Assembly: GCA_021108395.1 (NCBI GenBank)
Contig: JAIOQZ010000032.1
Location: 4,575-68,574, forward strand
Reading direction: 5' to 3'
From: Candidatus Cloacimonadota bacterium
GTDB taxonomy: Bacteria; Cloacimonadota; Cloacimonadia; Cloacimonadales; JAIOQZ01
Length of the DNA stretch: 64,000 nt
Shown: one piece after another, positions 1 to 64,000 of the stretch
Layout of the letters: each line of letters opens with the position of its first letter
Position numbering within the stretch: the stretch's first letter is position 1
Made by a program: the position numbers and the translations under genes
The notes under the pieces: model-generated
What the model was told of the DNA's origin: nothing
The model's database searches: none
The model's input: only the letters and a program-made list of their open reading frames with translations

Positions 1-1256
1 ACGGTATTGCCGACAAGGCAGACTACCTCGACGCCGAAGGCAACTTCACCCTCGAGATCGGCAACGAACTCACCGGCTATGTCGTCCGCCGCGGCGAGAG
101 CGAAACCATCATCGCGCCCAGCTTCAGCAAAGCCAATGCCACCCAGGCCATGCTCATCGAGGCCTACGAAGGCAAGGTACCCGTGAAGGGCAGAGTCATC
201 AGTGCCATCAAGGGCGGATTCGCCATCGACGTGCTCGAAGCTCGCGGCTTCTGTCCGCAATCGCAGATGGACCTGCGTCCGGTGCACGACAGCTCCGAAT
301 TCATCGGCAACGAATTCGACTTTCTCATCATCGATCTGGACGAGCGCGGCATGAACGTTGTTGTTTCGCGCCGTAAGCTGCTGGATAAAGAGCGCGAGGT
401 ATTGCGCAAAGCAACCCTGTCGCAGCTCGAAGTGGGCGCAACCATGCAGGGCCGTGTCACCCGTCTCACCACCTTCGGCGCCTTCGTCGATCTTGGCGGC
501 CTCGAAGGCCTGCTGCACATCAGCGAGATGGACTGGTCACGGGTCGATTCACCCTCCGACGTGCTCAACATCGGCGACGAAATCGAGGTGAAGGTCATCA
601 AGCTCCAGGGCGAGCGCATCTCGCTTTCACGCAGAGCGCTGCTGCCCAACCCCCTCGACGAAGCGCTCAAGGACATCAACGTTGACGACATCGTTTCCTG
701 CCGTATCGTCAAGAACGAAACATTCGGTTCCTTTGCCGAGATACAGCCCGGCGTACAGGGCCTCATCCCCATCAGCGAGATGAAGCGCGGACGCCGCATC
801 GCCAAGCCATCCGAGGTGGTCAAGGTGGGCGATCTCGTGAGTGTCAAGGTGTTGCGGGTGGACCTGGAGAACCGCAAGATCAGCCTCTCGCTCAAGGCTC
901 TCGAAGCCGACCCTTGGGACACCATAGACGACTTCCTCCACAAGGGCCAGGTCGTCGCCGGCGTCATCGACGGCGTCACCGATTTCGGCGTGTTCATCAA
1001 GCTCCGCGACGGCCTCACAGGCCTGCTGCCCAAGGGCAAGATGAAGCTGGGCAAACTCGACATCACCAAAGAGAACATCGGTCAGGAACAGAGCGTTCGC
1101 GTGGCGCACATAGACACCGACCGCCAGCGCATCTCGCTCGAACCAACCGAAATGGAAGGCCAGGCCATTGACCAGAACGACACCTCCGACTGGTGGCGCT
1201 ATGCCAAGCAGAGCTGGAAGAGCAACAAGGACGAGAGCCCCTTCCAGGATCTGTAA
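1..1256 (+). CDS. rpsA: S1 RNA-binding domain protein / 30S ribosomal protein S1 (5' truncated by window edge)
   Basis: Frame is open from position 3 to the stop at 1256. Four S1 repeats (e.g. GRVTRLTTFGAFVDLGGLEGLLHISEMDW). The short atypical C-tail suggests it may be an S1 paralog. Confidence 0.8.
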   Translation, partial: GIADKADYLDAEGNFTLEIGNELTGYVVRRGESETIIAPSFSKANATQAMLIEAYEGKVPVKGRVISAIKGGFAIDVLEARGFCPQSQMDLRPVHDSSEFIGNEFDFLIIDLDERGMNVVVSRRKLLDKEREVLRKATLSQLEVGATMQGRVTRLTTFGAFVDLGGLEGLLHISEMDWSRVDSPSDVLNIGDEIEVKVIKLQGERISLSRRALLPNPLDEALKDINVDDIVSCRIVKNETFGSFAEIQPGVQGLIPISEMKRGRRIAKPSEVVKVGDLVSVKVLRVDLENRKISLSLKALEADPWDTIDDFLHKGQVVAGVIDGVTDFGVFIKLRDGLTGLLPKGKMKLGKLDITKENIGQEQSVRVAHIDTDRQRISLEPTEMEGQAIDQNDTSDWWRYAKQSWKSNKDESPFQDL

Positions 1257-1279
1257 ACCAATCGCAAACAGATATGCAT

Positions 1280-1309
1280 CGCCCCGGCAGCCGCTGGGGC
1301 GTTTTTTTT
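1280..1309 (+). terminator. Rho-independent terminator
   Basis: CGCCCCGGC-agcc-GCTGGGGCG hairpin followed by T8, 24 nt after the stop. Confidence 0.85.
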
Positions 1310-1467
1310 GTTGCGGCGACATGCGGCGCTCCTGCATGAAAGCGGGAAATAGTATTTCGGAATCCTGCAAATCACGATTTTGACAATTAATCCCGATTAC
1401 GACCTGCTCACTGTTTGAGAACCAGAAAAGATTTGACGTAGCCTTGTATCTGGGCATTACTGAGAAC

Positions 1468-3039
1468 ATGAAGAAAAAACTCGATATCACCGTGCTGATC
1501 GTTGAAGATGATCGCGAGATTCTCACCATCCTGTCCACCGTTCTTGGCGAGATTGTGCGTGAGGTCTGCACTGCGTACGACGGCATTCACGGGCTGGAGC
1601 TATACGAGGCGCATCAACCCGATATCCTCATCACCGATGTCAGGATGCCGCGTCTGGGCGGGCTCGAAATGATTCGCCAGATTCGCTATCTGAACGACAA
1701 CTGCAAGATTATCGTCATGTCGGCGTATCAGGAGACCAGCTTCTTTCTCGAAGCAATCGACATCGGCGTCGATGGTTTTCTTCTCAAGCCCATCCACATC
1801 GACAGGTTGACCTCGCTGGTCGAAGAGCTGGGCAATGTGACACAGCTCGAGCGCAAGCTTGCCCTCGAAGAGGAAGAGCTTCGGCGGGTAGAGGTTGAGT
1901 TGAGCCAAAGCGAGGCGCGCTATCATTCACTGTTCAGCTCGATGCAGGACGGCGTGATGCTGTTCCGGCTCGAAGGCGATGAACCGACTGTAACCATCAC
2001 CGACACCAATATTGCCTTTACTCGTCTCCTGAGCGAAACGTCATGCGAAGAACTTCCCCTGCTCGAGCTGGCCACCGAGTTGAGCAGAACCGGCAAAGCA
2101 GTCGTTGTCGAACGTTATTTATCAGATATCAACCGTCACTTTCGCATCAACCTGTTCCAGCCACAGGACGGCCTTTTCGCCGCTATCCTCACCGATCTCA
2201 CCGACCACAAGCGCATCGAGGAGCAAGTCCATGCGCTCAATCGTGGACTGGAGAAGCGGGTCGAGGAGGAGCTGCAAAAACGCCAGGAGCAACAGCGGCT
2301 GCTTATTCAGAAGAGCAAGCTCGAATCACTGGGCATTCTGGCGGCAGGCGTTGCGCACGAAGTGAATCAGCCGCTCACACGCATTTCGCTGGGTCTGGGC
2401 AACATCGCTTTCAAGAGCCAGCGCGGCAAGCTCAGCGGCGCCTACATCGAGGAGAAGTGCGAAACGCTGCTGGGCGATGTCGAACGCATCAAGACCATCA
2501 TCGATCACATTAAGACCTTCTCGCGTGAACAGAAATCCGACCTGTTCGAGCGGGTGGACATCAACAAGGTGGTGCACGCTTCAATGCTGCTGGTGCAGAA
2601 CCAGTATCGCAATCACGGCATCGAACTGGTGACGGAACTGGCCGAGTCTGTCGAGCCGACCATCGGCAACCCATACCGGCTCGAGCAGGTTGTGCTCAAT
2701 TTGTTGTCCAATGCCCGGGACGCGGTCGAAGAACGAACAGAAGTGTCCGATGACAACTTCGTGCCGCGCATCGTATTGCGTACTGTCCAGGAGACAGGTG
2801 TGGTGTGCGTCGAGGTGGAGGACAACGGTATTGGCATTCCCGCCGACGATCTGGAAATGATTTTCGAGCCGTTTTTCACTCGCAAGGACACCAATCGCGG
2901 CACAGGACTGGGGCTGTCCATCAGCTATGGTATCGTGGGCGAGATGAAAGGCAGCATCGAAGCGCACAGCAGCCCCGGCGAAGGTACCCGTATGTGCGTG
3001 CGTCTGCCGGTGATTGACACAGGAGAGCAACCGCAATGA
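1468..3039 (+). CDS. Soluble hybrid sensor: REC-PAS-HisKA-HATPase histidine kinase
   Basis: N-terminal receiver (LIVEDD, ITDVRMP, LKP); H-box AHEVNQPL; N-box NLLSNARDA; G-boxes DNGIG and GTGLGL. ATG 1468 chosen as start. Confidence 0.9.
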   Translation: MKKKLDITVLIVEDDREILTILSTVLGEIVREVCTAYDGIHGLELYEAHQPDILITDVRMPRLGGLEMIRQIRYLNDNCKIIVMSAYQETSFFLEAIDIGVDGFLLKPIHIDRLTSLVEELGNVTQLERKLALEEEELRRVEVELSQSEARYHSLFSSMQDGVMLFRLEGDEPTVTITDTNIAFTRLLSETSCEELPLLELATELSRTGKAVVVERYLSDINRHFRINLFQPQDGLFAAILTDLTDHKRIEEQVHALNRGLEKRVEEELQKRQEQQRLLIQKSKLESLGILAAGVAHEVNQPLTRISLGLGNIAFKSQRGKLSGAYIEEKCETLLGDVERIKTIIDHIKTFSREQKSDLFERVDINKVVHASMLLVQNQYRNHGIELVTELAESVEPTIGNPYRLEQVVLNLLSNARDAVEERTEVSDDNFVPRIVLRTVQETGVVCVEVEDNGIGIPADDLEMIFEPFFTRKDTNRGTGLGLSISYGIVGEMKGSIEAHSSPGEGTRMCVRLPVIDTGEQPQ

Positions 3040-4406
3040 TGCAGATACTCATTGTTGACGACGAAGCCGGCATTCGCGCCGAGCTTACCGAATTCCTCTG
3101 CGAGCATGATTTCGAGGTATATGCCGCCGCTACGCCGTCGGAAGCCTTCGAGCAGCTCGAAAGGCGCGAGATCGACCTGGTTATCCTCGACATACGCCTT
3201 CCCCAGATGGACGGCCTCGAAGTGCTGCGCCGCATCAGAGATGCCTGGCCGGCACTCGAGGTTATCATGATTACCGGTCATGGCGACCAAGAGAACATCC
3301 TGCAATCCATGCGTCTGGGCGCATTCGATTTCTTCATCAAGCCCTTCCGCGTCGCCGACATCCATCACGCCATTCAACGCACCAGTCGTTTCATCGAGTT
3401 GCACCAGCGGCTGCACGACGTAGAGCGCACCTACAGCCTCATCAACCATGAGTTACAGGCAAGGATTGGCGCCGATCTCATTGGCCGCAGCAACGCCATC
3501 CACCAGGTTATCGAGCAGATGCACCAGATTACCGGCGCTGACGATACGCCAGTGCTCATTACGGGTGAGACCGGCACCGGCAAGGAGCTTGTGGCGCGCG
3601 GGATTCACTATTTGTCGTCACGCCGCGAGCGATATTTCTATCCGGTCAATTGCTCGGCCATTCCCGAGAGCCTGTTCGAGAGCGAGTTTTTCGGGCATCG
3701 AAAGGGCGCTTTCACCGGCGCTCTCGAAGACAAGGCCGGCTGGTTCGAGGTGGCTCATCGGGGCACGCTGTTTCTCGACGAGATTGGCGACATGCCGCCG
3801 GCGCTGCAATCCAAGCTGCTGCGTGTGCTCGAAGACCGCATGGTGCGCCGCATCGGCTCTACCCGTGAAGTACCGTTCGACACGCGTGTCATCTCGGCCA
3901 CCAACCAGAACGTCGAGGCGCTCGTCGCCGACAAGAAATTCCGTCTCGATCTCTACCACCGCCTCAATACTTTTCACATCCACATTCCGCCCCTGAGAGA
4001 GAGGCCCGAAGACATACCGGTTCTGGTCGAGCACTTTCTCACAGACTTCGCTCGCAAGTTGCGCAAGCCGGTACAGGCCATCGCTGAGGACGTGCTCGAC
4101 GCGCTCTGCGCCTATCCGTTCGCCGGCAACGTGCGCGAACTGCGCAACCTCGTCGAGCGGGCAGTCATCATTTGTGAAGGCGATACGCTGAACCGCAGGC
4201 ACTTCCCTGACATGCCGGGGGGAGCGCCGTCAGTCGCCGCCACAGCCGAGGCGCCGAACGAAACGCTCGACCTTACGAAGATCGAGCGCCAGACCATTCT
4301 CAAAGCTTTGCGCCGCACCGACGGCAATAAAGCGCAGGCAGCGGAATTGTTAGGCCTCTCCTGGAACGCTCTCGACCGCCGCATGAAGAAATACGAGCTG
4401 AGTTAA
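3036..4406 (+). CDS. NtrC-family sigma54-dependent response regulator (REC-AAA+-Fis HTH)
   Basis: GETGTGKE Walker A, GAFTGA loop, LFLDEIGD Walker B, GNVRELRN, C-terminal NKAQAAELLG HTH. ATGA overlap with the upstream kinase. Confidence 0.95.
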   Translation: MMQILIVDDEAGIRAELTEFLCEHDFEVYAAATPSEAFEQLERREIDLVILDIRLPQMDGLEVLRRIRDAWPALEVIMITGHGDQENILQSMRLGAFDFFIKPFRVADIHHAIQRTSRFIELHQRLHDVERTYSLINHELQARIGADLIGRSNAIHQVIEQMHQITGADDTPVLITGETGTGKELVARGIHYLSSRRERYFYPVNCSAIPESLFESEFFGHRKGAFTGALEDKAGWFEVAHRGTLFLDEIGDMPPALQSKLLRVLEDRMVRRIGSTREVPFDTRVISATNQNVEALVADKKFRLDLYHRLNTFHIHIPPLRERPEDIPVLVEHFLTDFARKLRKPVQAIAEDVLDALCAYPFAGNVRELRNLVERAVIICEGDTLNRRHFPDMPGGAPSVAATAEAPNETLDLTKIERQTILKALRRTDGNKAQAAELLGLSWNALDRRMKKYELS

Positions 4407-4409
4407 GAG

Positions 4410-4506
4410 CAGGGGTTTCACCCCTGAAGATGGGGTGCTGCCCCCACCCCCGTCAACTTTTTGTAAAAAGTGGAATCAAAAACTCTTGGCGGATGCTGAC
4501 GCATAC
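4410..4506. repeat. Modular hairpin repeat family, half-unit copy A (doubled GGGG/CCCC terminal hairpin)
   Basis: caggggtttcacccctg ... aactttttgtaaaaagtggaatcaaaaactcttggcggatgctgacgcat; homologous to 18843, 22239, 33806 and 63165-63413. Confidence 0.8.
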
Positions 4507-4633
4507 AGCACTCCTCCTCCCACATCACCGTTTTCGCAGACTCTTCGCCAGCGCGTATTCGCTTTGCGGAAAGCGGCATTTCCGGTAAAGCCGCAATTCG
4601 CTGTCTTGCATCTGTTTGCGCCACATGCCCCGG

Positions 4634-4650
4634 TTGGCATGGTTCTTGTT
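4634..4650 (+). promoter_or_regulatory. Putative sigma54 (-24/-12) promoter
   Basis: TTGGCATGGTTCTTGTT: good -24 element and correct spacing, but -12 is TTGT rather than TTGC. 37 nt before ATG 4687, downstream of an NtrC-type gene. Confidence 0.5.
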
Positions 4651-4686
4651 CTTATCAGTGGTAATTGCGTAATTGAGGCGGCCACT

Positions 4687-5036
4687 ATGAACATTCTGAT
4701 CGTAAGCAACCGCAACGATCTCTACGACGAGTGGGAAGACTTCGCAGTGACACTCGATTCCCGCGTTTTCTTTGCTACAGATCGTAAACAGGCCGTCAGT
4801 CTGCTCGAATGCGAGCACATTGATGTGGCGGTGCTTGATGTGCGTGCCATGAGCGACCTGGGGCTGCTCAAATACATTAATGACACCCACACGAAAGTGC
4901 GCGTTATGCTTGTCACCCAGGAACGCATGAGCGATCTGGTGGCGGTTGCCCGCGACGGACATTACAGCCTTGTAGGCGACAACCTCGACATTGCCTCGCT
5001 GCTTCATCTGATTGCCGAAGCCGGTATGGAGGGAAA

Positions 5037-5040
<4 letters not shown>
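4687..5040 (+). CDS. Single-domain atypical receiver (REC-like) protein
   Basis: MNILIVS...IDVAVLD...SDLGLLKYI CheY-like pattern, preceded by GAGG. The longer ORF start at 4435 lies inside the repeat. Confidence 0.7.
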
Positions 5041-7371
<2,331 letters not shown>

Positions 7372-7379
<8 letters not shown>

Positions 7380-8559
7380 CAAGCTCGACAAAGCGCGCAT
7401 TCTGCTGGTGGATGACGTCCCTGCCAACATCAAGGTTGCCGGTAATATATTGCGACACGAGGACTACAAGGTGGTGTTCGCCACCAGCGGACGCGAAGCG
7501 CTCGAACGCCTCGGCGAAAGCCGGTTCGACCTCGTGCTGCTCGATATCATGATGCCGGAGGTGGACGGCTTCGAGGTTTGTCGCCAGCTCAAGCTGGATG
7601 AAACCACCCGCGACATCCCGGTCATCTTTCTCACCGCGAAGCTGGATACAGAGAGCATTCTCAAGGCCTACAACATCGGAGGCCAGGACTTTGTCACCAA
7701 GCCGTTCAACGAGAGCGAATTGCTGGCGCGCATCAGGGCGCACCTCGACCTGAAACGCAGCCATGAGCGTCTGCGGACGCTCAACTGCGAGCTCGAGCTG
7801 GAGGTGGGCACGCGGAAAAAGGTGGAAAAGAAGCTCCGCCAGGCACAGGCAAAGGTGCGAAAGACCAACTCGGAACTCGAAAAGCGGGTGAAACAGCGTA
7901 CGAGCGAGCTGGAAAAGGAGATAGAAGACCGCAAGAAAGCCCAGGAGGCTCAGCGACAGAGCTATGAGAAACTGAACAGCATTATGGACGACATCATCCT
8001 CACCATGGCGCGGCTCGTCGAGATACGCGACCCATATACGGCGGGGCATCAGCAGAGGGTGGCCGATCTGGCTGTGGCCATTGCCACCAAGATGAACCTC
8101 TCGAAGGATGAAATCGACGGCATACGCGCTGCCGGAATCGTGCATGACATCGGCAAGATGTACGTTCCAGGCGAGCTTCTCACCCGCCCGGGCAAGCTCG
8201 AGGAATTCGAGTTCAAGGTGTTGCAGGCGCATGCCGCCAAAGGTTCCTATATTCTGCGATCGATCGATTTTCCCTGGCCTGTCGCCGACATGGTGGGCCA
8301 GCATCACGAGCGGCTGGACGGCAGCGGCTATCCGGAAGGGCTGGCCGGTGATGAAATCTTGCAGGGGGCGCGCATTCTGGCAGTAGCCGATGTTGTCGAG
8401 GCAATCAGCTCGCATCGTCCCTACCGCGCGGCGCTGGGCATTGACGTTGCGCTTGCGGAAATCCGAAAAAACGCGGGCAAACATTTCGAGGTGGCCGTGG
8501 TTTCTGTTTGTTGCGAATTGTTTGAGAATAATGAGTTTAGCTTCGATAGGATGAGTTAG
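7372..8559 (+). CDS. Response regulator with HD-GYP cyclic-di-GMP phosphodiesterase domain (RpfG-like)
   Basis: REC domain, coiled coil, HDIGK, HHERLDGSGYP, RPYR. Confidence 0.93.
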
Positions 8560-8653
8560 GCAAGAGTCAGTTCATTGTCGCTAATTACTTGTTTTTGCGA
8601 AAATTGCTTGCCTAAAAAACGCCGTTATACCGAATTATGTCATAAGGTGAATT

Positions 8654-9544
8654 ATGCAACACACACACAATGGCGCAGACACAGGGCAAAAAATGTCACT
8701 GCAAGACCTTATTGAGCAGGTAAACAAGTCCGACATCGGATCGCTCCGGCAGAATGTCGTGCGCATCCTGTCGCTTGTGCACAATCCCGCCACGTCTGCT
8801 CATGAGTTGAGCGACCTTATTCAGACAGACCCACCATTGTGCTCGCGCATTCTTCGCGTGGCCAACTCTGCATTTTACGGCTCGCAGCGCCATGTCGGCG
8901 CCATCCGGCAAGCGATTATCTGGCTGGGGTTCAATACAGTCAAAGAGCTTGCGTTGAGCCAGAAGGTGTTCGAGCTGTTTCAGAACGGCAATGGCCTCGC
9001 TGATTTCTCGCTGAAGAATCTGTGGAACCACAGCATGCTGGTGGCTGTGGGCAGCAAGCTCGTCTATCGCCGCGAGTTTGTCCTGAGTGGCGAAGAAGCC
9101 TTCACTGCCGGCCTGTTACATGAACTGGGGCTCATCATCGAGGCGCAGTTCTGCAAAGAGGTCTTTGCCTATGACCTGATACATCAGCATAAGGGCAACA
9201 TGCGTCAGCTTGAGGACGCTATCCTGGGATACAACCACTGCGACATCGGTGGCGCCCTGGCCAAGGCCTGGGAATTTCCTGACTTCATCTCCTCAAGCAT
9301 CAAGTATCATCACACGCCGGAACTGAGCCCGGAGAGGGGCCGTCGGCTGGTGCAGACCGTCTTCATCGCTGATACACTCGCTACACGCATCTATAAAGAG
9401 TTCAACGACGAGCCGGCGGAAAACAAGGCCACTTTCGATGCCTGCATGAGAGACCTTTCAATTGAGTCCGAGGCGCTGGATTTGCTGGCGAAAGAACTGG
9501 AGAAGGAACGTCAGATACTCGTCGAGAAGGGACTGATGCTATAG
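8654..9544 (+). CDS. HDOD domain protein
   Basis: DPPLCSRILRVANSAFYG, AFTAGLLHELG, HCDIGGALAKAWEFP...HH. Confidence 0.9.
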   Translation: MQHTHNGADTGQKMSLQDLIEQVNKSDIGSLRQNVVRILSLVHNPATSAHELSDLIQTDPPLCSRILRVANSAFYGSQRHVGAIRQAIIWLGFNTVKELALSQKVFELFQNGNGLADFSLKNLWNHSMLVAVGSKLVYRREFVLSGEEAFTAGLLHELGLIIEAQFCKEVFAYDLIHQHKGNMRQLEDAILGYNHCDIGGALAKAWEFPDFISSSIKYHHTPELSPERGRRLVQTVFIADTLATRIYKEFNDEPAENKATFDACMRDLSIESEALDLLAKELEKERQILVEKGLML

Positions 9545-9612
9545 CTGTTTCACGACATGCCGGACTAATTGACTGTTTGAGCGCTACGCTGCTATTGGGG
9601 GACACACGGCAG

Positions 9613-10899
9613 ATGAACACCGATCAAAACCAGAAGCTTCAACAACGCATCAAAGAACTTGAAATCGAGTTGCGTCATCTGCGCAACGATTATGACCTGA
9701 CGCGCCGTGAGGTCGATGTCGCCAAGGGTAATTTTCTCGATATGCTCAAGAGCCTCGAAGACATCAACGTCGAGTTGGCGGACAGAAACGCGAAAATCGA
9801 GCAGCAGAAAGCCGAGATCGACAACCAGTACCGCCTCTTTCGCACTCTGCTTGACGAAATACCCAACCCCGTGTTCTACGAAGACGCTCAGGGGAATTAT
9901 CTCGGATGCAACAAAGCTTTCTGCCAGGCTCTGGGCATCACGTCCGACAAGGTCGAGGGCAAGACGGCGTATGAGATTTTCCCGCGGCACGATGCCGAAC
10001 TGCATCATCGCATGGACGACAAGCTCATTCGCCAGGGCGGCATTCTGCATTACGAAACCTGCATTCTCTTTGCAGACGGCCTCGACCATGACATTGTCAT
10101 TAGCAAGGCCGCTTACCTCGACGCAGGCGGGCGCATTCTGGGCATCGTGGCCGTGTGCAGCGATGTCACTCAGAGTAAGCGCAACGAACTCGAGCTGCGC
10201 CAGTCTAATCGCGCCAAAGACAAGTTCTTCTCTATCATCAGCCATGACATGAAAAACCCGCTCAACGCGCTCATGCTCACCACCGAGTTCCTACAGGACA
10301 ACCACCAGGATCTTACGAAATCCAAGGTGGAAGATATGCTTGGCAATGTCCACAATTCGGCCAAGCGCCTCAATGCGTTACTGAGCAATCTGCTACAGTG
10401 GGCGCGGTCACAGTCTGGCCGCATCCCCCACGAGCCCACCCACCTCGATCTGTATAATCTGGTGGAGCAGATTATCTCACTTGCCGCCAGCACGGCTCGA
10501 GAGAAAAGCATCGAATTGGCGAGCGACATACCTCGCGGGATGTTCATATATGCCGACCGCCAAATGCTGATGACCGTGCTGCGAAATCTGGTGTCTAACG
10601 CTGTGAAATTTACTCAGCCCGAAGGCAAGGTGCTTGTGAATGCCATTCTGCTGGACGACTGGGTGGAAATCACTGTGGCCGACAACGGCATTGGCCTTTC
10701 CAAAGCCGACATCGACAAGCTGTTTCGCATCGATGTTCACTATAGCACAAAAGGCACGAGCCGCGAGACCGGCACGGGGCTGGGATTGATTTTATGCTTC
10801 GAGTTTGTAGAGCGGCAGGGGGGCGAAATAAAGGTGTTCAGTGAGGTGGGCAAGGGCAGTACGTTCCGAGTTCGTCTGCCCCGTCAAGATGCCGACTGA
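9613..10899 (+). CDS. Coiled-coil/PAS sensor histidine kinase
   Basis: PAS (YLGCNKAF), KDKFFSIISHDMKNPL H-box, NLVSNAVKFT, GTGLGL. Confidence 0.92.
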   Translation: MNTDQNQKLQQRIKELEIELRHLRNDYDLTRREVDVAKGNFLDMLKSLEDINVELADRNAKIEQQKAEIDNQYRLFRTLLDEIPNPVFYEDAQGNYLGCNKAFCQALGITSDKVEGKTAYEIFPRHDAELHHRMDDKLIRQGGILHYETCILFADGLDHDIVISKAAYLDAGGRILGIVAVCSDVTQSKRNELELRQSNRAKDKFFSIISHDMKNPLNALMLTTEFLQDNHQDLTKSKVEDMLGNVHNSAKRLNALLSNLLQWARSQSGRIPHEPTHLDLYNLVEQIISLAASTAREKSIELASDIPRGMFIYADRQMLMTVLRNLVSNAVKFTQPEGKVLVNAILLDDWVEITVADNGIGLSKADIDKLFRIDVHYSTKGTSRETGTGLGLILCFEFVERQGGEIKVFSEVGKGSTFRVRLPRQDAD

Positions 10900-10908
10900 C
10901 GATCTGGG

Positions 10909-11613
10909 CTATCCCCTGATCTTTGTCTTGATTTCCTTCAACATATCCATTCCGAATCGACGAATGATGGCGCGCAGTTCTTCCTCGCTGATTTCATCTC
11001 CCACGATGTCACGGAAAATAAGAAAAAGCCTGTCTTCAATTGTCATTTCCTGTTGTGGCGGCAGAGATACCATCGGCGTACTGAGGCGGCGACGCACCTT
11101 CTTGCCCAGACGCAGTTTCAGCTCCTCGATAGTGAAGCTGTGCGGGTCTGTTACCAGTCGGCCTGTGGCCTGCATGCGGTCGCGGGAATCACATTCGCGT
11201 CCCAGCAGCAGCAGCTTGGTAATGCCGATGCGATCATAGATGTCTTCGACCTCATCCATGCGGGAGCGGCTGCTCAGGATGTTGCTCAGATCGGTGCTGT
11301 AGCGCTGTTCGAGGTAGTCTGTAATCACATAGAGCGCTTTTTCTATGCGATAGCAGTGATGTATTCCTCGGGGCGAAATGCGCCGCAGATATTCCTTCAA
11401 TGTCACCTGGCCCTGGGTGGCCTCGAAGATGCCTTCCTGCTTCCACTTGATGCGAAGCCACATATAGTCAAAGGCAATCGCCAGAGAGTTGTCGCGGTAT
11501 TGTTTATCTAACCTGGACAACCTGGTCTCAACGTTCTGAACCGATATCGGACGGCCTGGACCCTCGAAGAAGGCAGGATTGATGTCATCTGCTCGCGGTG
11601 TACTTGAATACAT
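10909..11613 (-). CDS. Hypothetical protein, possibly DUF3102-like helical DNA-binding protein
   Basis: 234-aa ORF with GGAGG RBS, 16 nt after the preceding gene. 'TLKEYLRRISPRGIHHCYRIEK...IGITKLLLL' resembles the DUF3102-type pattern by eye. Confidence 0.6.
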   Translation of the reverse strand: MYSSTPRADDINPAFFEGPGRPISVQNVETRLSRLDKQYRDNSLAIAFDYMWLRIKWKQEGIFEATQGQVTLKEYLRRISPRGIHHCYRIEKALYVITDYLEQRYSTDLSNILSSRSRMDEVEDIYDRIGITKLLLLGRECDSRDRMQATGRLVTDPHSFTIEELKLRLGKKVRRRLSTPMVSLPPQQEMTIEDRLFLIFRDIVGDEISEEELRAIIRRFGMDMLKEIKTKIRG

Positions 11614-11629
11614 AGTTCCTCCCGTCTGT

Positions 11630-12076
11630 TTACAGTGCGCTTCGAATGAAAACCATCACTACGAGGAATAAAATCATGGCGACAGTGAGCACCAGCCACA
11701 ATGTCAGGTCGGCACGGCGCTGAGGCAGCGTTTGCAGCTCGTCTCCCGATTCTACCAGAGGATGCTTGCGTCGGTGGATGTATCCTGAAACCTCCATCGC
11801 GTGATGGAAGCGTTCCGGTGAGAAGTTATCGATCAGGTCGTCCATAAGCAGGGCGAGGTAATTGTTGTCCCACACCGAGCGATTTTGCAGGAGTTGTTCG
11901 CCCTCGTGCCGCTGCACCACCTTCGGGCAGCGACTGCGAGCGATTTCAAATGCCTCGACCACCGCGTTATTCTCATTCAGCGGGTATTTGTCGATGAACG
12001 AGGTTAGGTGCGACTTGACACTAATCATGTCGCGCTCGTTCAGAGCTTGCTCGAGGCGTTCTTCCAGGCTCATCAT
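11630..12076 (-). CDS. Tail-anchored membrane protein, dynamin partner
   Basis: ATG at 12076 directly follows the dynamin stop. Soluble helical domain (HEGE...WDNNYL...NFSPER) and a C-terminal hydrophobic helix LWLVLTVAMILFLVVMVFI. Confidence 0.75.
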   Translation of the reverse strand: MMSLEERLEQALNERDMISVKSHLTSFIDKYPLNENNAVVEAFEIARSRCPKVVQRHEGEQLLQNRSVWDNNYLALLMDDLIDNFSPERFHHAMEVSGYIHRRKHPLVESGDELQTLPQRRADLTLWLVLTVAMILFLVVMVFIRSAL

Positions 12077-12078
12077 GG

Positions 12079-14325
12079 TTAAACATCCAGAATATTCTGC
12101 AGTCTCTGCTGGATGTTGGCCAGCCATTCCTGCTGATCACGGCTTCTGTCGATTTCTTTGGCGAGGCTTTCCTGATCTTTGGTGAAGCGCCGCATTTGAG
12201 TGATTTTATCGAGCAGCAGGCTACGGAATTGCTCCTGCTTGGCCATGAACTCTTCCTTCAGCGCTTCAATAGCGGATTCCAACCGCTTTTCGGTTATCTC
12301 GATGTTCTTGTAGAAATTCTGTTTCACCGGCGAGGTGAAGTTGTCGATGAGAAGATTCACATCGATGCGCCTTACTTCCTTGTGTCCCACTACCTCTTCC
12401 CGATAGGCTCCATCGAGCACGATCTTGGGGTTGAGCAGCGAACGCCGGATGTATGCGTACTGCGTTTCCTTGAATCGTCGGGTGGAATCGGTGACCAGGT
12501 TCGCCGCCTCGGGCAGATTGATGGTGAAGCTCTTGAGCAGGTCGGCTTGCAAATCCACATCGAGATGCGTGTTGGTGTCGAAGAGCTCGCGTAGATAGGC
12601 AGCGTAGCCTCGCAACAGATCCTGGGCTTCGCCCAGTACGCCATGCACGAAGGCCGTCTCGAGCTCCAGTTTAATCTCGCTCTCAAAGTAGGAGATGCGC
12701 CTGCGGGCGTCTTCGATGATGCTGCGCGCTTCCTCGAACGAAATCTCGTTGTGGCCCAGGAACATATCTATTATCGAGCTGATGAGCTTGGGTATGCGGC
12801 GGCGCAGCTCCTTTAGCGTACTGCGGTCGATCTGCAGCGAATTGATCGCCTCCTCGAATCGCGCCGCGTCTTTGCCGCGCTCCAGAATGCTCTCGATGTC
12901 GGTGATGGCTTGGTCGAGTTCCTCGCGTTCCTTTTGGTTCGCATGCAGCCGAGATTGCAGCTTGCCCTCGATTTCCTTGTCATCGAGGATGCGACGAAAC
13001 GTTTGCATGGCCGCGTAAAACTTGGCCGGCACGGCATACTTGTGCAGGTATTCGTTGATGGCCACCTCGATACTGGGCAGTCCCGAGTGGAAAAGCAGCT
13101 TGGCGTCGGGGTCGTCACCAGCGCCCTCGAACAGGATGTCCAGTTCTTCCTGGGCGGTGCGAGACAGCGGAGCATATTGCATGAAGTTCATCTGCGGGTA
13201 CTTGCCGATGACCTTCTGGAACTTGAGCATCTCGAACTCCTCCATACCGATGTCCATGCCCTTTTGCTGCATTCTGGCGAGCTTGGCGATGAGCGCCGAC
13301 AGCGGGAACACGTTGGGGTTTCTGATGCCCTTCTCTTCGAGGTACAGGCGTGTTTGCTCGAGAATGTAGGGGATGTCTTCCTTGGCGGGATTGAAGTTGT
13401 CGAGGCGGTTGACCGCGAAGAGGATGCGGTCGGAGAGCTGCTTGTCTTTGCCTTTCATGCTCTGGGCGACTGTGTCCAGCAGCATCGAGTCGTCGTTGAT
13501 GCCGAACTGCGTGCCGTTGATGATATATAGCACCATCGGCTTCATTTCACTCTTGATGAAACGGATGGTGTCTTCGCGGTGAAGCTTGTTCAAAGCGTTG
13601 TTGGGGCCGGGGGTATCCACCAGAACCAGCCGCATATACTCGCTGCTGATGTTGTGGATGTCGCCCTCGATTTCGATGGTCGAGACATCCTCGCGGGCGT
13701 TGTAGTCGGCGATTTCATCGGGGCCGACATGCGCCCAGTCTTCGATCACGTTTTCGTTCGTGTCAAGGGCGCGGGCGCGATATTCGCCCGCCTCGATATC
13801 GCAGTCGCGGATGCGGCTGATGGTGGCGGTGCAGGCCATGTTTTTCACAGGCATCATCTCGAGACCGAGCATGGCGTTGATGAGGGTGGACTTACCAGAA
13901 CTCATCGTTGCCAGCACGGCAATCTCGAATTCGGAGTTGAGCGCCTTTTCGAATGCCTCGCGCATCTCGCGTCCCCGAAGCTCCGGGAACGGCCCCTGCT
14001 GAAGGTCGGAAAACAGGTTTCGCAGTTCATTCTCCTGAGTTTCCACTTCCCGCCCTTCGTAGAAAACCAGCTCCACATGGCACTTGTGACGAGCCTTGTA
14101 CAGCTCCACCTGCTCGGCCAGGTCTTCCATGTCGAGGCGGCGACCGTGGAATTCGAGACGGAAATCATTGGCGCCAGTCACCTCGGCGAGAGCCGGCAGG
14201 AGGTCTGCCACAAACGCTTGCAGGCGTTGATTGGCGAGGGCTTCGGGCAGCTCGGTCGGAGTTCCGTTGATCTTGACAAACGTCTCGATTGTGAAAGGGT
14301 TGTGCTTCATGTACACTGTGTTCAT
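12079..14325 (-). CDS. Bacterial dynamin-like GTPase (Dynamin_N family)
   Basis: G1 ATMSSGKST, G2 ACTA, G3 DTPG, G4 NRLD, followed by a long helical/coiled-coil stalk; GGAGGAG RBS. Confidence 0.9.
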   Translation of the reverse strand: MNTVYMKHNPFTIETFVKINGTPTELPEALANQRLQAFVADLLPALAEVTGANDFRLEFHGRRLDMEDLAEQVELYKARHKCHVELVFYEGREVETQENELRNLFSDLQQGPFPELRGREMREAFEKALNSEFEIAVLATMSSGKSTLINAMLGLEMMPVKNMACTATISRIRDCDIEAGEYRARALDTNENVIEDWAHVGPDEIADYNAREDVSTIEIEGDIHNISSEYMRLVLVDTPGPNNALNKLHREDTIRFIKSEMKPMVLYIINGTQFGINDDSMLLDTVAQSMKGKDKQLSDRILFAVNRLDNFNPAKEDIPYILEQTRLYLEEKGIRNPNVFPLSALIAKLARMQQKGMDIGMEEFEMLKFQKVIGKYPQMNFMQYAPLSRTAQEELDILFEGAGDDPDAKLLFHSGLPSIEVAINEYLHKYAVPAKFYAAMQTFRRILDDKEIEGKLQSRLHANQKEREELDQAITDIESILERGKDAARFEEAINSLQIDRSTLKELRRRIPKLISSIIDMFLGHNEISFEEARSIIEDARRRISYFESEIKLELETAFVHGVLGEAQDLLRGYAAYLRELFDTNTHLDVDLQADLLKSFTINLPEAANLVTDSTRRFKETQYAYIRRSLLNPKIVLDGAYREEVVGHKEVRRIDVNLLIDNFTSPVKQNFYKNIEITEKRLESAIEALKEEFMAKQEQFRSLLLDKITQMRRFTKDQESLAKEIDRSRDQQEWLANIQQRLQNILDV

Positions 14326-14355
14326 GCGTGTCTCCTCCCTCGGCTGACGCCGGGA

Positions 14356-14685
14356 CTAAACTTCAAACGGGCCAAAGTCTCGGGTGAATGGGTATATCGA
14401 GACCCGCTTGCCCTGCAGGAAGTCGGCTTTCTTGAAAAGCTTGCTCTTGAAGATTACCTGATCGTTGCGGTGCAAAACGAAGTAGATGTTGGGGCGCAGG
14501 CGTTGCAGCGTCTCCAGGTTCGATACAATCGCCACCTGGCCTTCCTCGCCCAGCTCCTCGGTATTGATCAGGCTGCTCTGAAATCCGGTTTTATGGAACA
14601 CCTCGACCCAGAAGGTCGGGCCAACCAGAGGCTTCCCGGTGTTCTTGTCCACGAACGTGGCCTGGATGATGATTTCCTGTTCCAT
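14356..14685 (-). CDS. Hypothetical protein, possible transthyretin/carboxypeptidase-regulatory-like beta-sandwich
   Basis: 109 aa with GGAGG RBS; pattern VDKNTGKPL...G.V.I...PNIYFVL. First gene of the dynamin operon. Confidence 0.65.
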   Translation of the reverse strand: MEQEIIIQATFVDKNTGKPLVGPTFWVEVFHKTGFQSSLINTEELGEEGQVAIVSNLETLQRLRPNIYFVLHRNDQVIFKSKLFKKADFLQGKRVSIYPFTRDFGPFEV

Positions 14686-14719
14686 GGGGTTCCTCCACAG
14701 TCGAGTTTACATAAGTATA

Positions 14720-14736
14720 TACAAGAGTTGTGCCAA
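14720..14736 (-). promoter_or_regulatory. Putative sigma54 promoter of the dynamin operon
   Basis: Minus strand TTGGCACAACTCTTGTA: perfect -24 TTGGCAC, -12 TTGT; 35 nt before the ATG. Confidence 0.55.
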
Positions 14737-14912
14737 TCGATGCCTGGCGGCCTAAGCGCTGCTCATACAACAATATGGCTCACAGAGTCCTGGGCGCGGC
14801 GATTGAAACTGAACCTTCGTTTGCGAAGGTGTCTGCGATTCCGAAGATTGTGTCGGCAGACGCTGCACAGAAATGTTGACAGCTTTTCCGGCTCACGCTT
14901 GTGTGGCATTGT

Positions 14913-14989
14913 GCCCCCGTAGCTCAGCTGGATAGAGCGCTACCCTCCGGAGGTAGAAGTCACGTGTTCGAATCGCGTCGGGGGTGCCA
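14913..14989 (+). tRNA. tRNA-Arg(CCG)
   Basis: Acceptor stem GCCCCCG/CGGGGGT, D-arm AGCTCAGCTGGATAGAGC, anticodon arm CTACC-CTCCGGA-GGTAG, TTCGAAT T-loop, encoded CCA. Confidence 0.97.
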
Positions 14990-15050
14990 TTATTCGATGA
15001 TATGCCGCAAAGCGGCAATATTAACGACAGTTAAGAAATAGGCTTCACAG

Positions 15051-15087
15051 AGCCACCCTGACTGCCCGTCGGGGTGGCTATTTTTTT
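15051..15087 (+). terminator. Rho-independent terminator after the tRNA
   Basis: AGCCACCCTGAC-tgccc-GTCGGGGTGGCT followed by ATTTTTTT. Confidence 0.85.
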
Positions 15088-15113
15088 GCACCCACTGTCA
15101 TTATGGAGGTGAT

Positions 15114-16007
15114 ATGACTCGAATGCTGTTGATTCTACTCGCCGCTATCCTCGTACTGTCTGCTTGCTCCAGCAGGGACGACCGACTGGCGCTGGGCATT
15201 ATCCGGCCATCGTTGAACCACCTGCCGGTGCAGGTGGCGCTACGGCAGAGTTTTCTGAGCGCGGATGACGTCGATATTCGTCCGCTGGCCACCGGCTGGG
15301 AGACAGGCGAAGCGCTGGCCGCCGGGCGGCTCGACATGGCGGTGATGCCGTTCACATACGCCTGGCGCAGCGCGGCAGCGGGCATGGACGTGCGCATCGT
15401 GTCGTTCCTCGAACGCGAGAGCAACGGCCTGCTGGCGCGCCCCGGCCTCGACAGCCTGCCTGCGCTGGACGGCGCCCGCGTGGGTGTGCTGCGAGCTTCC
15501 ACCCTCGAACTGCTGGCCGCCATGGCCGCCACCGACCTCGGCCTGCGCCTTGAACCAGTGCCTCTGCGCTCTCCTGGCGAGATGTTAGTGGCCCTGCGTA
15601 GTGGCGAGGTGGATGCAGTCAGCTATTATGTACCGCCCATTCTGGTTGAAGGCCGCGAACCGCTGCTGTGGTACGGCAGCCTTTACCCGATGCATCCCTG
15701 CTGCGACATCGCCGCGCATACCGTTGCGCTCGATGAGAAACGGGCGCAGGTCGAGCGGGTGCTGGACGCCATCGAGCAGGCGGTGGACTGGATGAGCGAG
15801 CATCCCGCCGAGACAGCCGCCATCGCTGCCGAGGTGTATGGCCTTGAACCGCAAATGGCCGCCGAAGCCCTGCGTCACGTTCACTACCGCACGGGGTTGG
15901 ATGCCGCCGGCATGACATTCGAGCGGCGGGCGGTGGAGATGCTGCTGGCGCAGGATGAAATCGAACGTATCGACGGCTTCGAGATATATCATGCGCCTGG
16001 GCGGTAG
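15114..16007 (+). CDS. ABC transporter substrate-binding lipoprotein, NitT/TauT/SsuA family
   Basis: Lipobox LSAC, ALAAGRLD, HPCC motif; GGAGG RBS. Confidence 0.85.
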   Translation: MTRMLLILLAAILVLSACSSRDDRLALGIIRPSLNHLPVQVALRQSFLSADDVDIRPLATGWETGEALAAGRLDMAVMPFTYAWRSAAAGMDVRIVSFLERESNGLLARPGLDSLPALDGARVGVLRASTLELLAAMAATDLGLRLEPVPLRSPGEMLVALRSGEVDAVSYYVPPILVEGREPLLWYGSLYPMHPCCDIAAHTVALDEKRAQVERVLDAIEQAVDWMSEHPAETAAIAAEVYGLEPQMAAEALRHVHYRTGLDAAGMTFERRAVEMLLAQDEIERIDGFEIYHAPGR

Positions 16008-16707
16008 CCTCGCGGGTTTCATCGCGTTGCCGCCGCTGGCGCTGCTGCTGGCGGTCAGCCTCGATGTGCCGCTGGTCAATGTATGGTCGGCGCTGCTGAG
16101 GCTGCCGGCGCTACTGCCGGACTTTTTCGCCACCCTTGCCCGAGTGACGCTTGTGGCGCTGGGGGCGTGGCTGGCGGCGATGGCGTTTGCTCGCCTGCTG
16201 TCGCTGGCGCCGGTCGCCTGGTCATTGACGCAGCCGCTGGTGCAGTTCGCGCGGCATGTGTCGCCCTTCGCCTGGTTTCCGTTCGCCATAATCTGGTTCG
16301 GACTGGGTGAAGCGCCGGCGGTGTTCGTGCTGTTCGTCGCTCTGTTCTTTCCGGCATTGGTGGCGGCGCGTACCACGCTCGAGGGGCTGCCGGTCGTGTA
16401 CATCGAGGAGGCGCGGGTGTCTGGAGCCACCGAGTGGCAGATTGCGTTGCGCGTGGAGCTGCCGCTGCTGGCCGGGCCGCTGTTGGGATTGCTGCGAGTA
16501 TTGTGGGGTCTTGGCTGGACGGCCGGCATTGCCGTGGAGATGCTGGGTGTGCGCAACGGGATGGGCTTTCGCCTGCTCGACTTCCGCTACCTGCAACAGC
16601 ATGACAACATGATTGCCACCCTGCTGGTGATGGGCTTCGCCGGACTTCTCGTTGACCTGCTGTTGCGAATGTTAGAAGAACGCTTCGCCGCTACGGCTAC
16701 TCAGTAG
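15991..16707 (+). CDS. ABC transporter permease, NitT/TauT (SsuC-like)
   Basis: SPFAWFPFAIIWFGLGE, EAARVSGA-type loop (EEARVSGA), GMGF; multiple TM helices. Confidence 0.88.
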   Translation: MRLGGSLAGFIALPPLALLLAVSLDVPLVNVWSALLRLPALLPDFFATLARVTLVALGAWLAAMAFARLLSLAPVAWSLTQPLVQFARHVSPFAWFPFAIIWFGLGEAPAVFVLFVALFFPALVAARTTLEGLPVVYIEEARVSGATEWQIALRVELPLLAGPLLGLLRVLWGLGWTAGIAVEMLGVRNGMGFRLLDFRYLQQHDNMIATLLVMGFAGLLVDLLLRMLEERFAATATQ

Positions 16708-18319
16708 CGTTTAGCTGCGGCAGCCAGACACGCAAGCGGGTGCCCTTGCCCGGTTCGCTGTCAATATCGAAGCATCCTCCGTGCCGCTCGATGATGCCAT
16801 ACACCGTTGACAGACCAAGGCCTGTGCCTTTGCCTTCTTCTTTGGTGGTGAAGAACGGCTCGAACACTCTCTTACGTGTTTCTTCATTCATGCCTTCGCC
16901 ATCATCCTCCACCTCGATCCAGAAATGGCAACCCCCATCCAGCGATTTTCCTAACGGACACTTGCCCTGTACGAGCACGGCGCTGCCAGTGCGTACATAG
17001 ATGTTACCCTTTCCATGAATGGCGTCACAGGCATTGATGATCAGGTTCATCAGAATCTGGCGCATCTGGCCGGGATCGGCGCTCACCATGATGGGTTCTG
17101 GCCACAGCTCGATGTGCGGCGTTATCTGCTTGTCCAGCAGACTTCGCAGCATCGCCTCAATGTCGGAGACCACATCATTGAGGTCGATAATGTCGTGTTC
17201 CAACTTCTGCTTGCGGCTGAAGAGCAGGAGCTGGTGAGTCAAACTGACAGCGTGGTCCACAGCCTTTTCGATCGCGGAAAGAAGGTGAGCCTGGTTCTCG
17301 CAGTCGGATGATAGTTGCATCAGGCCTACCGACCCGCTGATGATTGTCAGGATGTTGTTGAAATCATGGGCGACCCCGCTGGCCAGGCTGCCCAGCGCTT
17401 CCATCTTCTGCGATTGGATGAACTGCTCCTGTAGTTTGAGTTGCTCGGTGATGTCGGTCATTACGCCGAAGGCGCCGATGTAGATGTCATCATCATCGAG
17501 GCGGGGATAGGCAGATACGCTCAGGTATTTCGTGTTTCCCGCCGGGGTGGTTATGCGTAGCTGGTATGTCGAAGTTTCGTTCTTGCAGCGAATGAGCGTT
17601 TCTTGCTGCACCCTGCAAAATTCTTTCTCATCGAGAAACTGTGACAAGTTACATCCCGTCAGCTTGTCTTTCTCAGTCTCAAAGATACGGCTCATGGCCG
17701 GATTGACATATATCAATGTTTCATTTGTATCAACTATGCCGATGCCCTCGTGAATGCGATTAAAAACATAATCGAGCAATTCGCGCTGCTCTGAAATCGC
17801 GGATACCAGATCCGTCTGCATAGTGCGGTTTTCCTGCTCTGCCAGCCACTTCGTGCTCAACGCCAGGGCAAATTGGCGAATCTCCTGAGGATGAAACGGC
17901 TTGAGAACGAACAGCAGCCGGTCGCTGGGCGGAATGCGCCGGACCATGTCGTTTGTGTCCGTGTCGGAATGGGCGGTACCGATGATGATATGCAAGTACG
18001 GATCGATGACCCTGATCTGTTCTGCCGCCCAGATACCGTCGGGCCCAGGCGGCATCCTCACATCGATGATGGCCAGGGTGAACGGCCGCCCTTCGAGCGC
18101 GGCCTGCTCCACTTGCGTTATCCCGCTGGAGGCGTCGTGCGCCTCAACTACCTCGTACACGAACTCAGGCTCGGTTTGGGCGTCTGAGTCGCTGAACAAA
18201 CGGCTCTTTGTGTCTTGCGCGTTATGCTTACGGATTGTTGTCGTCAACGCTCGGCTGACCACTGTGCATACTATGGGATCGTCATCGATGACGAGGATTC
18301 GGATGGTTTTGTCACCCAT
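16697..18319 (-). CDS. Hybrid histidine kinase REC-PAS-HisKA-HATPase
   Basis: IIDVRMPPGPDG receiver, PAS, QSQKMEALGSLASGVAHDFNN, FEPFFTTKEEGKGTGLGL. Confidence 0.92.
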   Translation of the reverse strand: MGDKTIRILVIDDDPIVCTVVSRALTTTIRKHNAQDTKSRLFSDSDAQTEPEFVYEVVEAHDASSGITQVEQAALEGRPFTLAIIDVRMPPGPDGIWAAEQIRVIDPYLHIIIGTAHSDTDTNDMVRRIPPSDRLLFVLKPFHPQEIRQFALALSTKWLAEQENRTMQTDLVSAISEQRELLDYVFNRIHEGIGIVDTNETLIYVNPAMSRIFETEKDKLTGCNLSQFLDEKEFCRVQQETLIRCKNETSTYQLRITTPAGNTKYLSVSAYPRLDDDDIYIGAFGVMTDITEQLKLQEQFIQSQKMEALGSLASGVAHDFNNILTIISGSVGLMQLSSDCENQAHLLSAIEKAVDHAVSLTHQLLLFSRKQKLEHDIIDLNDVVSDIEAMLRSLLDKQITPHIELWPEPIMVSADPGQMRQILMNLIINACDAIHGKGNIYVRTGSAVLVQGKCPLGKSLDGGCHFWIEVEDDGEGMNEETRKRVFEPFFTTKEEGKGTGLGLSTVYGIIERHGGCFDIDSEPGKGTRLRVWLPQLNATE

Positions 18320-18590
18320 TATACCGTCCTACTTCAGTTTGAATCAGAATCAATATTAGAGCCATCGAACTGTGCTCGCGCTCCATCTTCCGATAGTATT
18401 TCTATTCTTCAGAAGATTGGTGACAAAAAGATAATCCGAAAAACCAGATAGGCAATCCCGGAAATTGCGGCTCACGGCGAGACGCGATGAAGGTGATATC
18501 GGACTGAAGTGAGTGGTGGCTGGCAGAATTCGCTTGTGCATCATACGCCTGACAACATGATTGACGCCATCAGCTTTCGCAGGAGAGACA

Positions 18591-18842
18591 ATGCGACCCA
18601 TCGAGCGCAAGATATTCAACAAGATAGGCGAGAAAGGGATTACGTTAGACGGTGTCGAGGAGATTCTCGACCGTATCGACCGCACCGAGAAGAAAAAGAG
18701 CTTTCCCGACGAGAGCCACTTCCAGAGCGACCGCTACTTTGCGAAAATCATCATCGACAGCCTGCTACGGCGCAAACTTATTCGCCGCGAGGGCAGCCGC
18801 TTCATCCGCCCCGACAAAGAGAAGAAAGACACTGATGAATGA
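18591..18842 (+). CDS. Small basic hypothetical protein (83 aa), possibly winged-helix
   Basis: AGGAGA RBS before ATG 18591; helical pattern ending IIDSLLRRKLIRREGSRF. Confidence 0.6.
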   Translation: MRPIERKIFNKIGEKGITLDGVEEILDRIDRTEKKKSFPDESHFQSDRYFAKIIIDSLLRRKLIRREGSRFIRPDKEKKDTDE

Positions 18843-19025
18843 CAGGGGTTCCACCCCTGAACCCCGCCAAACTTTTTTAAAAAGTTTGGATCAAAAACTC
18901 TTGCGGAAACTTCGTTTCCTATGTACAAAAAATATTTTAATGACACAAGGATGCGTAGCATCCGTAAACGTTTTCGGTTTCGCCTTTTACAAAAGGCGAA
19001 CGGGGTGTCAGGGGCAGCGCCCCTG
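18843..19025. repeat. Modular hairpin repeat family, full copy B (two inverted half-units)
   Basis: Six hairpins with ends caggggttccacccctg and caggggcagcgcccctg; colinear with the reverse complement of 63165-63413; lies between convergent genes. Confidence 0.85.
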
Positions 19026-19043
19026 CTCTTAGCGCCCCTGTTC

Positions 19044-22000
19044 TTATTTAAGCAGCGCCATTCGCCGCGTGAGACTACGCCCGTCTGTCTGGAGTCTCAG
19101 CAGGTAGATTCCGCTGGCCATGCCGGTGGCGTCCCATGTCAACGTGTGCTCGCCGACATCGAAGCGTTCATCGGCGAGAACGGTCACACGGCGACCACGC
19201 ACGTCAAACACTTCCAGCCGCGCCGTGCCTGCCTGCGCCAGACTGAACTGCACAGTCGTGCTGGGATTGAACGGGTTGGGCGTGTTGGGCAGCAGCGCCG
19301 TGACGGGCGCAGGCGGCGTCTCGTCGGCGGACAGCGGGTCGAGCACGTTCGAGATGGCCGCCTCGGAGCTTTCGCCCCACCAGTAGTCGGCGGTGACGGC
19401 AAACTGCGTCTGTTCGCTGAGTGTGATGTCGAGTATGGCGTAAGCGGCCGTTACTGCGGTAAACAATTCCGTCCACAGTTCCGGGTCGCCGACATCGTCA
19501 GGGGCGAACATCCAGCCGGTGAATCCCTCCGGATCGATCTGTGCGTCTCCGGGCATCGTCCACTGTAGAATCACGTCGTCGCTGGTGGTGTAAGCGGCTG
19601 TGAGGGTGGTGGGAGCATAGGCGAACACGCCCAGAGTGAAATCGACAGTCGTCATCTCGCCGGCGGTTACTGATACTGCTCCGACAGTCTCTTCCAGCCA
19701 GCCATTCTTGTTGGCGCGCATGGTGTAGGTTCCCTGGGGCACGGCGCTGAACAGGTAGTCGCCGTCGGGGTCACTGGTGGCGGTGGCGCCCAGTTCGAGA
19801 ATCTCGATGAGCGCGCCGCTGTCGTCGGTCGTCTCGGCCAGATCAACCACGCCGGATATCTGCCCGGCGTCGGCCCAGCTGACGAGGTGAAGCTGGTCGG
19901 GGCTGGGGGTGCAGGCGAGAGCCTTGGGACCCTCGTCGCGCCACACGAACCAGGCCGCGCCCGGCGTCTCGACCTCGTCGGCGCCGTAGTGCAGGGAGTT
20001 TGCGCCCAGCACAATGGGATTGCCGGCGGCATCGTAGCGCAGCATATAGAGATAGCTCTCGTTGGCCGAGTAATCGTAAACGACGCTCTGCGCCCCGCTG
20101 GGAAGCGCGTACTCGATTACCTTTGCGTCGTTGCACACCACCACGCCGATGTCGCCGGTGACGGGGTTGGTGGCGCAGCGGAAAGGCTTGTCGCCGGGAT
20201 TGATCGTGCCGATTACCTGCGAGGCGGCGCCGTCGATCTCGCAAATGGTCGCCGTGTTGCCGAAGCAGTTTGTCACCAGGGCGTACTGGCCGTCTGGAGT
20301 GAACGCGGCCTTGAGCGGGAAGTCGCCGGTGGGCAGACTGGCCACCACCTGCATCGCGTTCGTGTCGATGACCTTGACCTGGTCGTCGAAGCTGGCGCAC
20401 ACCAGCAGGCAACTGCCATCTGGCGAAAGCTCGATGCCGCTGAACGTGCCGTAGCAGGTGTAGACGACGCCGATGACGCCGCAGGGGATTTGCGCCAACT
20501 CGCTGCTGGCCGCGCCGTTCATGTCGATCACCGAGATCGTGTTGCCCTGGATGTTGGCCACATAGGCGCGGCTGCCGTCTGCCGACATCGTCAAATTGAA
20601 CGGTCGCTGGCCCACGTCGATGGTGGCGGCGACGGAGTAGTCGGACAGGTCGATGATATAGACCAGGCCGTCGGAATATTCGGTCATATAGCTGAAGGCG
20701 GTGACGACTGCCCAGTCGCCGTCGGGGGTGACTGCCACGTCACGCGGCTCGACATCGAGCTGGACGACTTCTTCAACGTCGCCGGTGTTCATGTTCACCA
20801 CGCTCATGCTCGTGCCAATGGGACCGACCGCCAGGGCGTGGTTGCCGTCGGGCAGCAGAGCGAGGCGCAACGGCGTGTCGCCTTCGGGGACTTCACCGGC
20901 CAGGCTGCGGCCACAATAGGTAATGTCGCCGGTGTCGGTGAAGTCGAAGAAGGTGATGCCCTCGTAAACGCTGTGGTGGGCGACGATGCGGTTGTTCACC
21001 GGCGAGACCGCGCCGAAATCCTGCTGGATACCCCAACACTGTCCAATCACCGACTCGGTTTCCATGTCGATGAGAGAGAGGCGGTACTGGCCGCTGATGG
21101 CGATGGTGCGGTCGGCGTTCATGCCCAGCCAGAAGGCGGTGTATGTCTGGGAGAAGGTAGCGTAGTCCTGGGTGTCGAAGCGGGCGATGGCGCTCTGGTT
21201 GCCGCTGATGCCCACATAGGCTTTTGCCCCGTCCATAGTCACCCCGGCTTCGTAGTGACCGCTGATGGTTGCCCCGTCGAAGCTGACCGTGCCGGTGGCT
21301 GTCTGGCTCGCCAGGTCGATGCGATGGATGTGGGTGTTGCTCACAGCCACAAGCTGCGCGCCGTCGCCCGACAGATGCACCTTGCGGATGTCATCCAGCG
21401 CGACGGCGCCGGTCATCGTGCCGGTGGTGGTGTCCCAGAACTGCACCTGCGTGTCCCAATCGCCCACGGCCAGCGTGGTGTTGTCGGCCAGCGCCTCGAA
21501 GTTGGTGAACGAGTAGCCCGTGCGACCGGTGCCGAGGCTGCCCCAGAAGCCGTACAGCGCAATGTAGAAACCGTTGATGCTGGAGGTGTGAGTGAGCGTG
21601 GCGAGGTCGATGACTTCGAGCACGTCGTCGATGTCGCAGGCGACGTAGGCCCAGTTACCGTCGGGGCTCACCCGCACGACGACGGGTTGCTCGGCGGTAG
21701 CGAACGTGGCGGCCACCGAATAGTCGTCCAGGTCGATGACATAGACCTCGTCGGAGAAGGTGCAGGGCACGACGGCGTAGTCGTCGGTCACGGCGATGTC
21801 GCGGGGGAACTCGCCTACGGGGATGTTGGCCAGCGGTTGCATGGTTGACCAGTCGTACACCGTGACCATGTCGGAAAGCCTGCTGGTGAGCAGTACGCGG
21901 TCGCCGTCGGAGGTGAAGGCGACTCCGCCGGTGTAGTCGCCCTCCGGCGCTATGCCCGGGTCAATGAGTGCCAGCTCGTAGCGCAGTTGGGGCAGTTGGT

Positions 22001-22145
22001 CGAGAGTTGTACCGCGAGGTACATCCTCGAAAACGACGGTCGGGTCGAAGTTGGCGTCGGTGGTAGCGGCGGCGGTGTCGAACAACGGGACGGCGGCGAG
22101 AATGCCGGCAACGGCAAGCAGTGCAACGGTGGCGAATCGCTTCAT
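19044..22145 (-). CDS. Secreted YVTN-repeat beta-propeller protein with carboxypeptidase-regulatory-like domain and C-terminal sorting (T9SS/FlgD-Ig-like) domain
   Basis: Signal peptide; repeats such as SADGSRAYVANIQGNTISVID; C-terminal NTPNPFNP...SGIYLLRL...RRMALLK. Confidence 0.88.
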   Translation of the reverse strand: MKRFATVALLAVAGILAAVPLFDTAAATTDANFDPTVVFEDVPRGTTLDQLPQLRYELALIDPGIAPEGDYTGGVAFTSDGDRVLLTSRLSDMVTVYDWSTMQPLANIPVGEFPRDIAVTDDYAVVPCTFSDEVYVIDLDDYSVAATFATAEQPVVVRVSPDGNWAYVACDIDDVLEVIDLATLTHTSSINGFYIALYGFWGSLGTGRTGYSFTNFEALADNTTLAVGDWDTQVQFWDTTTGTMTGAVALDDIRKVHLSGDGAQLVAVSNTHIHRIDLASQTATGTVSFDGATISGHYEAGVTMDGAKAYVGISGNQSAIARFDTQDYATFSQTYTAFWLGMNADRTIAISGQYRLSLIDMETESVIGQCWGIQQDFGAVSPVNNRIVAHHSVYEGITFFDFTDTGDITYCGRSLAGEVPEGDTPLRLALLPDGNHALAVGPIGTSMSVVNMNTGDVEEVVQLDVEPRDVAVTPDGDWAVVTAFSYMTEYSDGLVYIIDLSDYSVAATIDVGQRPFNLTMSADGSRAYVANIQGNTISVIDMNGAASSELAQIPCGVIGVVYTCYGTFSGIELSPDGSCLLVCASFDDQVKVIDTNAMQVVASLPTGDFPLKAAFTPDGQYALVTNCFGNTATICEIDGAASQVIGTINPGDKPFRCATNPVTGDIGVVVCNDAKVIEYALPSGAQSVVYDYSANESYLYMLRYDAAGNPIVLGANSLHYGADEVETPGAAWFVWRDEGPKALACTPSPDQLHLVSWADAGQISGVVDLAETTDDSGALIEILELGATATSDPDGDYLFSAVPQGTYTMRANKNGWLEETVGAVSVTAGEMTTVDFTLGVFAYAPTTLTAAYTTSDDVILQWTMPGDAQIDPEGFTGWMFAPDDVGDPELWTELFTAVTAAYAILDITLSEQTQFAVTADYWWGESSEAAISNVLDPLSADETPPAPVTALLPNTPNPFNPSTTVQFSLAQAGTARLEVFDVRGRRVTVLADERFDVGEHTLTWDATGMASGIYLLRLQTDGRSLTRRMALLK

Positions 22146-22173
22146 TTTTATCTCCCCCGGAAGGATTTCTTAC

Positions 22174-22202
22174 ATTATGCATTCTGGGAGAAGTTCTGTC
22201 AA
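22174..22202 (-). promoter_or_regulatory. Putative sigma70-type promoter
   Basis: Minus strand TTGACA-17 nt-CATAAT, 29 nt upstream of ATG 22145. Confidence 0.65.
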
Positions 22203-22330
22203 GCTTACCTTTTGCGAGAGAAAGGTGAGGCTTCAAGACAGTGGCGCCGCCCCTGAACCCCGCAAACTTTTTGCAAAAAGTTTGATCAAAAACTCTTGCG
22301 GATGCTGCGCATCCTTGAGACACGCCCCTG
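22201..22330. repeat. Modular hairpin repeat family, copy C (half-unit plus extra T/A-stem hairpin)
   Basis: aagcttaccttttgcgagagaaaggtgag (cf. copy E), then gcccctgaaccccgcaaactttttgcaaaaagtttgatcaaaaactcttgcggatgctgcgcatcc. Confidence 0.82.
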
Positions 22331-22334
22331 TCTT

Positions 22335-23666
22335 TTACTTGAGCAACACCATGCGCCGAGTGATGCTGTGGCCACCTGCCTGCAAGCGATAGAGATACAC
22401 GCCGGAGCCGACACTGTACCCGCTGTTGTCGACGCCATTCCACACCACCTCGTGGCTGCCGCCTGCGAATGCCGGGTAGCTCCTCACGAGTTGCCCGCGC
22501 AGGTTGAATATTTCCAACATGGCGCTCTGCCGCTCCGGCACGCTGAACCTGATGGTGGTCGTTGGATTGAACGGATTGGGGAAGTTGGGGTGCAACGTAA
22601 TTGCGGAGGCAGGCGGAGGCACAGCCTCGTCGTCCGCGATGCCGACTGGAAGGTCAGTCAGGAACGGGTAGCCGCTGTTGGTGGTTCCATCAATATTCCA
22701 GTAGTCCTCGACGCCGGTGTCGTCGAACGGGTTGCCGACGAAGTCCCAAGGCTCGTCCAGCCCTGTTGTTGCCAGGCTGGTGAATGTGGCCACATCCTGC
22801 ATCTCGGCGGTTGTCTTGCCTGTACCGCTTCCGCTGGTGCTTTGACCGGAAGTTTCGGTGTCCCAGAAGGAGTTGAGGGCATCAGTGTTATAACTACGCC
22901 CGACAAGACCGCCGATGTAATTTCCTGTTCCGCTCACACTACCGGTGCTGTAGCAGTCGCTGATGGTGGCATTATAATAATTAGATCCCACCAAGCCGCC
23001 AACAGTGTCATTCCCGCTCACATTGCCAGTGCTATAACTGGAGCTGACCGTGCGATTCCCCCCATTGCCCCCGACCAAGCCGCCTATACAGTGATAACCG
23101 CTTACACTGCATGTGCTGTAGCAACAATTGACAGTGGAACAACTATTCAGTCCCACCAAGCCACCGGTATAGTGGTAGGCGTATCCGTTCACACTTCCCG
23201 TGCTGTAGCAGTTGCTGATGAGGGATTCATTATTCATTCCCACCAGGCCACCGACATAGCTGCCGCCGTCCACTTCGACATTGGTAACACCAAGATTCTC
23301 TATCGTTGCACAGTCTGTTCGGCCAAACATCCCTATATACAAATCTAAATGATTTATGTGCAATCCATCAATTGTGTGTTCCTGTCCGTCGTAACAACCA
23401 TAAAAACTAAATGCATAGTTTGTTCCTATCGGGCTGAAGCCTTCCCCGTCGTTCCAGTTCTGGGTGTCGCCGGCGTCTATGTCTGCTGTCTGGATGAAGT
23501 GGCTTGCCCAGGAGGTGTCGTTGGTGCTCACCCACAGTAGGTTGTCGAGTGTGGCCATCTGGTAGGGGTCGGCCTCGGTGCCGGAGCCGTCGGGCTGCAC
23601 GCCGTCGGCCAACAGGCCAGTAACGACCATCAGTAATGCAAAAAGTAGTAGCTTTTTCATGTTCAT
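22335..23666 (-). CDS. Secreted GLUG-motif (beta-helix) protein with C-terminal sorting domain
   Basis: Signal peptide MKKLLLF; GSGTEADPY; five GGLVG repeats about 27 aa apart; NFPNPFNP...RRMVLLK. Confidence 0.88.
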   Translation of the reverse strand: MNMKKLLLFALLMVVTGLLADGVQPDGSGTEADPYQMATLDNLLWVSTNDTSWASHFIQTADIDAGDTQNWNDGEGFSPIGTNYAFSFYGCYDGQEHTIDGLHINHLDLYIGMFGRTDCATIENLGVTNVEVDGGSYVGGLVGMNNESLISNCYSTGSVNGYAYHYTGGLVGLNSCSTVNCCYSTCSVSGYHCIGGLVGGNGGNRTVSSSYSTGNVSGNDTVGGLVGSNYYNATISDCYSTGSVSGTGNYIGGLVGRSYNTDALNSFWDTETSGQSTSGSGTGKTTAEMQDVATFTSLATTGLDEPWDFVGNPFDDTGVEDYWNIDGTTNSGYPFLTDLPVGIADDEAVPPPASAITLHPNFPNPFNPTTTIRFSVPERQSAMLEIFNLRGQLVRSYPAFAGGSHEVVWNGVDNSGYSVGSGVYLYRLQAGGHSITRRMVLLK

Positions 23667-23692
23667 CTCCTCTGAGATCGTGGTTATCAATA

Positions 23693-23820
23693 CACTCCAC
23701 TTTCGCCATGCAGCACTAACTTCATATCGAAGTTAGTGCTACAAAGCTTTCTCACTCCACTTTCGGGTATTCGCTACGCTATATACCCTTTCGTTCGATG
23801 AGTAGCGCGGGAGCGCTACT
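23693..23820. repeat. Cluster of short direct repeats and hairpins (REP-like)
   Basis: CACTCCACTTTCG at 23693 and 23753; perfect 12-bp-stem hairpin 23712-23740; further hairpins 23765-23788 and 23801-23820. Confidence 0.6.
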
Positions 23821-26128
23821 TCAACATCACGGCTCGGTGCACCTGGTCTGTGCCTTCCGTACGCAGGCGCAGGAGATACACCCCGGAGGACACAGGGCGG
23901 CTTTCGTGGTCGAGACCGTGCCAGATGACTCTGTGCCAGCCGGCTTCGTGGTGGCCGTCTGCGAGTGTAATTACTCGCTGCCCCAACAGGTTATACACTT
24001 CCAGCAGCGCCGGACCAGGGCTTGACAGCCCAAAGCGCACCTCGGTGTCGGGATTGAACGGATTGGGGTAGTTGCCCTCGATGGTGGTGACCGCCGGGAC
24101 GAGAGCGCCGTCGTCGAGCGCGGTGATGTTCACCTCGACGGTGTTCGACGGCCCGCTTTCCCATTCGTCGCTGTAGATGGTGGTCACATAGTACTCGTGC
24201 ACACCGGCAGGCACATCCATGTCAGTGTATTCGTTGGCGTAGCCGTTGACCAGTTGTTCATTGTCGCGATATACCCAGTAGCCTGTCACCGAGCGCACGG
24301 GGACGTCCCAGGTGAGGTGCACGTCGTTGCCATCGACCGAGGCTTCGAGGTTCATCGGCGCCTGGAAAACAACCTCGGCCACGACCGCGTCGCTGTGAGA
24401 GCTTTCGACGACTTCGTCGTAAACGGCTGTCATGGTGTAGCTGTGAGAGCCTTCGGGAAGGTCGGCCTCGATATAGGAGTCGATGGCCGCGTCGAGCTCG
24501 GCGATGAGCAGCGCGTTGCGATAGATGTTATAGCCGGTCACGTTCAGGTCGTTGGCAGGCGGGTCCCACTCGAGCGTAACGTCGTTCTCGATGACCGACG
24601 TGACGAGATTGATTGGCGGGGTGTAGTCGGGCACCGTCACTGCGGCGATGTTGCCAGGATCGGACTGGCCGCCGGTGTACAGCGCCATTACCCAGTATAA
24701 ATACTGGCCGCTATTCAGGCCGGTGTCGGTGTACTCGGTAAGGTCGGGGTCGTCTATCTGCACATGCGAAATGCCATTGCGGTAGAGCAGATAGCCCAGC
24801 AGCGAGCGGCTATTCTGGGGAGAATCCCAGTCGAGGGTGACGTCCCGTCCCAGCAGCGTTGCGGTGAGGTTGGCGGGCGGGTTCAGCGGTTCGATGATCT
24901 CAACCGTGACCTGGTTGGAAGGGAATGACTCGCCTTCGTCCCACACGGCGGTGACATGATAAACATATGTGCCCCAGCTCAGATTGGCGTCGAGATAGTC
25001 GAGCACATCGGGCGACAGATTGGCGATGACCGCGTCGTCGCGGTAGAGATTGTAGTTCAGCAGCACGAGGCGAGTGGTGTCTGGCGCTTCCCATGTCAGG
25101 GCGACGGTGTCGTTCTGGATCGTGGAGACGAGATTCTGCGGTGCGGGCAGCAAATTGATTGGCTGCACGAACGAGATGAACCGAGCGCTCACGCCGGTTA
25201 TCTTGATGTCGAGAAGCGCACCGGTGCGGTCAGTTTCGTAAACCCCGCCGCTGTTGGAGCAAAGGATGTTGCCGCCGGGAAGCTCGTAAACACCGCGAAA
25301 ACTGCCCCCGGCGGGCGGGCCGTAGTAACCGAGGTGAGCGCCGTCGGCGGCAAACTCATGTACCCCAGCTTCGTAGGCGCCCGTAGCGCTGAAGTTGGAA
25401 CCGAGAATGGTGCCGCTCGGACAGATAAACATTTGCTCGAACATGCCCGGCAGGGAGCAGAGGTCGGCAATCCAGGCGCCACTGGCGTCGTAGCGGTGCA
25501 GTTGGTCGCAGTCGCTGCCGTTGACGAGGAAATCGCCGACATCCTCGCGGTAGTTCACATCCCAGGGGCTGTCCAGCCCGCCGCCGCCCACAGGGACGAA
25601 GTTGCCCAGATAGTTGCCTTCGCCGTCGAACTCGGCGATGGCGTTGGCGTTTGCGCCCGATGCGACAGTGACGAAGATATGGGCGTCGTCCATGCGCACA
25701 TACATGCCGCGAACGTTGTTGAGAATATCGGGATTGACGCCGCCCGCGGGCGCGAACAGACCGATGTAGTTGCCATCGAGGTCGTACTGATGCACGCAGT
25801 CCGCTGTCTGGTCGGACACCAGCAGGCGCGTACCATCAGGGTGCATCACGATTTCGATGGGTGTACCGCTGTTATTCGGGTCAAGCGTAATGAAGGCGGC
25901 ATCGAGAAGGTCGCCGGTGTCGGGGTCGAACGACATGATGCAGTCGGTGGTGCTGTCGGGGATGAGAATCAGGCCTTCGGGCGGTATCTCGCGGGTTTCT
26001 CTGGTAGGTGAAGTGGCGACCCCGTTTCCGGCATCGCCGAGGCCAAGCTCTTCGATCTGCTCGGGAGTGAAGGCGATAAGCCCCGCCGCAGCGACGAGCG
26101 AGACGAGAATAAAGAAAAAGCGTTGCAT
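23816..26128 (-). CDS. Secreted protein: NHL-like beta-propeller, four FN3 repeats, C-terminal sorting domain
   Basis: Signal peptide; four 'P.NL....V.L.W..P...Y..YR...ES..SN' repeats; NYPNPFNP...RAVMLK. Confidence 0.87.
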   Translation of the reverse strand: MQRFFFILVSLVAAAGLIAFTPEQIEELGLGDAGNGVATSPTRETREIPPEGLILIPDSTTDCIMSFDPDTGDLLDAAFITLDPNNSGTPIEIVMHPDGTRLLVSDQTADCVHQYDLDGNYIGLFAPAGGVNPDILNNVRGMYVRMDDAHIFVTVASGANANAIAEFDGEGNYLGNFVPVGGGGLDSPWDVNYREDVGDFLVNGSDCDQLHRYDASGAWIADLCSLPGMFEQMFICPSGTILGSNFSATGAYEAGVHEFAADGAHLGYYGPPAGGSFRGVYELPGGNILCSNSGGVYETDRTGALLDIKITGVSARFISFVQPINLLPAPQNLVSTIQNDTVALTWEAPDTTRLVLLNYNLYRDDAVIANLSPDVLDYLDANLSWGTYVYHVTAVWDEGESFPSNQVTVEIIEPLNPPANLTATLLGRDVTLDWDSPQNSRSLLGYLLYRNGISHVQIDDPDLTEYTDTGLNSGQYLYWVMALYTGGQSDPGNIAAVTVPDYTPPINLVTSVIENDVTLEWDPPANDLNVTGYNIYRNALLIAELDAAIDSYIEADLPEGSHSYTMTAVYDEVVESSHSDAVVAEVVFQAPMNLEASVDGNDVHLTWDVPVRSVTGYWVYRDNEQLVNGYANEYTDMDVPAGVHEYYVTTIYSDEWESGPSNTVEVNITALDDGALVPAVTTIEGNYPNPFNPDTEVRFGLSSPGPALLEVYNLLGQRVITLADGHHEAGWHRVIWHGLDHESRPVSSGVYLLRLRTEGTDQVHRAVMLK

Positions 26129-26217
26129 GATAATTCCCCCAGTTTTCACTTTTCAACATGTCACAGTCGTAATCCTTCGACAAGTGATGGTGGGAGAGAT
26201 ATTTGGTTAACTCTTCA

Positions 26218-27420
26218 TCATTCCTCTTCAGTTGTTTCTGAACGTGAAGAGCATTCCTGCAATACACCTCTTCGTAAGCGCGCGTAGCGCATCCAACCCA
26301 TCACTGCCATTGCAGATGCAAGAAGTGTTCCTAATACGAGCCAGCGAATACTCACGAGCAGTTGTCTGGCGGATTTTTGCGTCGTTTTCAGTTCCTTCGC
26401 TGTTTCGCGGGCGGCCTGCACTTCGTGGTCAAACTCGTCGGCGGAGCGATGCAGGTCGGCCACGAGTTGCTCGAGGCTTTCGATACGCAATTCGCGCTGG
26501 TGAAGAATGCTGTCGCGGGTGGCAAGCTGAAGAATGAAGCTCTGCTGCAAGGCGGTGCGTTCGAGCTCGGCGGCGAGCCGGTGATGTTTGAGCGCGTTTT
26601 CCGGCTGGCCGGCCTGCTCCTCCAGTTGCGCCAGCAAAGTATAGGCCTCGTGCATACTGGTGAGGTCGCCATGATTGTTGGCATAGGAAACAGCTTGCAA
26701 AGCGGTGGCGAGTGCGGTGGTTTGCATTCCGCCGAGCCATTGCAGCCTGGCCAGTTCGAGGTCGAGGTCGGTGGCGCGAGGTTTGTTGCCGGCGGCGTGG
26801 GCGGCGGAGCGCACGTCTGGCAACAGCGCCAGCGCCTCCGTAAACATCCGCTGCGCCAGCAGCAGCTCGATGAGTGGAGCGCCGGCGAGCATCATGCCTC
26901 GGCTGTCATTGAGACGGCGGCTGTCCTCGAGCGCCTGGCCGAGATGCGTGGTGGCGCGGGCTGTGTCGGCCAGGGCAAGGTGTAGCTCGCCCAGTACCCG
27001 CCGAGTTGCAGATGCGCCACCGAGATCGTCGAGGGTGACATAGCGCTGTAGGGCATCGTCCAGATGCTGCACGGCGCGCAGAGTGTCGCCGGTGAGCAGC
27101 ATGGCGCGCCCCAGCGCCAGAAGTGTGGCTGGAAGCTGGTAACTGGCGCCGTGCTCTGTGGCCGCTTTCCAGGCGGCGCGTGCTTCGTAGAGCGAGGTAC
27201 CGGCATCGTGCGGGTAGGCGTTCTCGAAGGCGGCGAGATGCCTGTCGATGGCGAGGAGGACGCTTTGCCGCTGCTGGGACGAAAGTGTGTCAACGGCGGT
27301 GTCTGCTGCGCTTGTATCCACAGAGTCGGACGGTGCAGCGGCAGGCGTACTGTGCGGCGGTGTTTGCGCGGCCAGTGACAACGCGGCAATGGTGAAAAAA
27401 AGCAGGCAGTAAACGCGCAT
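26218..27420 (-). CDS. Exported TPR-like helical repeat protein with coiled coil and C-terminal TM helix
   Basis: Signal peptide from ATG 27420; Ala/Leu-rich TPR-like repeats; TM WLVLGTLLASAMAVMGWM. Confidence 0.72.
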   Translation of the reverse strand: MRVYCLLFFTIAALSLAAQTPPHSTPAAAPSDSVDTSAADTAVDTLSSQQRQSVLLAIDRHLAAFENAYPHDAGTSLYEARAAWKAATEHGASYQLPATLLALGRAMLLTGDTLRAVQHLDDALQRYVTLDDLGGASATRRVLGELHLALADTARATTHLGQALEDSRRLNDSRGMMLAGAPLIELLLAQRMFTEALALLPDVRSAAHAAGNKPRATDLDLELARLQWLGGMQTTALATALQAVSYANNHGDLTSMHEAYTLLAQLEEQAGQPENALKHHRLAAELERTALQQSFILQLATRDSILHQRELRIESLEQLVADLHRSADEFDHEVQAARETAKELKTTQKSARQLLVSIRWLVLGTLLASAMAVMGWMRYARLRRGVLQECSSRSETTEEE

Positions 27421-27421
27421 A

Positions 27422-27682
27422 TCAGCCCTTGGTGGTGATTTTATCTCCAGAGGGGGAGATGTCTTCTGAGGGGAAGCGCCCGAACCTGCTTTTCTCGCGC
27501 AAGCGAGCACACTGTTGTTGCTTGGCGCCCTTGCAATAGACCCTCTCCATACTCATGCAATATATCTCCATCAATTCACGATACTTGACCATAAATGCGC
27601 AAGTGTTCAGGTACGGGCATTCGCCTTTTTCTTTTTGTTGCAGCTTTGCTGTACCAATGCTGCGACGAGTTGGTTTTGCCAT
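27422..27682 (-). CDS. Small Cys-rich hypothetical protein (86 aa)
   Basis: AAAGGAGG RBS; CPYLNTCAF...YCKG....CAR...P.DISP pattern. Confidence 0.7.
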   Translation of the reverse strand: MAKPTRRSIGTAKLQQKEKGECPYLNTCAFMVKYRELMEIYCMSMERVYCKGAKQQQCARLREKSRFGRFPSEDISPSGDKITTKG

Positions 27683-27799
27683 CTTCGGCCTCCTTTGACA
27701 TACCGAAGGATGTAAGCAGGACACAGCATGGTGTCAATGATTTTAATAAATCGACTTGCCAAAATTTTGCGTAGGGCATTCCTTCGCTATGGAGGCGAT

Positions 27800-29002
27800 A
27801 TGCGCTCAGGCATCACTTGCACCTGTGTCGATTGTGGCCATACGTTTGCGCCGGACGACCCACAGTATCTCTGTCCGCGTTGCGGCGACCGAGCGGCGCC
27901 ACTGCGGGGATTGCTCTATCTGAACTACCCCGCGCTTGCCGCCGGAACCACACTCGACGGCCTCTCCTGTGCCGATTGGCTGCCACTGTTGCCGCTGTGT
28001 TCCGCCGGCTCACTGCCGCCATTGCGCGTGGGGCGCACACCGCTCTACCAGCGCACGGTGGACGGACGCGAGGTGTGGCTGAAGGATGATTCGCAGAACC
28101 CGACATGGTCATACAAAGACCGCGCGTCGGCGGTGGTGTCTGCCTATGCGCATGAGCACGGTCTCAAAACGATTGTCGTGGCCAGCACGGGCAACGCCGG
28201 TTCCTCGCTGGCGGGCATCTGTGCGGCGCAGGGGCAGCGGGCAGTGGTCATCGTGCCGGCGGCCGCCCCAGAGGCCAAGCTGATGCAGGCGCTCTGTTAC
28301 GGGGCTACAGTAGTGCGCGTGGACGGCAACTACGACGATGCCTTCGAGCTGAGTCTGCGAGCTTCCGAAGCTTATGGCTGGTACAATCGCAACACTGCCT
28401 TCAACCCGCTCACCATCGAGGGCAAGAAGACCGCCGCCTTCGAGATTGCCTGCCAGATGGGCGCTCCCGACCGCGTGTTTGTGCCGGTTGGCGATGGTGT
28501 CATTGCCGCTGGTGTGTGGAAAGGCTTCATCGAGCTGCACAAAGCCGGGCTAATCGACAAAATTCCGTGCATGGCGCTGGTGCAGGCAACGGGCAGCGCC
28601 AACCTCGTACGCAACCTTGCTTCGCAGAACGGTGAGTTCCCACCGGCGCACACGCTGGCCGACTCGATCTGCGTAACCGTGCCGCGCAACCTCGGCATGA
28701 TGCGCTATCTCGCCGCGCGCTATCCCTTTGAGACAATCACGGTGAGCGACGGCGCCATCATGGACGCGGCGCTGCACCTGGCGCAAACGCAGGGCTTGTT
28801 CGTCGAGCCGGCGGCCGGCGCCGCCTGGGCCGGTTGGCTCGCCGGCGGCGGGTCGTCAAGCGGGCGCGATGTGGTGTTGCTCACCGGCAGCGGACTCAAA
28901 GACATCGCCCCGCTACGTCGGCGTATGACGATGCCTGCGCCCATCCGACCCGACCTGGACGCGCTTTCCTGCGCTCTGGGCAACCCCGATGGGGATATAT
29001 GA
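27800..29002 (+). CDS. thrC: Threonine synthase-family PLP enzyme
   Basis: Zn-ribbon CVDCG/CPRCG, NPTWSYKDR (PLP lysine), ASTGNAG, EGKKT, PVGDG, LTGSGLKD; GGAGG RBS. Physiological role uncertain given its context. Confidence 0.82.
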   Translation: MRSGITCTCVDCGHTFAPDDPQYLCPRCGDRAAPLRGLLYLNYPALAAGTTLDGLSCADWLPLLPLCSAGSLPPLRVGRTPLYQRTVDGREVWLKDDSQNPTWSYKDRASAVVSAYAHEHGLKTIVVASTGNAGSSLAGICAAQGQRAVVIVPAAAPEAKLMQALCYGATVVRVDGNYDDAFELSLRASEAYGWYNRNTAFNPLTIEGKKTAAFEIACQMGAPDRVFVPVGDGVIAAGVWKGFIELHKAGLIDKIPCMALVQATGSANLVRNLASQNGEFPPAHTLADSICVTVPRNLGMMRYLAARYPFETITVSDGAIMDAALHLAQTQGLFVEPAAGAAWAGWLAGGGSSSGRDVVLLTGSGLKDIAPLRRRMTMPAPIRPDLDALSCALGNPDGDI

Positions 29003-29041
29003 AACGCTTTGCGCCCGCGATAATCAATCAAGCGCCGAAGG

Positions 29042-31204
29042 ATGAACCCGATGCCTGAACTACACCGCGTAGATGCCCGCGACAAGCTTCTGGGACGCAC
29101 CCGCTACATCGACGACGTTAATCCGCCGGGTGTGCTGCACGCTGCATTCGTGGTCAGTCCGGCGCACCGAGGCCGCATTCGCCGCGTCGTTCTGCCGCCC
29201 GGTTTTGACCAGGCAGCCTTCACCATCGTTGGCTCGGGCGACATTCCCGGCGTCAACCTCGTGCCGGAGCCGGTGAGCGATGAGCCGTTCCTGGCCGTGG
29301 ACGAGGCGCTTTGGCGCGGTCAGCCCATCCTGGCGGTGGCGCACCCCGACCGCGACACTGCCCGCGCCTTCGCCCGTGCCGTGCAGGTGGTGGTGGACGA
29401 GGAAGAAGCCGTCACCGACCCGGCAATCGCACTGGACGACGAGAGCCGCGTGTTTGGACGCGAGCTGCTCATCGATCACGGGACGCACGAGCCGCCAGAG
29501 GAGCGCTGGCTGCACCTGAGCCGCACCTACACCACGCCACACCAGGAGCAGGCCTACCTCGAGCCGCAGGGAATGCTGGCCGAGTGGGACGTAGATGCCC
29601 GGCACATGCGCGTCACCGGCTCGATGCAGTGCCCGTTTTTCGTCAAAGAGGCGGTGGAAGTCATCCTGGGCGACGAGGTGGCCGAGGTGAGCGTTTGCCA
29701 GGCCGAGGGCGTGGGCGGAGCGTTTGGCGGCAAAGAGGACTTTCCCAATGTGATGGCCGGCACGGTCGCCCTGCTGGCCTGGCGTAGCGGGCAGCCGGTG
29801 AAGCTGGTGCTTGAACGCGATGACGACCTGCTGATAACCCCCAAGCGTCACCCCAGCCGCATCACCATCGAAAGCTGGACAGACCGCACCAGTGGCCGCT
29901 TGCGGCGGCTGGACATCGACTATCGGCTGGACGCAGGCGCCTGCCAGACGCTGTCGCCGGTGGTGCTGGCGCGTGGCGTGCTGCATGTGGCGGGGGGGTA
30001 CTCGTGCCCGGCAGTGCGCGTTCGCGGGCGGCTGTTTCACAGCGACACCCCGCCAAACGGCGCCTTTCGCGGTTTTGGCGCGCCTCAGGGGCTGTTCGCG
30101 CTCGAAGCGCACATCGACGATATCGCCGCCGAGCTTTCTCTGGATCCGGCAACCTTCCGTCAGCGGAACGTCATGCATGCCGCCGACAGCTTTCCCACCA
30201 CGCAGCCGGTCGCCGAGGACAACCTCGCCGACTGCCTGAACGAATTGTTGAGCCAATGCAGCTACGACAGCCTTCGCGCCGACATCGACACCTGGAACAT
30301 GGCTCACCGCCACAAGCTGGGCATTGGCCTCAGCCTGGGGTTTCACGGGGGTGGTTACACGGGTGGCGGCGAGACCCGCCTGGCCTCCCGCGTTTGCATC
30401 ACGCTACACCCAGACGGCGCCGCCGAGGTGCTGGCGGCCAACGTCGAGATGGGACAGGGGGCGTCCACCACACTGGCTGTCTGTGCCGCACAGGGCCTCG
30501 GCCTGCCGCTTTCCCGCGTTCGCACAGCGGTGCCAGATACCGCCCGCGTTCCCAACAGCGGCCCCACCGTCGCTTCACGCACCATCTACATCGTGGGCAA
30601 CATGCTACGGCGGTTGGGGGCGAACATCCGCGAGGAGCTGGGTGACATCGACGAGTGGTGCGAGAAAGCCGGTGACGAACTGCCGCGCACCTTCGAGGCA
30701 ACCTATCAGCCAGACCCCGCCGCGACCTTTGACGAAGACACATATCGCGGCGCCGCCTACCGCCACTATTCATGGGCCGCCTGCGCCGCGATGGTGCAGG
30801 TGGACGCCGACACCAGCGAGGTGCGCATCGAGAAGATGTGGTCGGTGGTCGATGCCGGTGCGCTGGTGCATCCGGGCATCGCCATGGGGCAGGTGTATGG
30901 CGGCATGACACAAGCCTGCGGGTGGTCGCTGGGCGAGTGGTGGCACAAGCCAGGGCATGGCCGCCTGGGGAGCCTCACCGACTACGCATTGCCCACAGCA
31001 GTGGACGCCCCGCCGTTCGATGTGCGTTTTCTGCACACTGACAGCGACATCAGCAAGGGGCTGGGCGAACTGCCAATGGACTACCCCGCGCCTGCCGTGC
31101 GCAACGCCGTACTGCACGCCACCGGCATAGCCATAGACGACCTGCCGCTGTTACCGGAGCGACTGGCCGCACGGCTGAGAAAGGACAACACATCAGTTTG
31201 CTGA
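29042..31204 (+). CDS. xdhA: Xanthine dehydrogenase-family molybdopterin-binding subunit
   Basis: HQEQAYLEP, GGAFGGK, AFRGFGAPQG, EMGQG, SGPTVASR, SKGLGE. Confidence 0.92.
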   Translation: MNPMPELHRVDARDKLLGRTRYIDDVNPPGVLHAAFVVSPAHRGRIRRVVLPPGFDQAAFTIVGSGDIPGVNLVPEPVSDEPFLAVDEALWRGQPILAVAHPDRDTARAFARAVQVVVDEEEAVTDPAIALDDESRVFGRELLIDHGTHEPPEERWLHLSRTYTTPHQEQAYLEPQGMLAEWDVDARHMRVTGSMQCPFFVKEAVEVILGDEVAEVSVCQAEGVGGAFGGKEDFPNVMAGTVALLAWRSGQPVKLVLERDDDLLITPKRHPSRITIESWTDRTSGRLRRLDIDYRLDAGACQTLSPVVLARGVLHVAGGYSCPAVRVRGRLFHSDTPPNGAFRGFGAPQGLFALEAHIDDIAAELSLDPATFRQRNVMHAADSFPTTQPVAEDNLADCLNELLSQCSYDSLRADIDTWNMAHRHKLGIGLSLGFHGGGYTGGGETRLASRVCITLHPDGAAEVLAANVEMGQGASTTLAVCAAQGLGLPLSRVRTAVPDTARVPNSGPTVASRTIYIVGNMLRRLGANIREELGDIDEWCEKAGDELPRTFEATYQPDPAATFDEDTYRGAAYRHYSWAACAAMVQVDADTSEVRIEKMWSVVDAGALVHPGIAMGQVYGGMTQACGWSLGEWWHKPGHGRLGSLTDYALPTAVDAPPFDVRFLHTDSDISKGLGELPMDYPAPAVRNAVLHATGIAIDDLPLLPERLAARLRKDNTSVC

Positions 31205-31412
31205 CGAAGTCAGCAAACTGCGTTTTGTGTTTGCTTTATGAAAAGCAAATCAGAGATAGCTTGAGTTAAACTGAGGGTGAATGCGTATTGTAATACGCTG
31301 AATCCCTGAAGTTTAGCTCAAGATGCTCTGACCTGTATCCTGAAGATAACAAAATGGCAAAGAGAGATTGCAATGAGTAATTACATACTGAAACAGTTTA
31401 GTCAACAGCCTG
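31194..31412. mobile_element. Putative 219-bp MITE (IS1182/IS5-like ends) at the xdhA/xdhC junction
   Basis: AT-rich segment with imperfect TIRs CAGTTTGCTGACGAA / CAGGCTGTTGACTAA (11/15 match), flanked by ACAT/CCAT. Removing it restores an ATGA stop/start overlap with an AAAGGA RBS. Confidence 0.7.
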
Positions 31413-31414
31413 CC

Positions 31415-31885
31415 ATGATAGACATCAGCTTCACGCTCAACGGCGAGACAACGACCATCACCACCGACCCGCTGCGCCGCCTGCTCGACATCCTGCGCGA
31501 CGACCTGGGCTTAACCGGCACAAAGGAAGGCTGCGGCGAGGGTGAATGCGGCGCCTGCACCGTGCTGCTGGACGGCAAGCCCGTCACCTCGTGCATCGTG
31601 AACGCAGTGGCGGTGCATGGCCACGATGTCACCACCATCGAAGGCGTCAGCGCCTCGCCCGACGGCCGCCTGTTGATTGACTGCCTGTACGAGGCCGAAG
31701 CGGTGCAGTGCGGGTTCTGCTTTCCGGGCATCGTCATGAGCGCACTGGCCTACATGCGCGCCGGGGGCATCGCCGACAACGAGCGCATCCGTGCCGCGCT
31801 GGCCGGAAATCTGTGCCGCTGCACTGGCTACGAGTTCATCGTGAAGGGGGTGGCAGAGGCCTGCCGCCGCTGGAGAGACCTATGA
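31415..31885 (+). CDS. xdhC: Xanthine dehydrogenase-family (2Fe-2S) small subunit
   Basis: GTKEGCGEGECGACTV, QCGFCFPG, GNLCRCTGY. An alternative in-frame ATG at 31373 lies inside the MITE. Confidence 0.93.
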   Translation: MIDISFTLNGETTTITTDPLRRLLDILRDDLGLTGTKEGCGEGECGACTVLLDGKPVTSCIVNAVAVHGHDVTTIEGVSASPDGRLLIDCLYEAEAVQCGFCFPGIVMSALAYMRAGGIADNERIRAALAGNLCRCTGYEFIVKGVAEACRRWRDL

Positions 31886-32733
31886 ACACGCTCATCCCAG
31901 ACTCACTCGGCCAGTTGCTCGAACTACTGGCGGAGAATATCCCTGGTACCGAACTACTGGCTGGTGGCACCGACTTCAACGTCCAATGCCGCAAGGGCGT
32001 ATTGAACCCGAATCGCGTGCTCTGCATCGGGCATCTCGATGAACTGAAAGGCATTCGGCTGGACGGCGAACACCTGCGCCTGGGTGCGCTCACGACCTTT
32101 GCCGAAGTGGTTGCGAACGAGCTATTGCAAGGCCACGTACCGGATTTCTGTCGTGCTCTGGCTCACTTCGCCTCGCCGCCGGTGCGCAACCTGGCTACGT
32201 TAGGCGGCAATATCGCCAACGCCTCGCCCACCGCCGACAGCGTCCCGCCGTTGCTGGTGCGCCTGGCCAGTCTGGAGCTGCGCAGCGTTCGCGGTGTGCG
32301 CCAGTTGCCGCTGAACGAGTTCTTCACTGGCTACAAGCGCACCGCAATGGCCCAAGATGAACTCATCACCGCCGTGCTGCTGCCCGTGAACGCCGAGGAC
32401 GGCCTGCATTCATACTGGCGCAAGGTGGGCACACGGCGGGCGCTCACCATCGCCAAGCTCTCGCTGGCCGGCATGGGCCGCATCGAGAACGGCCAACTGT
32501 CCGAGTGCCGCCTGGCCGCCGGCGCCCTGAACGAGTACCCCCGCCGACTGACCGCCGTGGAGCAACACGCGCTTACCACGCCGCTGGCCGCCATCACCCG
32601 CGAAAGCCTGAACGAGGCTCTGCGCCGCGACATCACGCCCATCGACGACCTGCGCTCGGACGCCGACTATCGCTTCGAGACCTGCCTTAACCTGCTGCAA
32701 ACCTGCCTGCGCGACTGGAGTGACCATGCCTGA
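31882..32733 (+). CDS. xdhB: Xanthine dehydrogenase-family FAD-binding subunit
   Basis: LAGGTD, VRNLATLGGNIANASPTAD, PIDDLRSDADYR; ATGA overlap with xdhC. Confidence 0.92.
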   Translation: MNTLIPDSLGQLLELLAENIPGTELLAGGTDFNVQCRKGVLNPNRVLCIGHLDELKGIRLDGEHLRLGALTTFAEVVANELLQGHVPDFCRALAHFASPPVRNLATLGGNIANASPTADSVPPLLVRLASLELRSVRGVRQLPLNEFFTGYKRTAMAQDELITAVLLPVNAEDGLHSYWRKVGTRRALTIAKLSLAGMGRIENGQLSECRLAAGALNEYPRRLTAVEQHALTTPLAAITRESLNEALRRDITPIDDLRSDADYRFETCLNLLQTCLRDWSDHA

Positions 32734-33823
32734 CCTCTCCGTCAAATTATTCGGCCATACGTTGTCCAATCCCATCATGCCCGCTGCCGGGCCCAACTGC
32801 CGCGACGCCGCCATGCTGAAACGCGCTGCTGCGGGCGGCGCCGGCGCTCTGGTGATGAAAACCGTGTCGGTAAACCCGGCGCAGGTGCCCTTTCCCAACA
32901 TCATCGCTGCGGGCAGGCACAGTCTCTTGAACGCGGAGCTGTGGAGCGAGATTCCCGTCGAGCGTTACCTCGAACACGAATACGCAGCCGCCAAAGAGAC
33001 CGGCCTGATGCTCATCGCCAGTCTGGGCTACACCGCCACCGAGCTGGCCGCGCTGGGACCGCGCATCGAGGCCACCGGCTGCGTGGACGCGCTTGAATGC
33101 AGCGTTCACTACCTCGGCCAGAATCTTGCGCCGGTGGTGGAGGCCATGAGCGCATTGCGAGCAGTGGTGAGCTTGCCAATCATGGTCAAGGTGAGCCCGG
33201 CCATCGCCGACATCGCCGCGCTGGTGGAGGCGCTGGACGAGCACGTGGACGGCTACGCCGCCATCAACAGCCTCGGTCCCTGCCTCGACTTCGACCCCGT
33301 CACCGTGCACCCGAAGTTAGGCAGCGAGCACGGCTATGGCTGGCTTTCGGGCGATGCCGTGCTGCCGCTGGCGTTGCGCGTGGTGCATCAGCTTGCGCTG
33401 CATACCCGCAAGCCCATTCTGGGAGTGGGAGGCGTGAGCGCCGGGGTGGACGCCGTGAAGATGCTCATGGCCGGAGCCACCGCCGTGCAGGTTTGCTCTG
33501 CCGCCATCCGCGAGGGGCAGGGCGTCTATGGGCGCATCGCCGGCGAGATGGACACCTGGTTGGCCGACAACAGCTATGCCGCCGTGCGCGACATCATCGG
33601 CCTCTATGCCAGGGGCAATCAGCCCCTCACCCGCGAGCTGCGCCGTCCCGAGCTGGATCGCAAGCTCTGCTCGCGCTGCGGAATTTGCGTGAAGGCCTGC
33701 ATCCACAACGCCGTCGAGACCGACGCCGACAACTGGCCGGTGCACACCACGCGGTGCCTGGGTTGCGGCTACTGCGTTTCGGTATGCCCGAAGGGAGCGC
33801 TGAGACAGGAGCGCTGCCCCTGA
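32726..33823 (+). CDS. Dihydroorotate/dihydropyrimidine dehydrogenase-like FMN enzyme with C-terminal 2x[4Fe-4S] ferredoxin
   Basis: NPIMPAAGP, VMKT, MVKVSP, AINS, GWLSG, GVGGV, MAGATAVQVCS; CxxCxxCxxxC twice. Confidence 0.85.
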   Translation: MPDLSVKLFGHTLSNPIMPAAGPNCRDAAMLKRAAAGGAGALVMKTVSVNPAQVPFPNIIAAGRHSLLNAELWSEIPVERYLEHEYAAAKETGLMLIASLGYTATELAALGPRIEATGCVDALECSVHYLGQNLAPVVEAMSALRAVVSLPIMVKVSPAIADIAALVEALDEHVDGYAAINSLGPCLDFDPVTVHPKLGSEHGYGWLSGDAVLPLALRVVHQLALHTRKPILGVGGVSAGVDAVKMLMAGATAVQVCSAAIREGQGVYGRIAGEMDTWLADNSYAAVRDIIGLYARGNQPLTRELRRPELDRKLCSRCGICVKACIHNAVETDADNWPVHTTRCLGCGYCVSVCPKGALRQERCP

Positions 33824-33879
33824 CACCCTTAGAAGCCGATTTTCGCAAGCGAGACCAAAAACTTTGCAAGAAGGTGAGC
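33806..33879. repeat. Modular hairpin repeat family, degenerate copy D overlapping the stop codon
   Basis: caggagcgctgcccctgacacccttagaag...gagaccaaaaact matches the start of copy E (cagggacgctgctcctgacatccttagaag...gagaccaaaaact). Confidence 0.7.
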
Positions 33880-33890
33880 ATTCAAACATA

Positions 33891-33921
33891 AAGAAGCCCC
33901 GGCGCTACCGGGGCTTCTTCT
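33891..33921. terminator. Likely bidirectional terminator between convergent operons
   Basis: AAGAAGCCCCGG-cgcta-CCGGGGCTTCTT. Confidence 0.75.
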
Positions 33922-33935
33922 TGCATAGCAGTTGT

Positions 33936-36900
33936 CTATTTCAGCAGCACCATGCGGCGGACAAGCGTCTCGCCACCGGTGCGCAGGCGATACAGATACA
34001 CACCCGATCCCACCTCGCGTCCAGCGTCGTCACGGCCCTGCCACACGATCTCGTGGCGGCCTGCCTCGAAGGCCTCGTCAGCGAGAGTGGCTATGCGCTG
34101 TCCCCGCAGGTTGTATACACACAGTGTGCTATGAGCGGGTTCAGCAAGGCTGAAGGCGATGGTCGTCGTGGGGTTGAACGGATTGGGCCAGTTCTGTTCG
34201 AGCGCGAAGGCGGCGGCCGGCGTTTCGTTGTCGCCGTTGCCCACATAGGGGTCGGGCGGGTCGGTGGTGAAGCGCATGGCGAGCCCTGGCGCGAGCGGCG
34301 TGGCCGAAGCCGGGTAATGATTGGCGTAGGTGTAGAGCAGTCCGTCCTGATGACCGGCTCCCTGGATGCCGACTGTGCAGAAGTTGCGGCCAGTGTCGGG
34401 GTTATCTACGGTATGATACTGGAAGACGATGTCGCCGTCTTCTCCAGCGCGAGGTTCGAGGATTGCCTCGAAGCGCTCTATCGAGGTGTTGTTGCACTGG
34501 TTATAGGCGTCGTTCCACTGAATGACGAAGTTCCCCTCTGCGGTGTCGTGCCAGGTGACGAGCCGGATGTCATCGACGACAGAGTCGTGCACCAGACCCT
34601 TGAGATCGTCCCAGTAGGGGGCGATGAGGGCATCGGGGCCCAGCGCAGCGGGGATGTTCCAGTTACGGAAGTTAATCTGCCAGGTTTCGCCCATGGCGAT
34701 CCAGCCGTTCGAGCAGACGGTAATCTGGTCGTAGTCCTGTCCGTAATAGCGGAAGGTGAACGGCAGGTCGAGCGTTTGGGACACGTCGTCGCCCATGAGT
34801 ATGACACTGCCGGGGCCGCCCTCGTCGGGGTCGATGACGTGCCAGTCGTAGGTGGGAGCTTCATCCCAGTCGTTGTCGTTGTTGTCGTAGCAGTAATAGC
34901 CGTAGTTGTCGGGACCGGTGGGCGCTGTGTTGTCCACTTCGCCGATTACGAGATAGGCGTAGGCGAAGTCGCTGCGGTCGGCGTCGTCGGTGACGGTGGC
35001 CTGAAGGCGGCCGTTGCGGCCGGGATAGGCATCGGCGGCAGCTTCGACACTGAATGTAACCTGCGCTGTCTCACCCGGCGCGATTGTGCCGGCGGCGACT
35101 TCGGCGGTGTGTACCGTGAGCGCTGTGGTGGAGGGCAGCAGGGTCACGGTCGCATCGGTGGCGGTCATCGTGCCGATGTTGGCCACTTCAAGGACGATGT
35201 CGGCTGTTTCGCCGGGGTCGAGAACGCCGTTGCCGCCGTCGTTCACTGTCGTGCTGACGACCTCGAACAGCAGGCTGGTGACCGGGATGTCGAGCTTGGC
35301 CACCTCGCCGGTCGAGAAATCGAGCTGCATGATGATGGTCTCGCCATCGGGACAGTCGGCGTCGATACCGAATGTCTGGGCGGCATCGGCGGAGGCGTCG
35401 GCGGCCACAGCGCCGAACTCGAAGCTGCCGCCCGCGCCGGTGAACCAGGGCGAACCGCTGCTGAGGGTGGCGGTGAGGTTGGCGATGTCGTCTCCGTAGT
35501 TGGTGGCGGTGAGCGTGAGCTCCGGTGCGCCGCCTGCGACCATGCCGTCCACGCTCCAGCCGGTAATGCCCACGGCGTCCGACTCGACCACGGTGATGGT
35601 TCGCATGCGCGGGATGTAATACTTGTTCCACACGGTCACTTCGATGTCGCCGGGTTCTTGCGTGTCCAGCGGCAGAATCACGGTTCCGCCATAGCTCTGA
35701 ACGCGGGTGAACTCGATCATGTCGCGGGTGGCGGTGACGACCGTGCCGGACGGCAGGTTGTCGAACTGCAGATAGTTAGTTCCCTGCGGTACGCTGCCGG
35801 GGATGCTGGCGTAAATCTGCGGAGGGGTGCGCACCCACATGTTCAGCGACGGGTCGGTGAGGATGTTATAGACCCAGAAGTAGAACTCTACCTGGCCGCT
35901 TGATTCGAGGTCGTTGGGATAGTTGTTGTAGAGCTCGGCCTTGCCGCGCAGCACGGCGGCGCCGAACGAGCGCACTCCCTCGTGGAAGATGCTGTGGTAC
36001 AGCCCGGAGCTGATGGCGTTGTTCTTCTCGGTGCTGGTGTGCAGGTCGGAGGGGCCGACAAAGGCCACGCATCCGTTAGGCTCGCTGGGCGAACCCATGC
36101 GCATCCACACCTCGCCGAAGCAGGCGTTCGAGTTGGCCGTGTTGGCGAAGTCACCCGTGTTGCACACAATCGAGGTGACGATGGGCATCTTGTCGCCGCT
36201 GGTTGTCGCCTGGGCGTTGGCGCTGTGAAAGATGGGGTAGTGCCAGCCGTCTGCGGCGCCCCAGCCGCGATAGCTGGCGAACTGCACGCCGTTGTTGATG
36301 GCAGTGGCAATCTGCGTGGTGCCGGGGAACGTGGGCGGGTAGAACACCGTGTCCACCTGCGCATAGCCATAATCGACCATCTGGTCGTGCAGCCAGCGGG
36401 ACATCAGCACAGGGGTGACGGGGATGGGCGGGCTGTCGCTGTGATTGCCGGCCACCACGAGCGTTCGCTCCATCCAGTCGCCCACTTCGGGTTCCATCTC
36501 ATAGCTCATTATCTTGCGGGTGATGACCAGAAAGTGGTAGAGCGAGCTGATGCTGATGCGGCCGGCGATCATCTCGGGCAGATAGTCGTCACCCTTGATG
36601 AGCGTGTAGCTCAGATCGGCCACGTTGCTCTCGGAGGTTGTATAAAACGAAGGTATGGTGAACGTGCCGATTACGTCGCCGATGAGCAGAAGATAGTCGG
36701 GCTTGTTCTCGGCGTTGTTATAGAAATCGACAATCCAGTCCTTGATTTCTGAAGAATTGGTCGAGATGTCCTCGATGTTGGCCGTCGAGATTTGCATCCC
36801 GCGGGAACGCTTCCACGCCATGAAGGGCTGCATCATAGTGTCGAGCTGCTGATGCCCGATGATGAGCATGTGGGGAACGCTGATTGGCAGGTTGGGCAGG

Positions 36901-37373
36901 TAGCTGGTCTCGTAGTTGGCCGCCATGTTGCGATAGACCGGTATGAATGCCTCCGAGACGGTTGTGGGCATCTCGAAGCCGCCGAGCGGTTGCAGCTCGA
37001 AGTCAACCTCGAGGATGCGGCTGACGCCTGCGGGCGTGTCGCGCTCCATCTCGAGGCGGACGGTGAAGCCCTGCATCTCGCGCATCACGAAGCTATTCGA
37101 GATGACTACGCGGCTGGGATCGACCTCGAAGCTGGTCGAGAGCTGGTTGCCGTTGCTGTCGTAGGTGGCGGCGCTCATCGAATGAATGACCACCTCGGCG
37201 TCGGCGGCGGGGATGGCCACGGTTTTCTGAATCACGGGCGCTGTGGCCTGCGTTTGCGTTCGCACAATCATATGCACTGCGTCGCCCTCGTTGGCGCATT
37301 CAAAGGCCGGCAGCGCTGCCAACCCCCAAGCTGCCGCGAGCACGGCCAGGATTATCATCAGTCGTTTCATCAT
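33936..37373 (-). CDS. Gingipain-like peptidase C25 family protein with propeptide, Ig-like domains and C-terminal sorting domain
   Basis: WKRSRG, YLLLIGD, GDDYLPEMIAGRIS, SYRGWG, SIVCNTG, CFGEVW, YNILTDPSL; NWPNPFNP tail; GGAGG RBS. Confidence 0.9.
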   Translation of the reverse strand: MMKRLMIILAVLAAAWGLAALPAFECANEGDAVHMIVRTQTQATAPVIQKTVAIPAADAEVVIHSMSAATYDSNGNQLSTSFEVDPSRVVISNSFVMREMQGFTVRLEMERDTPAGVSRILEVDFELQPLGGFEMPTTVSEAFIPVYRNMAANYETSYLPNLPISVPHMLIIGHQQLDTMMQPFMAWKRSRGMQISTANIEDISTNSSEIKDWIVDFYNNAENKPDYLLLIGDVIGTFTIPSFYTTSESNVADLSYTLIKGDDYLPEMIAGRISISSLYHFLVITRKIMSYEMEPEVGDWMERTLVVAGNHSDSPPIPVTPVLMSRWLHDQMVDYGYAQVDTVFYPPTFPGTTQIATAINNGVQFASYRGWGAADGWHYPIFHSANAQATTSGDKMPIVTSIVCNTGDFANTANSNACFGEVWMRMGSPSEPNGCVAFVGPSDLHTSTEKNNAISSGLYHSIFHEGVRSFGAAVLRGKAELYNNYPNDLESSGQVEFYFWVYNILTDPSLNMWVRTPPQIYASIPGSVPQGTNYLQFDNLPSGTVVTATRDMIEFTRVQSYGGTVILPLDTQEPGDIEVTVWNKYYIPRMRTITVVESDAVGITGWSVDGMVAGGAPELTLTATNYGDDIANLTATLSSGSPWFTGAGGSFEFGAVAADASADAAQTFGIDADCPDGETIIMQLDFSTGEVAKLDIPVTSLLFEVVSTTVNDGGNGVLDPGETADIVLEVANIGTMTATDATVTLLPSTTALTVHTAEVAAGTIAPGETAQVTFSVEAAADAYPGRNGRLQATVTDDADRSDFAYAYLVIGEVDNTAPTGPDNYGYYCYDNNDNDWDEAPTYDWHVIDPDEGGPGSVILMGDDVSQTLDLPFTFRYYGQDYDQITVCSNGWIAMGETWQINFRNWNIPAALGPDALIAPYWDDLKGLVHDSVVDDIRLVTWHDTAEGNFVIQWNDAYNQCNNTSIERFEAILEPRAGEDGDIVFQYHTVDNPDTGRNFCTVGIQGAGHQDGLLYTYANHYPASATPLAPGLAMRFTTDPPDPYVGNGDNETPAAAFALEQNWPNPFNPTTTIAFSLAEPAHSTLCVYNLRGQRIATLADEAFEAGRHEIVWQGRDDAGREVGSGVYLYRLRTGGETLVRRMVLLK

Positions 37374-37398
37374 TCCTCCAATAGAGTATATCACTTGA

Positions 37399-39711
37399 TT
37401 ATTTCAACAGGCAGGCCTTGCGAGCCGGATAATCGACACCGTTCACGCGCAGGCGATAAAGATATACGCCGCTGGCCTGGCCGGCTGCGTTCCAGCGCAC
37501 TTCGCCGGAGCGTCTTTCCGTCTCGCCCAGGGGCAGCACGTCAACCAGAGCGCCACGAACGTTGTACACCCGCAACTCGGCTTCGTGTGCTTCGGCGCCG
37601 AGGCTGAAGCGAAAGGTCGTCTCTGGATTGAATGGATTGGGGTAGTTGCCATTCAATCTGGTGTAGGCTGGCTGCCCTGGGTCGTCAGGTGCGGCGGATA
37701 GGACTGCGTCTCCGCCCGAAACGAGCAGGTTGTCGATGGTCCAGCCCGGATCGACCAGACGTTCATCGGGGCTGTCGTCGGTGAGCCGGAAGCGCAGATA
37801 CAGGCTCTGGCCGATGTAATCGTCGAGCGAGACCAGCCGCCTGTTCCAGGTGTCGTGCTTGCCGGACACCTCGTAGATGGTTGTCCAATTCTGGCCGTCT
37901 GTGGACACGCAGAGCGTGCACATATCCCAGTCAGGCTCGGTATAGACGTGCTCCCACCACTCGATGGAGGCGTGAGCCAGCCCTGCGGGGATGTTCACGA
38001 GCTCGGTGGTGGTGATGTTCACGTCGCAGTACTGTGCATAGAAGCCATAGCCGCCCCAACTGTCGGTGATGGCTGTTCCTTCCATCGCCAGTTCATCTAT
38101 GAACTGCCAGGGGCCGTCGAGAGTGAAACCGCAGACGTAGGCGTCGTCGAAGTTCTCGCCGAAGATGACGGTGGCGGGGTCGAGGGAGATGTCCAGCTCA
38201 TGATTGCCGGGCGTTACCGCCAGCGGCTGTTGCAGGCGCGTGTAGCCGTCACACCATGCCTCGATTGTGTAATCGCCCTCCCAGAGGGTGAAGTCGATTT
38301 GCCCGGCGGTCACCTCGAAGCTTTCGCTGCCGTGTTCTCCACTCAACACCAGAGTGCCGTTTATGGACGTACCAGCGCTATCGGTGAGACTGCCGGTGTA
38401 GTGCGCCGCGCTCAGCGGCTGCAGTTCGATCAGGTAGTCCTGCGACCAGCCGGAGGGGTTCACCACCACGCTTTGGGTGTGGGTGACGTAGCCGGGCTTT
38501 CTTATCGTGAGTGTGTAGGTACCTTGCGGCACCGGACGCCAGAAACGGCCGTGCGGTTCGTCGGTGAGGCGCGGCTCGAAGTAGGGCGAGACGCGCTCTT
38601 CGAGAATCACTTCGGCTACGAGTGGCTCGCCGTTGGTGGCGTCCACCACGCGACCGCGCAGCATGGGGCTTATGTCGAGTACGCCGTTGAGCGTACGCTT
38701 CAACAGCCAGTTCATGCCCTGGTGATTGTTCAACACGATTTCGAACATCAACGTCGAGTCGGGCTGATTGCTCGACACCTCGATGGTGAGCTGGAACGTT
38801 CCCAGCGCAGCGTAGAACCACGGGGTTGACTTGCCGATGCGACCGGACGAAGGGCTGTATTCATAGTTGCCGGCGCTGCCCACTTTAGGGATACAACCCG
38901 CTACGTTCATGCCGATATGCTGCGAGATGTCGAAGTCGGGGCAGCGGCGGCTGGGTAGCTGATAGAACTCCCACGGGAAGAAGACCTTCTCGCTGAAGTT
39001 CCCCGTGCGCGAGCTGTGGAAGTTGATCGAATAGACGAAATGCTCGCGGCGACCCAGCGCGGCGATAGCGGTAGTGCCGCCTTCGCTGAACGGCGCGGGC
39101 CCGCGATAGTAGTCGAATTCCTCTTCGCCGTTGGTGCTGTAGAGCGTATCACCATGCACCCAGCCGAAGTCGTAGTTCCGGTTCGGATCAACGCCGTCGA
39201 TGTCGTTGCCGATGCTCGGGTCGAAGTCGAACACGCCGTTTTCATTGTTGTCGCGCTTGGTCTTGCGGAACGACACGTCGCCTTCGTACATCACCACGTG
39301 TATGCCTTCGGGATTGATGGTGGGCACGAACCATATCTCGAGGTCGCTGATGAACTGGCTGTAGGGCCACTGCGCCTGGCATTCGAGCAGGCGCTGCATA
39401 TAGTAGTACACCGCCTCGTTGCCGATTACCTCTTCGGCGTGGCACGAGCCTACGAAGAGGAGAGGCGGTTCGTCCTCGTCCACCTCGACGTTGTCCGAGA
39501 CCTTCATTCCCCAGATGGTGATAGGCTCCTGGTAGGCTGCGCCATTGGTCACGCCGATCGAATCGACCTTGCAGATGTCGGGATACTGCTGTTCCCAGGC
39601 GAACATGGCGTCCACCAGCTCCTCGTAGGTGTGCCAGAAAGCGGGCATGCACGTCTGCGCGGCCAGGCCGGCTGCCAGCGTCAGTATAGCGATGAGTAAG
39701 CGTAATCGCAA
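37399..39711 (-). CDS. Secreted M14 zinc carboxypeptidase with regulatory domains and C-terminal sorting domain
   Basis: HAEE zinc motif, INPEG, GVDPNRNY, GPAPFSE, INFHS; TTG start after GGAGG. Confidence 0.9.
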   Translation of the reverse strand: MRLRLLIAILTLAAGLAAQTCMPAFWHTYEELVDAMFAWEQQYPDICKVDSIGVTNGAAYQEPITIWGMKVSDNVEVDEDEPPLLFVGSCHAEEVIGNEAVYYYMQRLLECQAQWPYSQFISDLEIWFVPTINPEGIHVVMYEGDVSFRKTKRDNNENGVFDFDPSIGNDIDGVDPNRNYDFGWVHGDTLYSTNGEEEFDYYRGPAPFSEGGTTAIAALGRREHFVYSINFHSSRTGNFSEKVFFPWEFYQLPSRRCPDFDISQHIGMNVAGCIPKVGSAGNYEYSPSSGRIGKSTPWFYAALGTFQLTIEVSSNQPDSTLMFEIVLNNHQGMNWLLKRTLNGVLDISPMLRGRVVDATNGEPLVAEVILEERVSPYFEPRLTDEPHGRFWRPVPQGTYTLTIRKPGYVTHTQSVVVNPSGWSQDYLIELQPLSAAHYTGSLTDSAGTSINGTLVLSGEHGSESFEVTAGQIDFTLWEGDYTIEAWCDGYTRLQQPLAVTPGNHELDISLDPATVIFGENFDDAYVCGFTLDGPWQFIDELAMEGTAITDSWGGYGFYAQYCDVNITTTELVNIPAGLAHASIEWWEHVYTEPDWDMCTLCVSTDGQNWTTIYEVSGKHDTWNRRLVSLDDYIGQSLYLRFRLTDDSPDERLVDPGWTIDNLLVSGGDAVLSAAPDDPGQPAYTRLNGNYPNPFNPETTFRFSLGAEAHEAELRVYNVRGALVDVLPLGETERRSGEVRWNAAGQASGVYLYRLRVNGVDYPARKACLLK

Positions 39712-39724
39712 GTTGCCTCCCTGG

Positions 39725-42709
39725 CTACTTCAGAAGTATCATACGGCGGGTTTGGGTCTGCTCGCCGCTGGTGAGACGGTATAGATAGACACCGCTGCCC
39801 ACTGGTTTGTCGTTGTCGTTGCGGCCCTGCCAGGTGAAGGCATGGCGACCGGCAATGAGCTGTTCGCGCACGAGAGTTTTCACTTTTTGACCGCGAATAT
39901 TATAGATGTCGAGGCGCACATCGCCGGGGCGCTCGATGCTGAAAGCGATGGTGGTCTCGGGATTGAACGGGTTTGGCCAGTTCTGTTCGAGCCGTATGAC
40001 CGGAACCGGCGCGTCATCATCGTTTGCGGGATACCAGTCGGCTCGGATCTTCTGGGCATACATCCCGCTGATTTCCGTTTTGCCGCTGGAACGGGCGTCT
40101 CGCCAGATGGACAGCGCATAGCCATCGTCGATGGCTACCACATGCGGCTCATACTGGTTCATAATGGCGTCGCAGAGGGGTTCGCCGGCGGTGTCGCCAT
40201 AGAGGTTTCCATCACTGCCCACCTGCTGGACGTAGATGTCAGAGGCGGGGCCGAGGAAATCTGACCACAGCACGAGGGTTTGCTCTTCCACGGAGGCCAG
40301 AGACGAGTTGAACTGCACCGAGTCCTTCTGGACGACGAAGAGGCCGTTGGCATCCCACAGCAACTCGCCGGAGGCGTTGACCTTCTGCATGGCCACATCT
40401 TCGGCGTTACCGTTACGGAAGTCGCTCCAGGAAACATAGAAGTTGGCGCCGTCGAAGCAGAAGGCCGGGTCATACTGGTCGTTTGCGTAGCTGGCGATGG
40501 CGATGCCGTTTTCTGCCCATTCGATGCCGCCGTTGGCGGTTACGATTTGGCCATAGATGGCCTTGACCTCGTCGCGTCTGTCTTCCCAGATAACGAACAG
40601 GTCGTCATCAACCAGCATTCCTTGCGGGTTCAGTTGGTTCAGCGCCGCGTCGCAGAGAACCAGCGGGGTCTCGAAACCGGCAGCCGGTGTGCCATCGGGA
40701 TCGAGCTTGGTTACGAAGACGTCCGAGCTCGAACGGTAAAGGAAATAGGGGCCAACAATATTTTCCATGAAGAGGTCGCAGTCTTCGCTGGCCACCACGA
40801 TTCCGGTTTCGCCCCACTGTTTGACGCCGCCGGAGATTTTCTGGGCATAAAGGCGGAAATAATAGTCCCAGCCATCCTGTTCCATGTTGGACCAGGCAAA
40901 GTAGTAGTCGCCGTCCACTTCGGACACGGTGGAGAATTGCTGGCCGAGGTTGGCGGTGGAAAGGGTCATGCCCGTGTTGCCCCAAAGCGCGTTGCCATCG
41001 GCGTCAAGCGCCTGGCAGTAAACGCGCTCGGTGCCCTCCATGATTTGCGTCCATGTAGCCACCACGCCGCCCTGGTGACGTAGCGCCGCTTCGGGGTATT
41101 CCTGGCTGGTATTCACGTTGTCGGTGAACGGTACGCCATTGGGGGTGAAGGCCACTTCGCCCTGGCTGCCTGTGCTGCCGCCCAGGATTTTTTGCGCGAA
41201 AACACGGCTGCCGTTGACGCCGAAACGCGTGTCGATCCAGACGGCGTAGGCATCATTACCAGTGGGCAGCAGGATGGCGTCGGTGGCGTCGCCCGAAAGC
41301 CCCCAGTAAAATTCTTCGCCATCGGCGTCCAGCAAAAGGTTGCCGCTCAGGTCGAGTACCTGAATGTAGAGGCCGATGGAGCCGGTGCGGAAGTCGCCCC
41401 AGCTGACGAAGAGACGATTGCCCGAACGTTTGATGAGTACGCTGAACTGCTCCCAGTCGGCGCTGCAAAGCTCGCGGCCATCCTCTTCCCAGGCGATGTT
41501 ACCATCGGAAAGGACGTGCTGGATGTAGATGTTCTCGAGGGGGTGATCGCCGTCACGGCCGTCATCCCAGACAACATAGACGTCGCCGCTGTCGCCTGTC
41601 ACGAGACGCTGGTTTCTCTGGTGGAATGGCTCGTCACAGAGAACGACGCCGGCGGCGTTCCACTGGAGGATGCCGGCGCTGTTCAGCTTCTGCACATAGC
41701 AGTCGGTGAATTCGCCATTACTACGAGTGTCCTGCCAGGCCACAAACATGGCGCCGTCGCCACTGGAGGTGACGCGTGGGTTTTCTTGCTTGAGAGGGCC
41801 TGCATACACGACAACACCGGAAGCCCACAGCAGATTGCCGTCGATGTCGCAGGCCTGTGCGTAGATGTCGCCGTCCGGGTCGTCACGTTTGTCGCGCCAG
41901 GAAAAGCCGAAGGTGTCTGCGCCGGTCTTGCACATTTTCACGCCTTCCTGATCTTGATCGGCGTCACAGAGGGTTGTCGTCCAGTCGATGACGCCATCGG
42001 TGAGGATGCGACTGACATAGATGTCTATCTCGCTGAGATAGGAGTTTACATAGGCGAGGATGGCGCCGCCCTGGCCGTCTTGCCAGAAGGTGTGGCTGGA
42101 CTGCTCGCCATTGCCGCCGGCAACGGCTATGCCGTCGTCTGTCCAGAGGTTGTCGCCATTTGCGTCCACATGGACGCCGTAGATGTCGCTGCCGCCGGGA
42201 TTGCGGTTATCAATCCAGATGATGAACGCGCCACCGTCGAGGTCGGGCACGATGTTGAGGCTGATCTGCACATCTGCCGCTGTGCACAGCGGCACGCCGC
42301 CCTCGCTCCAGAGCAAATTGCCATCGGAGTCGAGCTTCTGAGCATAGATGTCGCCGGCGAATTCGTTGGTGAAGTCAACCCAGGCGACGATGCAGCCGCC
42401 GTCTGTGGTGGCGATGACCACCGGGTCTTCCTGGCGATCGATTTTGTTGTCCACGAGTATCGGGGTTTCGCCCCAGAGCTTGTCGCCCTGCGCGTTGAGC
42501 TTTTGCGCCCAGACGTCACGGTCGCCAAGTTTGGTGTCTGACCACACATAAACGACGTTACCGTCGGTGAGCACGTCGGCTGCGCGGGTCCATTCGATGT
42601 TTTCGCCCTGGCGTATGGGGATGCCGTTCTCTTGCCATTCGGCAGGCGTATTCTGGGCGACGAGAAACGATGTGAGCAGCAAGGCTGCCAGCAGAAGTTG
42701 GAATTTCAT
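39725..42709 (-). CDS. Secreted tandem-repeat (probable double beta-propeller) protein with C-terminal sorting domain, paralog P1
   Basis: About 16 repeats of 'W.D.R...DIYAQK.D.DG..LW...G'; signal peptide; NWPNPFNP...RRMILLK. Confidence 0.85.
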   Translation of the reverse strand: MKFQLLLAALLLTSFLVAQNTPAEWQENGIPIRQGENIEWTRAADVLTDGNVVYVWSDTKLGDRDVWAQKLNAQGDKLWGETPILVDNKIDRQEDPVVIATTDGGCIVAWVDFTNEFAGDIYAQKLDSDGNLLWSEGGVPLCTAADVQISLNIVPDLDGGAFIIWIDNRNPGGSDIYGVHVDANGDNLWTDDGIAVAGGNGEQSSHTFWQDGQGGAILAYVNSYLSEIDIYVSRILTDGVIDWTTTLCDADQDQEGVKMCKTGADTFGFSWRDKRDDPDGDIYAQACDIDGNLLWASGVVVYAGPLKQENPRVTSSGDGAMFVAWQDTRSNGEFTDCYVQKLNSAGILQWNAAGVVLCDEPFHQRNQRLVTGDSGDVYVVWDDGRDGDHPLENIYIQHVLSDGNIAWEEDGRELCSADWEQFSVLIKRSGNRLFVSWGDFRTGSIGLYIQVLDLSGNLLLDADGEEFYWGLSGDATDAILLPTGNDAYAVWIDTRFGVNGSRVFAQKILGGSTGSQGEVAFTPNGVPFTDNVNTSQEYPEAALRHQGGVVATWTQIMEGTERVYCQALDADGNALWGNTGMTLSTANLGQQFSTVSEVDGDYYFAWSNMEQDGWDYYFRLYAQKISGGVKQWGETGIVVASEDCDLFMENIVGPYFLYRSSSDVFVTKLDPDGTPAAGFETPLVLCDAALNQLNPQGMLVDDDLFVIWEDRRDEVKAIYGQIVTANGGIEWAENGIAIASYANDQYDPAFCFDGANFYVSWSDFRNGNAEDVAMQKVNASGELLWDANGLFVVQKDSVQFNSSLASVEEQTLVLWSDFLGPASDIYVQQVGSDGNLYGDTAGEPLCDAIMNQYEPHVVAIDDGYALSIWRDARSSGKTEISGMYAQKIRADWYPANDDDAPVPVIRLEQNWPNPFNPETTIAFSIERPGDVRLDIYNIRGQKVKTLVREQLIAGRHAFTWQGRNDNDKPVGSGVYLYRLTSGEQTQTRRMILLK

Positions 42710-42928
42710 CCAAAACCTCCAGTCTTATTTTAGTTATGTTTTCATTATCATTGCGCACACTTATTCGAGCAAGATTCTTACCAGTCAACACCTTTCACTC
42801 GGATTTTCTATTCCTGTAAGAAACATTGCACTGCGAGCAGGACAGCGCCAGCCTGTCACAATCGGTAAACCCGCAGACTGCCGCGAAAGATTCCCGTCCT
42901 GGTTTTTCTCTTTCTATTCACTACCAAG

Positions 42929-42944
42929 TGCAATAAATGTGCCA
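42929..42944 (-). promoter_or_regulatory. Consensus sigma54 promoter upstream of the P1-M14-C25 operon
   Basis: Minus strand TGGCACATTTATTGCA, an exact TGGCAC-N5-TTGCA match. Confidence 0.7.
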
Positions 42945-43027
42945 CTGAACAATGGGTTCTGCAAAGTTAATAGCTCATAGTTTACGATTAACAGACAATC
43001 GTTTACACCTCGACAATGAAAAGTGGG

Positions 43028-43059
43028 AAGCAAGAAGGCCGCCTCGAAGTGAGACGGCC
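43028..43059 (-). terminator. Terminator after P2 (hairpin duplicated identically at 46305-46327 after P3)
   Basis: Minus strand GGCCGTCTC-acttc-GAGGCGGCC followed by TTCTTGCTT. Confidence 0.6.
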
Positions 43060-43081
43060 AGAATCGCGGAGAGAAACGAAG

Positions 43082-46000
43082 CTACTTGAGCAACAGCATG
43101 CGCCGTGTGGCGGTGTGGCTGCCTGAGCGCAACTGGTAGAGATATATCCCGCTGCCTGCGGCCACACCGTGACTGTCGCGGCCATCCCAGACAACGCTGT
43201 GCGCTCCGGCGGGCAGACGGTCGTTCACGATGGTGTTCACGAGCTGGCCGCGGATGTTATATACACACAGGGTGATGTGAGTGGGCGCGGCCAGGCTGAA
43301 CGCTATCGCGGTCTCGGGGTTGAACGGGTTGGGCGTGTTCTGCGCCAAGTGTAGCGCGGGTGGCGCTGGGACGGGGTCGTTGACGCCGGTGACGCTGATG
43401 TTCACGCGCTGGGCGTAGATGGCGGGGGCTTCGGACGTGCGGCTGGCGCGGTAGTCGCTCCAGGCGATGACGACATGGTCGTCGCCGGAAGGCGCCAGTT
43501 GCGGCCAAAGCTGGTGATTAGGGGCATCGCAGAGGATGACGCCGCCTCCCCACAGTGGTTCGCCTTCCACGTTGACAAGCTGCAGCCGCAGGTCGGAGGC
43601 GCTACCCGAATAGTCACTCGAATAGTCTCTCCAGGCGATGAGGGCGCCGTCGTCGTTGACGCTCATGGCCGATAATATATGGTGAGAGTCACCCAGTGAG
43701 ACGAGAAGCCCCGACGGGTCCCATTGCGGGGTGGCGTTCATGTCGAAGTTTTGCAGACGAACCTGTTCGCAGGTTCCCGAGGAGAAGTCTGACCATGAGA
43801 CGTAGAACCCGTCGTCGTGCACGCCGAGAAGGGGCGAATATTGGTCGTATTGTGCCACGACCAGCGGGGCGCCGTTCTCTATCCATGCTACGGAGCCGTC
43901 GGAATGCACGAACTGGCCATAGATGTCGTAGTCGCCGATGTCGTTGCGACGGTCTCCCCAGACAACGAGCAGATCATCGCCCACCATTTCGCCGTGCGAA
44001 TGGTCCTGCCTGCCATCGGCGGCGCAAACCGCCAGGGGTGTCTCGAAACCGGGCGACAGCGTGCCGTCGCTTTCGAGCCTCGACACGAAGACGTCCACAG
44101 ACGACTCGAACAGGAAGTACGGCCCGATGATGTCGCGTATGAAGCAATCATGGTCTTCCTGGTCGGAGACCAGGATGCCGTCCGTTCCCCACTGGATGGC
44201 GCCGTTCACCACCTTCTGGGCGTAAATGCGATAATAGTAGTACCAGCCGCCCGCACACTCCAAGTTTGACCAGCCGAAGACATACTCCTCGCCCTGTCGT
44301 TCGATTTGCACGTATTCCTGATAAAGCGGAAGCTCGCTCAAAGTCACGCCTTGTTCGCCCCACAGCAGGTTGCCGTCGGGGTCGCAAGCATTGGCAAAGA
44401 CGCGGTTTGTTCCACTCACGAGTTCAACCCACGCGAAGGTTACTCCACCTGAGTGATGAGGAATAGCGGTGAATTCATAGATACTTGATTCGTCAGACCC
44501 CACCAAGATTTTGCCCAGTTCCCCCCAGGCCAGGCTGCCGTCGGGAAGAATCTTTTGCACGCGCAGTTGGTCGGCGTTTCTCATTTCCATGTCCCACAGC
44601 AGGTAAGTCGCCTCCCCACAGGGGACAAGCTGAGGTTTTATGTTCATGCCGGTGGTAATGGGGCCTTCTGCAAAGACCTGACCGTCGGGAACGAGAAGCT
44701 CGGCGCCGTCGAGAGTGAATACCTGCGACCGCAGGCACATAGCGTTAGCGTCATAGTACGGGCCGCATCGAGATTCGCCCGACGGCCACATATCGGCCCA
44801 TGCCAGCATCAGGTGTTCGCCCGAACGTGTTATGGAGGGTAGGTGTTGCCTCCCCGGCAGTGTGCATACGGCTCTGCCGTCCTCCTCCCAGAGAATGGTT
44901 CCCTCGGCGGAGACACGCTGGATGTAGATGTCATCACTGGGGTGCTGGTTGCGCTCGTCCTCCCAGATAACATAGACATCGCCGCTGTCGCCGGGTACAA
45001 GGCGGATTTTCCACTGGTAGTAGTCTTCATCGACAAGAGCGACGCCGTCGGCGTCCCACAGCAGGTTGCCGTCGCTGTCGAGTTTCTGCACATAGCAGTC
45101 GCAGTAGTAGCCGTCGTTTCTGGCATCCTGCCAGGCGATGAACATGCAGCCGTCGCCGCTGGAGGTGACGCGCGGGTTTTCTTGTCTACAGGCACCGGCG
45201 TACACGACAACCTCGGAAGCCCACAGCAGGTTGCCGTCGATGTCGCAGGCCTGGGCGTAGATGTCGCCTTGGTTGTCGTCGCGGCGGTCGCGCCAGGCAA
45301 AGCCGAAGGTGTTCTCGCCTGTCGGATACATCTTCACGGCGCCCTCGCACACATCGGCGTCACAGATGACTGTTATCCAGTCGGTGACGCCATCGGGGAG
45401 GATGCGCTTGATGTAGATATCGCTATCGCTGAGATAGTCACTCACATAGGCGAGAATGGCCCCGCCCTGGCCATCCTGCCAGAAAGTGTGGCCGGATTGC
45501 TCGCCGGCGCCGCTGGCAACGGCGATGCCGTTGTCGCTCCAGAGGTTGTCGCCACTCGCGTCTATGCGAACGCCGTAGATATCGCTGCCGCCGGCGTTAC
45601 GGTCATCGTCCCAGATAATGAATGCGCCGCCGTTAAGGTCGGGCACGATGTTGAGGTCGTGCTGCGAGTAGGGTGTTGTGCACAGGGCCACGCCGCCCTC
45701 GCCCCAGAGCTGGTTGCCCTGCGCGTCGAGTTTTTGTGCGTAGCTCTCGGTGTGGTTGTCATCGATGTAATCAATCCAGGCGATGACGCAGCCACCGTCG
45801 GAACTGCCGATGATGACGGGGTTCTGCTGCAGGCCGGCGCTGAGGCACACATACACCGGCTCTTCGCCCCAGGGTGCGCTGCCGTCCGGCATGAGTTTCT
45901 TGGCCACCACCTGGCGAGCGCTCGTGCGGGTGTCTGTCCATACAAAGACAACGCCGCCGTCTGGCATGAGAGCCCCCCGGCCGCCCCATTCTAAGTTGGC

Positions 46001-46099
46001 GCCCTGCACCACAGGGATGCCGTTATCGTCCCAGTCGAACTCCTGGGCAACGAGTGAACTCAGCATGCACAGCATGAGAAAAAGGCTTGCGTATTTCAT
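43082..46099 (-). CDS. Secreted repeat/beta-propeller protein with C-terminal sorting domain, paralog P2
   Basis: Same repeat architecture as P1; signal peptide MKYASLFLML; NTPNPFNP tail. Confidence 0.85.
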   Translation of the reverse strand: MKYASLFLMLCMLSSLVAQEFDWDDNGIPVVQGANLEWGGRGALMPDGGVVFVWTDTRTSARQVVAKKLMPDGSAPWGEEPVYVCLSAGLQQNPVIIGSSDGGCVIAWIDYIDDNHTESYAQKLDAQGNQLWGEGGVALCTTPYSQHDLNIVPDLNGGAFIIWDDDRNAGGSDIYGVRIDASGDNLWSDNGIAVASGAGEQSGHTFWQDGQGGAILAYVSDYLSDSDIYIKRILPDGVTDWITVICDADVCEGAVKMYPTGENTFGFAWRDRRDDNQGDIYAQACDIDGNLLWASEVVVYAGACRQENPRVTSSGDGCMFIAWQDARNDGYYCDCYVQKLDSDGNLLWDADGVALVDEDYYQWKIRLVPGDSGDVYVIWEDERNQHPSDDIYIQRVSAEGTILWEEDGRAVCTLPGRQHLPSITRSGEHLMLAWADMWPSGESRCGPYYDANAMCLRSQVFTLDGAELLVPDGQVFAEGPITTGMNIKPQLVPCGEATYLLWDMEMRNADQLRVQKILPDGSLAWGELGKILVGSDESSIYEFTAIPHHSGGVTFAWVELVSGTNRVFANACDPDGNLLWGEQGVTLSELPLYQEYVQIERQGEEYVFGWSNLECAGGWYYYYRIYAQKVVNGAIQWGTDGILVSDQEDHDCFIRDIIGPYFLFESSVDVFVSRLESDGTLSPGFETPLAVCAADGRQDHSHGEMVGDDLLVVWGDRRNDIGDYDIYGQFVHSDGSVAWIENGAPLVVAQYDQYSPLLGVHDDGFYVSWSDFSSGTCEQVRLQNFDMNATPQWDPSGLLVSLGDSHHILSAMSVNDDGALIAWRDYSSDYSGSASDLRLQLVNVEGEPLWGGGVILCDAPNHQLWPQLAPSGDDHVVIAWSDYRASRTSEAPAIYAQRVNISVTGVNDPVPAPPALHLAQNTPNPFNPETAIAFSLAAPTHITLCVYNIRGQLVNTIVNDRLPAGAHSVVWDGRDSHGVAAGSGIYLYQLRSGSHTATRRMLLLK

Positions 46100-46147
46100 A
46101 ATGCCCTCCAGACGAGTGTTGCAAGTATGTGTGTTTCCATTGACATA

Positions 46148-46163
46148 TGCAATTGTTGTTCCG
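46148..46163 (-). promoter_or_regulatory. Putative sigma54 promoter of P2
   Basis: CGGAACAACAATTGCA (GG-N10-GC), 49 nt from the ATG, same position as in P3. Confidence 0.5.
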
Positions 46164-46349
46164 TTTTTTGATTTTCTTTTGCAAATTAATACTCACACAA
46201 TAAATGTGTCACTGAGTAAAGGGTTTTAGCATAGAGAATCTCTTTCGGTTTTCGGCTCAGAAACAATCGTTTACACCTCGACAATGAAAAGTGGGAAGCA
46301 AGAAGGCCGCCTCGAAGTGAGACGGCCAGAATCGCGGAGAGAAACGAAG

Positions 46350-49300
46350 CTACTTGAGCAACAGCATGCGCCGTGTGGCGGTGTGGCTGCCTGAGCGCAA
46401 CTGGTAGAGATAGATTCCGCTGCCTGCGGCCACGCCGTGACTGTCGCGGCCATCCCAGACAACGCTGTGCGTTCCGGCGGGCAGGCGGTCGTTCACGAGG
46501 GTGTTCACGAGCTGCCCGCGGATGTTATAGACACACAGTGTGATGTGAGAGGGCGCAGCCAGGCTGAAATCTATCGCGGTCTCGGGGTTGAACGGGTTGG
46601 GCGTGTTTTGCGCCAGGCGTAGCGCGGGCGGGGCGGGAACGGGGTCGTTGACGCCGGTGACGCTGGTGTTTACACGCTGGGCATAGATAGCGCAGACATG
46701 GTCGTTGTACTGGCGGGCGGCGCGCTGGTCGTTCCAGACGAGGACGACATGGTCGTCGCCGGCAGGCGCCATTAGCGGATCATGCTGGTAATAAGGGGCG
46801 TCGCAGAGGATGACGCCGCCCTCTTCGTACAGCAGTTCGCCTTCCATGTTGACGAGCTGTAGCCGCAGGTCGCTGGGATTACCCAGATAATCTCTCCAGG
46901 CGATGAGAACGCCGTCATCGTTGACGCCCATAGCCGATAGACATTGCCGGCCTTCATCCGTTGAGATGAGAAGCCCCATAGGGTCCCATTGCACAGCGCC
47001 GTTCATATCGAAGTTCTGTAGCCGGACCATCTGTAATTCGTCAGGATAGGCTTGGCAAGAGACGACCCCCCCGTCCTCGTGTACAGCGAGAAGAGGTCTT
47101 AACTGGCTCCATGGCCCAACGATAAGTGGTGCGCCGTCCTCTCCCCACGCCACCGAGCCGTCGGGATGCACGAGCTGACCGTAGATGTCGCGGTTGTAGT
47201 TGTGACAGTTCTCATAGACGACGAGCAGGTCGTTGCCCACCATTTCGCCGCTTGGGTAGTTTTGCCTATCATCGGTGGCGCCGATCGCCAGAAGTGTCTC
47301 GAAGCCGGGGGAAATCGTGCCGTCACTTTCGAGCCGTACAACATAGGTTTTATACCCGATTTCGATCAAGAAATACGGCCCGACGATGTCGCGCAGATGA
47401 GTATAATAGTCATTCTCGGTAAAGACCTGGATGCCATCCGATCCCCATTGGATTGTGCCGTCCACAATCTTTTGAGCATAGACATTCCTATAAGAGCCCC
47501 ACAGGCTGTCAGGTTCTGTCTGTATCCAACCAACCACATATTCCTCATCCCACCGTTCTATGTTTGGTTCGTACTGGCCACGAGGTAGTTCACTCACCGC
47601 CACCCCTTCTTCGCCCCAAAGTCGGTTTCCGTCGTTGTCACAAGCATTTGCAAACACGCGGTGCTGTGTGCCAACCTTATGACTCCAGGTATAAGCCAGC
47701 CCACCGTCATGATGGAGGGTAGCCGTGTAATCGTAGGGGATACCACTGCCGAAGTCTGCTAAAACGACACCGGTTTCTCCCCAGGCGGTACTCCCATCCG
47801 GCAGCAGCTTTTGTGCATGCAGTTGCATGGTGTATCTCGTGCTCATCATCCACAGCACGTAGGTTGACTCCCCGCAGGGGACAATCTGCAAATCCAATTC
47901 TAATGGATCAAAATCATAGAGAATGGGGCCCTCGGCGAAAACCTGGCCGTCGGGGGCGAGAAGCTCGGCGCCGTCGAGAGTGAGTACCTGCGTCCGCAGG
48001 CACGCAGCATTGGGCTCCGTTGGATATGGATCGCGTGACTCTTCCGGCAGCCAGTCGTCGGCCCAGGCCAGCAGCAGGAAGTTCCCCGAACGTGCCATGA
48101 ACGGCAGTCGCTGTCTTCCGGGCAGTGTGCATACAGCTCTGCCGTTTTCCTCCCAGGCGATGCTGCCATCGGAAAGGACGTGCTGCATGAATACATCTAT
48201 TTGGCTCTCATAGTAGCCCTGCCAGGATCCCCAGACGGCATAGACGTCGCCATTATCACCCGCCGCGAGGCCATGGTTCCCATAGTGGATTGACTCGTCG
48301 CAAAGAATGACGCCTTCTGTGTCCCACAGCAGGTTGCCGTCGCTATCAATCTTCTGCACATAGAAGTAAGTCGATGAATAGGGATTAGTTTGCCTCATCA
48401 GCCAGGCGATAAACATGCCGCCGTCGCCATCATTGATAATGTGCGGGTTTTTATGTTCGAAATCGCCGGCATTCACGATCACATCGGCGGCCCACAGCAG
48501 GTTGCCGTCGATGTCGCAGGCCTGGGCGTAGATGTCGCCGTCGTTATTTTCGCGTTCATCGCGCCAGACAAAGCCGAACACGCCGTTGGATATGCGGCAG
48601 ACCCTGCTCTCCATCTGTTCACCGGGCGCAACGCATAAAGGGACAATCCAATTGGTTGATCCCACGCGAATGGCCAGCAGGTCATCCTCGTCGTCGTTAT
48701 CCAGTCGGCAGGTGAGGATGGCGCCGCTGAAGCCGTCGGAGCAGGCGCTCAGGTGTGAGTCTTCATCAATGCTGCCGGCCACAATCGCGCCGGTATGTCC
48801 ACAGTAGCAAAAGCCGTTGTTAGTAATCCGATTGCGGAAGACGCCGTGCAGGTCGCCGTCCACCCAGAACACGTGCACCTGGCTGTCGTTAGCGGGCACG
48901 AGCGCAATGTTGCCGGGTTTGGTGTCCATATCGCAGACGACAATACCTTCTTCGTCCCAAAGACGTTCGCCTGACTGACTGAGCCTCTGCGCGTGGATGT
49001 CGCCGAGTGGGTCGCTGGTGTAGTCGGTCCAGACGATGACGACGCAGCCATCGACGACGGCGGTGACGACAGGGCGCTCCTGTGTTCCCTCGCTGTCGCA
49101 CACATACACCGGCTCTTCGCCCCAGGGTTCGCTGCCGTCCGGCATGAGCTTTTTGGCCACCACCCTGCGGTTGCCGGCGCTGGTGTTTGTCCACACGCAG
49201 ACGATACCTCCGTCGGTGGTGCGCACGGCCTGGGCACCCCATCTGATGTTGGCGCCTTGCACTACGGGGATGCCGTTATCGTCCCAGTCGAACTCCTGGG

Positions 49301-49352
49301 CAACGAGTGAACTCAGCATGCACAGCATGAGAAAAAGGCTTGCGTATTTCAT
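46350..49352 (-). CDS. Secreted repeat/beta-propeller protein with C-terminal sorting domain, paralog P3
   Basis: N-terminus identical to P2 from ATG 49352 (GGAGG RBS); near-identical C-terminal domain. Confidence 0.85.
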   Translation of the reverse strand: MKYASLFLMLCMLSSLVAQEFDWDDNGIPVVQGANIRWGAQAVRTTDGGIVCVWTNTSAGNRRVVAKKLMPDGSEPWGEEPVYVCDSEGTQERPVVTAVVDGCVVIVWTDYTSDPLGDIHAQRLSQSGERLWDEEGIVVCDMDTKPGNIALVPANDSQVHVFWVDGDLHGVFRNRITNNGFCYCGHTGAIVAGSIDEDSHLSACSDGFSGAILTCRLDNDDEDDLLAIRVGSTNWIVPLCVAPGEQMESRVCRISNGVFGFVWRDERENNDGDIYAQACDIDGNLLWAADVIVNAGDFEHKNPHIINDGDGGMFIAWLMRQTNPYSSTYFYVQKIDSDGNLLWDTEGVILCDESIHYGNHGLAAGDNGDVYAVWGSWQGYYESQIDVFMQHVLSDGSIAWEENGRAVCTLPGRQRLPFMARSGNFLLLAWADDWLPEESRDPYPTEPNAACLRTQVLTLDGAELLAPDGQVFAEGPILYDFDPLELDLQIVPCGESTYVLWMMSTRYTMQLHAQKLLPDGSTAWGETGVVLADFGSGIPYDYTATLHHDGGLAYTWSHKVGTQHRVFANACDNDGNRLWGEEGVAVSELPRGQYEPNIERWDEEYVVGWIQTEPDSLWGSYRNVYAQKIVDGTIQWGSDGIQVFTENDYYTHLRDIVGPYFLIEIGYKTYVVRLESDGTISPGFETLLAIGATDDRQNYPSGEMVGNDLLVVYENCHNYNRDIYGQLVHPDGSVAWGEDGAPLIVGPWSQLRPLLAVHEDGGVVSCQAYPDELQMVRLQNFDMNGAVQWDPMGLLISTDEGRQCLSAMGVNDDGVLIAWRDYLGNPSDLRLQLVNMEGELLYEEGGVILCDAPYYQHDPLMAPAGDDHVVLVWNDQRAARQYNDHVCAIYAQRVNTSVTGVNDPVPAPPALRLAQNTPNPFNPETAIDFSLAAPSHITLCVYNIRGQLVNTLVNDRLPAGTHSVVWDGRDSHGVAAGSGIYLYQLRSGSHTATRRMLLLK

Positions 49353-49400
49353 AATGCCCTCCAGACGAGTGTTGCAAGTACATATTTTCAATCTACGACA

Positions 49401-49416
49401 TGCAAATTTCCTTCCA
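49401..49416 (-). promoter_or_regulatory. Putative sigma54 promoter of P3
   Basis: TGGAAGGAAATTTGCA (GG-N10-GC), 49 nt from the ATG. Confidence 0.5.
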
Positions 49417-49537
49417 CTTTCATGGTTTTTCAGATTGGCGCTCATATATTTGTTGACATCGATAGCTTCACACAAGTATGTTCTTTTGCAGTGAGTCAAG
49501 GTAGCATGGGCTGCCTGAACTGAAAAGAGGAAACACC

Positions 49538-50572
49538 ATGGACAACCTGCGTTGGATACGATTTGCGGTCATCGTCATCGCCCTGGCGATTGTCGTTGTC
49601 ATTCTCAAGGAGCTCAAGGCCGTATTTGTCCCGCTCACTTTCGCTTTATTGCTCACGTTCATTTTCATGCCATTGCAGCGTTTTCTGAGGCGACGCGGTG
49701 TTCCCGGAGCGGTTGTCGTCATCATCATGGTCGTCATTATCTTTTTCACGTTCACGATTGCCGGAACGCTCGTATATACCGGCGTTGCATCGTTCATCGA
49801 CGCTATGCCGCGTTTTATGAACAACGTCGTTCAGCTCGCCGAGGATATTGCCCTGCGCTTCGAGATTCCAATCGAAGATGTGCAGAAGACCATCCGGGAG
49901 ATCGACTGGACAGACATGTTCGACCGGTTCCGTCTGCAAGACCGTGTTCAGGGGACGCTGGGCACCTTTGCCGACTTCCTGCTCAAGCTGGGGACGACCA
50001 TCGTCTTCATGGTTTTCATCGTCGCCGGCCGTGAGCGTTTGCTCGTCAGAATTTATAAAACGATGACCAACAAGGAGCAGGAGCACTCCCAGAACATCTT
50101 CATCCAGATAGAGGAGCAGATCATCAAATACCTGTTCACCAAGAGTCTCGTCAGTCTGGCGACGGCGTTGGTGGGCATGTTTTTTGTCTGGCTGTTCGGT
50201 GTCGAGTTCGTCATTGTCAGCGGGTTGCTGTTGTTCATCCTCAACTTCATACCCAACATCGGCTCAATCATAGCTTCGGCGTTTCCCATCATCGTCTGCT
50301 TCTTTCAATACGGCCTTAGCTGGCGTCTCGTGGGCCTGGCGGTTACACTTATTCTCACACAGGCGGCTTTTGGCACCCTGATCGAGCCACGGCTCGTTGG
50401 TTCCAAGCTCAATCTCGCCCCGATTGTCATCCTCATCTCGCTCATCTTCTGGGCGTGGGTATGGGGCCCTGTGGGGATGGTGCTGGCAGTTCCCTTTGCC
50501 GCTGTACTGGCTATCTTTGCCAGGGAGTTTGAAAGCCTCAAGCTGCTGTCGGCTCTCTTGAGCGACGACTGA
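49538..50572 (+). CDS. AI-2E (PerM/TqsA) family transporter
   Basis: Multiple TMs; LNFIPNIGS, IEPRLVG, WAWVWGPVGMVLAVP. Confidence 0.92.
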   Translation: MDNLRWIRFAVIVIALAIVVVILKELKAVFVPLTFALLLTFIFMPLQRFLRRRGVPGAVVVIIMVVIIFFTFTIAGTLVYTGVASFIDAMPRFMNNVVQLAEDIALRFEIPIEDVQKTIREIDWTDMFDRFRLQDRVQGTLGTFADFLLKLGTTIVFMVFIVAGRERLLVRIYKTMTNKEQEHSQNIFIQIEEQIIKYLFTKSLVSLATALVGMFFVWLFGVEFVIVSGLLLFILNFIPNIGSIIASAFPIIVCFFQYGLSWRLVGLAVTLILTQAAFGTLIEPRLVGSKLNLAPIVILISLIFWAWVWGPVGMVLAVPFAAVLAIFAREFESLKLLSALLSDD

Positions 50573-50574
50573 GC

Positions 50575-51936
50575 ATGCCGCTCACCATTGTTTCCGTTGA
50601 CAAGGGCAGCCCTGCCGACCGAGCGGACGTGCGCTCGGGTGACAGCCTGTTTCGCATCAACGGCCAACCCGTTGACGACTTCCTCGATTTGCAGTTTCAC
50701 GGCGCCAGCGAGCATCTCGTGTTCGATGTGCTGCGGCCTGACGGTGAACGCTGCGAGCTTCGAGCGCAGCACAACTGGAGTCGGCCCCTGGGCATCGAGC
50801 CGGAGCTGCATCGCTGCCGCGTTTGCGTGAACGACTGCGTCTTCTGCTTCGTTGACCAGATGCGCCCCGGTTCTCGCCCCAGTCTGAATCTCAAGGATGA
50901 CGACCCCGCCTTCTCGTTTAGTTTCGGCAATTTCATCACGCTAACCAACTTGGGTCGAGGTGACTGGCGACGCATTGTCTCGCAGCGTCGCTCACCGCTC
51001 TATGTCTCCGTACACACCACCGACCCTGCGTTGCATCGACGGATGCTGCGCTATCCTCACGCTTTCAACATCATTGAGGCGTTGCGCCGACTGGATGGTG
51101 AAGGCATCGAACTGCACACGCAAATCGTCATCGTGCCAGGCATGAACGACGGCCTCGCACTCGACCGCACATTGTCAGACCTGCTGTCGTTGCGTAGCGT
51201 GCTCACTGTCGGTATCGTGCCTGTGGGGCTAACACGGTACCGCCAGGGCCTTACCCCAATGCAACAGGTGGATTCCGCCGATGCCCGCGAGCTACTGCGC
51301 CAGGCCGAGGCTGCCAATGTCGGTCAGCCGACCGTGCGCGTGCTTTGCTCTGACGAGATATATCTGCTGGCTGGGGCAAGCTTCCCGTCGGCCGAGCACT
51401 ACGACGACTATGCGCAGATCGAGAACGGCATCGGCATGGTGCGCATGATGAGAGAGAACTGGCTGGATCGCGGTGAGGAACTCATCGGTGAGCTGGGAAA
51501 GCAGAGCAGCCGCCTGGTGCGGAAGATAATGAAGAAACACATGGAGAAGTACGGCGGGGAAAATGACATTGTCGTGGAGATGAAGGAGATTGGCAGATTC
51601 GTCATCGTCACCGGCACACTGGCCGCTCCTGAGATGCAGAAAATAGCTGCTGCCATCAATGACTCCATGGGCCAGTACCAAGTTCGTGTGCAGGCCGTGT
51701 TTAACAACTATTTCGGCTCAACGGTTACCGTTGCCGGGCTTCTCACCGCCAGTGACATCCGGCGGCAAGTTAAGCTTGACTTCGGCGAGACCGCCATCCT
51801 GCCCAGCTCGGTGTTCAATCATGACGGCTATACTCTCGACGACGTGCATCGTGATGACCTGTATCGCAAAATGCCGTTCATCGTGGTTGACGAGTTGCTG
51901 CACGGATGGGAGAGCATTGATACGGCTTTAAGATAG
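50575..51936 (+). CDS. PDZ + radical-SAM-like DUF512 protein
   Basis: N-terminal PDZ (GSPADRADVRSGD), CVNDCVFCFVDQ, GNFITLTN, QIENGIG, VTVAGLLT. Confidence 0.9.
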   Translation: MPLTIVSVDKGSPADRADVRSGDSLFRINGQPVDDFLDLQFHGASEHLVFDVLRPDGERCELRAQHNWSRPLGIEPELHRCRVCVNDCVFCFVDQMRPGSRPSLNLKDDDPAFSFSFGNFITLTNLGRGDWRRIVSQRRSPLYVSVHTTDPALHRRMLRYPHAFNIIEALRRLDGEGIELHTQIVIVPGMNDGLALDRTLSDLLSLRSVLTVGIVPVGLTRYRQGLTPMQQVDSADARELLRQAEAANVGQPTVRVLCSDEIYLLAGASFPSAEHYDDYAQIENGIGMVRMMRENWLDRGEELIGELGKQSSRLVRKIMKKHMEKYGGENDIVVEMKEIGRFVIVTGTLAAPEMQKIAAAINDSMGQYQVRVQAVFNNYFGSTVTVAGLLTASDIRRQVKLDFGETAILPSSVFNHDGYTLDDVHRDDLYRKMPFIVVDELLHGWESIDTALR

Positions 51937-51950
51937 GGGTGCCGCCCCTG
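51935..51950. repeat. Solo terminal hairpin of the repeat family between convergent genes
   Basis: AGGGGTGCCGCCCCTG overlaps the DUF512 stop and abuts the leuS stop. Confidence 0.5.
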
Positions 51951-51952
51951 TC

Positions 51953-54430
51953 TTACTTCACGACGATGCTCACCAGCTTGCGTGGTATGACGATAACTTT
52001 GCGCACAGTTTTATCTTCGAGGAATCGCTGCACGTTTTCCTGCGTCAGGGCAGTCTCGCGCACCTGCTCCTCGGTTGCGTCGGCGGGCACTTCGATTTTG
52101 CCGCGCAGCTTGCCGTTTATCTGCACCGGATAGGTGATTTCGTCTTTTACCAGGCAGGCCGCGTCGTATTCGGGCACGCCTGCTTCGTGGACCAGCCCGC
52201 CGTCGGCGACCTGCTGCCAAAGCTCTTCGCAGATATGCGGCGCGAATGGGTACAGCAGCCGCGGAATGACCGCACACGCCTCTGCGAACACAATCTGCTC
52301 CGCTTCGGGCAGGCTGCCTGGTTGCTTGATGGCCGTCACGTTGTTGAGATGCTCCATCACTGCGGCGATGGCGGTGTTATATTGCATCCGCTGCTCGATG
52401 TCCTCGCGCACTCGCTTGATAGTATTGTGCGTGCTATAGCGCAGTTGCTTCATCGTTGGACTGAGCGCTGCGTCGCCGATTGCTTCGCGGTGTTTGCGGA
52501 TGATGTCGCCGTGCGCCTCGAACACGCGCCAGACGCGGTTGAGGAACCGGAACGCGCCCACCACGCCTTCGTCGTTCCACTCGACGTCTTTTTCCGGCGG
52601 CGAGGCGAACAGCACAAACAAGCGTATGGTATCGGAGCCGAAACGCTGGATGAAGTCGAGCGGATCGACCACGTTGCCCTTCGATTTGCTCATTTTTGCC
52701 CCGTCTTTGACCACCATGCCCTGCGTGAGCAGCCGTGCAAACGGCTCGTTGCCGCTCACCATGCCGATGTCGCGCATGAACTTATGGAAGAACCGCGCAT
52801 AGAGCAGATGCCCGGTGGCGTGCTCGATGCCGCCGATATATTGATCGACAGGCAACCAGTAGTCGGCGCGCTCGCGGGCAAAGGGCGTTTTGTCGTTGTG
52901 GGCGTCGGCGTAGCGCGCGAAGTACCATGAGCTATCGACGAAGGTGTCCATCGTGTCGGTTTCGCGCCGGGCCGGGCCGCCGCACTGCGGACAGGACGTG
53001 TTCACCCATTCCTCGACCGATAACAGCGGGTTCTGGGTGGTTTTGCCCACCTGAACGTTATCGGGAAGCAGCACCGGCAGGTCTTCATCGGGCACGAGCA
53101 CAGCGCCGCACTTGTCGCAATAGATGACCGGGATGGGATTGCCCCAGTAACGCTGGCGGCTGACGTTCCAGTCGCGCAGACGGTAAGTTGTTGTGCGCCC
53201 GCCCATTTCGTTCTGCTCGATGTGCTTCGAGATGGCGTCTATGGCGTCGATGCTGCTCATGCCGTCGAACGGGGCGCTGTCGTTCATCACGCCCGGCTCG
53301 GTGTAGGCTGCTTCCATCTCGTTCAGCGACAGGCTGCTCTCATCGTTCTGGATGACGATGCGCATGGGGATGTCATACTTGCGGGCGAACTCGAAGTCGC
53401 GCTGGTCGTGCGCGGGCACGGCCATAACAGCGCCGGTGCCGTAGTTCATCAGCACATAGTTTGTCACCCATATCTGCACCGGCTTGCCGTTGAGTGGATT
53501 GACGCACACATGGCCGGTGTCGAAGCCTTCCTTTTCGGTGTCGTCGGCGGCGCGAGAAAATTTGTCCTCGGCCATCACCTTGTCGCAGAACCTGGCCAGG
53601 GGGCTGTCGGCGGGTTCCATGGCCAGCCAGCGGCGCACCAGTGGGTGCTCTGGCGGCAGTGCCATGTAGGTAACGCCATAGATGGTGTCTGGGCGGGTGG
53701 TGAACACCGGGATCTCGCCGTCCTCGCCTTGCAGGGGGAAGACAATCTGCGTGCCGACGCTCTTGCCGATCCAGTTGGTTTGCATCGTGATGACGCGCTC
53801 CGGCCACTTGATGACACCCGAGAAATCGAGCAGTTCGTCGGCGTAGCGTGTGATGCGAAAAAACCACTGGTCGAGTTCTTTCTGCTCGACGGTGGTGTCG
53901 CAGCGCCAGCAGCGTCCGTCGCTCACCTGCTCGTTGGCCAGCACGGTTTTGCAGCCCTCGCACCAGTTAACGAACGATTTCTTGCGATAAACCAGATCGT
54001 TTTCGTACAGCCGCTTGAAGAACCACTGCCCCCAGCGGTAGTAGTCGGGACGGCAGGTGCTCAGCTCGCGGTCCCAGTCGAGGCCGAAGCCCATCAGGTT
54101 GAACTGGTGGCGCATTATGGAGATATTGTCCTCGGTGGTGATGCGTGGGTGCGAGTTATGCTGTATCGCAAAATTTTCGGCGGGCAGGCCAAAGGCGTCG
54201 TAGCCCATGGGCTGTAACACGTTGTAGCCCTGCATCAGTTTGTAGCGGGTCACAGCGTCACCGATCGAGTAGTTGGACACATGGCCCATGTGCAGCGCCC
54301 CAGAGGGATAGGGGAACATCGACAGCACATAGTATTTGGGTCGGTCGAGGTTGTCTTTGCCATTGAAGACTCGGCGTTCTGCCCAGATTTTCTGCCATTT
54401 TTTCTCTATTGTCTCAAACGGATATTCCAT
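51953..54430 (-). CDS. leuS: Leucine--tRNA ligase
   Basis: MFPYPSGALHMGH, FTTRPDT, GTGAVMAVPAHDQRD, KMSKS; GGAGG RBS before ATG 54430. Confidence 0.97.
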   Translation of the reverse strand: MEYPFETIEKKWQKIWAERRVFNGKDNLDRPKYYVLSMFPYPSGALHMGHVSNYSIGDAVTRYKLMQGYNVLQPMGYDAFGLPAENFAIQHNSHPRITTEDNISIMRHQFNLMGFGLDWDRELSTCRPDYYRWGQWFFKRLYENDLVYRKKSFVNWCEGCKTVLANEQVSDGRCWRCDTTVEQKELDQWFFRITRYADELLDFSGVIKWPERVITMQTNWIGKSVGTQIVFPLQGEDGEIPVFTTRPDTIYGVTYMALPPEHPLVRRWLAMEPADSPLARFCDKVMAEDKFSRAADDTEKEGFDTGHVCVNPLNGKPVQIWVTNYVLMNYGTGAVMAVPAHDQRDFEFARKYDIPMRIVIQNDESSLSLNEMEAAYTEPGVMNDSAPFDGMSSIDAIDAISKHIEQNEMGGRTTTYRLRDWNVSRQRYWGNPIPVIYCDKCGAVLVPDEDLPVLLPDNVQVGKTTQNPLLSVEEWVNTSCPQCGGPARRETDTMDTFVDSSWYFARYADAHNDKTPFARERADYWLPVDQYIGGIEHATGHLLYARFFHKFMRDIGMVSGNEPFARLLTQGMVVKDGAKMSKSKGNVVDPLDFIQRFGSDTIRLFVLFASPPEKDVEWNDEGVVGAFRFLNRVWRVFEAHGDIIRKHREAIGDAALSPTMKQLRYSTHNTIKRVREDIEQRMQYNTAIAAVMEHLNNVTAIKQPGSLPEAEQIVFAEACAVIPRLLYPFAPHICEELWQQVADGGLVHEAGVPEYDAACLVKDEITYPVQINGKLRGKIEVPADATEEQVRETALTQENVQRFLEDKTVRKVIVIPRKLVSIVVK

Positions 54431-54512
54431 TGTTCCTCCGTTGCGTATGTGTCGAGTATTCAGGATATTAGAGGGAAGCGGGCGTGGCGGTGGTTGAGTT
54501 GTTGGTTCCCCC

Positions 54513-54593
54513 TCAGGGGAGCAGCGGCGACGAAAAGAAGCGGGCGTGAAAGTGGCGATATCCACCTGGCGCGTGGGGCGCGAAGTTCATCAT
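54513..54593 (-). CDS. Putative 26-aa leader peptide upstream of leuS (MMNFAPHAPGGYRHFHARFFSSPLLP)
   Basis: TAAGGAGG Shine-Dalgarno 5 nt before the ATG; stop lies 82 nt before the leuS start. Confidence 0.5.
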   Translation of the reverse strand: MMNFAPHAPGGYRHFHARFFSSPLLP

Positions 54594-54660
54594 AGCCGCC
54601 TCCTTATACAGTCATTTGTGTCACGATGGGAGGGCTGGCTGTGTGGGTCAACTCATTTTT

Positions 54661-55593
54661 TTAGACCGAGAGGCTCTGTAGGAAACGGTTGTACAGCGAT
54701 GGCATGTGATAGCCACGGTCGGTTTCTTCGCGCAGAATCTGCAGCGCTTTGCCGGGTGGCGCGGCGCGGCGATAGGGACGGTCTTCGTTGGTCAGCGCCT
54801 CGTAGGCGTCGATGATGCCGACAATCTGGCCGACAAGGCTGATGTCTGTTTTGCCGAAGGGGTAGCCGGTACCGTTGATTCTCTCGTGATGTTCGATAGC
54901 GGCGGCCCGCACCTTTGGCAGCGTCATTTTTGCCCTGTCAAGAACGTCCAGCGCCATAATCGGATGTTGCCTCATAATGCGGAATTCATCGTCGGTGAGT
55001 GGCTTGGGAGATTTGAGCAGAGATTCGGGGATTTGTATCTTGCCGATGTCATGCAGCAGCGCCGCCAGCCCGAACTCGAGTGTGCGCCGCCAACCGTAGC
55101 CCACCTTGTGGGCGAATCCGAGCGTCAGCGTCATCACGTTGACCGAATGCAGCGCCGTTGTATAGTCGAGATGGTAGAGATTGGTTATCTGTTTGAGAAT
55201 GGCCGGATCGCGGGTGGAAGCGCGAGTGAGCAGGGCAACGGAACGGCGCGCCTGGCGCATGGTGCCGCTGCGGGGCTCGTTCAGGGTCTCGACCGCTATG
55301 CCGACCAGGCAGTTGTGCACTGTTTTCACATCACCGGCGCCCAGGCTTTCATCGAGTATCCGGTTGAAGCTGGTTTGAATTTCTACCGCGGCCGATTCGC
55401 GGTCTTCTGTGAGGATGAAGAGGCGGGGTATTCGCTCTGTATCCAGCCGATGCTGGCTGATGATCTCGCCGGGTTTTTTGTAGAGCACCCATTCGCCTTC
55501 GTCGCTTCTGTAATAAAGCGCAGTTTCCTTATATAAAGGAATCTGAGTAGTGCGCACAGCGACATGGGTTACATGGGTTTTCAATTCAACCAT
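54661..55593 (-). CDS. HD-GYP domain phosphodiesterase
   Basis: YTTALHSVNV, LLHDIGK, HHERINGTGYP, DRPYR. Confidence 0.9.
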   Translation of the reverse strand: MVELKTHVTHVAVRTTQIPLYKETALYYRSDEGEWVLYKKPGEIISQHRLDTERIPRLFILTEDRESAAVEIQTSFNRILDESLGAGDVKTVHNCLVGIAVETLNEPRSGTMRQARRSVALLTRASTRDPAILKQITNLYHLDYTTALHSVNVMTLTLGFAHKVGYGWRRTLEFGLAALLHDIGKIQIPESLLKSPKPLTDDEFRIMRQHPIMALDVLDRAKMTLPKVRAAAIEHHERINGTGYPFGKTDISLVGQIVGIIDAYEALTNEDRPYRRAAPPGKALQILREETDRGYHMPSLYNRFLQSLSV

Positions 55594-55919
55594 CTCTACT
55601 CTCTTTGGGGCTTGGGGTTGCGTCAGCTATCTGTAGCCAGTCACAGACAGCAGTTAGTTTACATTTACCAAGTATGCAACTGAAATATCTCAAGGCAAGA
55701 AAAAAACACCGAAGCATCCTGTGGCGCTTTGCCTTGCTGGTGCGAACCTGAATATTCGCTTGCGGTTACACCGCAGGAAGATTTGCCGCTCGGCGCTGCC
55801 TCCTTCCTGCATGTGTTTCTCATTGCGGCTGCTTCTGTCTTTTGGCCATCAGTGACCGATGCGCCGAAAACCGTTGACAGGGGCAAGGCTCTACACATCC
55901 TTGCTCGCGGGAGAATGCT

Positions 55920-58900
55920 ATGCTCAATAAACTGGTTCAGAAGCTGTTCGGTGACCAGCACGGTCGCCAGCTGAAAAAGCTGGAACCGTTCGTCGATGAA
56001 ATCAAGCAGTGTGAAAAAACCATCGCTACGCTGTCCGACGACGACTTGCGTGACCGCGTGAAGGCTATTCGCGCCGAGATACACGACAGCCTCGATTCGC
56101 TATATACCGAGCTCGAGGTCATCGAGCGGGAGTATCACGCCGAAGCTGACGAAAACCGCAAAGAGCGCATCGGCGACCGCATAGACACCCACAAAGAGGA
56201 GGTCAAGACGCACACGCAGGCCACCCTCGACGAACATCTCCCCGAAGTCTTCGCAATTGTGCGCGAGACTTGCCGCCGTCTGGTGGGCGCCAGCTTCGAG
56301 GTGCGCGGCACTGCCGAGACCTGGCACATGGTGCCGTTCGACGTGCAGCTCATCGGTGGCGTCGCCCTGCATCAGGGCGCCATCGCCGAGATGGCCACCG
56401 GCGAAGGCAAAACGCTGGCCGCCACCCTGCCGCTGTTTCTCAACGCCCTGCTGGGGCGTGGCTGTCACCTCATCACGGTCAACGACTATCTCGCCAGCCG
56501 TGACAGCGAATGGATGAGCCCCATCTTCGCCTTTCACGGCATGACGGTTGGCTGCATCACCACCGGCATGCCCCCCGAAGAACGCCACGCCGCCTATCGT
56601 TGCGACGTCACCTATGGCATCAACAGCGAGTTCGGGTTTGACTACCTGCGCGACAACATGGCGGTCTCGGCGCAGCAGATTGTGCAGCATGATCACTGTT
56701 TCGCCATCGTTGACGAGGTGGACAGCGTGCTTATCGACGAGGCGCGCACGCCGCTCATCATCAGCGGCCCCGTGCCCGAGAGCAAGAACTTCTACCGCGA
56801 GATAAAACCGCAGGTGAAAAAACTGGTGAACGCGCAGAGCGTCATGCTCAACCGCGTCGTTTCCGAAGCGCGCAGGCTCTACGAATCCGACGAGGCCGAC
56901 GCTGACGAACTGGGACGCAAGCTGCTCACCATCAAGCGCGGCGCACCCCACAACAAGCAGTTCATGAAGCTGATGAAGGAAGCCGAGCTCAAGAAGCTGG
57001 TGAGCGACTATGAAGGCGCTCTCATCCGCGACAAGAAGCTCCACCTGCTCGACGAAGAGCTGTTCTACTCGATTGACGAGCACGCCCGCAGCGCCGACCT
57101 GAACGAGAAAGGCTGCGACATGCTCTCGAAGTACGACACCGATCTGTTCATCGTGGATACCCTGGATGAACTGTTGCAGCGTGTGGACGACGCGGGGCAT
57201 ACTCACGAGGAAGCCACGAAACTGAAAGAGCGCGAGACACAGCGCTTCATGGACAAGAGTGAGCGGCTGCACAACATCAGCCAGTTGCTCAAGAGCTACG
57301 CCCTGTTCGAGTCCGAGGTGGATTACATCGTGCAGGACAACAAGGTCATCATCGTCGATGGGTTCACGGGCAGGCCAATGCCCGGGCGGCGCTTCAGCGA
57401 CGGGCTGCACCAAGCTCTCGAAGCCAAAGAGGGCGTGACCATCGAGCAGGCCAACCAGACGCTGGCCACCATCACCTTGCAGAACTTTTTTCGCATGTAC
57501 GACAAGCTGGCCGGCATGACCGGCACCGCCGTGACCGAAGAGGGCGAGTTCGCCGAAATATACAAGTTGCCGGTGATGGTTATTCCCACCAACGCACCCA
57601 TCACTCGCATCGACTATGACGACATGATCTATCTCACCAAGCTCGAGAAATACCGCGCCATCATCGACGAGATTGCCTGGTGGCATGAGCTTGGCAAGCC
57701 GGTGCTGGTGGGCACGGTGTCGGTCGAGGTGTCGGAGACGCTGGCGCGTCTGTTGCGGCGTCGCGGCATTCCGCACAATGTGTTGAACGCCAAATACCAC
57801 GAGCAGGAAGCCGAGATAATCAAGAACGCCGGCGCACCGGGGGCGGTCACCATCGCCACCAACATGGCCGGCCGCGGCACCGACATCAAGCTGGGCAGGG
57901 GCGTTGTCGCCGCCGAACAGGAGACATACCGCGCCATGAGCAAATCGATAAACGAGGAGACCCCGCACGGCATCCCGCTGGACGGGCTTCACGTCATTGG
58001 CACCGAGCGCCACGAAAGTCGCCGCATCGACCGTCAGTTGCGCGGGCGCAGCGGACGCCAGGGCGACCCCGGCACCAGCCGCTTCTACCTCAGCCTCGAA
58101 GACAACCTCATGCGGCTGTTCGGCTCCGACCGCATTGCCGGCATGATGAAGAAGCTGGGCGTAAAAGAGAACGACGCCATCACCCATCCCTGGATGACCG
58201 GCGCTGTGGAAAAGGCGCAGAAGCGCGTTGAAGGCCACAACTTCGAGATTCGCAAGCGCCTGCTGCAATATGACGAAGTAATGAACCAGCAGCGTGAGGT
58301 GATATACAAGTTCCGTCGCAACGTGCTCAAGGGATACGACCTGCGCATCGAGATCCTCGACATGGTGAAGGACACGATTGCCAACGTCGTCGCGGACAAC
58401 ATCGGCGACAGCGACTTCGAGGAAGAATTCCAGGTAGAGCGCGTGTTGCAGTGGTTCCGGCACAACCTCAGCGTCAATATCCCCGAAAGCGCGATTCAGG
58501 GCGAGGGCCTTAACGTCGCCGACATCACCGACCAGATCGAGGCGCTGCTGCTGAAGGCTTACGAGCGCAAGGAAGAGGCTGTGGGCGAGGAGACCATGCG
58601 CGAGATCGAGCGGCGGGCGTTGCTTACCGTGGTCGATGAAAACTGGCGCGACCACCTGCACGAACTCGACCTGCTCAAAGAGGCCATCGGACTGCGCGCC
58701 TATGCGAACAAAGACCCGCTCATCGAGTTCAAGCGCGAGAGCTTCGAGCTGTTCCAGCGGCTCATCGCCGCCATCTACGAGCAGGTGACGAAAAAGGTTT
58801 ACACCACCTATATCATCAGTCGCGACATGACCCGCGAGCAGGTGGAGCAGATGCTGCGCAACTCCAGCCTGCGCCACGAGGACATCTCCGCCTTCACCGG

Positions 58901-59072
58901 CGACGCCCCGCAACCGGCTTCGGGCGAGGCCATGCAGCAACCCCGGCATCCGGCGCCGGCGCCAAAGAAGCTGCGTCCGCGTCACGTCGATGAGAAGGTG
59001 GGGCGCAACGACCCCTGTCCCTGTGGAAGTGGCAGGAAGTATAAAAGATGTTGCGGAAAAATCAGCGATTGA
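55920..59072 (+). CDS. secA: Preprotein translocase subunit SecA
   Basis: EMATGEGKT, AIVDEVD, ATNMAGRGTDI, QLRGRSGRQGDPG, C-terminal SEC-C GRNDPCPCGSGRKYKRCC. Confidence 0.98.
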   Translation: MLNKLVQKLFGDQHGRQLKKLEPFVDEIKQCEKTIATLSDDDLRDRVKAIRAEIHDSLDSLYTELEVIEREYHAEADENRKERIGDRIDTHKEEVKTHTQATLDEHLPEVFAIVRETCRRLVGASFEVRGTAETWHMVPFDVQLIGGVALHQGAIAEMATGEGKTLAATLPLFLNALLGRGCHLITVNDYLASRDSEWMSPIFAFHGMTVGCITTGMPPEERHAAYRCDVTYGINSEFGFDYLRDNMAVSAQQIVQHDHCFAIVDEVDSVLIDEARTPLIISGPVPESKNFYREIKPQVKKLVNAQSVMLNRVVSEARRLYESDEADADELGRKLLTIKRGAPHNKQFMKLMKEAELKKLVSDYEGALIRDKKLHLLDEELFYSIDEHARSADLNEKGCDMLSKYDTDLFIVDTLDELLQRVDDAGHTHEEATKLKERETQRFMDKSERLHNISQLLKSYALFESEVDYIVQDNKVIIVDGFTGRPMPGRRFSDGLHQALEAKEGVTIEQANQTLATITLQNFFRMYDKLAGMTGTAVTEEGEFAEIYKLPVMVIPTNAPITRIDYDDMIYLTKLEKYRAIIDEIAWWHELGKPVLVGTVSVEVSETLARLLRRRGIPHNVLNAKYHEQEAEIIKNAGAPGAVTIATNMAGRGTDIKLGRGVVAAEQETYRAMSKSINEETPHGIPLDGLHVIGTERHESRRIDRQLRGRSGRQGDPGTSRFYLSLEDNLMRLFGSDRIAGMMKKLGVKENDAITHPWMTGAVEKAQKRVEGHNFEIRKRLLQYDEVMNQQREVIYKFRRNVLKGYDLRIEILDMVKDTIANVVADNIGDSDFEEEFQVERVLQWFRHNLSVNIPESAIQGEGLNVADITDQIEALLLKAYERKEEAVGEETMREIERRALLTVVDENWRDHLHELDLLKEAIGLRAYANKDPLIEFKRESFELFQRLIAAIYEQVTKKVYTTYIISRDMTREQVEQMLRNSSLRHEDISAFTGDAPQPASGEAMQQPRHPAPAPKKLRPRHVDEKVGRNDPCPCGSGRKYKRCCGKISD

Positions 59073-59124
59073 TAATTTGTCAAGACGGGCTGTCTGGAAT
59101 TATCCGTGAGCGCCCGGGAGAATC

Positions 59125-59553
59125 ATGAAACACGCAAAAGAATGGCAGGAACTGTTCCGCACTATGCTGGCCGAAAAGCTGGCGAATGCCGAGACGAGCG
59201 ACAGCGAGGAAGACCTCGAAGAGCTCGTCGAGCAGATGCTGTCGGAAACAAACGTCGAGGCATACTACAGCCGCCTGCTGGGCGCCGAAGAGCGACGAGC
59301 CATATCCAACGACGCCTTTGGCTATCTGCTGCAACTCTATGCCCTGGACACTATCGACAGTATTGCCTTTGAAAAGATAATGACCCTGTGCATGCACCTG
59401 GTGGTTTTTATGCAGCAGCGCATCGATCTTCCGATGATCGAGCAGCTGGTGAACCTGGTGCTGTTTTCGGCGGGGGACGCGGTATCCATCAAGGAGATAG
59501 TCGAAATCTTTCTCAAGGGCGAGATGCCGCAGACGACAGCTGTTATTCATTAG
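59125..59553 (+). CDS. Smg/DUF494-like protein
   Basis: RLLGAEERRAISNDAFGYLLQL...IDL..IEQLVNLVLF resembles the Smg C-terminal half; position upstream of topA is typical for smg. Confidence 0.65.
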   Translation: MKHAKEWQELFRTMLAEKLANAETSDSEEDLEELVEQMLSETNVEAYYSRLLGAEERRAISNDAFGYLLQLYALDTIDSIAFEKIMTLCMHLVVFMQQRIDLPMIEQLVNLVLFSAGDAVSIKEIVEIFLKGEMPQTTAVIH

Positions 59554-59635
59554 ACAGACCCGGCCATCAGCCGGGCCTGCGCTATATTCCATAATAAACA
59601 CGCCGGAAGGCAAAAACTGAATTGAAAGGCATTAC

Positions 59636-61855
59636 ATGAGTCAGTCTCTCATCATCGTCGAATCACCGGCCAAAGCACGAACCCTGAGTAAATTTCTTGG
59701 TAATCAGTATGTAATCAAGGCCTCGATGGGCCATGTGCGCGATTTGCCCAAAAGCGATATAGGCGTGGACATCGAGAACGGCTTCAAGCCAAAATATGTG
59801 GTTCCCCGCACCAAGCGCGACCAGAAAGTCGTGAAAGACCTGCGCGAAGCGGCAAAGTCTGCCGAGGCCATCTATCTCGCTTCCGACCACGACCGCGAGG
59901 GCGAGGCCATCGCGTGGCACCTGGCCAATGTTCTCAAGAAAGAGATTGGCGACAAACCGCTTTACCGCATCGTGTTCAACGAGATAACCCGCCAGGCCAT
60001 CGTTCACGCGCTCGAAGAGCCGGGGAAAATCGACCAGGACAAGGTGGACGCCCAGCAGGCTCGCCGCATCCTCGACCGCCTCGTCGGCTACAAGATTAGC
60101 CCGATCCTGTGGCGTGTCATCACCACCAAGCTTTCGGCAGGCCGTGTGCAGTCGGTGGCGCTGCGGCTCATCTGTGAGCGCGAGGACATTATTGACGCCT
60201 TCGTGCCGGAGGAATACTGGACCATCGATACGGTGCTGCACAAGGGCAAGCTGCCGTCATTCAAAGCCGGCCTCAAGAAGTGGGACGGCGAGAACATCCG
60301 TCCGGGCGATAAAGCCGCCGCCGCAGCTCTCGTGAGCGAGCTTGAAGGCGCCGACTTCTCGATCACCGACCTCAAGCGCACCACCAGAACCATTCAGCCT
60401 TCGCCGCCATACATCACCAGCACCCTCCAGCAGGAGGCCTCGCGAGTGCTGGGATTCAGCGCCAAGCGCACGATGGCCGTTGCACAGCAGCTCTATGAAG
60501 GCATCGACATCGGGGGCGACACCGTCGGCCTCATCACCTACATGCGTACCGACTCGCTTCGCATTGCAAACGAGGCGCTGGAAACCTGTCGCCAACTCGT
60601 GCAGGAGCGGTTTGGCGCAGATGAGTTACACGACAACCCCCGCGTCTATAAGAACAAGTCGTCGGCGCAGGATGCCCACGAGGCTATCCGCCCCACCGAT
60701 TCCTTCCGTACGCCGGAGCGCATGAAGTCTGTTCTCAGCGCCGAGCAGATAAAGCTATATACGCTCATCTGGCAGCGTTTCGTGGCCACGCAGATGCGTC
60801 CGGCCAAGCTACAGAACCTCGCACTCACCATCCAGGCGGGGCGCGGAAGCTTTGCTGCTCAGGGCAGCACCATCACTCAGCAGGGGTTCATCAAGGCTTT
60901 CCCGCACACCATCCTCGTACTGGGCGAGAACATCGACGCCGCATACGCGAAGGGCGATGCCCTCGAGGTGGACGAACTAACCCCGAACCAGCACTTCACC
61001 AAGCCGCCGGCGCGCTACTCCGAGGCCTCGCTCATCCGCGAGCTCGAAGCCAAAGGCATCGGGCGCCCCAGCACATACGCGCAGATCACCAACACCATTG
61101 TCGAGCGCACCTATGTGGAGCTGCTGAAGAAGCGGTTTCATCCCACGATACTCGGACGGGCGGTCAATCGCTTTCTCGTGGGTCACTTCGACAAGCTGTT
61201 CAATGTCAGCTTCACCGCCGAACTCGAGAACAAGCTCGATGAAGTGGAGTATGGCAGGCAGGAATGGCACAAGCTGCTCGAAGACTACTGGGGCGGTATT
61301 GGCGAGCAGATGGACAGTGTTGACCTCAAAGAGGCGAAGAAGCAGCTCGAAGAACCGACAGAACTGGTTTGCGAGAAGTGTGGCAGCCCCATGATAATCA
61401 AGTGGAGCAAGAATGGCCAGATACTGGCGTGCTCCAATTTCCCCGAATGCAGCAATATCAAAAACTTCACGCGAGATGCAGAAGGCAAGGTGACAGTGAA
61501 AGAAGATGAATTAATTGGCGAGAAGTGCCCCAAGTGCGGTGAAGAACTCGTGCTCAAGAGCGGCAAGTTTGGTGAGTTCATCAGTTGCTCGAACTACCCC
61601 AAGTGCAAGTACACCCGCAACATCACCACAGGCATCAAGTGCCCTGAATGTGGCGAGGGCGAACTGGCCAAACGCATGAACAAACGCGGCAAGCCGTTCT
61701 GGGGCTGCGACCGCTATCCCAAGTGCAAGTACATCAGCGGGCAGGAGCCGGTAGATAAAGTCTGCCCCAACTGCGGATTCGGCATCATGCAGCGTCGCGG
61801 CAAAAAGGGCGGCGAAACGCTGGTGTGCCCGGAATGTAAGCACGAGGAGAGTTGA
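59636..61855 (+). CDS. topA: DNA topoisomerase I
   Basis: IVESPAKA, DHDREGEAI, SAGRVQS, LITYMRTDS, AHEAIRPT, C-terminal C4 zinc ribbons. Confidence 0.98.
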   Translation: MSQSLIIVESPAKARTLSKFLGNQYVIKASMGHVRDLPKSDIGVDIENGFKPKYVVPRTKRDQKVVKDLREAAKSAEAIYLASDHDREGEAIAWHLANVLKKEIGDKPLYRIVFNEITRQAIVHALEEPGKIDQDKVDAQQARRILDRLVGYKISPILWRVITTKLSAGRVQSVALRLICEREDIIDAFVPEEYWTIDTVLHKGKLPSFKAGLKKWDGENIRPGDKAAAAALVSELEGADFSITDLKRTTRTIQPSPPYITSTLQQEASRVLGFSAKRTMAVAQQLYEGIDIGGDTVGLITYMRTDSLRIANEALETCRQLVQERFGADELHDNPRVYKNKSSAQDAHEAIRPTDSFRTPERMKSVLSAEQIKLYTLIWQRFVATQMRPAKLQNLALTIQAGRGSFAAQGSTITQQGFIKAFPHTILVLGENIDAAYAKGDALEVDELTPNQHFTKPPARYSEASLIRELEAKGIGRPSTYAQITNTIVERTYVELLKKRFHPTILGRAVNRFLVGHFDKLFNVSFTAELENKLDEVEYGRQEWHKLLEDYWGGIGEQMDSVDLKEAKKQLEEPTELVCEKCGSPMIIKWSKNGQILACSNFPECSNIKNFTRDAEGKVTVKEDELIGEKCPKCGEELVLKSGKFGEFISCSNYPKCKYTRNITTGIKCPECGEGELAKRMNKRGKPFWGCDRYPKCKYISGQEPVDKVCPNCGFGIMQRRGKKGGETLVCPECKHEES

Positions 61856-63159
61856 TGCACCTTTCCGATAGCGTTCGCAGCAGCCTGCACAGCATCTTCA
61901 GTCACAAGATGCGCTCGGCGCTGACGCTCATCGGCATCACCATCGGCGTTTTTGCCGTTGTCACGATGTTTTCCACCATGCAGGGCGCCAAGCTCATGAT
62001 ACAGGACATGATGGGCGACCTCGGCTGGAACAACTCGATAATCATCATACCATCCAGCGGCGACGATCATGTGCGCACGCGCCGCCGTCGCTGGCAACGA
62101 TTCATGCGGGTCAACTGGCGGGCGCGGCCATTTTCTTACAGCGATTTCGAGGCAGTGCGCGCCGCCTGCGACAGCAAGACAATCTACGGCTGGACCGAGT
62201 CGTGGTTCAATACAAATGCGCTCATCGGCGATGACGGCGCTCCCCTTGCCAACTCCGAATACGACTGGGTTCGTTTCATCGCCACCAACAACGATTTCTT
62301 TGCCAACAAGACATATCCGCTACGTTACGGGCGTTACTTCAATGACTTCGAGGAGAAGAACGCGGTCAAGGTGTTGGTGCTGGGCGCTCTGTTCGCCGAG
62401 AAGTATTTCCCCGGCGATGACCCCAGCGGCGAGATGTTGACAATCGGCCCACACCGTTGCAGGATTATCGGCGTACTCGACAGCGACCAGCTGAATAAGC
62501 GGAATGGCATGAACATGAACCCGTGGGAGCGGCGTCGAGAGCTGGAGGCGGTGTATGTGCCGCTGTCAACTGGCGCACGCTACTTTGGTAGCAATAACGA
62601 GATACAGTCCATTTTTCTCCAGTCGCACGGCGATGATGACTTTGCCCTGATGAAAAACACCGCCTGGCAGACAATGCTGCGCGAGCACAAGATGTCGCAC
62701 GACTTCCGTTTCGAGGACGTGGGCGCCATGATGCTAACCATCAGCGATGAAATCGACAAGCAGATGAACACCTGGAACATGACGCTGTCCGCCATCGCTT
62801 CCATCTCGCTGCTTGTGGGTGGCATCGGATTGTTCAGCACGCTGCTCATTTCCATCAACGAAAAGATGACTGAAATAGGGGTGCGCAAGAGCGTGGGCGC
62901 CACCGAGCGCGACATTTTCTTCTATTTCCTCATCGAGTCGGTCACGCTGGCCATGATGAGCGCGGTGGTGGGCGTTACGCTGTCTGTGGCCATCATCACC
63001 ATCACTACCAAAGTCGCCGGTTTCACCTTTCCGCTGCCCGTCGAGGGCATCCTGCTCGGCCTCGGCTTCGCCGCCTTCATCGGCGTGCTCTCCGGCTTCT
63101 ATCCCGCCTGGAAAGCCTCGAAGGTCGACCCTATCCAGGCGATATTCTACTTCGAGTAA
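61855..63159 (+). CDS. MacB/FtsX-family ABC transporter permease
   Basis: RSALTLIGITIGV, SLLVGGIG, EIGVRKSVGA, QFL-type FLIES, YPAWKASKVDPI; TGATG overlap with topA. Confidence 0.9.
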   Translation: MHLSDSVRSSLHSIFSHKMRSALTLIGITIGVFAVVTMFSTMQGAKLMIQDMMGDLGWNNSIIIIPSSGDDHVRTRRRRWQRFMRVNWRARPFSYSDFEAVRAACDSKTIYGWTESWFNTNALIGDDGAPLANSEYDWVRFIATNNDFFANKTYPLRYGRYFNDFEEKNAVKVLVLGALFAEKYFPGDDPSGEMLTIGPHRCRIIGVLDSDQLNKRNGMNMNPWERRRELEAVYVPLSTGARYFGSNNEIQSIFLQSHGDDDFALMKNTAWQTMLREHKMSHDFRFEDVGAMMLTISDEIDKQMNTWNMTLSAIASISLLVGGIGLFSTLLISINEKMTEIGVRKSVGATERDIFFYFLIESVTLAMMSAVVGVTLSVAIITITTKVAGFTFPLPVEGILLGLGFAAFIGVLSGFYPAWKASKVDPIQAIFYFE

Positions 63160-63164
63160 AGAGG

Positions 63165-63413
63165 CAGGGACGCTGCTCCTGACATCCTTAGAAGGCTCAC
63201 TCCGCTTCGCTACGCGACAAGCTCACCTTTTTCGAGAAAAAGGTGAGACCAAAAACTTCTAACGGATGCTAACGCATCCTTGTTCACTTCACCACTCCGT
63301 TATATATCACCAGTAACTGTTGGTTATTTGTACATAGGAAACGCAGTTTCCGCCAGAAGTTTTTGATTCCACTTTTTACAAAAAGTGGATGGGGTTCAGG
63401 GGCAAAGCCCCTG
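63165..63413. repeat. Modular hairpin repeat family, full copy E (inverted relative to copy B)
   Basis: Reverse complement aligns with 18843-19025 hairpin by hairpin; lies between convergent genes. Confidence 0.85.
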
Positions 63414-63418
63414 TCTTC

Positions 63419-64000
63419 TCAATCTCCCAGGCACATGCCCAGTCCGCGTGCTGTGCGGATGATGTCCGAATCCAGCTCAATGAGATTGTATCTGCTGATG
63501 GCGTCCTTGATGGGTACGCTGACGATACGACGTCCCTGCAACGCCACCATGTGTCCCCATTTCTGCTCGAGCGCCAGCTCGAAGGCTTTCACGCCGAACT
63601 CGGTGGCCAGTACGCGGTCGAAGGCGCAGGGCGTGCCGCCGCGTTGCAGATGTCCCAGAATGGAGACGCGCATGTCGATGTCGAGGCCATGCTCTTTCAG
63701 CTCGGCCATTAGCCGCATACCGGCGCCGCCCAGCTTCAGGTTCTGGTAGCCGACTTCCTCGGCTTTCTGGGCCACCACTTCACCCCCGCGAGGCTTGGCG
63801 CCCTCGGCGATGACGATATTGACGAAACCTCGCCCCTGGTCGTAGCGGGCGCGGATTTTCTCGGCGACGCCGCCGATGTCATAGGGGATTTCGGGGATAA
63901 GGCATATCTCGGCGCCGCCGGCGATGGCCGCGTAGATAGCGATCCAGCCGGCGTATCGTCCCATCACCTCGAGTATCATGGTGCGGTTGTGGCTTTCGGC
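63419..64000 (-). CDS. pfkA: 6-phosphofructokinase (5' part outside window)
   Basis: LEVMGRYAGWIA, LIPE, IAEGA, LGHLQRGG, DRVLA. Confidence 0.93.
   Translation of the reverse strand, partial: AESHNRTMILEVMGRYAGWIAIYAAIAGGAEICLIPEIPYDIGGVAEKIRARYDQGRGFVNIVIAEGAKPRGGEVVAQKAEEVGYQNLKLGGAGMRLMAELKEHGLDIDMRVSILGHLQRGGTPCAFDRVLATEFGVKAFELALEQKWGHMVALQGRRIVSVPIKDAISRYNLIELDSDIIRTARGLGMCLGD

Follow-up and report, generated by a model that had tools for sequence, protein, structure and literature searches.

A dynamin operon with a tail-anchored partner in Cloacimonadota, probably a reduced form of a dynamin–ATPase–toxin–immunity cassette

Here we describe a four-gene operon encoding a dynamin-like GTPase in a 64,000-nucleotide stretch of DNA (hereafter the window) from a Candidatus Cloacimonadota bacterium (genome G000). 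On balance, we read the four genes as a reduced, lineage-specific form of a dynamin–ATPase–toxin–immunity cassette. Because the second dynamin, the ATPase, the toxin and the immunity gene are gone and the dynamin and its anchor are kept, the operon is likely to be a sigma-54-induced membrane-remodelling module. The dynamin and the third gene, g3, are the core of the larger cassette; the reduced form thus retains the long dynamin together with a tail-anchored partner that is predicted, from complex modelling, to bind the dynamin stalk. Open reading frame (ORF) calls place g1, the dynamin, g3 and g4 on the minus strand, and their coordinates bear out the gaps of 30, 2 and 16 nt given in the initial annotation. 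The operon and its surroundings comprise the following features:

3036..4406, plus strand: NtrC-like sigma-54 activator, a candidate regulator of both promoters (putative link)
4635..4649, plus strand: second GT-variant sigma-54-type site, at the head of convergent signalling genes, the last two being HDOD and the kinase
8654..9544, plus strand: HDOD protein, the best G000 match to the HDOD protein encoded after g4 in genomes G001 and G004
9577..10899, plus strand: PAS histidine kinase, convergent with g4 and 9 nt from it
10909..11613, minus strand: g4, 234 aa, all-helical, lineage-restricted
11630..12076, minus strand: g3, 148 aa, helical N-terminal domain and C-terminal membrane anchor; predicted dynamin receptor
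12079..14325, minus strand: dynamin, 748 aa, long bacterial dynamin-like GTPase
12361..12477, minus strand: stalk-tip loop and hairpin of the dynamin (residues about 617–655), a likely lipid-contacting tip
14356..14685, minus strand: g1, 109 aa, lineage-restricted, possibly transthyretin-like
14721..14735, minus strand: sigma-54-type −24/−12 promoter, TGGCAC-N5-TTGT, with GT in place of GC at −12
14816..14827, minus strand: inverted repeat TTCG-N4-CGAA, ~90 nt upstream of the promoter

By its G1–G4 domain and modelled full-length fold, the window GTPase is a bacterial dynamin-like protein, with a predicted membrane-remodelling activity. It matches Dynamin_N in Pfam (E 1.3e-10, 42 bits against a cut-off of 27), and G1–G4 are intact, as had been annotated: ATMSSGKST at 139 (G1), Thr166 (G2), DTPG at 237 (G3) and NRLD at 306 (G4). 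The first residue of G1 is Ala, not Gly, and is invariant in 42/42 aligned relatives. The NCBIfam models for DynA (36 bits against a cut-off of 1600) and CrfC (34 against 1146) both scored below cut-off. The structure model (pLDDT 80, pTM 0.78) comprises a ~95-aa N-terminal alpha/beta domain, a G domain, a helical stalk and a beta-hairpin tip; model and Foldseek agree that the helical neck/trunk fold is present over the full length, with Foldseek matches to SynDLP, BDLP, Campylobacter DLP, IniA and LeoA (E 6e-13 to 4e-9). At the tip, the window protein has RRSLLNPKIVL where most relatives have a Trp-rich KWYKPWTW-type sequence (W-x-x-P-W/F pattern in 26/42 aligned dynamin-family proteins). SynDLP (Slr0869), Nostoc BDLP, Campylobacter DLP1/DLP2 and IniA resemble it in full-length fold (Foldseek E 6e-13 to 3e-9, with profile matches as well), G1–G4 and tipped helical stalk. 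The window dynamin, however, is 12–14% identical to these proteins, carries the ~95-aa N-terminal domain as an extra, lacks a transmembrane helix and has a dedicated tail-anchored partner, and its relatives occur together with a HerA ATPase and toxins.

A hydropathy scan found a strongly hydrophobic segment in none of the dynamin, g1 and g4 proteins. As annotated, g3 has a C-terminal transmembrane anchor: a single strongly hydrophobic segment (mean hydropathy 3.08), which is also present in 66/79 members of the g3 family. Conserved residues (W69, N84–F85 and R89) lie in the helical N-terminal domain. In models of the dynamin–g3 complex, this domain grips stalk residues 505–523 and 656–676, beside the hairpin tip. 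The complex scored 0.62, against 0.00 for the best of three controls; this mark is reached by 116/157 solved and 2/215 mismatched pairs, a calibration that holds only roughly for our own alignments. Runs shared at least 94% of contacts, and the partner had a pLDDT of at least 85. The model supports g3 binding the dynamin stalk, and with one dynamin match in G000 the proposal of a lone dynamin and a tail-anchored partner is supported. We propose that g3 would act as a tether recruiting the dynamin to the cell membrane, where GTP-driven polymerisation might bend, tether or repair the membrane. An assignment of g3 to PADLOC PDC-M15A was rejected (E 0.0014, matched in 1/44 family members).

A single-protein search of genome contigs returned nothing, whereas a search with the dynamin alignment yielded 461 related loci; the window and the best 80 of these (81 loci) were compared. 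The accessory genes fared unequally: the g3 profile matches 74/81 loci, whereas g4 (4/81) and g1 (3/81) are confined to one Cloacimonadota family. Outside that family only g3 accompanies the dynamin, and the four-gene set is not supported as a general architecture. The usual order elsewhere is WYL, short dynamin, long dynamin, tail anchor, ATPase, variable nuclease toxin and matching immunity gene, with a HerA/DUF87 ATPase in 68 and WYL in 37 of the 81 loci; five loci (L042, L064, L065, L068 and L086) have no anchor or ATPase call after the dynamin, owing to contig ends or the ORF filter. The ATPase matches DUF87 (E 4e-14) and FtsK (E 1e-5) in Pfam. Representatives of the toxin slot match WHH/colicin DNase, LHH and NS_2 nucleases, and those of the immunity slot SUKH, YezG and DUF6985. 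These three nuclease clusters account for 40/64 toxin-slot genes, and the genes that follow vary along with them. The toxins are short (most of them 160–330 aa) and carry a short leader; a leader motif, (A/L)(D/N)xP-hydrophobic, occurs in 27/62 (two of the 64 toxin-slot rows dropped from the tally) against 4/869 other proteins. WXG, LXG and RHS had no Pfam match in 26 cluster representatives. The cassette has the layout of a polymorphic toxin system: one constant position filled by toxins whose C-terminal domains vary, with immunity genes to match.

This parent cassette, which couples dynamins to swappable nuclease toxins, is widespread and apparently undescribed. No description was found in the literature searched, although supplements of polymorphic-toxin and lactococcal-plasmid papers could list it. 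'Dynamin' is absent from the accessible text of PMC3113570 and from the first 300,000 of the 357,715 characters of PMC3482391; the accessible part of PMC9424270 contained none of the terms looked up, and that of PMC11381338 has dynamin only as DynA and lacks pF27, WYL and DUF87. The parent cassette resembles polymorphic toxin systems exported by HerA/FtsK pumps (T7SSb: YueA/EssC, WXG/LXG toxins, SUKH immunity) in setting an ATPase of the FtsK/HerA superfamily beside variable C-terminal nuclease domains and matching SUKH/YezG immunity genes. By contrast, the cassette toxins are short and leader-bearing rather than WXG100/LXG substrates, the ATPase is DUF87-type rather than EssC-type, and its constant partners are dynamins plus a tail-anchored protein. 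We propose that the HerA/VirB4-type ATPase would recognise the short leader and that the anchored dynamins would carry out the membrane step by which the toxin is released. More tentatively, and short of an even chance in our judgement, the parent may represent a new polymorphic-toxin delivery route: dynamins anchored by a receptor would remodel or fuse membranes, with a HerA-type motor passing on short nuclease toxins at the same time. On this view the window operon may be a toxin-free, sigma-54-controlled domestication of that cassette.

These loci bear on the role of bacterial dynamins and on the means by which they arrive at the membrane. In one dynamin family the tail-anchored partner is constant, and a specific interface between the two is predicted; most genomes combine this pair with a motor ATPase and with nuclease–immunity pairs that can be swapped, a link not found in the literature searched. 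The window copy, being toxin-free, is a naturally occurring deletion in which the dynamin–receptor core stands alone. Eukaryotic Drp1 is recruited by tail-anchored receptors such as Mff. The logic is alike, g3 being a C-terminally anchored protein predicted to sit on the stalk of a soluble dynamin, and the likeness is one of analogy; if the prediction is true, the window dynamin and its own receptor would be a bacterial counterpart of receptor-recruited eukaryotic dynamins.

In contrast to polymorphic toxin systems, the window copy has no toxin part. tblastn with members of the toxin and immunity clusters found nothing in G000, and the window operon holds no such gene. The dynamin has one match in each of G000, G001 and G004 (the last a single contig, 98% complete), and a cassette ATPase query had none in these genomes. 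Candidates for a cognate ATPase elsewhere in G000 were rejected, being weak, short DUF87 matches, none of them to the cassette ATPase. In G002, a HerA was seen at 27% identity, the match being limited to the ATPase domain. Reduced-form dynamins cluster together (SH-aLRT 100) within a set, supported at 96, that also holds Bacillota dynamins from full cassettes; short paralogues fall outside it. These were quick trees with SH-aLRT only, of 49/80 and 29 selected sequences, in which the window protein is of unusual composition and P0002 lacks gene context. By these sequence comparisons, the reduced form, carried by the window genome and its family-level relatives, is nested in the parent family. 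Two genes restricted to this lineage were gained, as was a conserved sigma-54-type promoter together with its enhancer; an HDOD/sensor pair lies next to them.

The sigma-54-like promoter noted initially finds support: TGGCAC-N5-TTGT is kept in G001 and G004, and G000 encodes rpoN and nine sigma-54 activator domains. Measured against GG-N10-GC, the GG and the spacing match, and −12 is a non-canonical GT in all three genomes. The inverted repeat is likewise conserved in G001 and G004 and is a candidate site for a sigma-54 enhancer-binding protein. A composite pattern of promoter and repeat, built from these three promoters, has one match in each genome, and both elements are retained across genomes of about 37% and 56% GC. 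Canonical sigma-54 sites precede genes in 14/26 cases in G000, and TTGT-variant sites in 2/15, both within the window. An upstream element common to both window promoters is modestly unusual (59/5000 random 80-mers score as high). An NtrC-type activator, perhaps that at 3036–4406, may turn on the operon together with the HDOD/sensor genes; in G001 and G004 its orthologues are encoded far away from the operon. Sigma-70 promoter sites were discounted (3 found against 2.4 expected). Psp is the phage-shock sigma-54 regulon, with PspA/ESCRT-III as remodeller. The window operon likewise has a sigma-54-type promoter before a predicted membrane-remodelling protein, here a dynamin, and none of its four proteins matches a Psp family in Pfam or NCBIfam.

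The neighbouring genes suggest another reading, in which the dynamin and its anchor form a membrane-state sensor or scaffold wired to HDOD and to a kinase or diguanylate cyclase with a coiled coil; g4 would be the output regulator, and the unit would comprise six genes. In G001 and G004 an HDOD gene begins 3 nt beyond the end of g4, in the same orientation, and a GGDEF gene comes next; the window HDOD protein is its best match in G000 (E 1e-57 against 5e-28 for the next paralogue), and the N-terminal coiled coil of the window kinase matches that of the GGDEF protein. HDOD and sensor-coil orthologues are adjacent in all three genomes, and the promoters of the two window operons are of a similar variant type. 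However, the block is inverted in the window and so lies on the other strand, the output domain differs (kinase against GGDEF) and the pattern occurs in only three genomes of one family; we consider this reading improbable. Barely less improbable is an anti-phage module, in which dynamin and anchor would stabilise or disrupt the membrane while g4 senses or binds phage DNA, the parent acting by abortive infection with its nuclease inside the infected cell. In its favour, WYL genes occur in 37/81 loci, and 12/135 sampled flanking proteins (262 eligible; no background control) match PADLOC at E<=1e-40, eight of them, in seven loci, resembling real defence (Gabija, Hachiman, restriction, SoFic and PDC-S04). 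The cassette is patchy, with the g3 family in 6/232 phylum genomes, g4 Atlas neighbours are mostly phage hypothetical proteins, and DynA and Eleos are examples of dynamins that confer phage protection, according to the accessible part of 10.1101/2022.05.11.491447. Direct support for an anti-phage role of the window copy, as annotated, is absent. The operon stands under a sigma-54/enhancer promoter, has native GC and is surrounded by genes for signalling and housekeeping, with no defence neighbour seen in window positions 1–20000; an integration at tRNA-Arg was rejected (the tRNA faces away from the operon, with its 3′ end on the far side, and the GC content resembles that of the host). A PADLOC 2.0.0 search of window proteins and dynamin relatives agrees with the annotation in matching no defined defence system, with no window protein better than E 0.0014, and swappable toxins with SUKH/YezG immunity follow an interbacterial-toxin pattern in the accessible texts of PMC3113570 and PMC3482391.

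The window operon is not Eleos, which the accessible part of 10.1101/2022.05.11.491447 describes as a two-gene operon needing both GTPases, mentioning no anchor, ATPase or toxin. Tandem dynamin genes are shared by Eleos and the parent cassette, whereas the window has one dynamin, which had no match to PADLOC LeoA, LeoB or LeoC at E<=0.1. One Bacillota homologue matches LeoA (E 5e-16), the N-terminal part of the ATPase matches LeoB (E 9e-7) and 2/42 dynamin family members match LeoBC (best E 7e-7). Since Eleos needs both GTPases, a lone long dynamin could be crippled, and its Trp-rich tip has changed as well. A further reading takes the operon as a decaying relic of the toxin cassette, now functionless. 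Its partner dynamin and ATPase are gone and its stalk tip is altered, the G002 assembly has the dynamin split between two ORFs, and 4/7 other genomes of the window's family yielded no member of the g3 family. Against this, the four ORFs are intact in two genomes of another genus at 36–53% identity, the GTPase motifs are invariant, GC3 is host-like, and promoter and enhancer are conserved, which makes decay very unlikely. Three annotated plasmids, from Lactococcus, E. coli and Bacillus, carry the full cassette with its genes in the same order; since the first belongs to a dairy strain, toxin export and phage defence are directly testable there.

In the reduced cassette that we favour, g4 occupies the slot of the ATPase, toxin and immunity genes and may be a DNA-binding regulator or coupling factor. 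The annotation of g4 as a DNA binder survives as a weak lead: its model (all-helical, pLDDT 77) has the DNA-binding domains of ParB, Spo0J and Noc as top Foldseek matches, at non-significant values (E>=0.79, TM by query <=0.35), and DUF3102 members make up 13% of one Atlas neighbour cluster, resemblances that fall short of a significant match. The term 'DUF3102-like' was not borne out, with no PF11300 match at E<=0.1 in Pfam; DUF3102 is absent from G000 and 150 other phylum genomes, and no such gene occurs in five Bacillota genomes. Searches for g4 by tblastn in phage genomes, against PHROG (none better than E 0.047), against viral folds (none at E<=0.001) and in metagenomes gave no match, nor did viral contigs searched with the dynamin alignment; g4 has three representatives among 1.84 billion proteins. 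For g1, Pfam, NCBIfam and PADLOC gave no match, the PDB nothing meaningful by profile, and a metagenome scan one 18-residue fragment, left unused. One of nine g1 homologues matches TTR-52 weakly (E 0.15), so g1 is possibly transthyretin-like, and its initial annotation as a beta-sandwich protein is tentative. Paralogues of g1 stand away from the dynamin in G001 and G004.

Re-analysis of the minus strand confirmed the four-gene dynamin operon described in the initial annotation, with open reading frames arranged as follows.

10909–11613, minus strand: g4, 234 aa
11630–12076, minus strand: g3, 148 aa
12079–14325, minus strand: dynamin-like GTPase, 748 aa
14356–14685, minus strand: g1, 109 aa

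The re-measured intergenic gaps are 30, 2 and 16 nt. The GTPase matches Dynamin_N above the cut-off and contains G1–G4, and a C-terminal transmembrane-like segment is present in g3 and in none of the other three proteins. The dynamin model (pLDDT 80) matches the full-length folds of SynDLP, BDLP, the Campylobacter pair, IniA and LeoA, with 12–14% identity. None of the four proteins reached an NCBIfam cut-off, and a PADLOC search with them gave no match better than E 0.0014. Their closest named relatives are from Cloacimonadota, and the GC and GC3 of the operon are host-like. A tRNA-Arg(CCG) gene (14913–14989, plus strand) diverges from the operon and is followed by a terminator at 15051–15079.

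Operon genes were found in 3 of 40 related genomes, all of the same family (G001, G002 and G004). Gene order in G001 and G004 is that of the window, and G002 has a partial set on a short contig. An alignment scan of species-representative genomes yielded 461 stretches encoding a dynamin relative, of which the best 80 were analysed together with the window (81 loci). Co-occurrence of g1 and g4 with the dynamin did not hold up across these loci: their profiles match 3 and 4 of the 81, respectively, solely in this family, and only 3 representatives of g4 exist among 1.84 billion proteins. The four-gene form is thus real and kept across genera, yet narrow.

The association between the dynamin and g3 is much broader. 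Of the 76 loci with a called downstream cassette gene, 74 have a g3-family gene immediately 3′ of the dynamin, and 66 of 79 family members have a hydrophobic C-terminal anchor. Modelled as a complex, the dynamin and g3 residues 1–112 scored 0.62 (best control, 0.00). In calibration, 116 of 157 solved pairs attained this mark, as did 2 of 215 mismatched ones, although the calibration is rough for the alignments used here. Contact agreement between runs was at least 94%, and partner pLDDT at least 85. No named structural relative of g3 was found, making it unlikely that the score reflects a memorized solved complex. The modelling supports binding of g3 to the dynamin. The predicted interface is on the stalk (residues 505–523 and 656–676), beside the tip hairpin, a position that would suit a tip held at the membrane.

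Most of the 81 loci encode a second, usually shorter, dynamin immediately upstream. The g3 family is present in 74 and a WYL protein in 37; 68 encode a HerA/DUF87 ATPase, which measures about 1,030–1,180 aa where it is whole. The slot 3′ of the ATPase holds variable small proteins, 40 of 64 of which fall, by cluster representatives, in WHH/colicin-DNase, LHH or NS_2 nuclease clusters. The following gene changes with the toxin (WHH with SUKH, 15; LHH with SUKH, 8; WHH with DUF6985, 8; NS_2 with YezG, 3; two unannotated pairs, 7 each). An (A/L)(D/N)xP-hydrophobic motif occurs at 27 of 62 toxin N termini versus 4 of 869 other proteins. Hosts are chiefly Bacillota, and also Spirochaetota, Bacteroidota, Pseudomonadota and other Cloacimonadota. 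The order is repeated in annotated plasmids, of which the Lactococcus example offers a ready experimental model.

Complete cassettes (dynamin pair, anchor, ATPase, nuclease and immunity gene) on annotated plasmids.
589–11094: L152, NZ_CP068513.1, Lactococcus cremoris pF27B; with WYL
2767–11166: L153, Escherichia coli plasmid
1903–11145: L154, Bacillus plasmid; with WYL

The cassette shares its layout with polymorphic toxin systems (PMC3113570, PMC3482391), but its fixed parts are dynamins and a tail anchor. A search of largely open-access literature, supplements aside, returned no description of this dynamin/HerA polymorphic-toxin cassette, which is apparently undescribed. Interbacterial toxin delivery fits its swappable toxin–immunity pairs. 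Abortive infection may instead be its role, in view of the WYL genes and of defence genes near some loci (PADLOC matches for 12 of 135 flanking proteins sampled, a count without a control).

The window copy is a reduced form. A single dynamin match was obtained in each of G000 (the genome of the window), G001 and G004, and the cassette ATPase query matched nothing in these three; toxin and immunity queries found nothing in G000. In quick trees with the short paralogues as outgroup, the reduced forms make up a single group (SH-aLRT 100), which lies inside a set of support 96 that also contains Bacillota proteins from full cassettes. On these quick trees, loss from the full cassette is thus the likelier direction. 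Two other Cloacimonadota genomes (G010 and G061) have the full form, on a separate branch. A Trp-rich stalk tip pattern, seen in 26 of 42 relatives, is replaced in the window clade by a basic-hydrophobic tip.

G000 encodes rpoN and nine activator domains, and 14 of its 26 canonical sigma-54 sites precede genes; this canonical regulon (C1, C6, C16, C21, C39) appears, from N-terminal sequences, to include flagellar-type genes. The sigma-54-type site of the operon has GT at −12 in the window genome, G001 and G004 (3 of 3), all with an inverted repeat, TTCG-N4-CGRA, about 90 nt upstream, a pattern derived from these same sequences. Among the 15 TTGT-variant sites in G000, the only other one preceding a gene is at window position 4635, just after an NtrC-like activator, where it heads a signalling run convergent with the operon and ending 9 nt from g4. 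The last two genes of the run are the counterparts of the HDOD and coiled-coil sensor genes that, in G001 and G004, lie 3′ of g4 and share its strand, implying a local inversion. Upstream similarity of the two window promoters is modest (59 of 5,000 random segments score as high) and the NtrC orthologues in G001 and G004 are far from the operon; co-regulation by a shared activator is therefore a hypothesis. The adjoining region (1444–10899) is a dense signalling cluster of receiver-kinase, NtrC-like activator, hybrid kinase, receiver-HD domain protein, HDOD and PAS kinase genes, with a small receiver-like gene at about 4690–5040.

Confidence is much greater in the gene content and ancestry than in the function. 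On balance, we lean towards the operon being a disarmed, sigma-54-controlled dynamin–receptor membrane-remodelling module derived from the dynamin/HerA polymorphic-toxin cassette. The initial annotation, which proposed a membrane-stress or anti-phage module, is partly supported, and we consider anti-phage defence by the four-gene operon unlikely. That the operon belongs to a six-gene signalling unit, with the HDOD and sensor genes adjoining g4 in G001 and G004, is a doubtful reading, and that it is a relic is very improbable.

The DUF3102-like assignment of g4 failed when tested. The protein is modelled as all-helical (pLDDT 77, one of five models). A fold search placed ParB/Spo0J DNA-binding domains first, at non-significant E, and the Atlas neighbours of g4 comprise hypothetical proteins of phages and one cluster with 13% DUF3102; a DNA-binding role is plausible. 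Paralogues of g1 exist unlinked to dynamin, so g1 looks like a recruited gene. In G001 and G004 they lie directly 3′ of a probably secreted protein of about 1,000 aa (L134, 2775–6136; L027, L031, L029), and in G002 they lie apart from the dynamin contig.

Several cassette variants were observed. In a Lachnospiraceae-type branch (L039, L041, L045, L048, L050, L052, L071; dynamins P0050, P0072, P0077, P0083), the long dynamin is about 1,000 aa with a TerD fusion (precomputed Pfam), more TerD-like genes lie 3′ of the toxin–immunity pair, and the anchor protein mostly has no called transmembrane tail. Two genomes of Cloacimonadota, plus one that is labelled Gammaproteobacteria, carry a near-identical full-cassette branch (L066, L067, L078) in which the anchor domain is doubled and no immunity gene was called 3′ of the toxin slot. 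In L044, L047, L056, L058 and L061 the second dynamin has 3–5 predicted N-terminal transmembrane helices. An extra toxin-like gene, with a putative papain-like Cys/His pattern, and a partner gene precede the dynamins in L100, L106, L108 and L111, and one of these toxin-like genes bears the leader motif of the cassette toxins.

Follow-up and report, generated by a model that had tools for sequence, protein, structure and literature searches.

What are the hairpin clusters that stand against stop codons at six places in 64,000 nucleotides (the window) of a Candidatus Cloacimonadota genome: mobile DNA, or signals at the ends of genes? A sequence-only reading had described a dispersed, modular and structure-constrained family of the REP/REPIN/MITE kind, with six copies in the window. 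That description is supported here; all six sites were confirmed, and the family is larger than reported. The half-unit repeat is apparently an undescribed REP/BIME-like mosaic DNA repeat family.

Family size and plan

Each half-unit begins with a purine-rich tip, (T)AAGA, and continues with a GC hairpin (hp1), a C4 linker and a second hairpin (hp2). The latter is palindromic, GC-rich in its outer pairs and T5/A5 in its centre. A conserved single-stranded linker, A(T/C)C(A/G)AAAAC, and a 6-bp hairpin (hp3) follow, and a full element consists of two half-units facing each other around an AT-rich centre.

In the 2.9-Mb host genome, an iterated nhmmer scan for further copies returned 195 matches to the half-unit of about 80 nt (hp1, hp2 and hp3) at 126 loci, 183 of them with E<1e-5. 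Exact CAGGGG-N3-7-CCCCTG hairpins number 75 in 2.89 Mb, far above chance. A covariance model (R1), built from five window copies of the half-unit, matched 149 of 150 scored candidates in this genome. Neighbouring half-units no more than 300 nt apart formed 69 pairs, and 68 of these were (+,-), one was (+,+) and none was (-,+). The facing pairs make up full elements of about 185-275 nt, within which first-profile half-unit matches are typically about 25 nt apart. Half-unit tips read (T)AAGA, which gives inverted AAGA/TCTT at the element ends. The linker TCAAAAAC is the unpaired stretch with the lowest variability in the half-unit alignment.

The elements are mosaics, with optional modules, nesting and, in one element centre, a 1.1-kb insertion. 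The optional non-palindromic module is the only part that contains CTAC. Contigs C6 and C30 begin within an element, and elements are also break points of public contigs. The host genome carries a separate C6/G6 repeat, which is its BoxC-like one.

Copies in the window

Two full copies (18843-19025 and 63165-63413) had been read as two facing half-units, and this plan was confirmed in both. The left arm of the first (18838..18929, plus strand; R1 96.6 bits) has hp1 at 18843-59, just after a stop TGA at 18840-42, linker AACCCC, hp2 CCAAACTTTTT/AAAAAGTTTGG, linker ATCAAAAACTCTTGC and hp3 GGAAAC/GTTTCC, then TATGTACA. After the AT-rich centre (18930..18938) comes the inverted right arm (18939..19025, minus strand; R1 97.4 bits) with hp1 at 19009-25, hp2 TTCGCCTTTT/AAAAGGCGAA, linker ACCGAAAAC and hp3 GGATGC/GCATCC; both hp2 and hp3 differ in variant from the left arm. 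R1 arms, which include the motif behind hp3, are 9 nt apart in this element. The adjoining segment (19026..19046) holds the tip CTCTTA and a 15-nt near-duplicate of the terminus (GCGCCCCTGTTCTTA), and ends in the stop TTA (19044-46) of a minus-strand secreted beta-propeller gene.

The left arm and centre of the second full element (63157..63326, plus strand) start with a stop TAA (63157-59), the tip AGAGG and hp1 CAGGGA..CTCCTG. An extra non-palindromic module of about 35 nt (GGCTCACTCCGCTTCGCTACGCGAC), hp2 CTCACCTTTTT/AAAAAGGTGAG, linker ACCAAAAAC, hp3 GGATGC/GCATCC and an enlarged centre follow. Its inverted right arm (63327..63421, minus strand; R1 102.5 bits) has hp3 GGAAAC/GTTTCC, linker ATCAAAAAC, hp2 TCCACTTTTT/AAAAAGTGGA, hp1 at 63397-63413 and the tip TCTTC, and reaches the native phosphofructokinase stop TCA at 63419-21.

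Partial copies were confirmed at 4410, 22201, 33806 and 51935, where they had been reported. In the first (4404..4508, plus strand; R1 71.6 bits at 4430-4508), the tip TAAGAG contains the stop TAA (4404-06) of a sigma-54 activator gene. An hp1 (CAGGGGTTTCACCCCTG, 4410-26) precedes a half-unit with a second, ATGGGG-type hp1, imperfect hp2 CAACTTTTT/AAAAAGTGG, linker ATCAAAAACTCTTGG and a decayed hp3. The internally deleted or composite copy at 22201..22334 (plus strand; R1 102.1 bits) consists of an hp2-type remnant (22201-34), an entire half-unit (22239-22324) and a terminal remnant of 11 nt, GCCCCTGTCTT (22324-34), which abuts the stop TTA at 22335-37. The variant copy at 33806..33885 (plus strand; nhmmer match C1:38380-38439) has hp1 CAGGAG..CCCCTG, an alternative linker (ACACCCTTAGAAG), an alternative hairpin module and linker ACCAAAAAC. 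A TGA inside its hp1 (33821-23) ends the upstream ORF, and a canonical terminator follows the copy at about 33893-33925. The last is a solo hp1 palindrome, TAAGATAGGGG-N5-CCCCTGTCTTA (51929..51955). The convergent DUF512 and leuS genes are separated by this palindrome alone, which contains both stops, TAG at 51934-36 (the first 3 nt of hp1) and TTA at 51953-55.

Stem pairing and fold

Stems had been said to co-vary while linkers stay conserved, and this holds in the host and in other phyla. In the host half-units 97.6% of 1095 cells were paired, compared with 83.0% after shuffling, and in the cross-phylum copies 95.6% compared with 66.4%, although the fitting of alignments A2 and A3 to the model's structure favours such pairing counts. 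The host value was reached in none of 500 shuffles, and slid controls of that alignment gave 39-60%. Both sides changed at 16 of 22 stem pairs in the host, and 19 of 22 pairs co-vary across phyla. Diversity is about equal in stem (0.24) and unpaired (0.29) columns. One-sided (G-U) change was found in only 2 of the 1095 host cells, and the mismatches among 3498 stem pairs were G:T (10), A:C (18) and other (33). Since the stems stay paired through Watson-Crick pairs only, the constraint appears to act on DNA, presumably as extruded cruciforms or single-stranded DNA. The same result would be obtained if an RNA read in both directions were constrained.

The two arms of an element never carry the same inner hairpins. 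None of 37 elements had the same hp2 class in both arms, where 5.97 would be expected and 0.15% of 2000 shuffles gave so low a count; for hp3 the count was none of 31, with 9.9 expected and no shuffle of 2000 as low. A full element would therefore be a ladder of local hairpins connected by linkers that pair, not one long perfect palindrome, and copies with same-variant arms were presumably lost or never made. Minimum free energy folds show local hp1 and hp2 hairpins plus linker pairing between the arms (z = -8.8 as DNA, -6.95 as RNA).

Position relative to genes

ORF calls and direct reading place a stop codon against or over every tip in the window. The sites at 18843, 33806, 51935 and 63165 lie between convergent genes, and those at 4410 and 22201 between tandem genes. 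Stop positions thus bear out the sequence-only reading, in which copies start at or over stops and four sit between convergent genes. Genome-wide, with genes called by a crude ORF caller made for this analysis, the loci were convergent (44), tandem (56), divergent (16) or at contig ends (10), compared with 260 convergent, 1593 tandem and 248 divergent spacers in the genome; convergent spacers are about threefold enriched in elements.

Stops cluster at the tips. Of 84 gene stops near tips, 43 are at -9..+2 relative to the tip and a further 9 at +15; counted per tip, stops lie within -9..+2 at 43 of 136. TAA accounts for 33 of the 43 tip-adjacent stops, compared with 650 of 2160 genome-wide, and tips lie 0-5 nt from native stops far more often than a loose "tolerated insertion" predicts. 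In full elements between convergent genes, both genes end no more than 11 nt from the tips or inside them in 15 of 29 cases, and at least one does in 25 of 29. A quarter of element-free convergent spacers are no longer than 6 nt, and insertion into such short gaps could bring an element against both stops. Native C-termini are kept in PFK, LeuS, GlnA and RecG, where the element begins 0-4 nt past the stop, and classical terminators take the place of the element in same-family genomes (4 of 4 genes; a GC hairpin and T run in most). Such tight placement could mean function, not selfishness, and may leave room for a role at the level of RNA or translation. Near stop codons, REPs reportedly affect translation.

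A second option of the sequence-only reading, a family of structured RNAs in 3'-UTRs, gained no positive support: G-U pairs are near-absent, no T run follows the hairpins and no Rfam family matched. At gathering score, Rfam 15 returned only tRNA in the window and nothing for eight element loci from five genomes; sub-threshold noise (microRNA, plastid hairpin) fell on the palindromes at the centre of the Rikenellaceae version. Seventeen terminator-like sites were called at window positions 4000-23900, and none of the three elements there was among them. The first hairpin is followed by TCTT or AACCCC, not by a T run, and membership among intrinsic terminators was rejected, no hairpin having a directly adjoining T run. 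Canonical terminators are not depleted at genes with an element (12 of 96, compared with 123 of 948 without).

Mobility and distribution

No transposase domain was found among the 37 window proteins, as the sequence-only reading had stated. It had also considered an HUH/RAYT-like nuclease acting in trans, and this driver was not borne out: a six-frame search for the Y1/RAYT/IS200 domain PF01797 gave no match in the host assembly (98.3% complete, a 62-contig bin) or in three of five unrelated carriers of the repeat (36-77 copies each), including the isolate Novacetimonas cocois. Matches in the other two carriers were weak, partial or stop-interrupted. A resident RAYT/Y1 transposase was rejected as mover, although a short contig may have been lost from such a bin. 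Y1_Tnp occurs in 120 of 151 phylum genomes and in 4 of 5 same-family ones, and its absence from the host is unusual; the one Y1 gene examined in a relative belongs to an ordinary IS200-like element, the end hairpins of which are unrelated. Searches showed that DDE_3 and the TnpB Zn-ribbon family are absent.

The flanks of 31 complete elements contained no direct repeat that would be a target-site duplication, and none of the elements proved to be a master copy carrying a transposase. Two (+ ... -) pairs enclose cargo, one a TPR gene and one glycosyltransferase and surface-protein genes; the genes bracketed by tips are housekeeping genes. The IS-bearing contig ends of C54, C56, C57, C59 and C60 showed no match to the tips, and the bin has no contig shorter than 1121 bp. 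No movement event was seen, and no near-identical genome with an empty site turned up, the only other runs being of low coverage with contigs that end at elements.

A scan of relatives and unrelated genomes showed a scattered family. R1 matched none of 40 relatives and none of 150 phylum-sample genomes (overlapping sets), and it matched five unrelated genomes (46, 27, 97, 77 and 36 times) belonging to Oscillospiraceae, Anaerotignum, two Rikenellaceae and Novacetimonas. Carriers are patchily distributed within families (5 of 61 and 9 of 61 genomes). Conservation across phyla falls on hp2 and its linker, not on hp1. On viral contigs, 40 of 117 pattern instances were a true palindrome with this core, and the core is also present, unannotated, on Komagataeibacter and Novacetimonas plasmids. 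A plasmid comparison of the element sequences gave no match.

Comparison with known repeats

The BIME/REP repeats of Enterobacteria and Pseudomonas resemble this family in their hundreds of extragenic copies of genome-specific sequence, small GC-rich palindromes in alternating orientation with conserved linkers and optional modules, position at gene ends and between convergent genes, and paired units of different variants. In BIMEs, Y and Z units alternate. The half-unit differs in its length (80 nt, compared with 20-40 nt) and in its three hairpin types, one with a T5/A5 centre, no GTAG/CGTC tag or RAYT was found, and its hp2-plus-linker core is almost unchanged in other phyla. Regular palindromes that alternate and are joined by linkers, as BIMEs are defined in a passage of PMC2817692, are present in the family. 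BIMEs of the E. coli type are also marked by sequences of the enterobacterial PU families and by binding of IHF, gyrase or Pol I; the sequences here proved unrelated to anything found.

REPINs, as portrayed in parts of Bertels and Rainey (PMC3337134, PMC3116915), share the inverted palindrome doublet, a spacer whose fold is kept while its sequence varies, singlets as remnants and absent target duplication. The facing pairs with a fold that define them in a section of PMC3337134 are found here in 68 of 69 neighbouring pairs (+,-). REPINs in that section arise from one REP group; here hp1 is one family at both ends, but the inner hairpins of the two arms are never the same variant (classes shared in 0/37 and 0/31 elements). 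The arms are also 80 nt long and internally structured, and no RAYT gene was found. The 86-nt consensus of 53 half-units contains neither GTAG nor CGTC, the REP superfamily tags given in a passage of PMC3733652, nor CTAC or GACG.

IS-derived MITEs (for example Correia in Neisseria) are likewise short, non-coding, intergenic and high in copy number, have inverted ends and can sit against gene ends. The family differs in that neither a target duplication nor a parent IS of matching ends was found, its ends are themselves hairpins and its stems co-vary, which a double-stranded transposase site would not need. The triplex repeats BoxC/PIT/TMECO, in the portion of PMC4666352 that describes them, share the order of hp1 and linker (G4-N5-C4-N3-4-C4), the intergenic position and inverted pairs of unlike types, TMECO pairing "always type A with type B". 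Three tracts of 9 nt, CCCTCNCCC N3-6 GGGNGAGGG N3 GGGNGAGGG, are required for TMECO according to the same portion, but only 4-nt runs are present here, and membership was rejected.

Alternative explanations

The half-unit, which an incoming transcript would read from its tip inwards, might be an RNA 3'-end structure behind the stop (an unconventional terminator, mRNA stabiliser or translation-termination brake), and such a signal may be a co-opted mobile repeat; convergent transcripts would each meet their own half-unit in the same orientation. The stop clustering, TAA preference, double abutment, native gene ends with terminators in most same-family genomes and convergent enrichment all point this way, and REP sequences have been hypothesised, in a passage of PMC3733652, to act in termination and mRNA stabilisation. 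We consider it unlikely, however, given hairpins without a T run, no window element called terminator-like, canonical terminators equally frequent with and without an element, no Rfam family and near-absent G-U pairs with no excess of G:T over A:C in the incoming orientation. Furthermore, divergent genes flank 16 of the 116 classifiable loci, and short element-free convergent gaps could explain the double abutment.

It is still less probable that the family is a classical REPIN, with hp1 and its conserved 5' tetranucleotide as the REP, the facing pair as the REPIN and a RAYT (Y1 HUH) as mover. The tagged palindromes in inverted doublets with a folding spacer (as defined in part of PMC3337134) and the lack of target duplication, as in Y1 elements, are consistent with it. 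The RAYT may have been lost recently, Y1_Tnp being common in the phylum, or a repeat-flanked gene of about 0.5 kb may be missing from a bin whose smallest contig is 1121 bp because its contig was too short. PF01797 is nevertheless missing from a 98.3%-complete host and from three of five carriers, one of them an isolate with 77 copies; the relative's Y1 element has unrelated end hairpins; and conservation of hp2 and linker rather than hp1, with no GTAG or CGTC in the consensus, also argues against a REPIN. Equally doubtful are chromosome-structuring sites, in which linker and readily extruded AT-centred palindromes would be bound or acted on by a universal host protein (an HU/IHF-like protein, gyrase or a Xer-type recombinase) and the repeats would spread by recombination, not transposition. 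Of the unpaired stretches, TCAAAAAC varies least, and it recurs across phyla although the carriers yielded no dedicated enzyme in common; the ATCAAAAACTT(A/G) linker variants resemble the IHF consensus, which is a lead. ACC and ACCG linker variants depart from that motif, however, and the patchy bursts within families and absence from the sampled genomes of the phylum suit a mobile element more than a site for a host factor.

Proposed model

The repeat is best explained, with reasonable though not high confidence, as a mosaic DNA family of the REP/BIME/MITE kind that is non-coding and non-autonomous and whose copying enzyme is not a resident RAYT/Y1. It would have multiplied in the host lineage, with copies retained directly behind native stops, above all between convergent genes. 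It would belong to a wider family of the same plan and near-identical hp2-plus-linker core, patchy in several phyla, and the conserved hairpin and linker may be the recognition site of whatever copies the element.

More tentatively, an unrecognised, widespread mobility or copying system may have as its substrate the three-hairpin unit, whose core of hp2 plus A(T/C)CAAAAAC is near-invariant. If so, that system would be an uncharacterised phage or plasmid nuclease or recombinase, or else a universal function of the host that works on extruded cruciforms. It would have started bursts independently in Cloacimonadota, Bacillota, Bacteroidota and Alphaproteobacteria, and the copies would then have been kept or co-opted as gene-end elements that replace classical terminators.

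Structure and Abundance of the Repeat

The repeat is built from half-units of about 80 nt. Outermost is a purine-rich tip, (T)AAGA or AAGAG, followed by a first hairpin (hp1, CAGGGG-N5-CCCCTG or the variant ATGGGG-N5-CCCCCA), a linker of the C4 type (AACCCC), a second hairpin (hp2), the linker A(T/C)C(A/G)AAAAC with 5–8 further nt, a third hairpin (hp3, GGATGC, GGAAAC or GGATAC and its complement), and an inner end, TATGTACA or TTGTGTCA. hp2 is a 10–12-bp palindrome with a T4-5/A4-5 core inside 5–6 variable outer pairs; it has about seven main classes (CCAAAC, TCCAC, CTCGC, CTCGCC, CTTACC, CTCAC, and CTCACC), and hp3 has three. Full elements (two facing half-units, or arms) measure 180–276 nt, most commonly about 183–185 or 214–215 nt. 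Longer elements carry an extra non-palindromic module of about 30 nt, located on either the hp1 side or the hp3 side of hp2. Further optional hairpin modules are also found in the family.

The sequence-only reading had flagged six sites in the window, and the described repeat is present at all six. As it had stated, 18843-19025 and 63165-63413 each consist of two facing units of about 80 nt, and the remaining four sites hold partial, internally deleted or solo-hp1 copies. At window 19020-19046, the element terminus is near-duplicated in tandem over 15 nt (GCGCCCCTGCTCTTA / GCGCCCCTGTTCTTA), and half-hp1 remnants lie immediately beyond complete tips at about 11 other tips. These remnants and the near-duplication suggest that the same sites were hit by repeated events.

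The genome assembly comprises 2.89 Mb in 62 contigs (56.5% GC). Iterated nhmmer searches seeded with the five window half-units yielded 195 half-unit hits (183 at E<1e-5), of which 131 were near full length; the plus strand had 102 and the minus strand 93. These hits fall into 126 loci, of which 67 are facing pairs, 58 are single units, and one is a triple. Among neighboring hits no more than 300 nt apart, 68 of 69 pairs were (+,-), with hp1 outside, and none of the 69 was (-,+). R1, a covariance model derived from the five copies in the window, matched 149 of 150 scored candidates in a genome scan, in agreement with the dispersed element first proposed. The family also breaks assemblies and makes false ORFs in uncultured-bacteria bins.

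The two arms of one element always differ in hairpin variant, a rule that was not part of the sequence-only reading. None of 37 elements had one hp2 class in both arms, where 5.97 were expected (0.15% of 2000 shuffles as low), and none of 31 shared an hp3 class between arms, where 9.9 were expected (0 of 2000 shuffles). Linkers are complementary between arms, but hairpins are self-complementary and unlike between arms; in keeping with this, predicted folds show hairpins formed locally and linkers paired across the arms. If both arms carried one and the same palindrome, the copies would count as direct repeats and inverted repeats at once. Same-variant copies may thus be lost via slippage, or they may be intolerable as long perfect palindromes.

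Covariation of the Stems

Stems were originally described as changing sequence while keeping their pairing, with linkers conserved, and a larger alignment bears this out. This alignment comprised 53 distinct half-units, drawn from the window and from 27 loci, and was made on R1 and so fitted to its structure; standard pairs occupied 97.6% of 1095 cells, compared to 83.0% after shuffling (0 of 500 shuffles as high). Both sides had changed in 16 of 22 pairs, one-sided (G-U type) change occurred in 2 cells only, and sliding the partners by 1–3 columns as a control left 39–60% paired. Mean diversity was about alike in stem columns (0.24) and unpaired columns (0.29), which argues that complementarity, not sequence, is preserved. 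The least variable unpaired stretch was the linker TCAAAAAC. Because stem variation is mostly between discrete alleles, the independent compensatory events in this genome are modest in number. Among 3498 pairs in a hairpin scan, mismatches were rare and without wobble bias (G:T 10, A:C 18, other 33). The pairing constraint appears to act at the DNA level, a reading qualified by the fit of the alignment to the model and by the fact that RNA transcribed both ways would also be Watson-Crick-only. On the best-supported account, the hairpins would be needed as DNA structures.

Distribution and Foreign Relatives

Among the genomes sampled from the phylum, the element is restricted to its own lineage: R1 had no matches in 40 relatives and none in 150 phylum-wide genomes (overlapping sets), and this genome's own element had none among PLSDB plasmids. 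When 185,579 species genomes were scanned with a sequence pattern, at least 93 matches, all single, were obtained, and re-scoring of fetched loci with the family profile identified 8 real loci among the matches listed. In metagenome contigs, the pattern scan gave 32 single hits, none of which matched the family profile. The foreign loci consist of a GC hairpin of different sequence, a short linker, N5-6-TTTTT-NN-AAAAA-N5-6, A(C/T)CAAAAACTTT, and a third hairpin, with facing arms visible at two of eight. Carriers among the matches listed were an Oscillospiraceae MAG, an Anaerotignum MAG, two Rikenellaceae MAGs, and Novacetimonas cocois, which had 46, 97, 27, 36, and 77 R1 matches, respectively (E≤0.01, 150 candidates scored in each). 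In an alignment of 27 foreign half-units fitted to the model, 95.6% of cells were paired compared to 66.4% after shuffling (0 of 500 as high), both sides had changed in 19 of 22 pairs, and G-U pairs were rare.

Carriage is patchy within families (5 of 61 Novacetimonas-family genomes and 9 of 61 Rikenellaceae at E≤1e-4 with strict filters). On viral contigs, the hp2-plus-linker core had a true palindrome in 40 of 117 pattern instances, some of them counted twice in overlapping loci, and the genes flanking these arms were ordinary. Plasmids of Komagataeibacter and Novacetimonas carry the core too, without annotation. Membership in a cross-phylum family that shares a conserved hairpin-plus-linker core is the best-supported placement of the element, and the hp2-plus-linker core is a putative recognition site. 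The version in one of the Rikenellaceae MAGs (G159; loci L193, L198, and L204) has a perfect palindrome of about 70–80 nt in its center, which draws sub-threshold Rfam hits to microRNA-precursor models.

Position Relative to Genes

Genes were called with our own codon-usage caller (2160 genes). Classifiable loci (n = 116) were convergent in 44 cases, tandem in 56, and divergent in 16; the corresponding spacers genome-wide number 260, 1593, and 248. An incoming gene stops between -200 and +60 nt of the tip at 84 of 136 hp1 tips, and 43 of these 84 stops lie at -9 to +2, with peaks at -5 (17) and -6 (9). Nine further genes stop at +15, on the TGA within CCCCTGAAC. TAA is the stop codon in 33 of the 43 tip-adjacent genes, compared to 650 of 2160 genome-wide. 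The purine tip is present with a gene stop (54 of 59 tips) and without one (69 of 77), and it is therefore part of the element or of its preferred site.

A promoter in the center or tips is not supported, since a sigma-70 scan of 20 kb of the window had no hit inside the elements there. The strongest sigma-70-like match in that scan (window 22174-22202, minus strand; TTGACA-17-CATAAT, 11/12) adjoins an hp2-type remnant upstream of a 1033-aa beta-propeller gene. Beyond ATGGGG-type tips, a further module, CTTAACAAAAAGTTTGGTTGACAAG, occurs in about six copies only (C4:127442, C19:12788, C29:6695, and C14:71599 among them) and sets an outward-facing TTGACA beside genes that begin at that point. 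The module could serve as a portable -35 box.

Origin and Possible Mobility

Small hairpin repeats make up a measurable fraction of many bacterial genomes, and the only class of them with a mover known to us is the RAYT-linked REP/REPIN class. A function in RNA at gene ends, one of the two possibilities raised by the sequence-only reading, may apply, possibly alongside a role as a mosaic DNA repeat. PFK, LeuS, GlnA, and RecG end on the same terminal residue in orthologues of six or seven same-family genomes. Here, the native stop of each is followed by the element after 0–4 nt, and most same-family relatives have a GC hairpin and a T run 10–30 nt downstream of the stop. These four comparisons suggested that the element replaces terminators. 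Counts over the whole genome do not bear this out, since canonical terminators are equally frequent behind genes with the element (12 of 96) and without it (123 of 948). The elements have no T run, and a terminator scan called none of the three in window 4000-23900 terminator-like. Of the 29 full elements lying between convergent genes, 15 have both gene ends inside the tips or no more than 11 nt away, but a quarter of the element-free convergent spacers are themselves 6 nt or shorter, which also speaks against a terminator role. A REPIN-RAYT system fits the anatomy and fails on the enzyme: the proposed HUH/RAYT mover is not supported, with no PF01797 (Y1/RAYT/IS200) match in this genome (98.3% completeness) or in three of the five foreign carriers. 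In the phylum sample, 120 of 151 genomes have PF01797, often several times per genome. The best-supported reading places the element among mosaic DNA repeats of the REP/BIME type, as a non-autonomous member that has multiplied in the lineage of this genome.

As in the sequence-only reading, database comparisons assign the repeat to no named family. Rfam returned nothing relevant at the gathering score or E-value threshold, and the element differs from REP superfamilies in having no GTAG/CGTC tag. No description of the family was found in literature on REP/REPIN/BIME, triplex, Cloacimonadota, and Komagataeibacter repeats, supplements aside. The element may bear some likeness to an IHF site, a Xer site or attC. 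Membership in the TMECO/BoxC triplex class was rejected because the tracts are too short for the class as described in PMC4666352.

The window contains no transposase, as first noted: the 37 proteins scanned are all ordinary chromosomal genes, including two-component systems, secreted FlgD_ig/Por-tail proteins, LeuRS, SecA, TopA, and PFK. Three tandem paralogues of about 1000 aa with FlgD_ig C-terminal domains lie at window 39725-49499 as 3.3-kb direct repeats of 61–91% identity (families D1-D10); this is a secreted surface-protein array undergoing expansion. No master copy was found among (+ ... -) pairs with cargo, whose cargo is either a TPR gene or genes for glycosyltransferases and surface proteins, or among tip-bracketed genes (YigZ-like, CheW, RecG, GlnA, an ABC ATPase, a secreted nuclease-fold protein, and two without a Pfam match). 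Resident DDE_Tnp_1, rve, and IS110 transposases were rejected as movers, as they lie on small contigs and their ends are unlike the tips; DDE_3 and the TnpB Zn-ribbon are absent from the genome. Contigs C54, C56, C57, C59, and C60 (1.2–1.6 kb) hold one insertion sequence each (DDE_Tnp_1, IS110 or rve), with inverted ends of 18 nt in C57 and repeated sub-terminal GACA(A/G)GGTAAC-like motifs in C59.

The element may have been mobile. The 31 complete elements have no direct target duplication. In three public DNA runs from one study, contigs break at elements and none spans an empty site; where 18899 is joined to 22298 in these contigs, the joint connects one repeat to another. The element at C12:43255-44518 is split by 1.1 kb holding a TPR gene and a BoxC-like repeat in two copies, and this interruption is a nested insertion. 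The BoxC-like repeat is a second, unrelated family (C6 / G6 / hairpin / G6 runs); beside the TPR gene its two copies are inverted, no gene separating them (C12:43332-43482; L014:400-550), and it also occurs at C1:209380-210800 (L125).

The element combines a strict arm-difference rule and copies at stop codons with the absence of RAYT, and its three-hairpin plan is shared across four phyla, with complete compensatory change. Cultivable carriers exist in Novacetimonas and Komagataeibacter, so the idea of mobility is testable. If the core is the recognition site of an enzyme, comparison of carriers and non-carriers in Rikenellaceae and Acetobacteraceae could expose a new mobility system.
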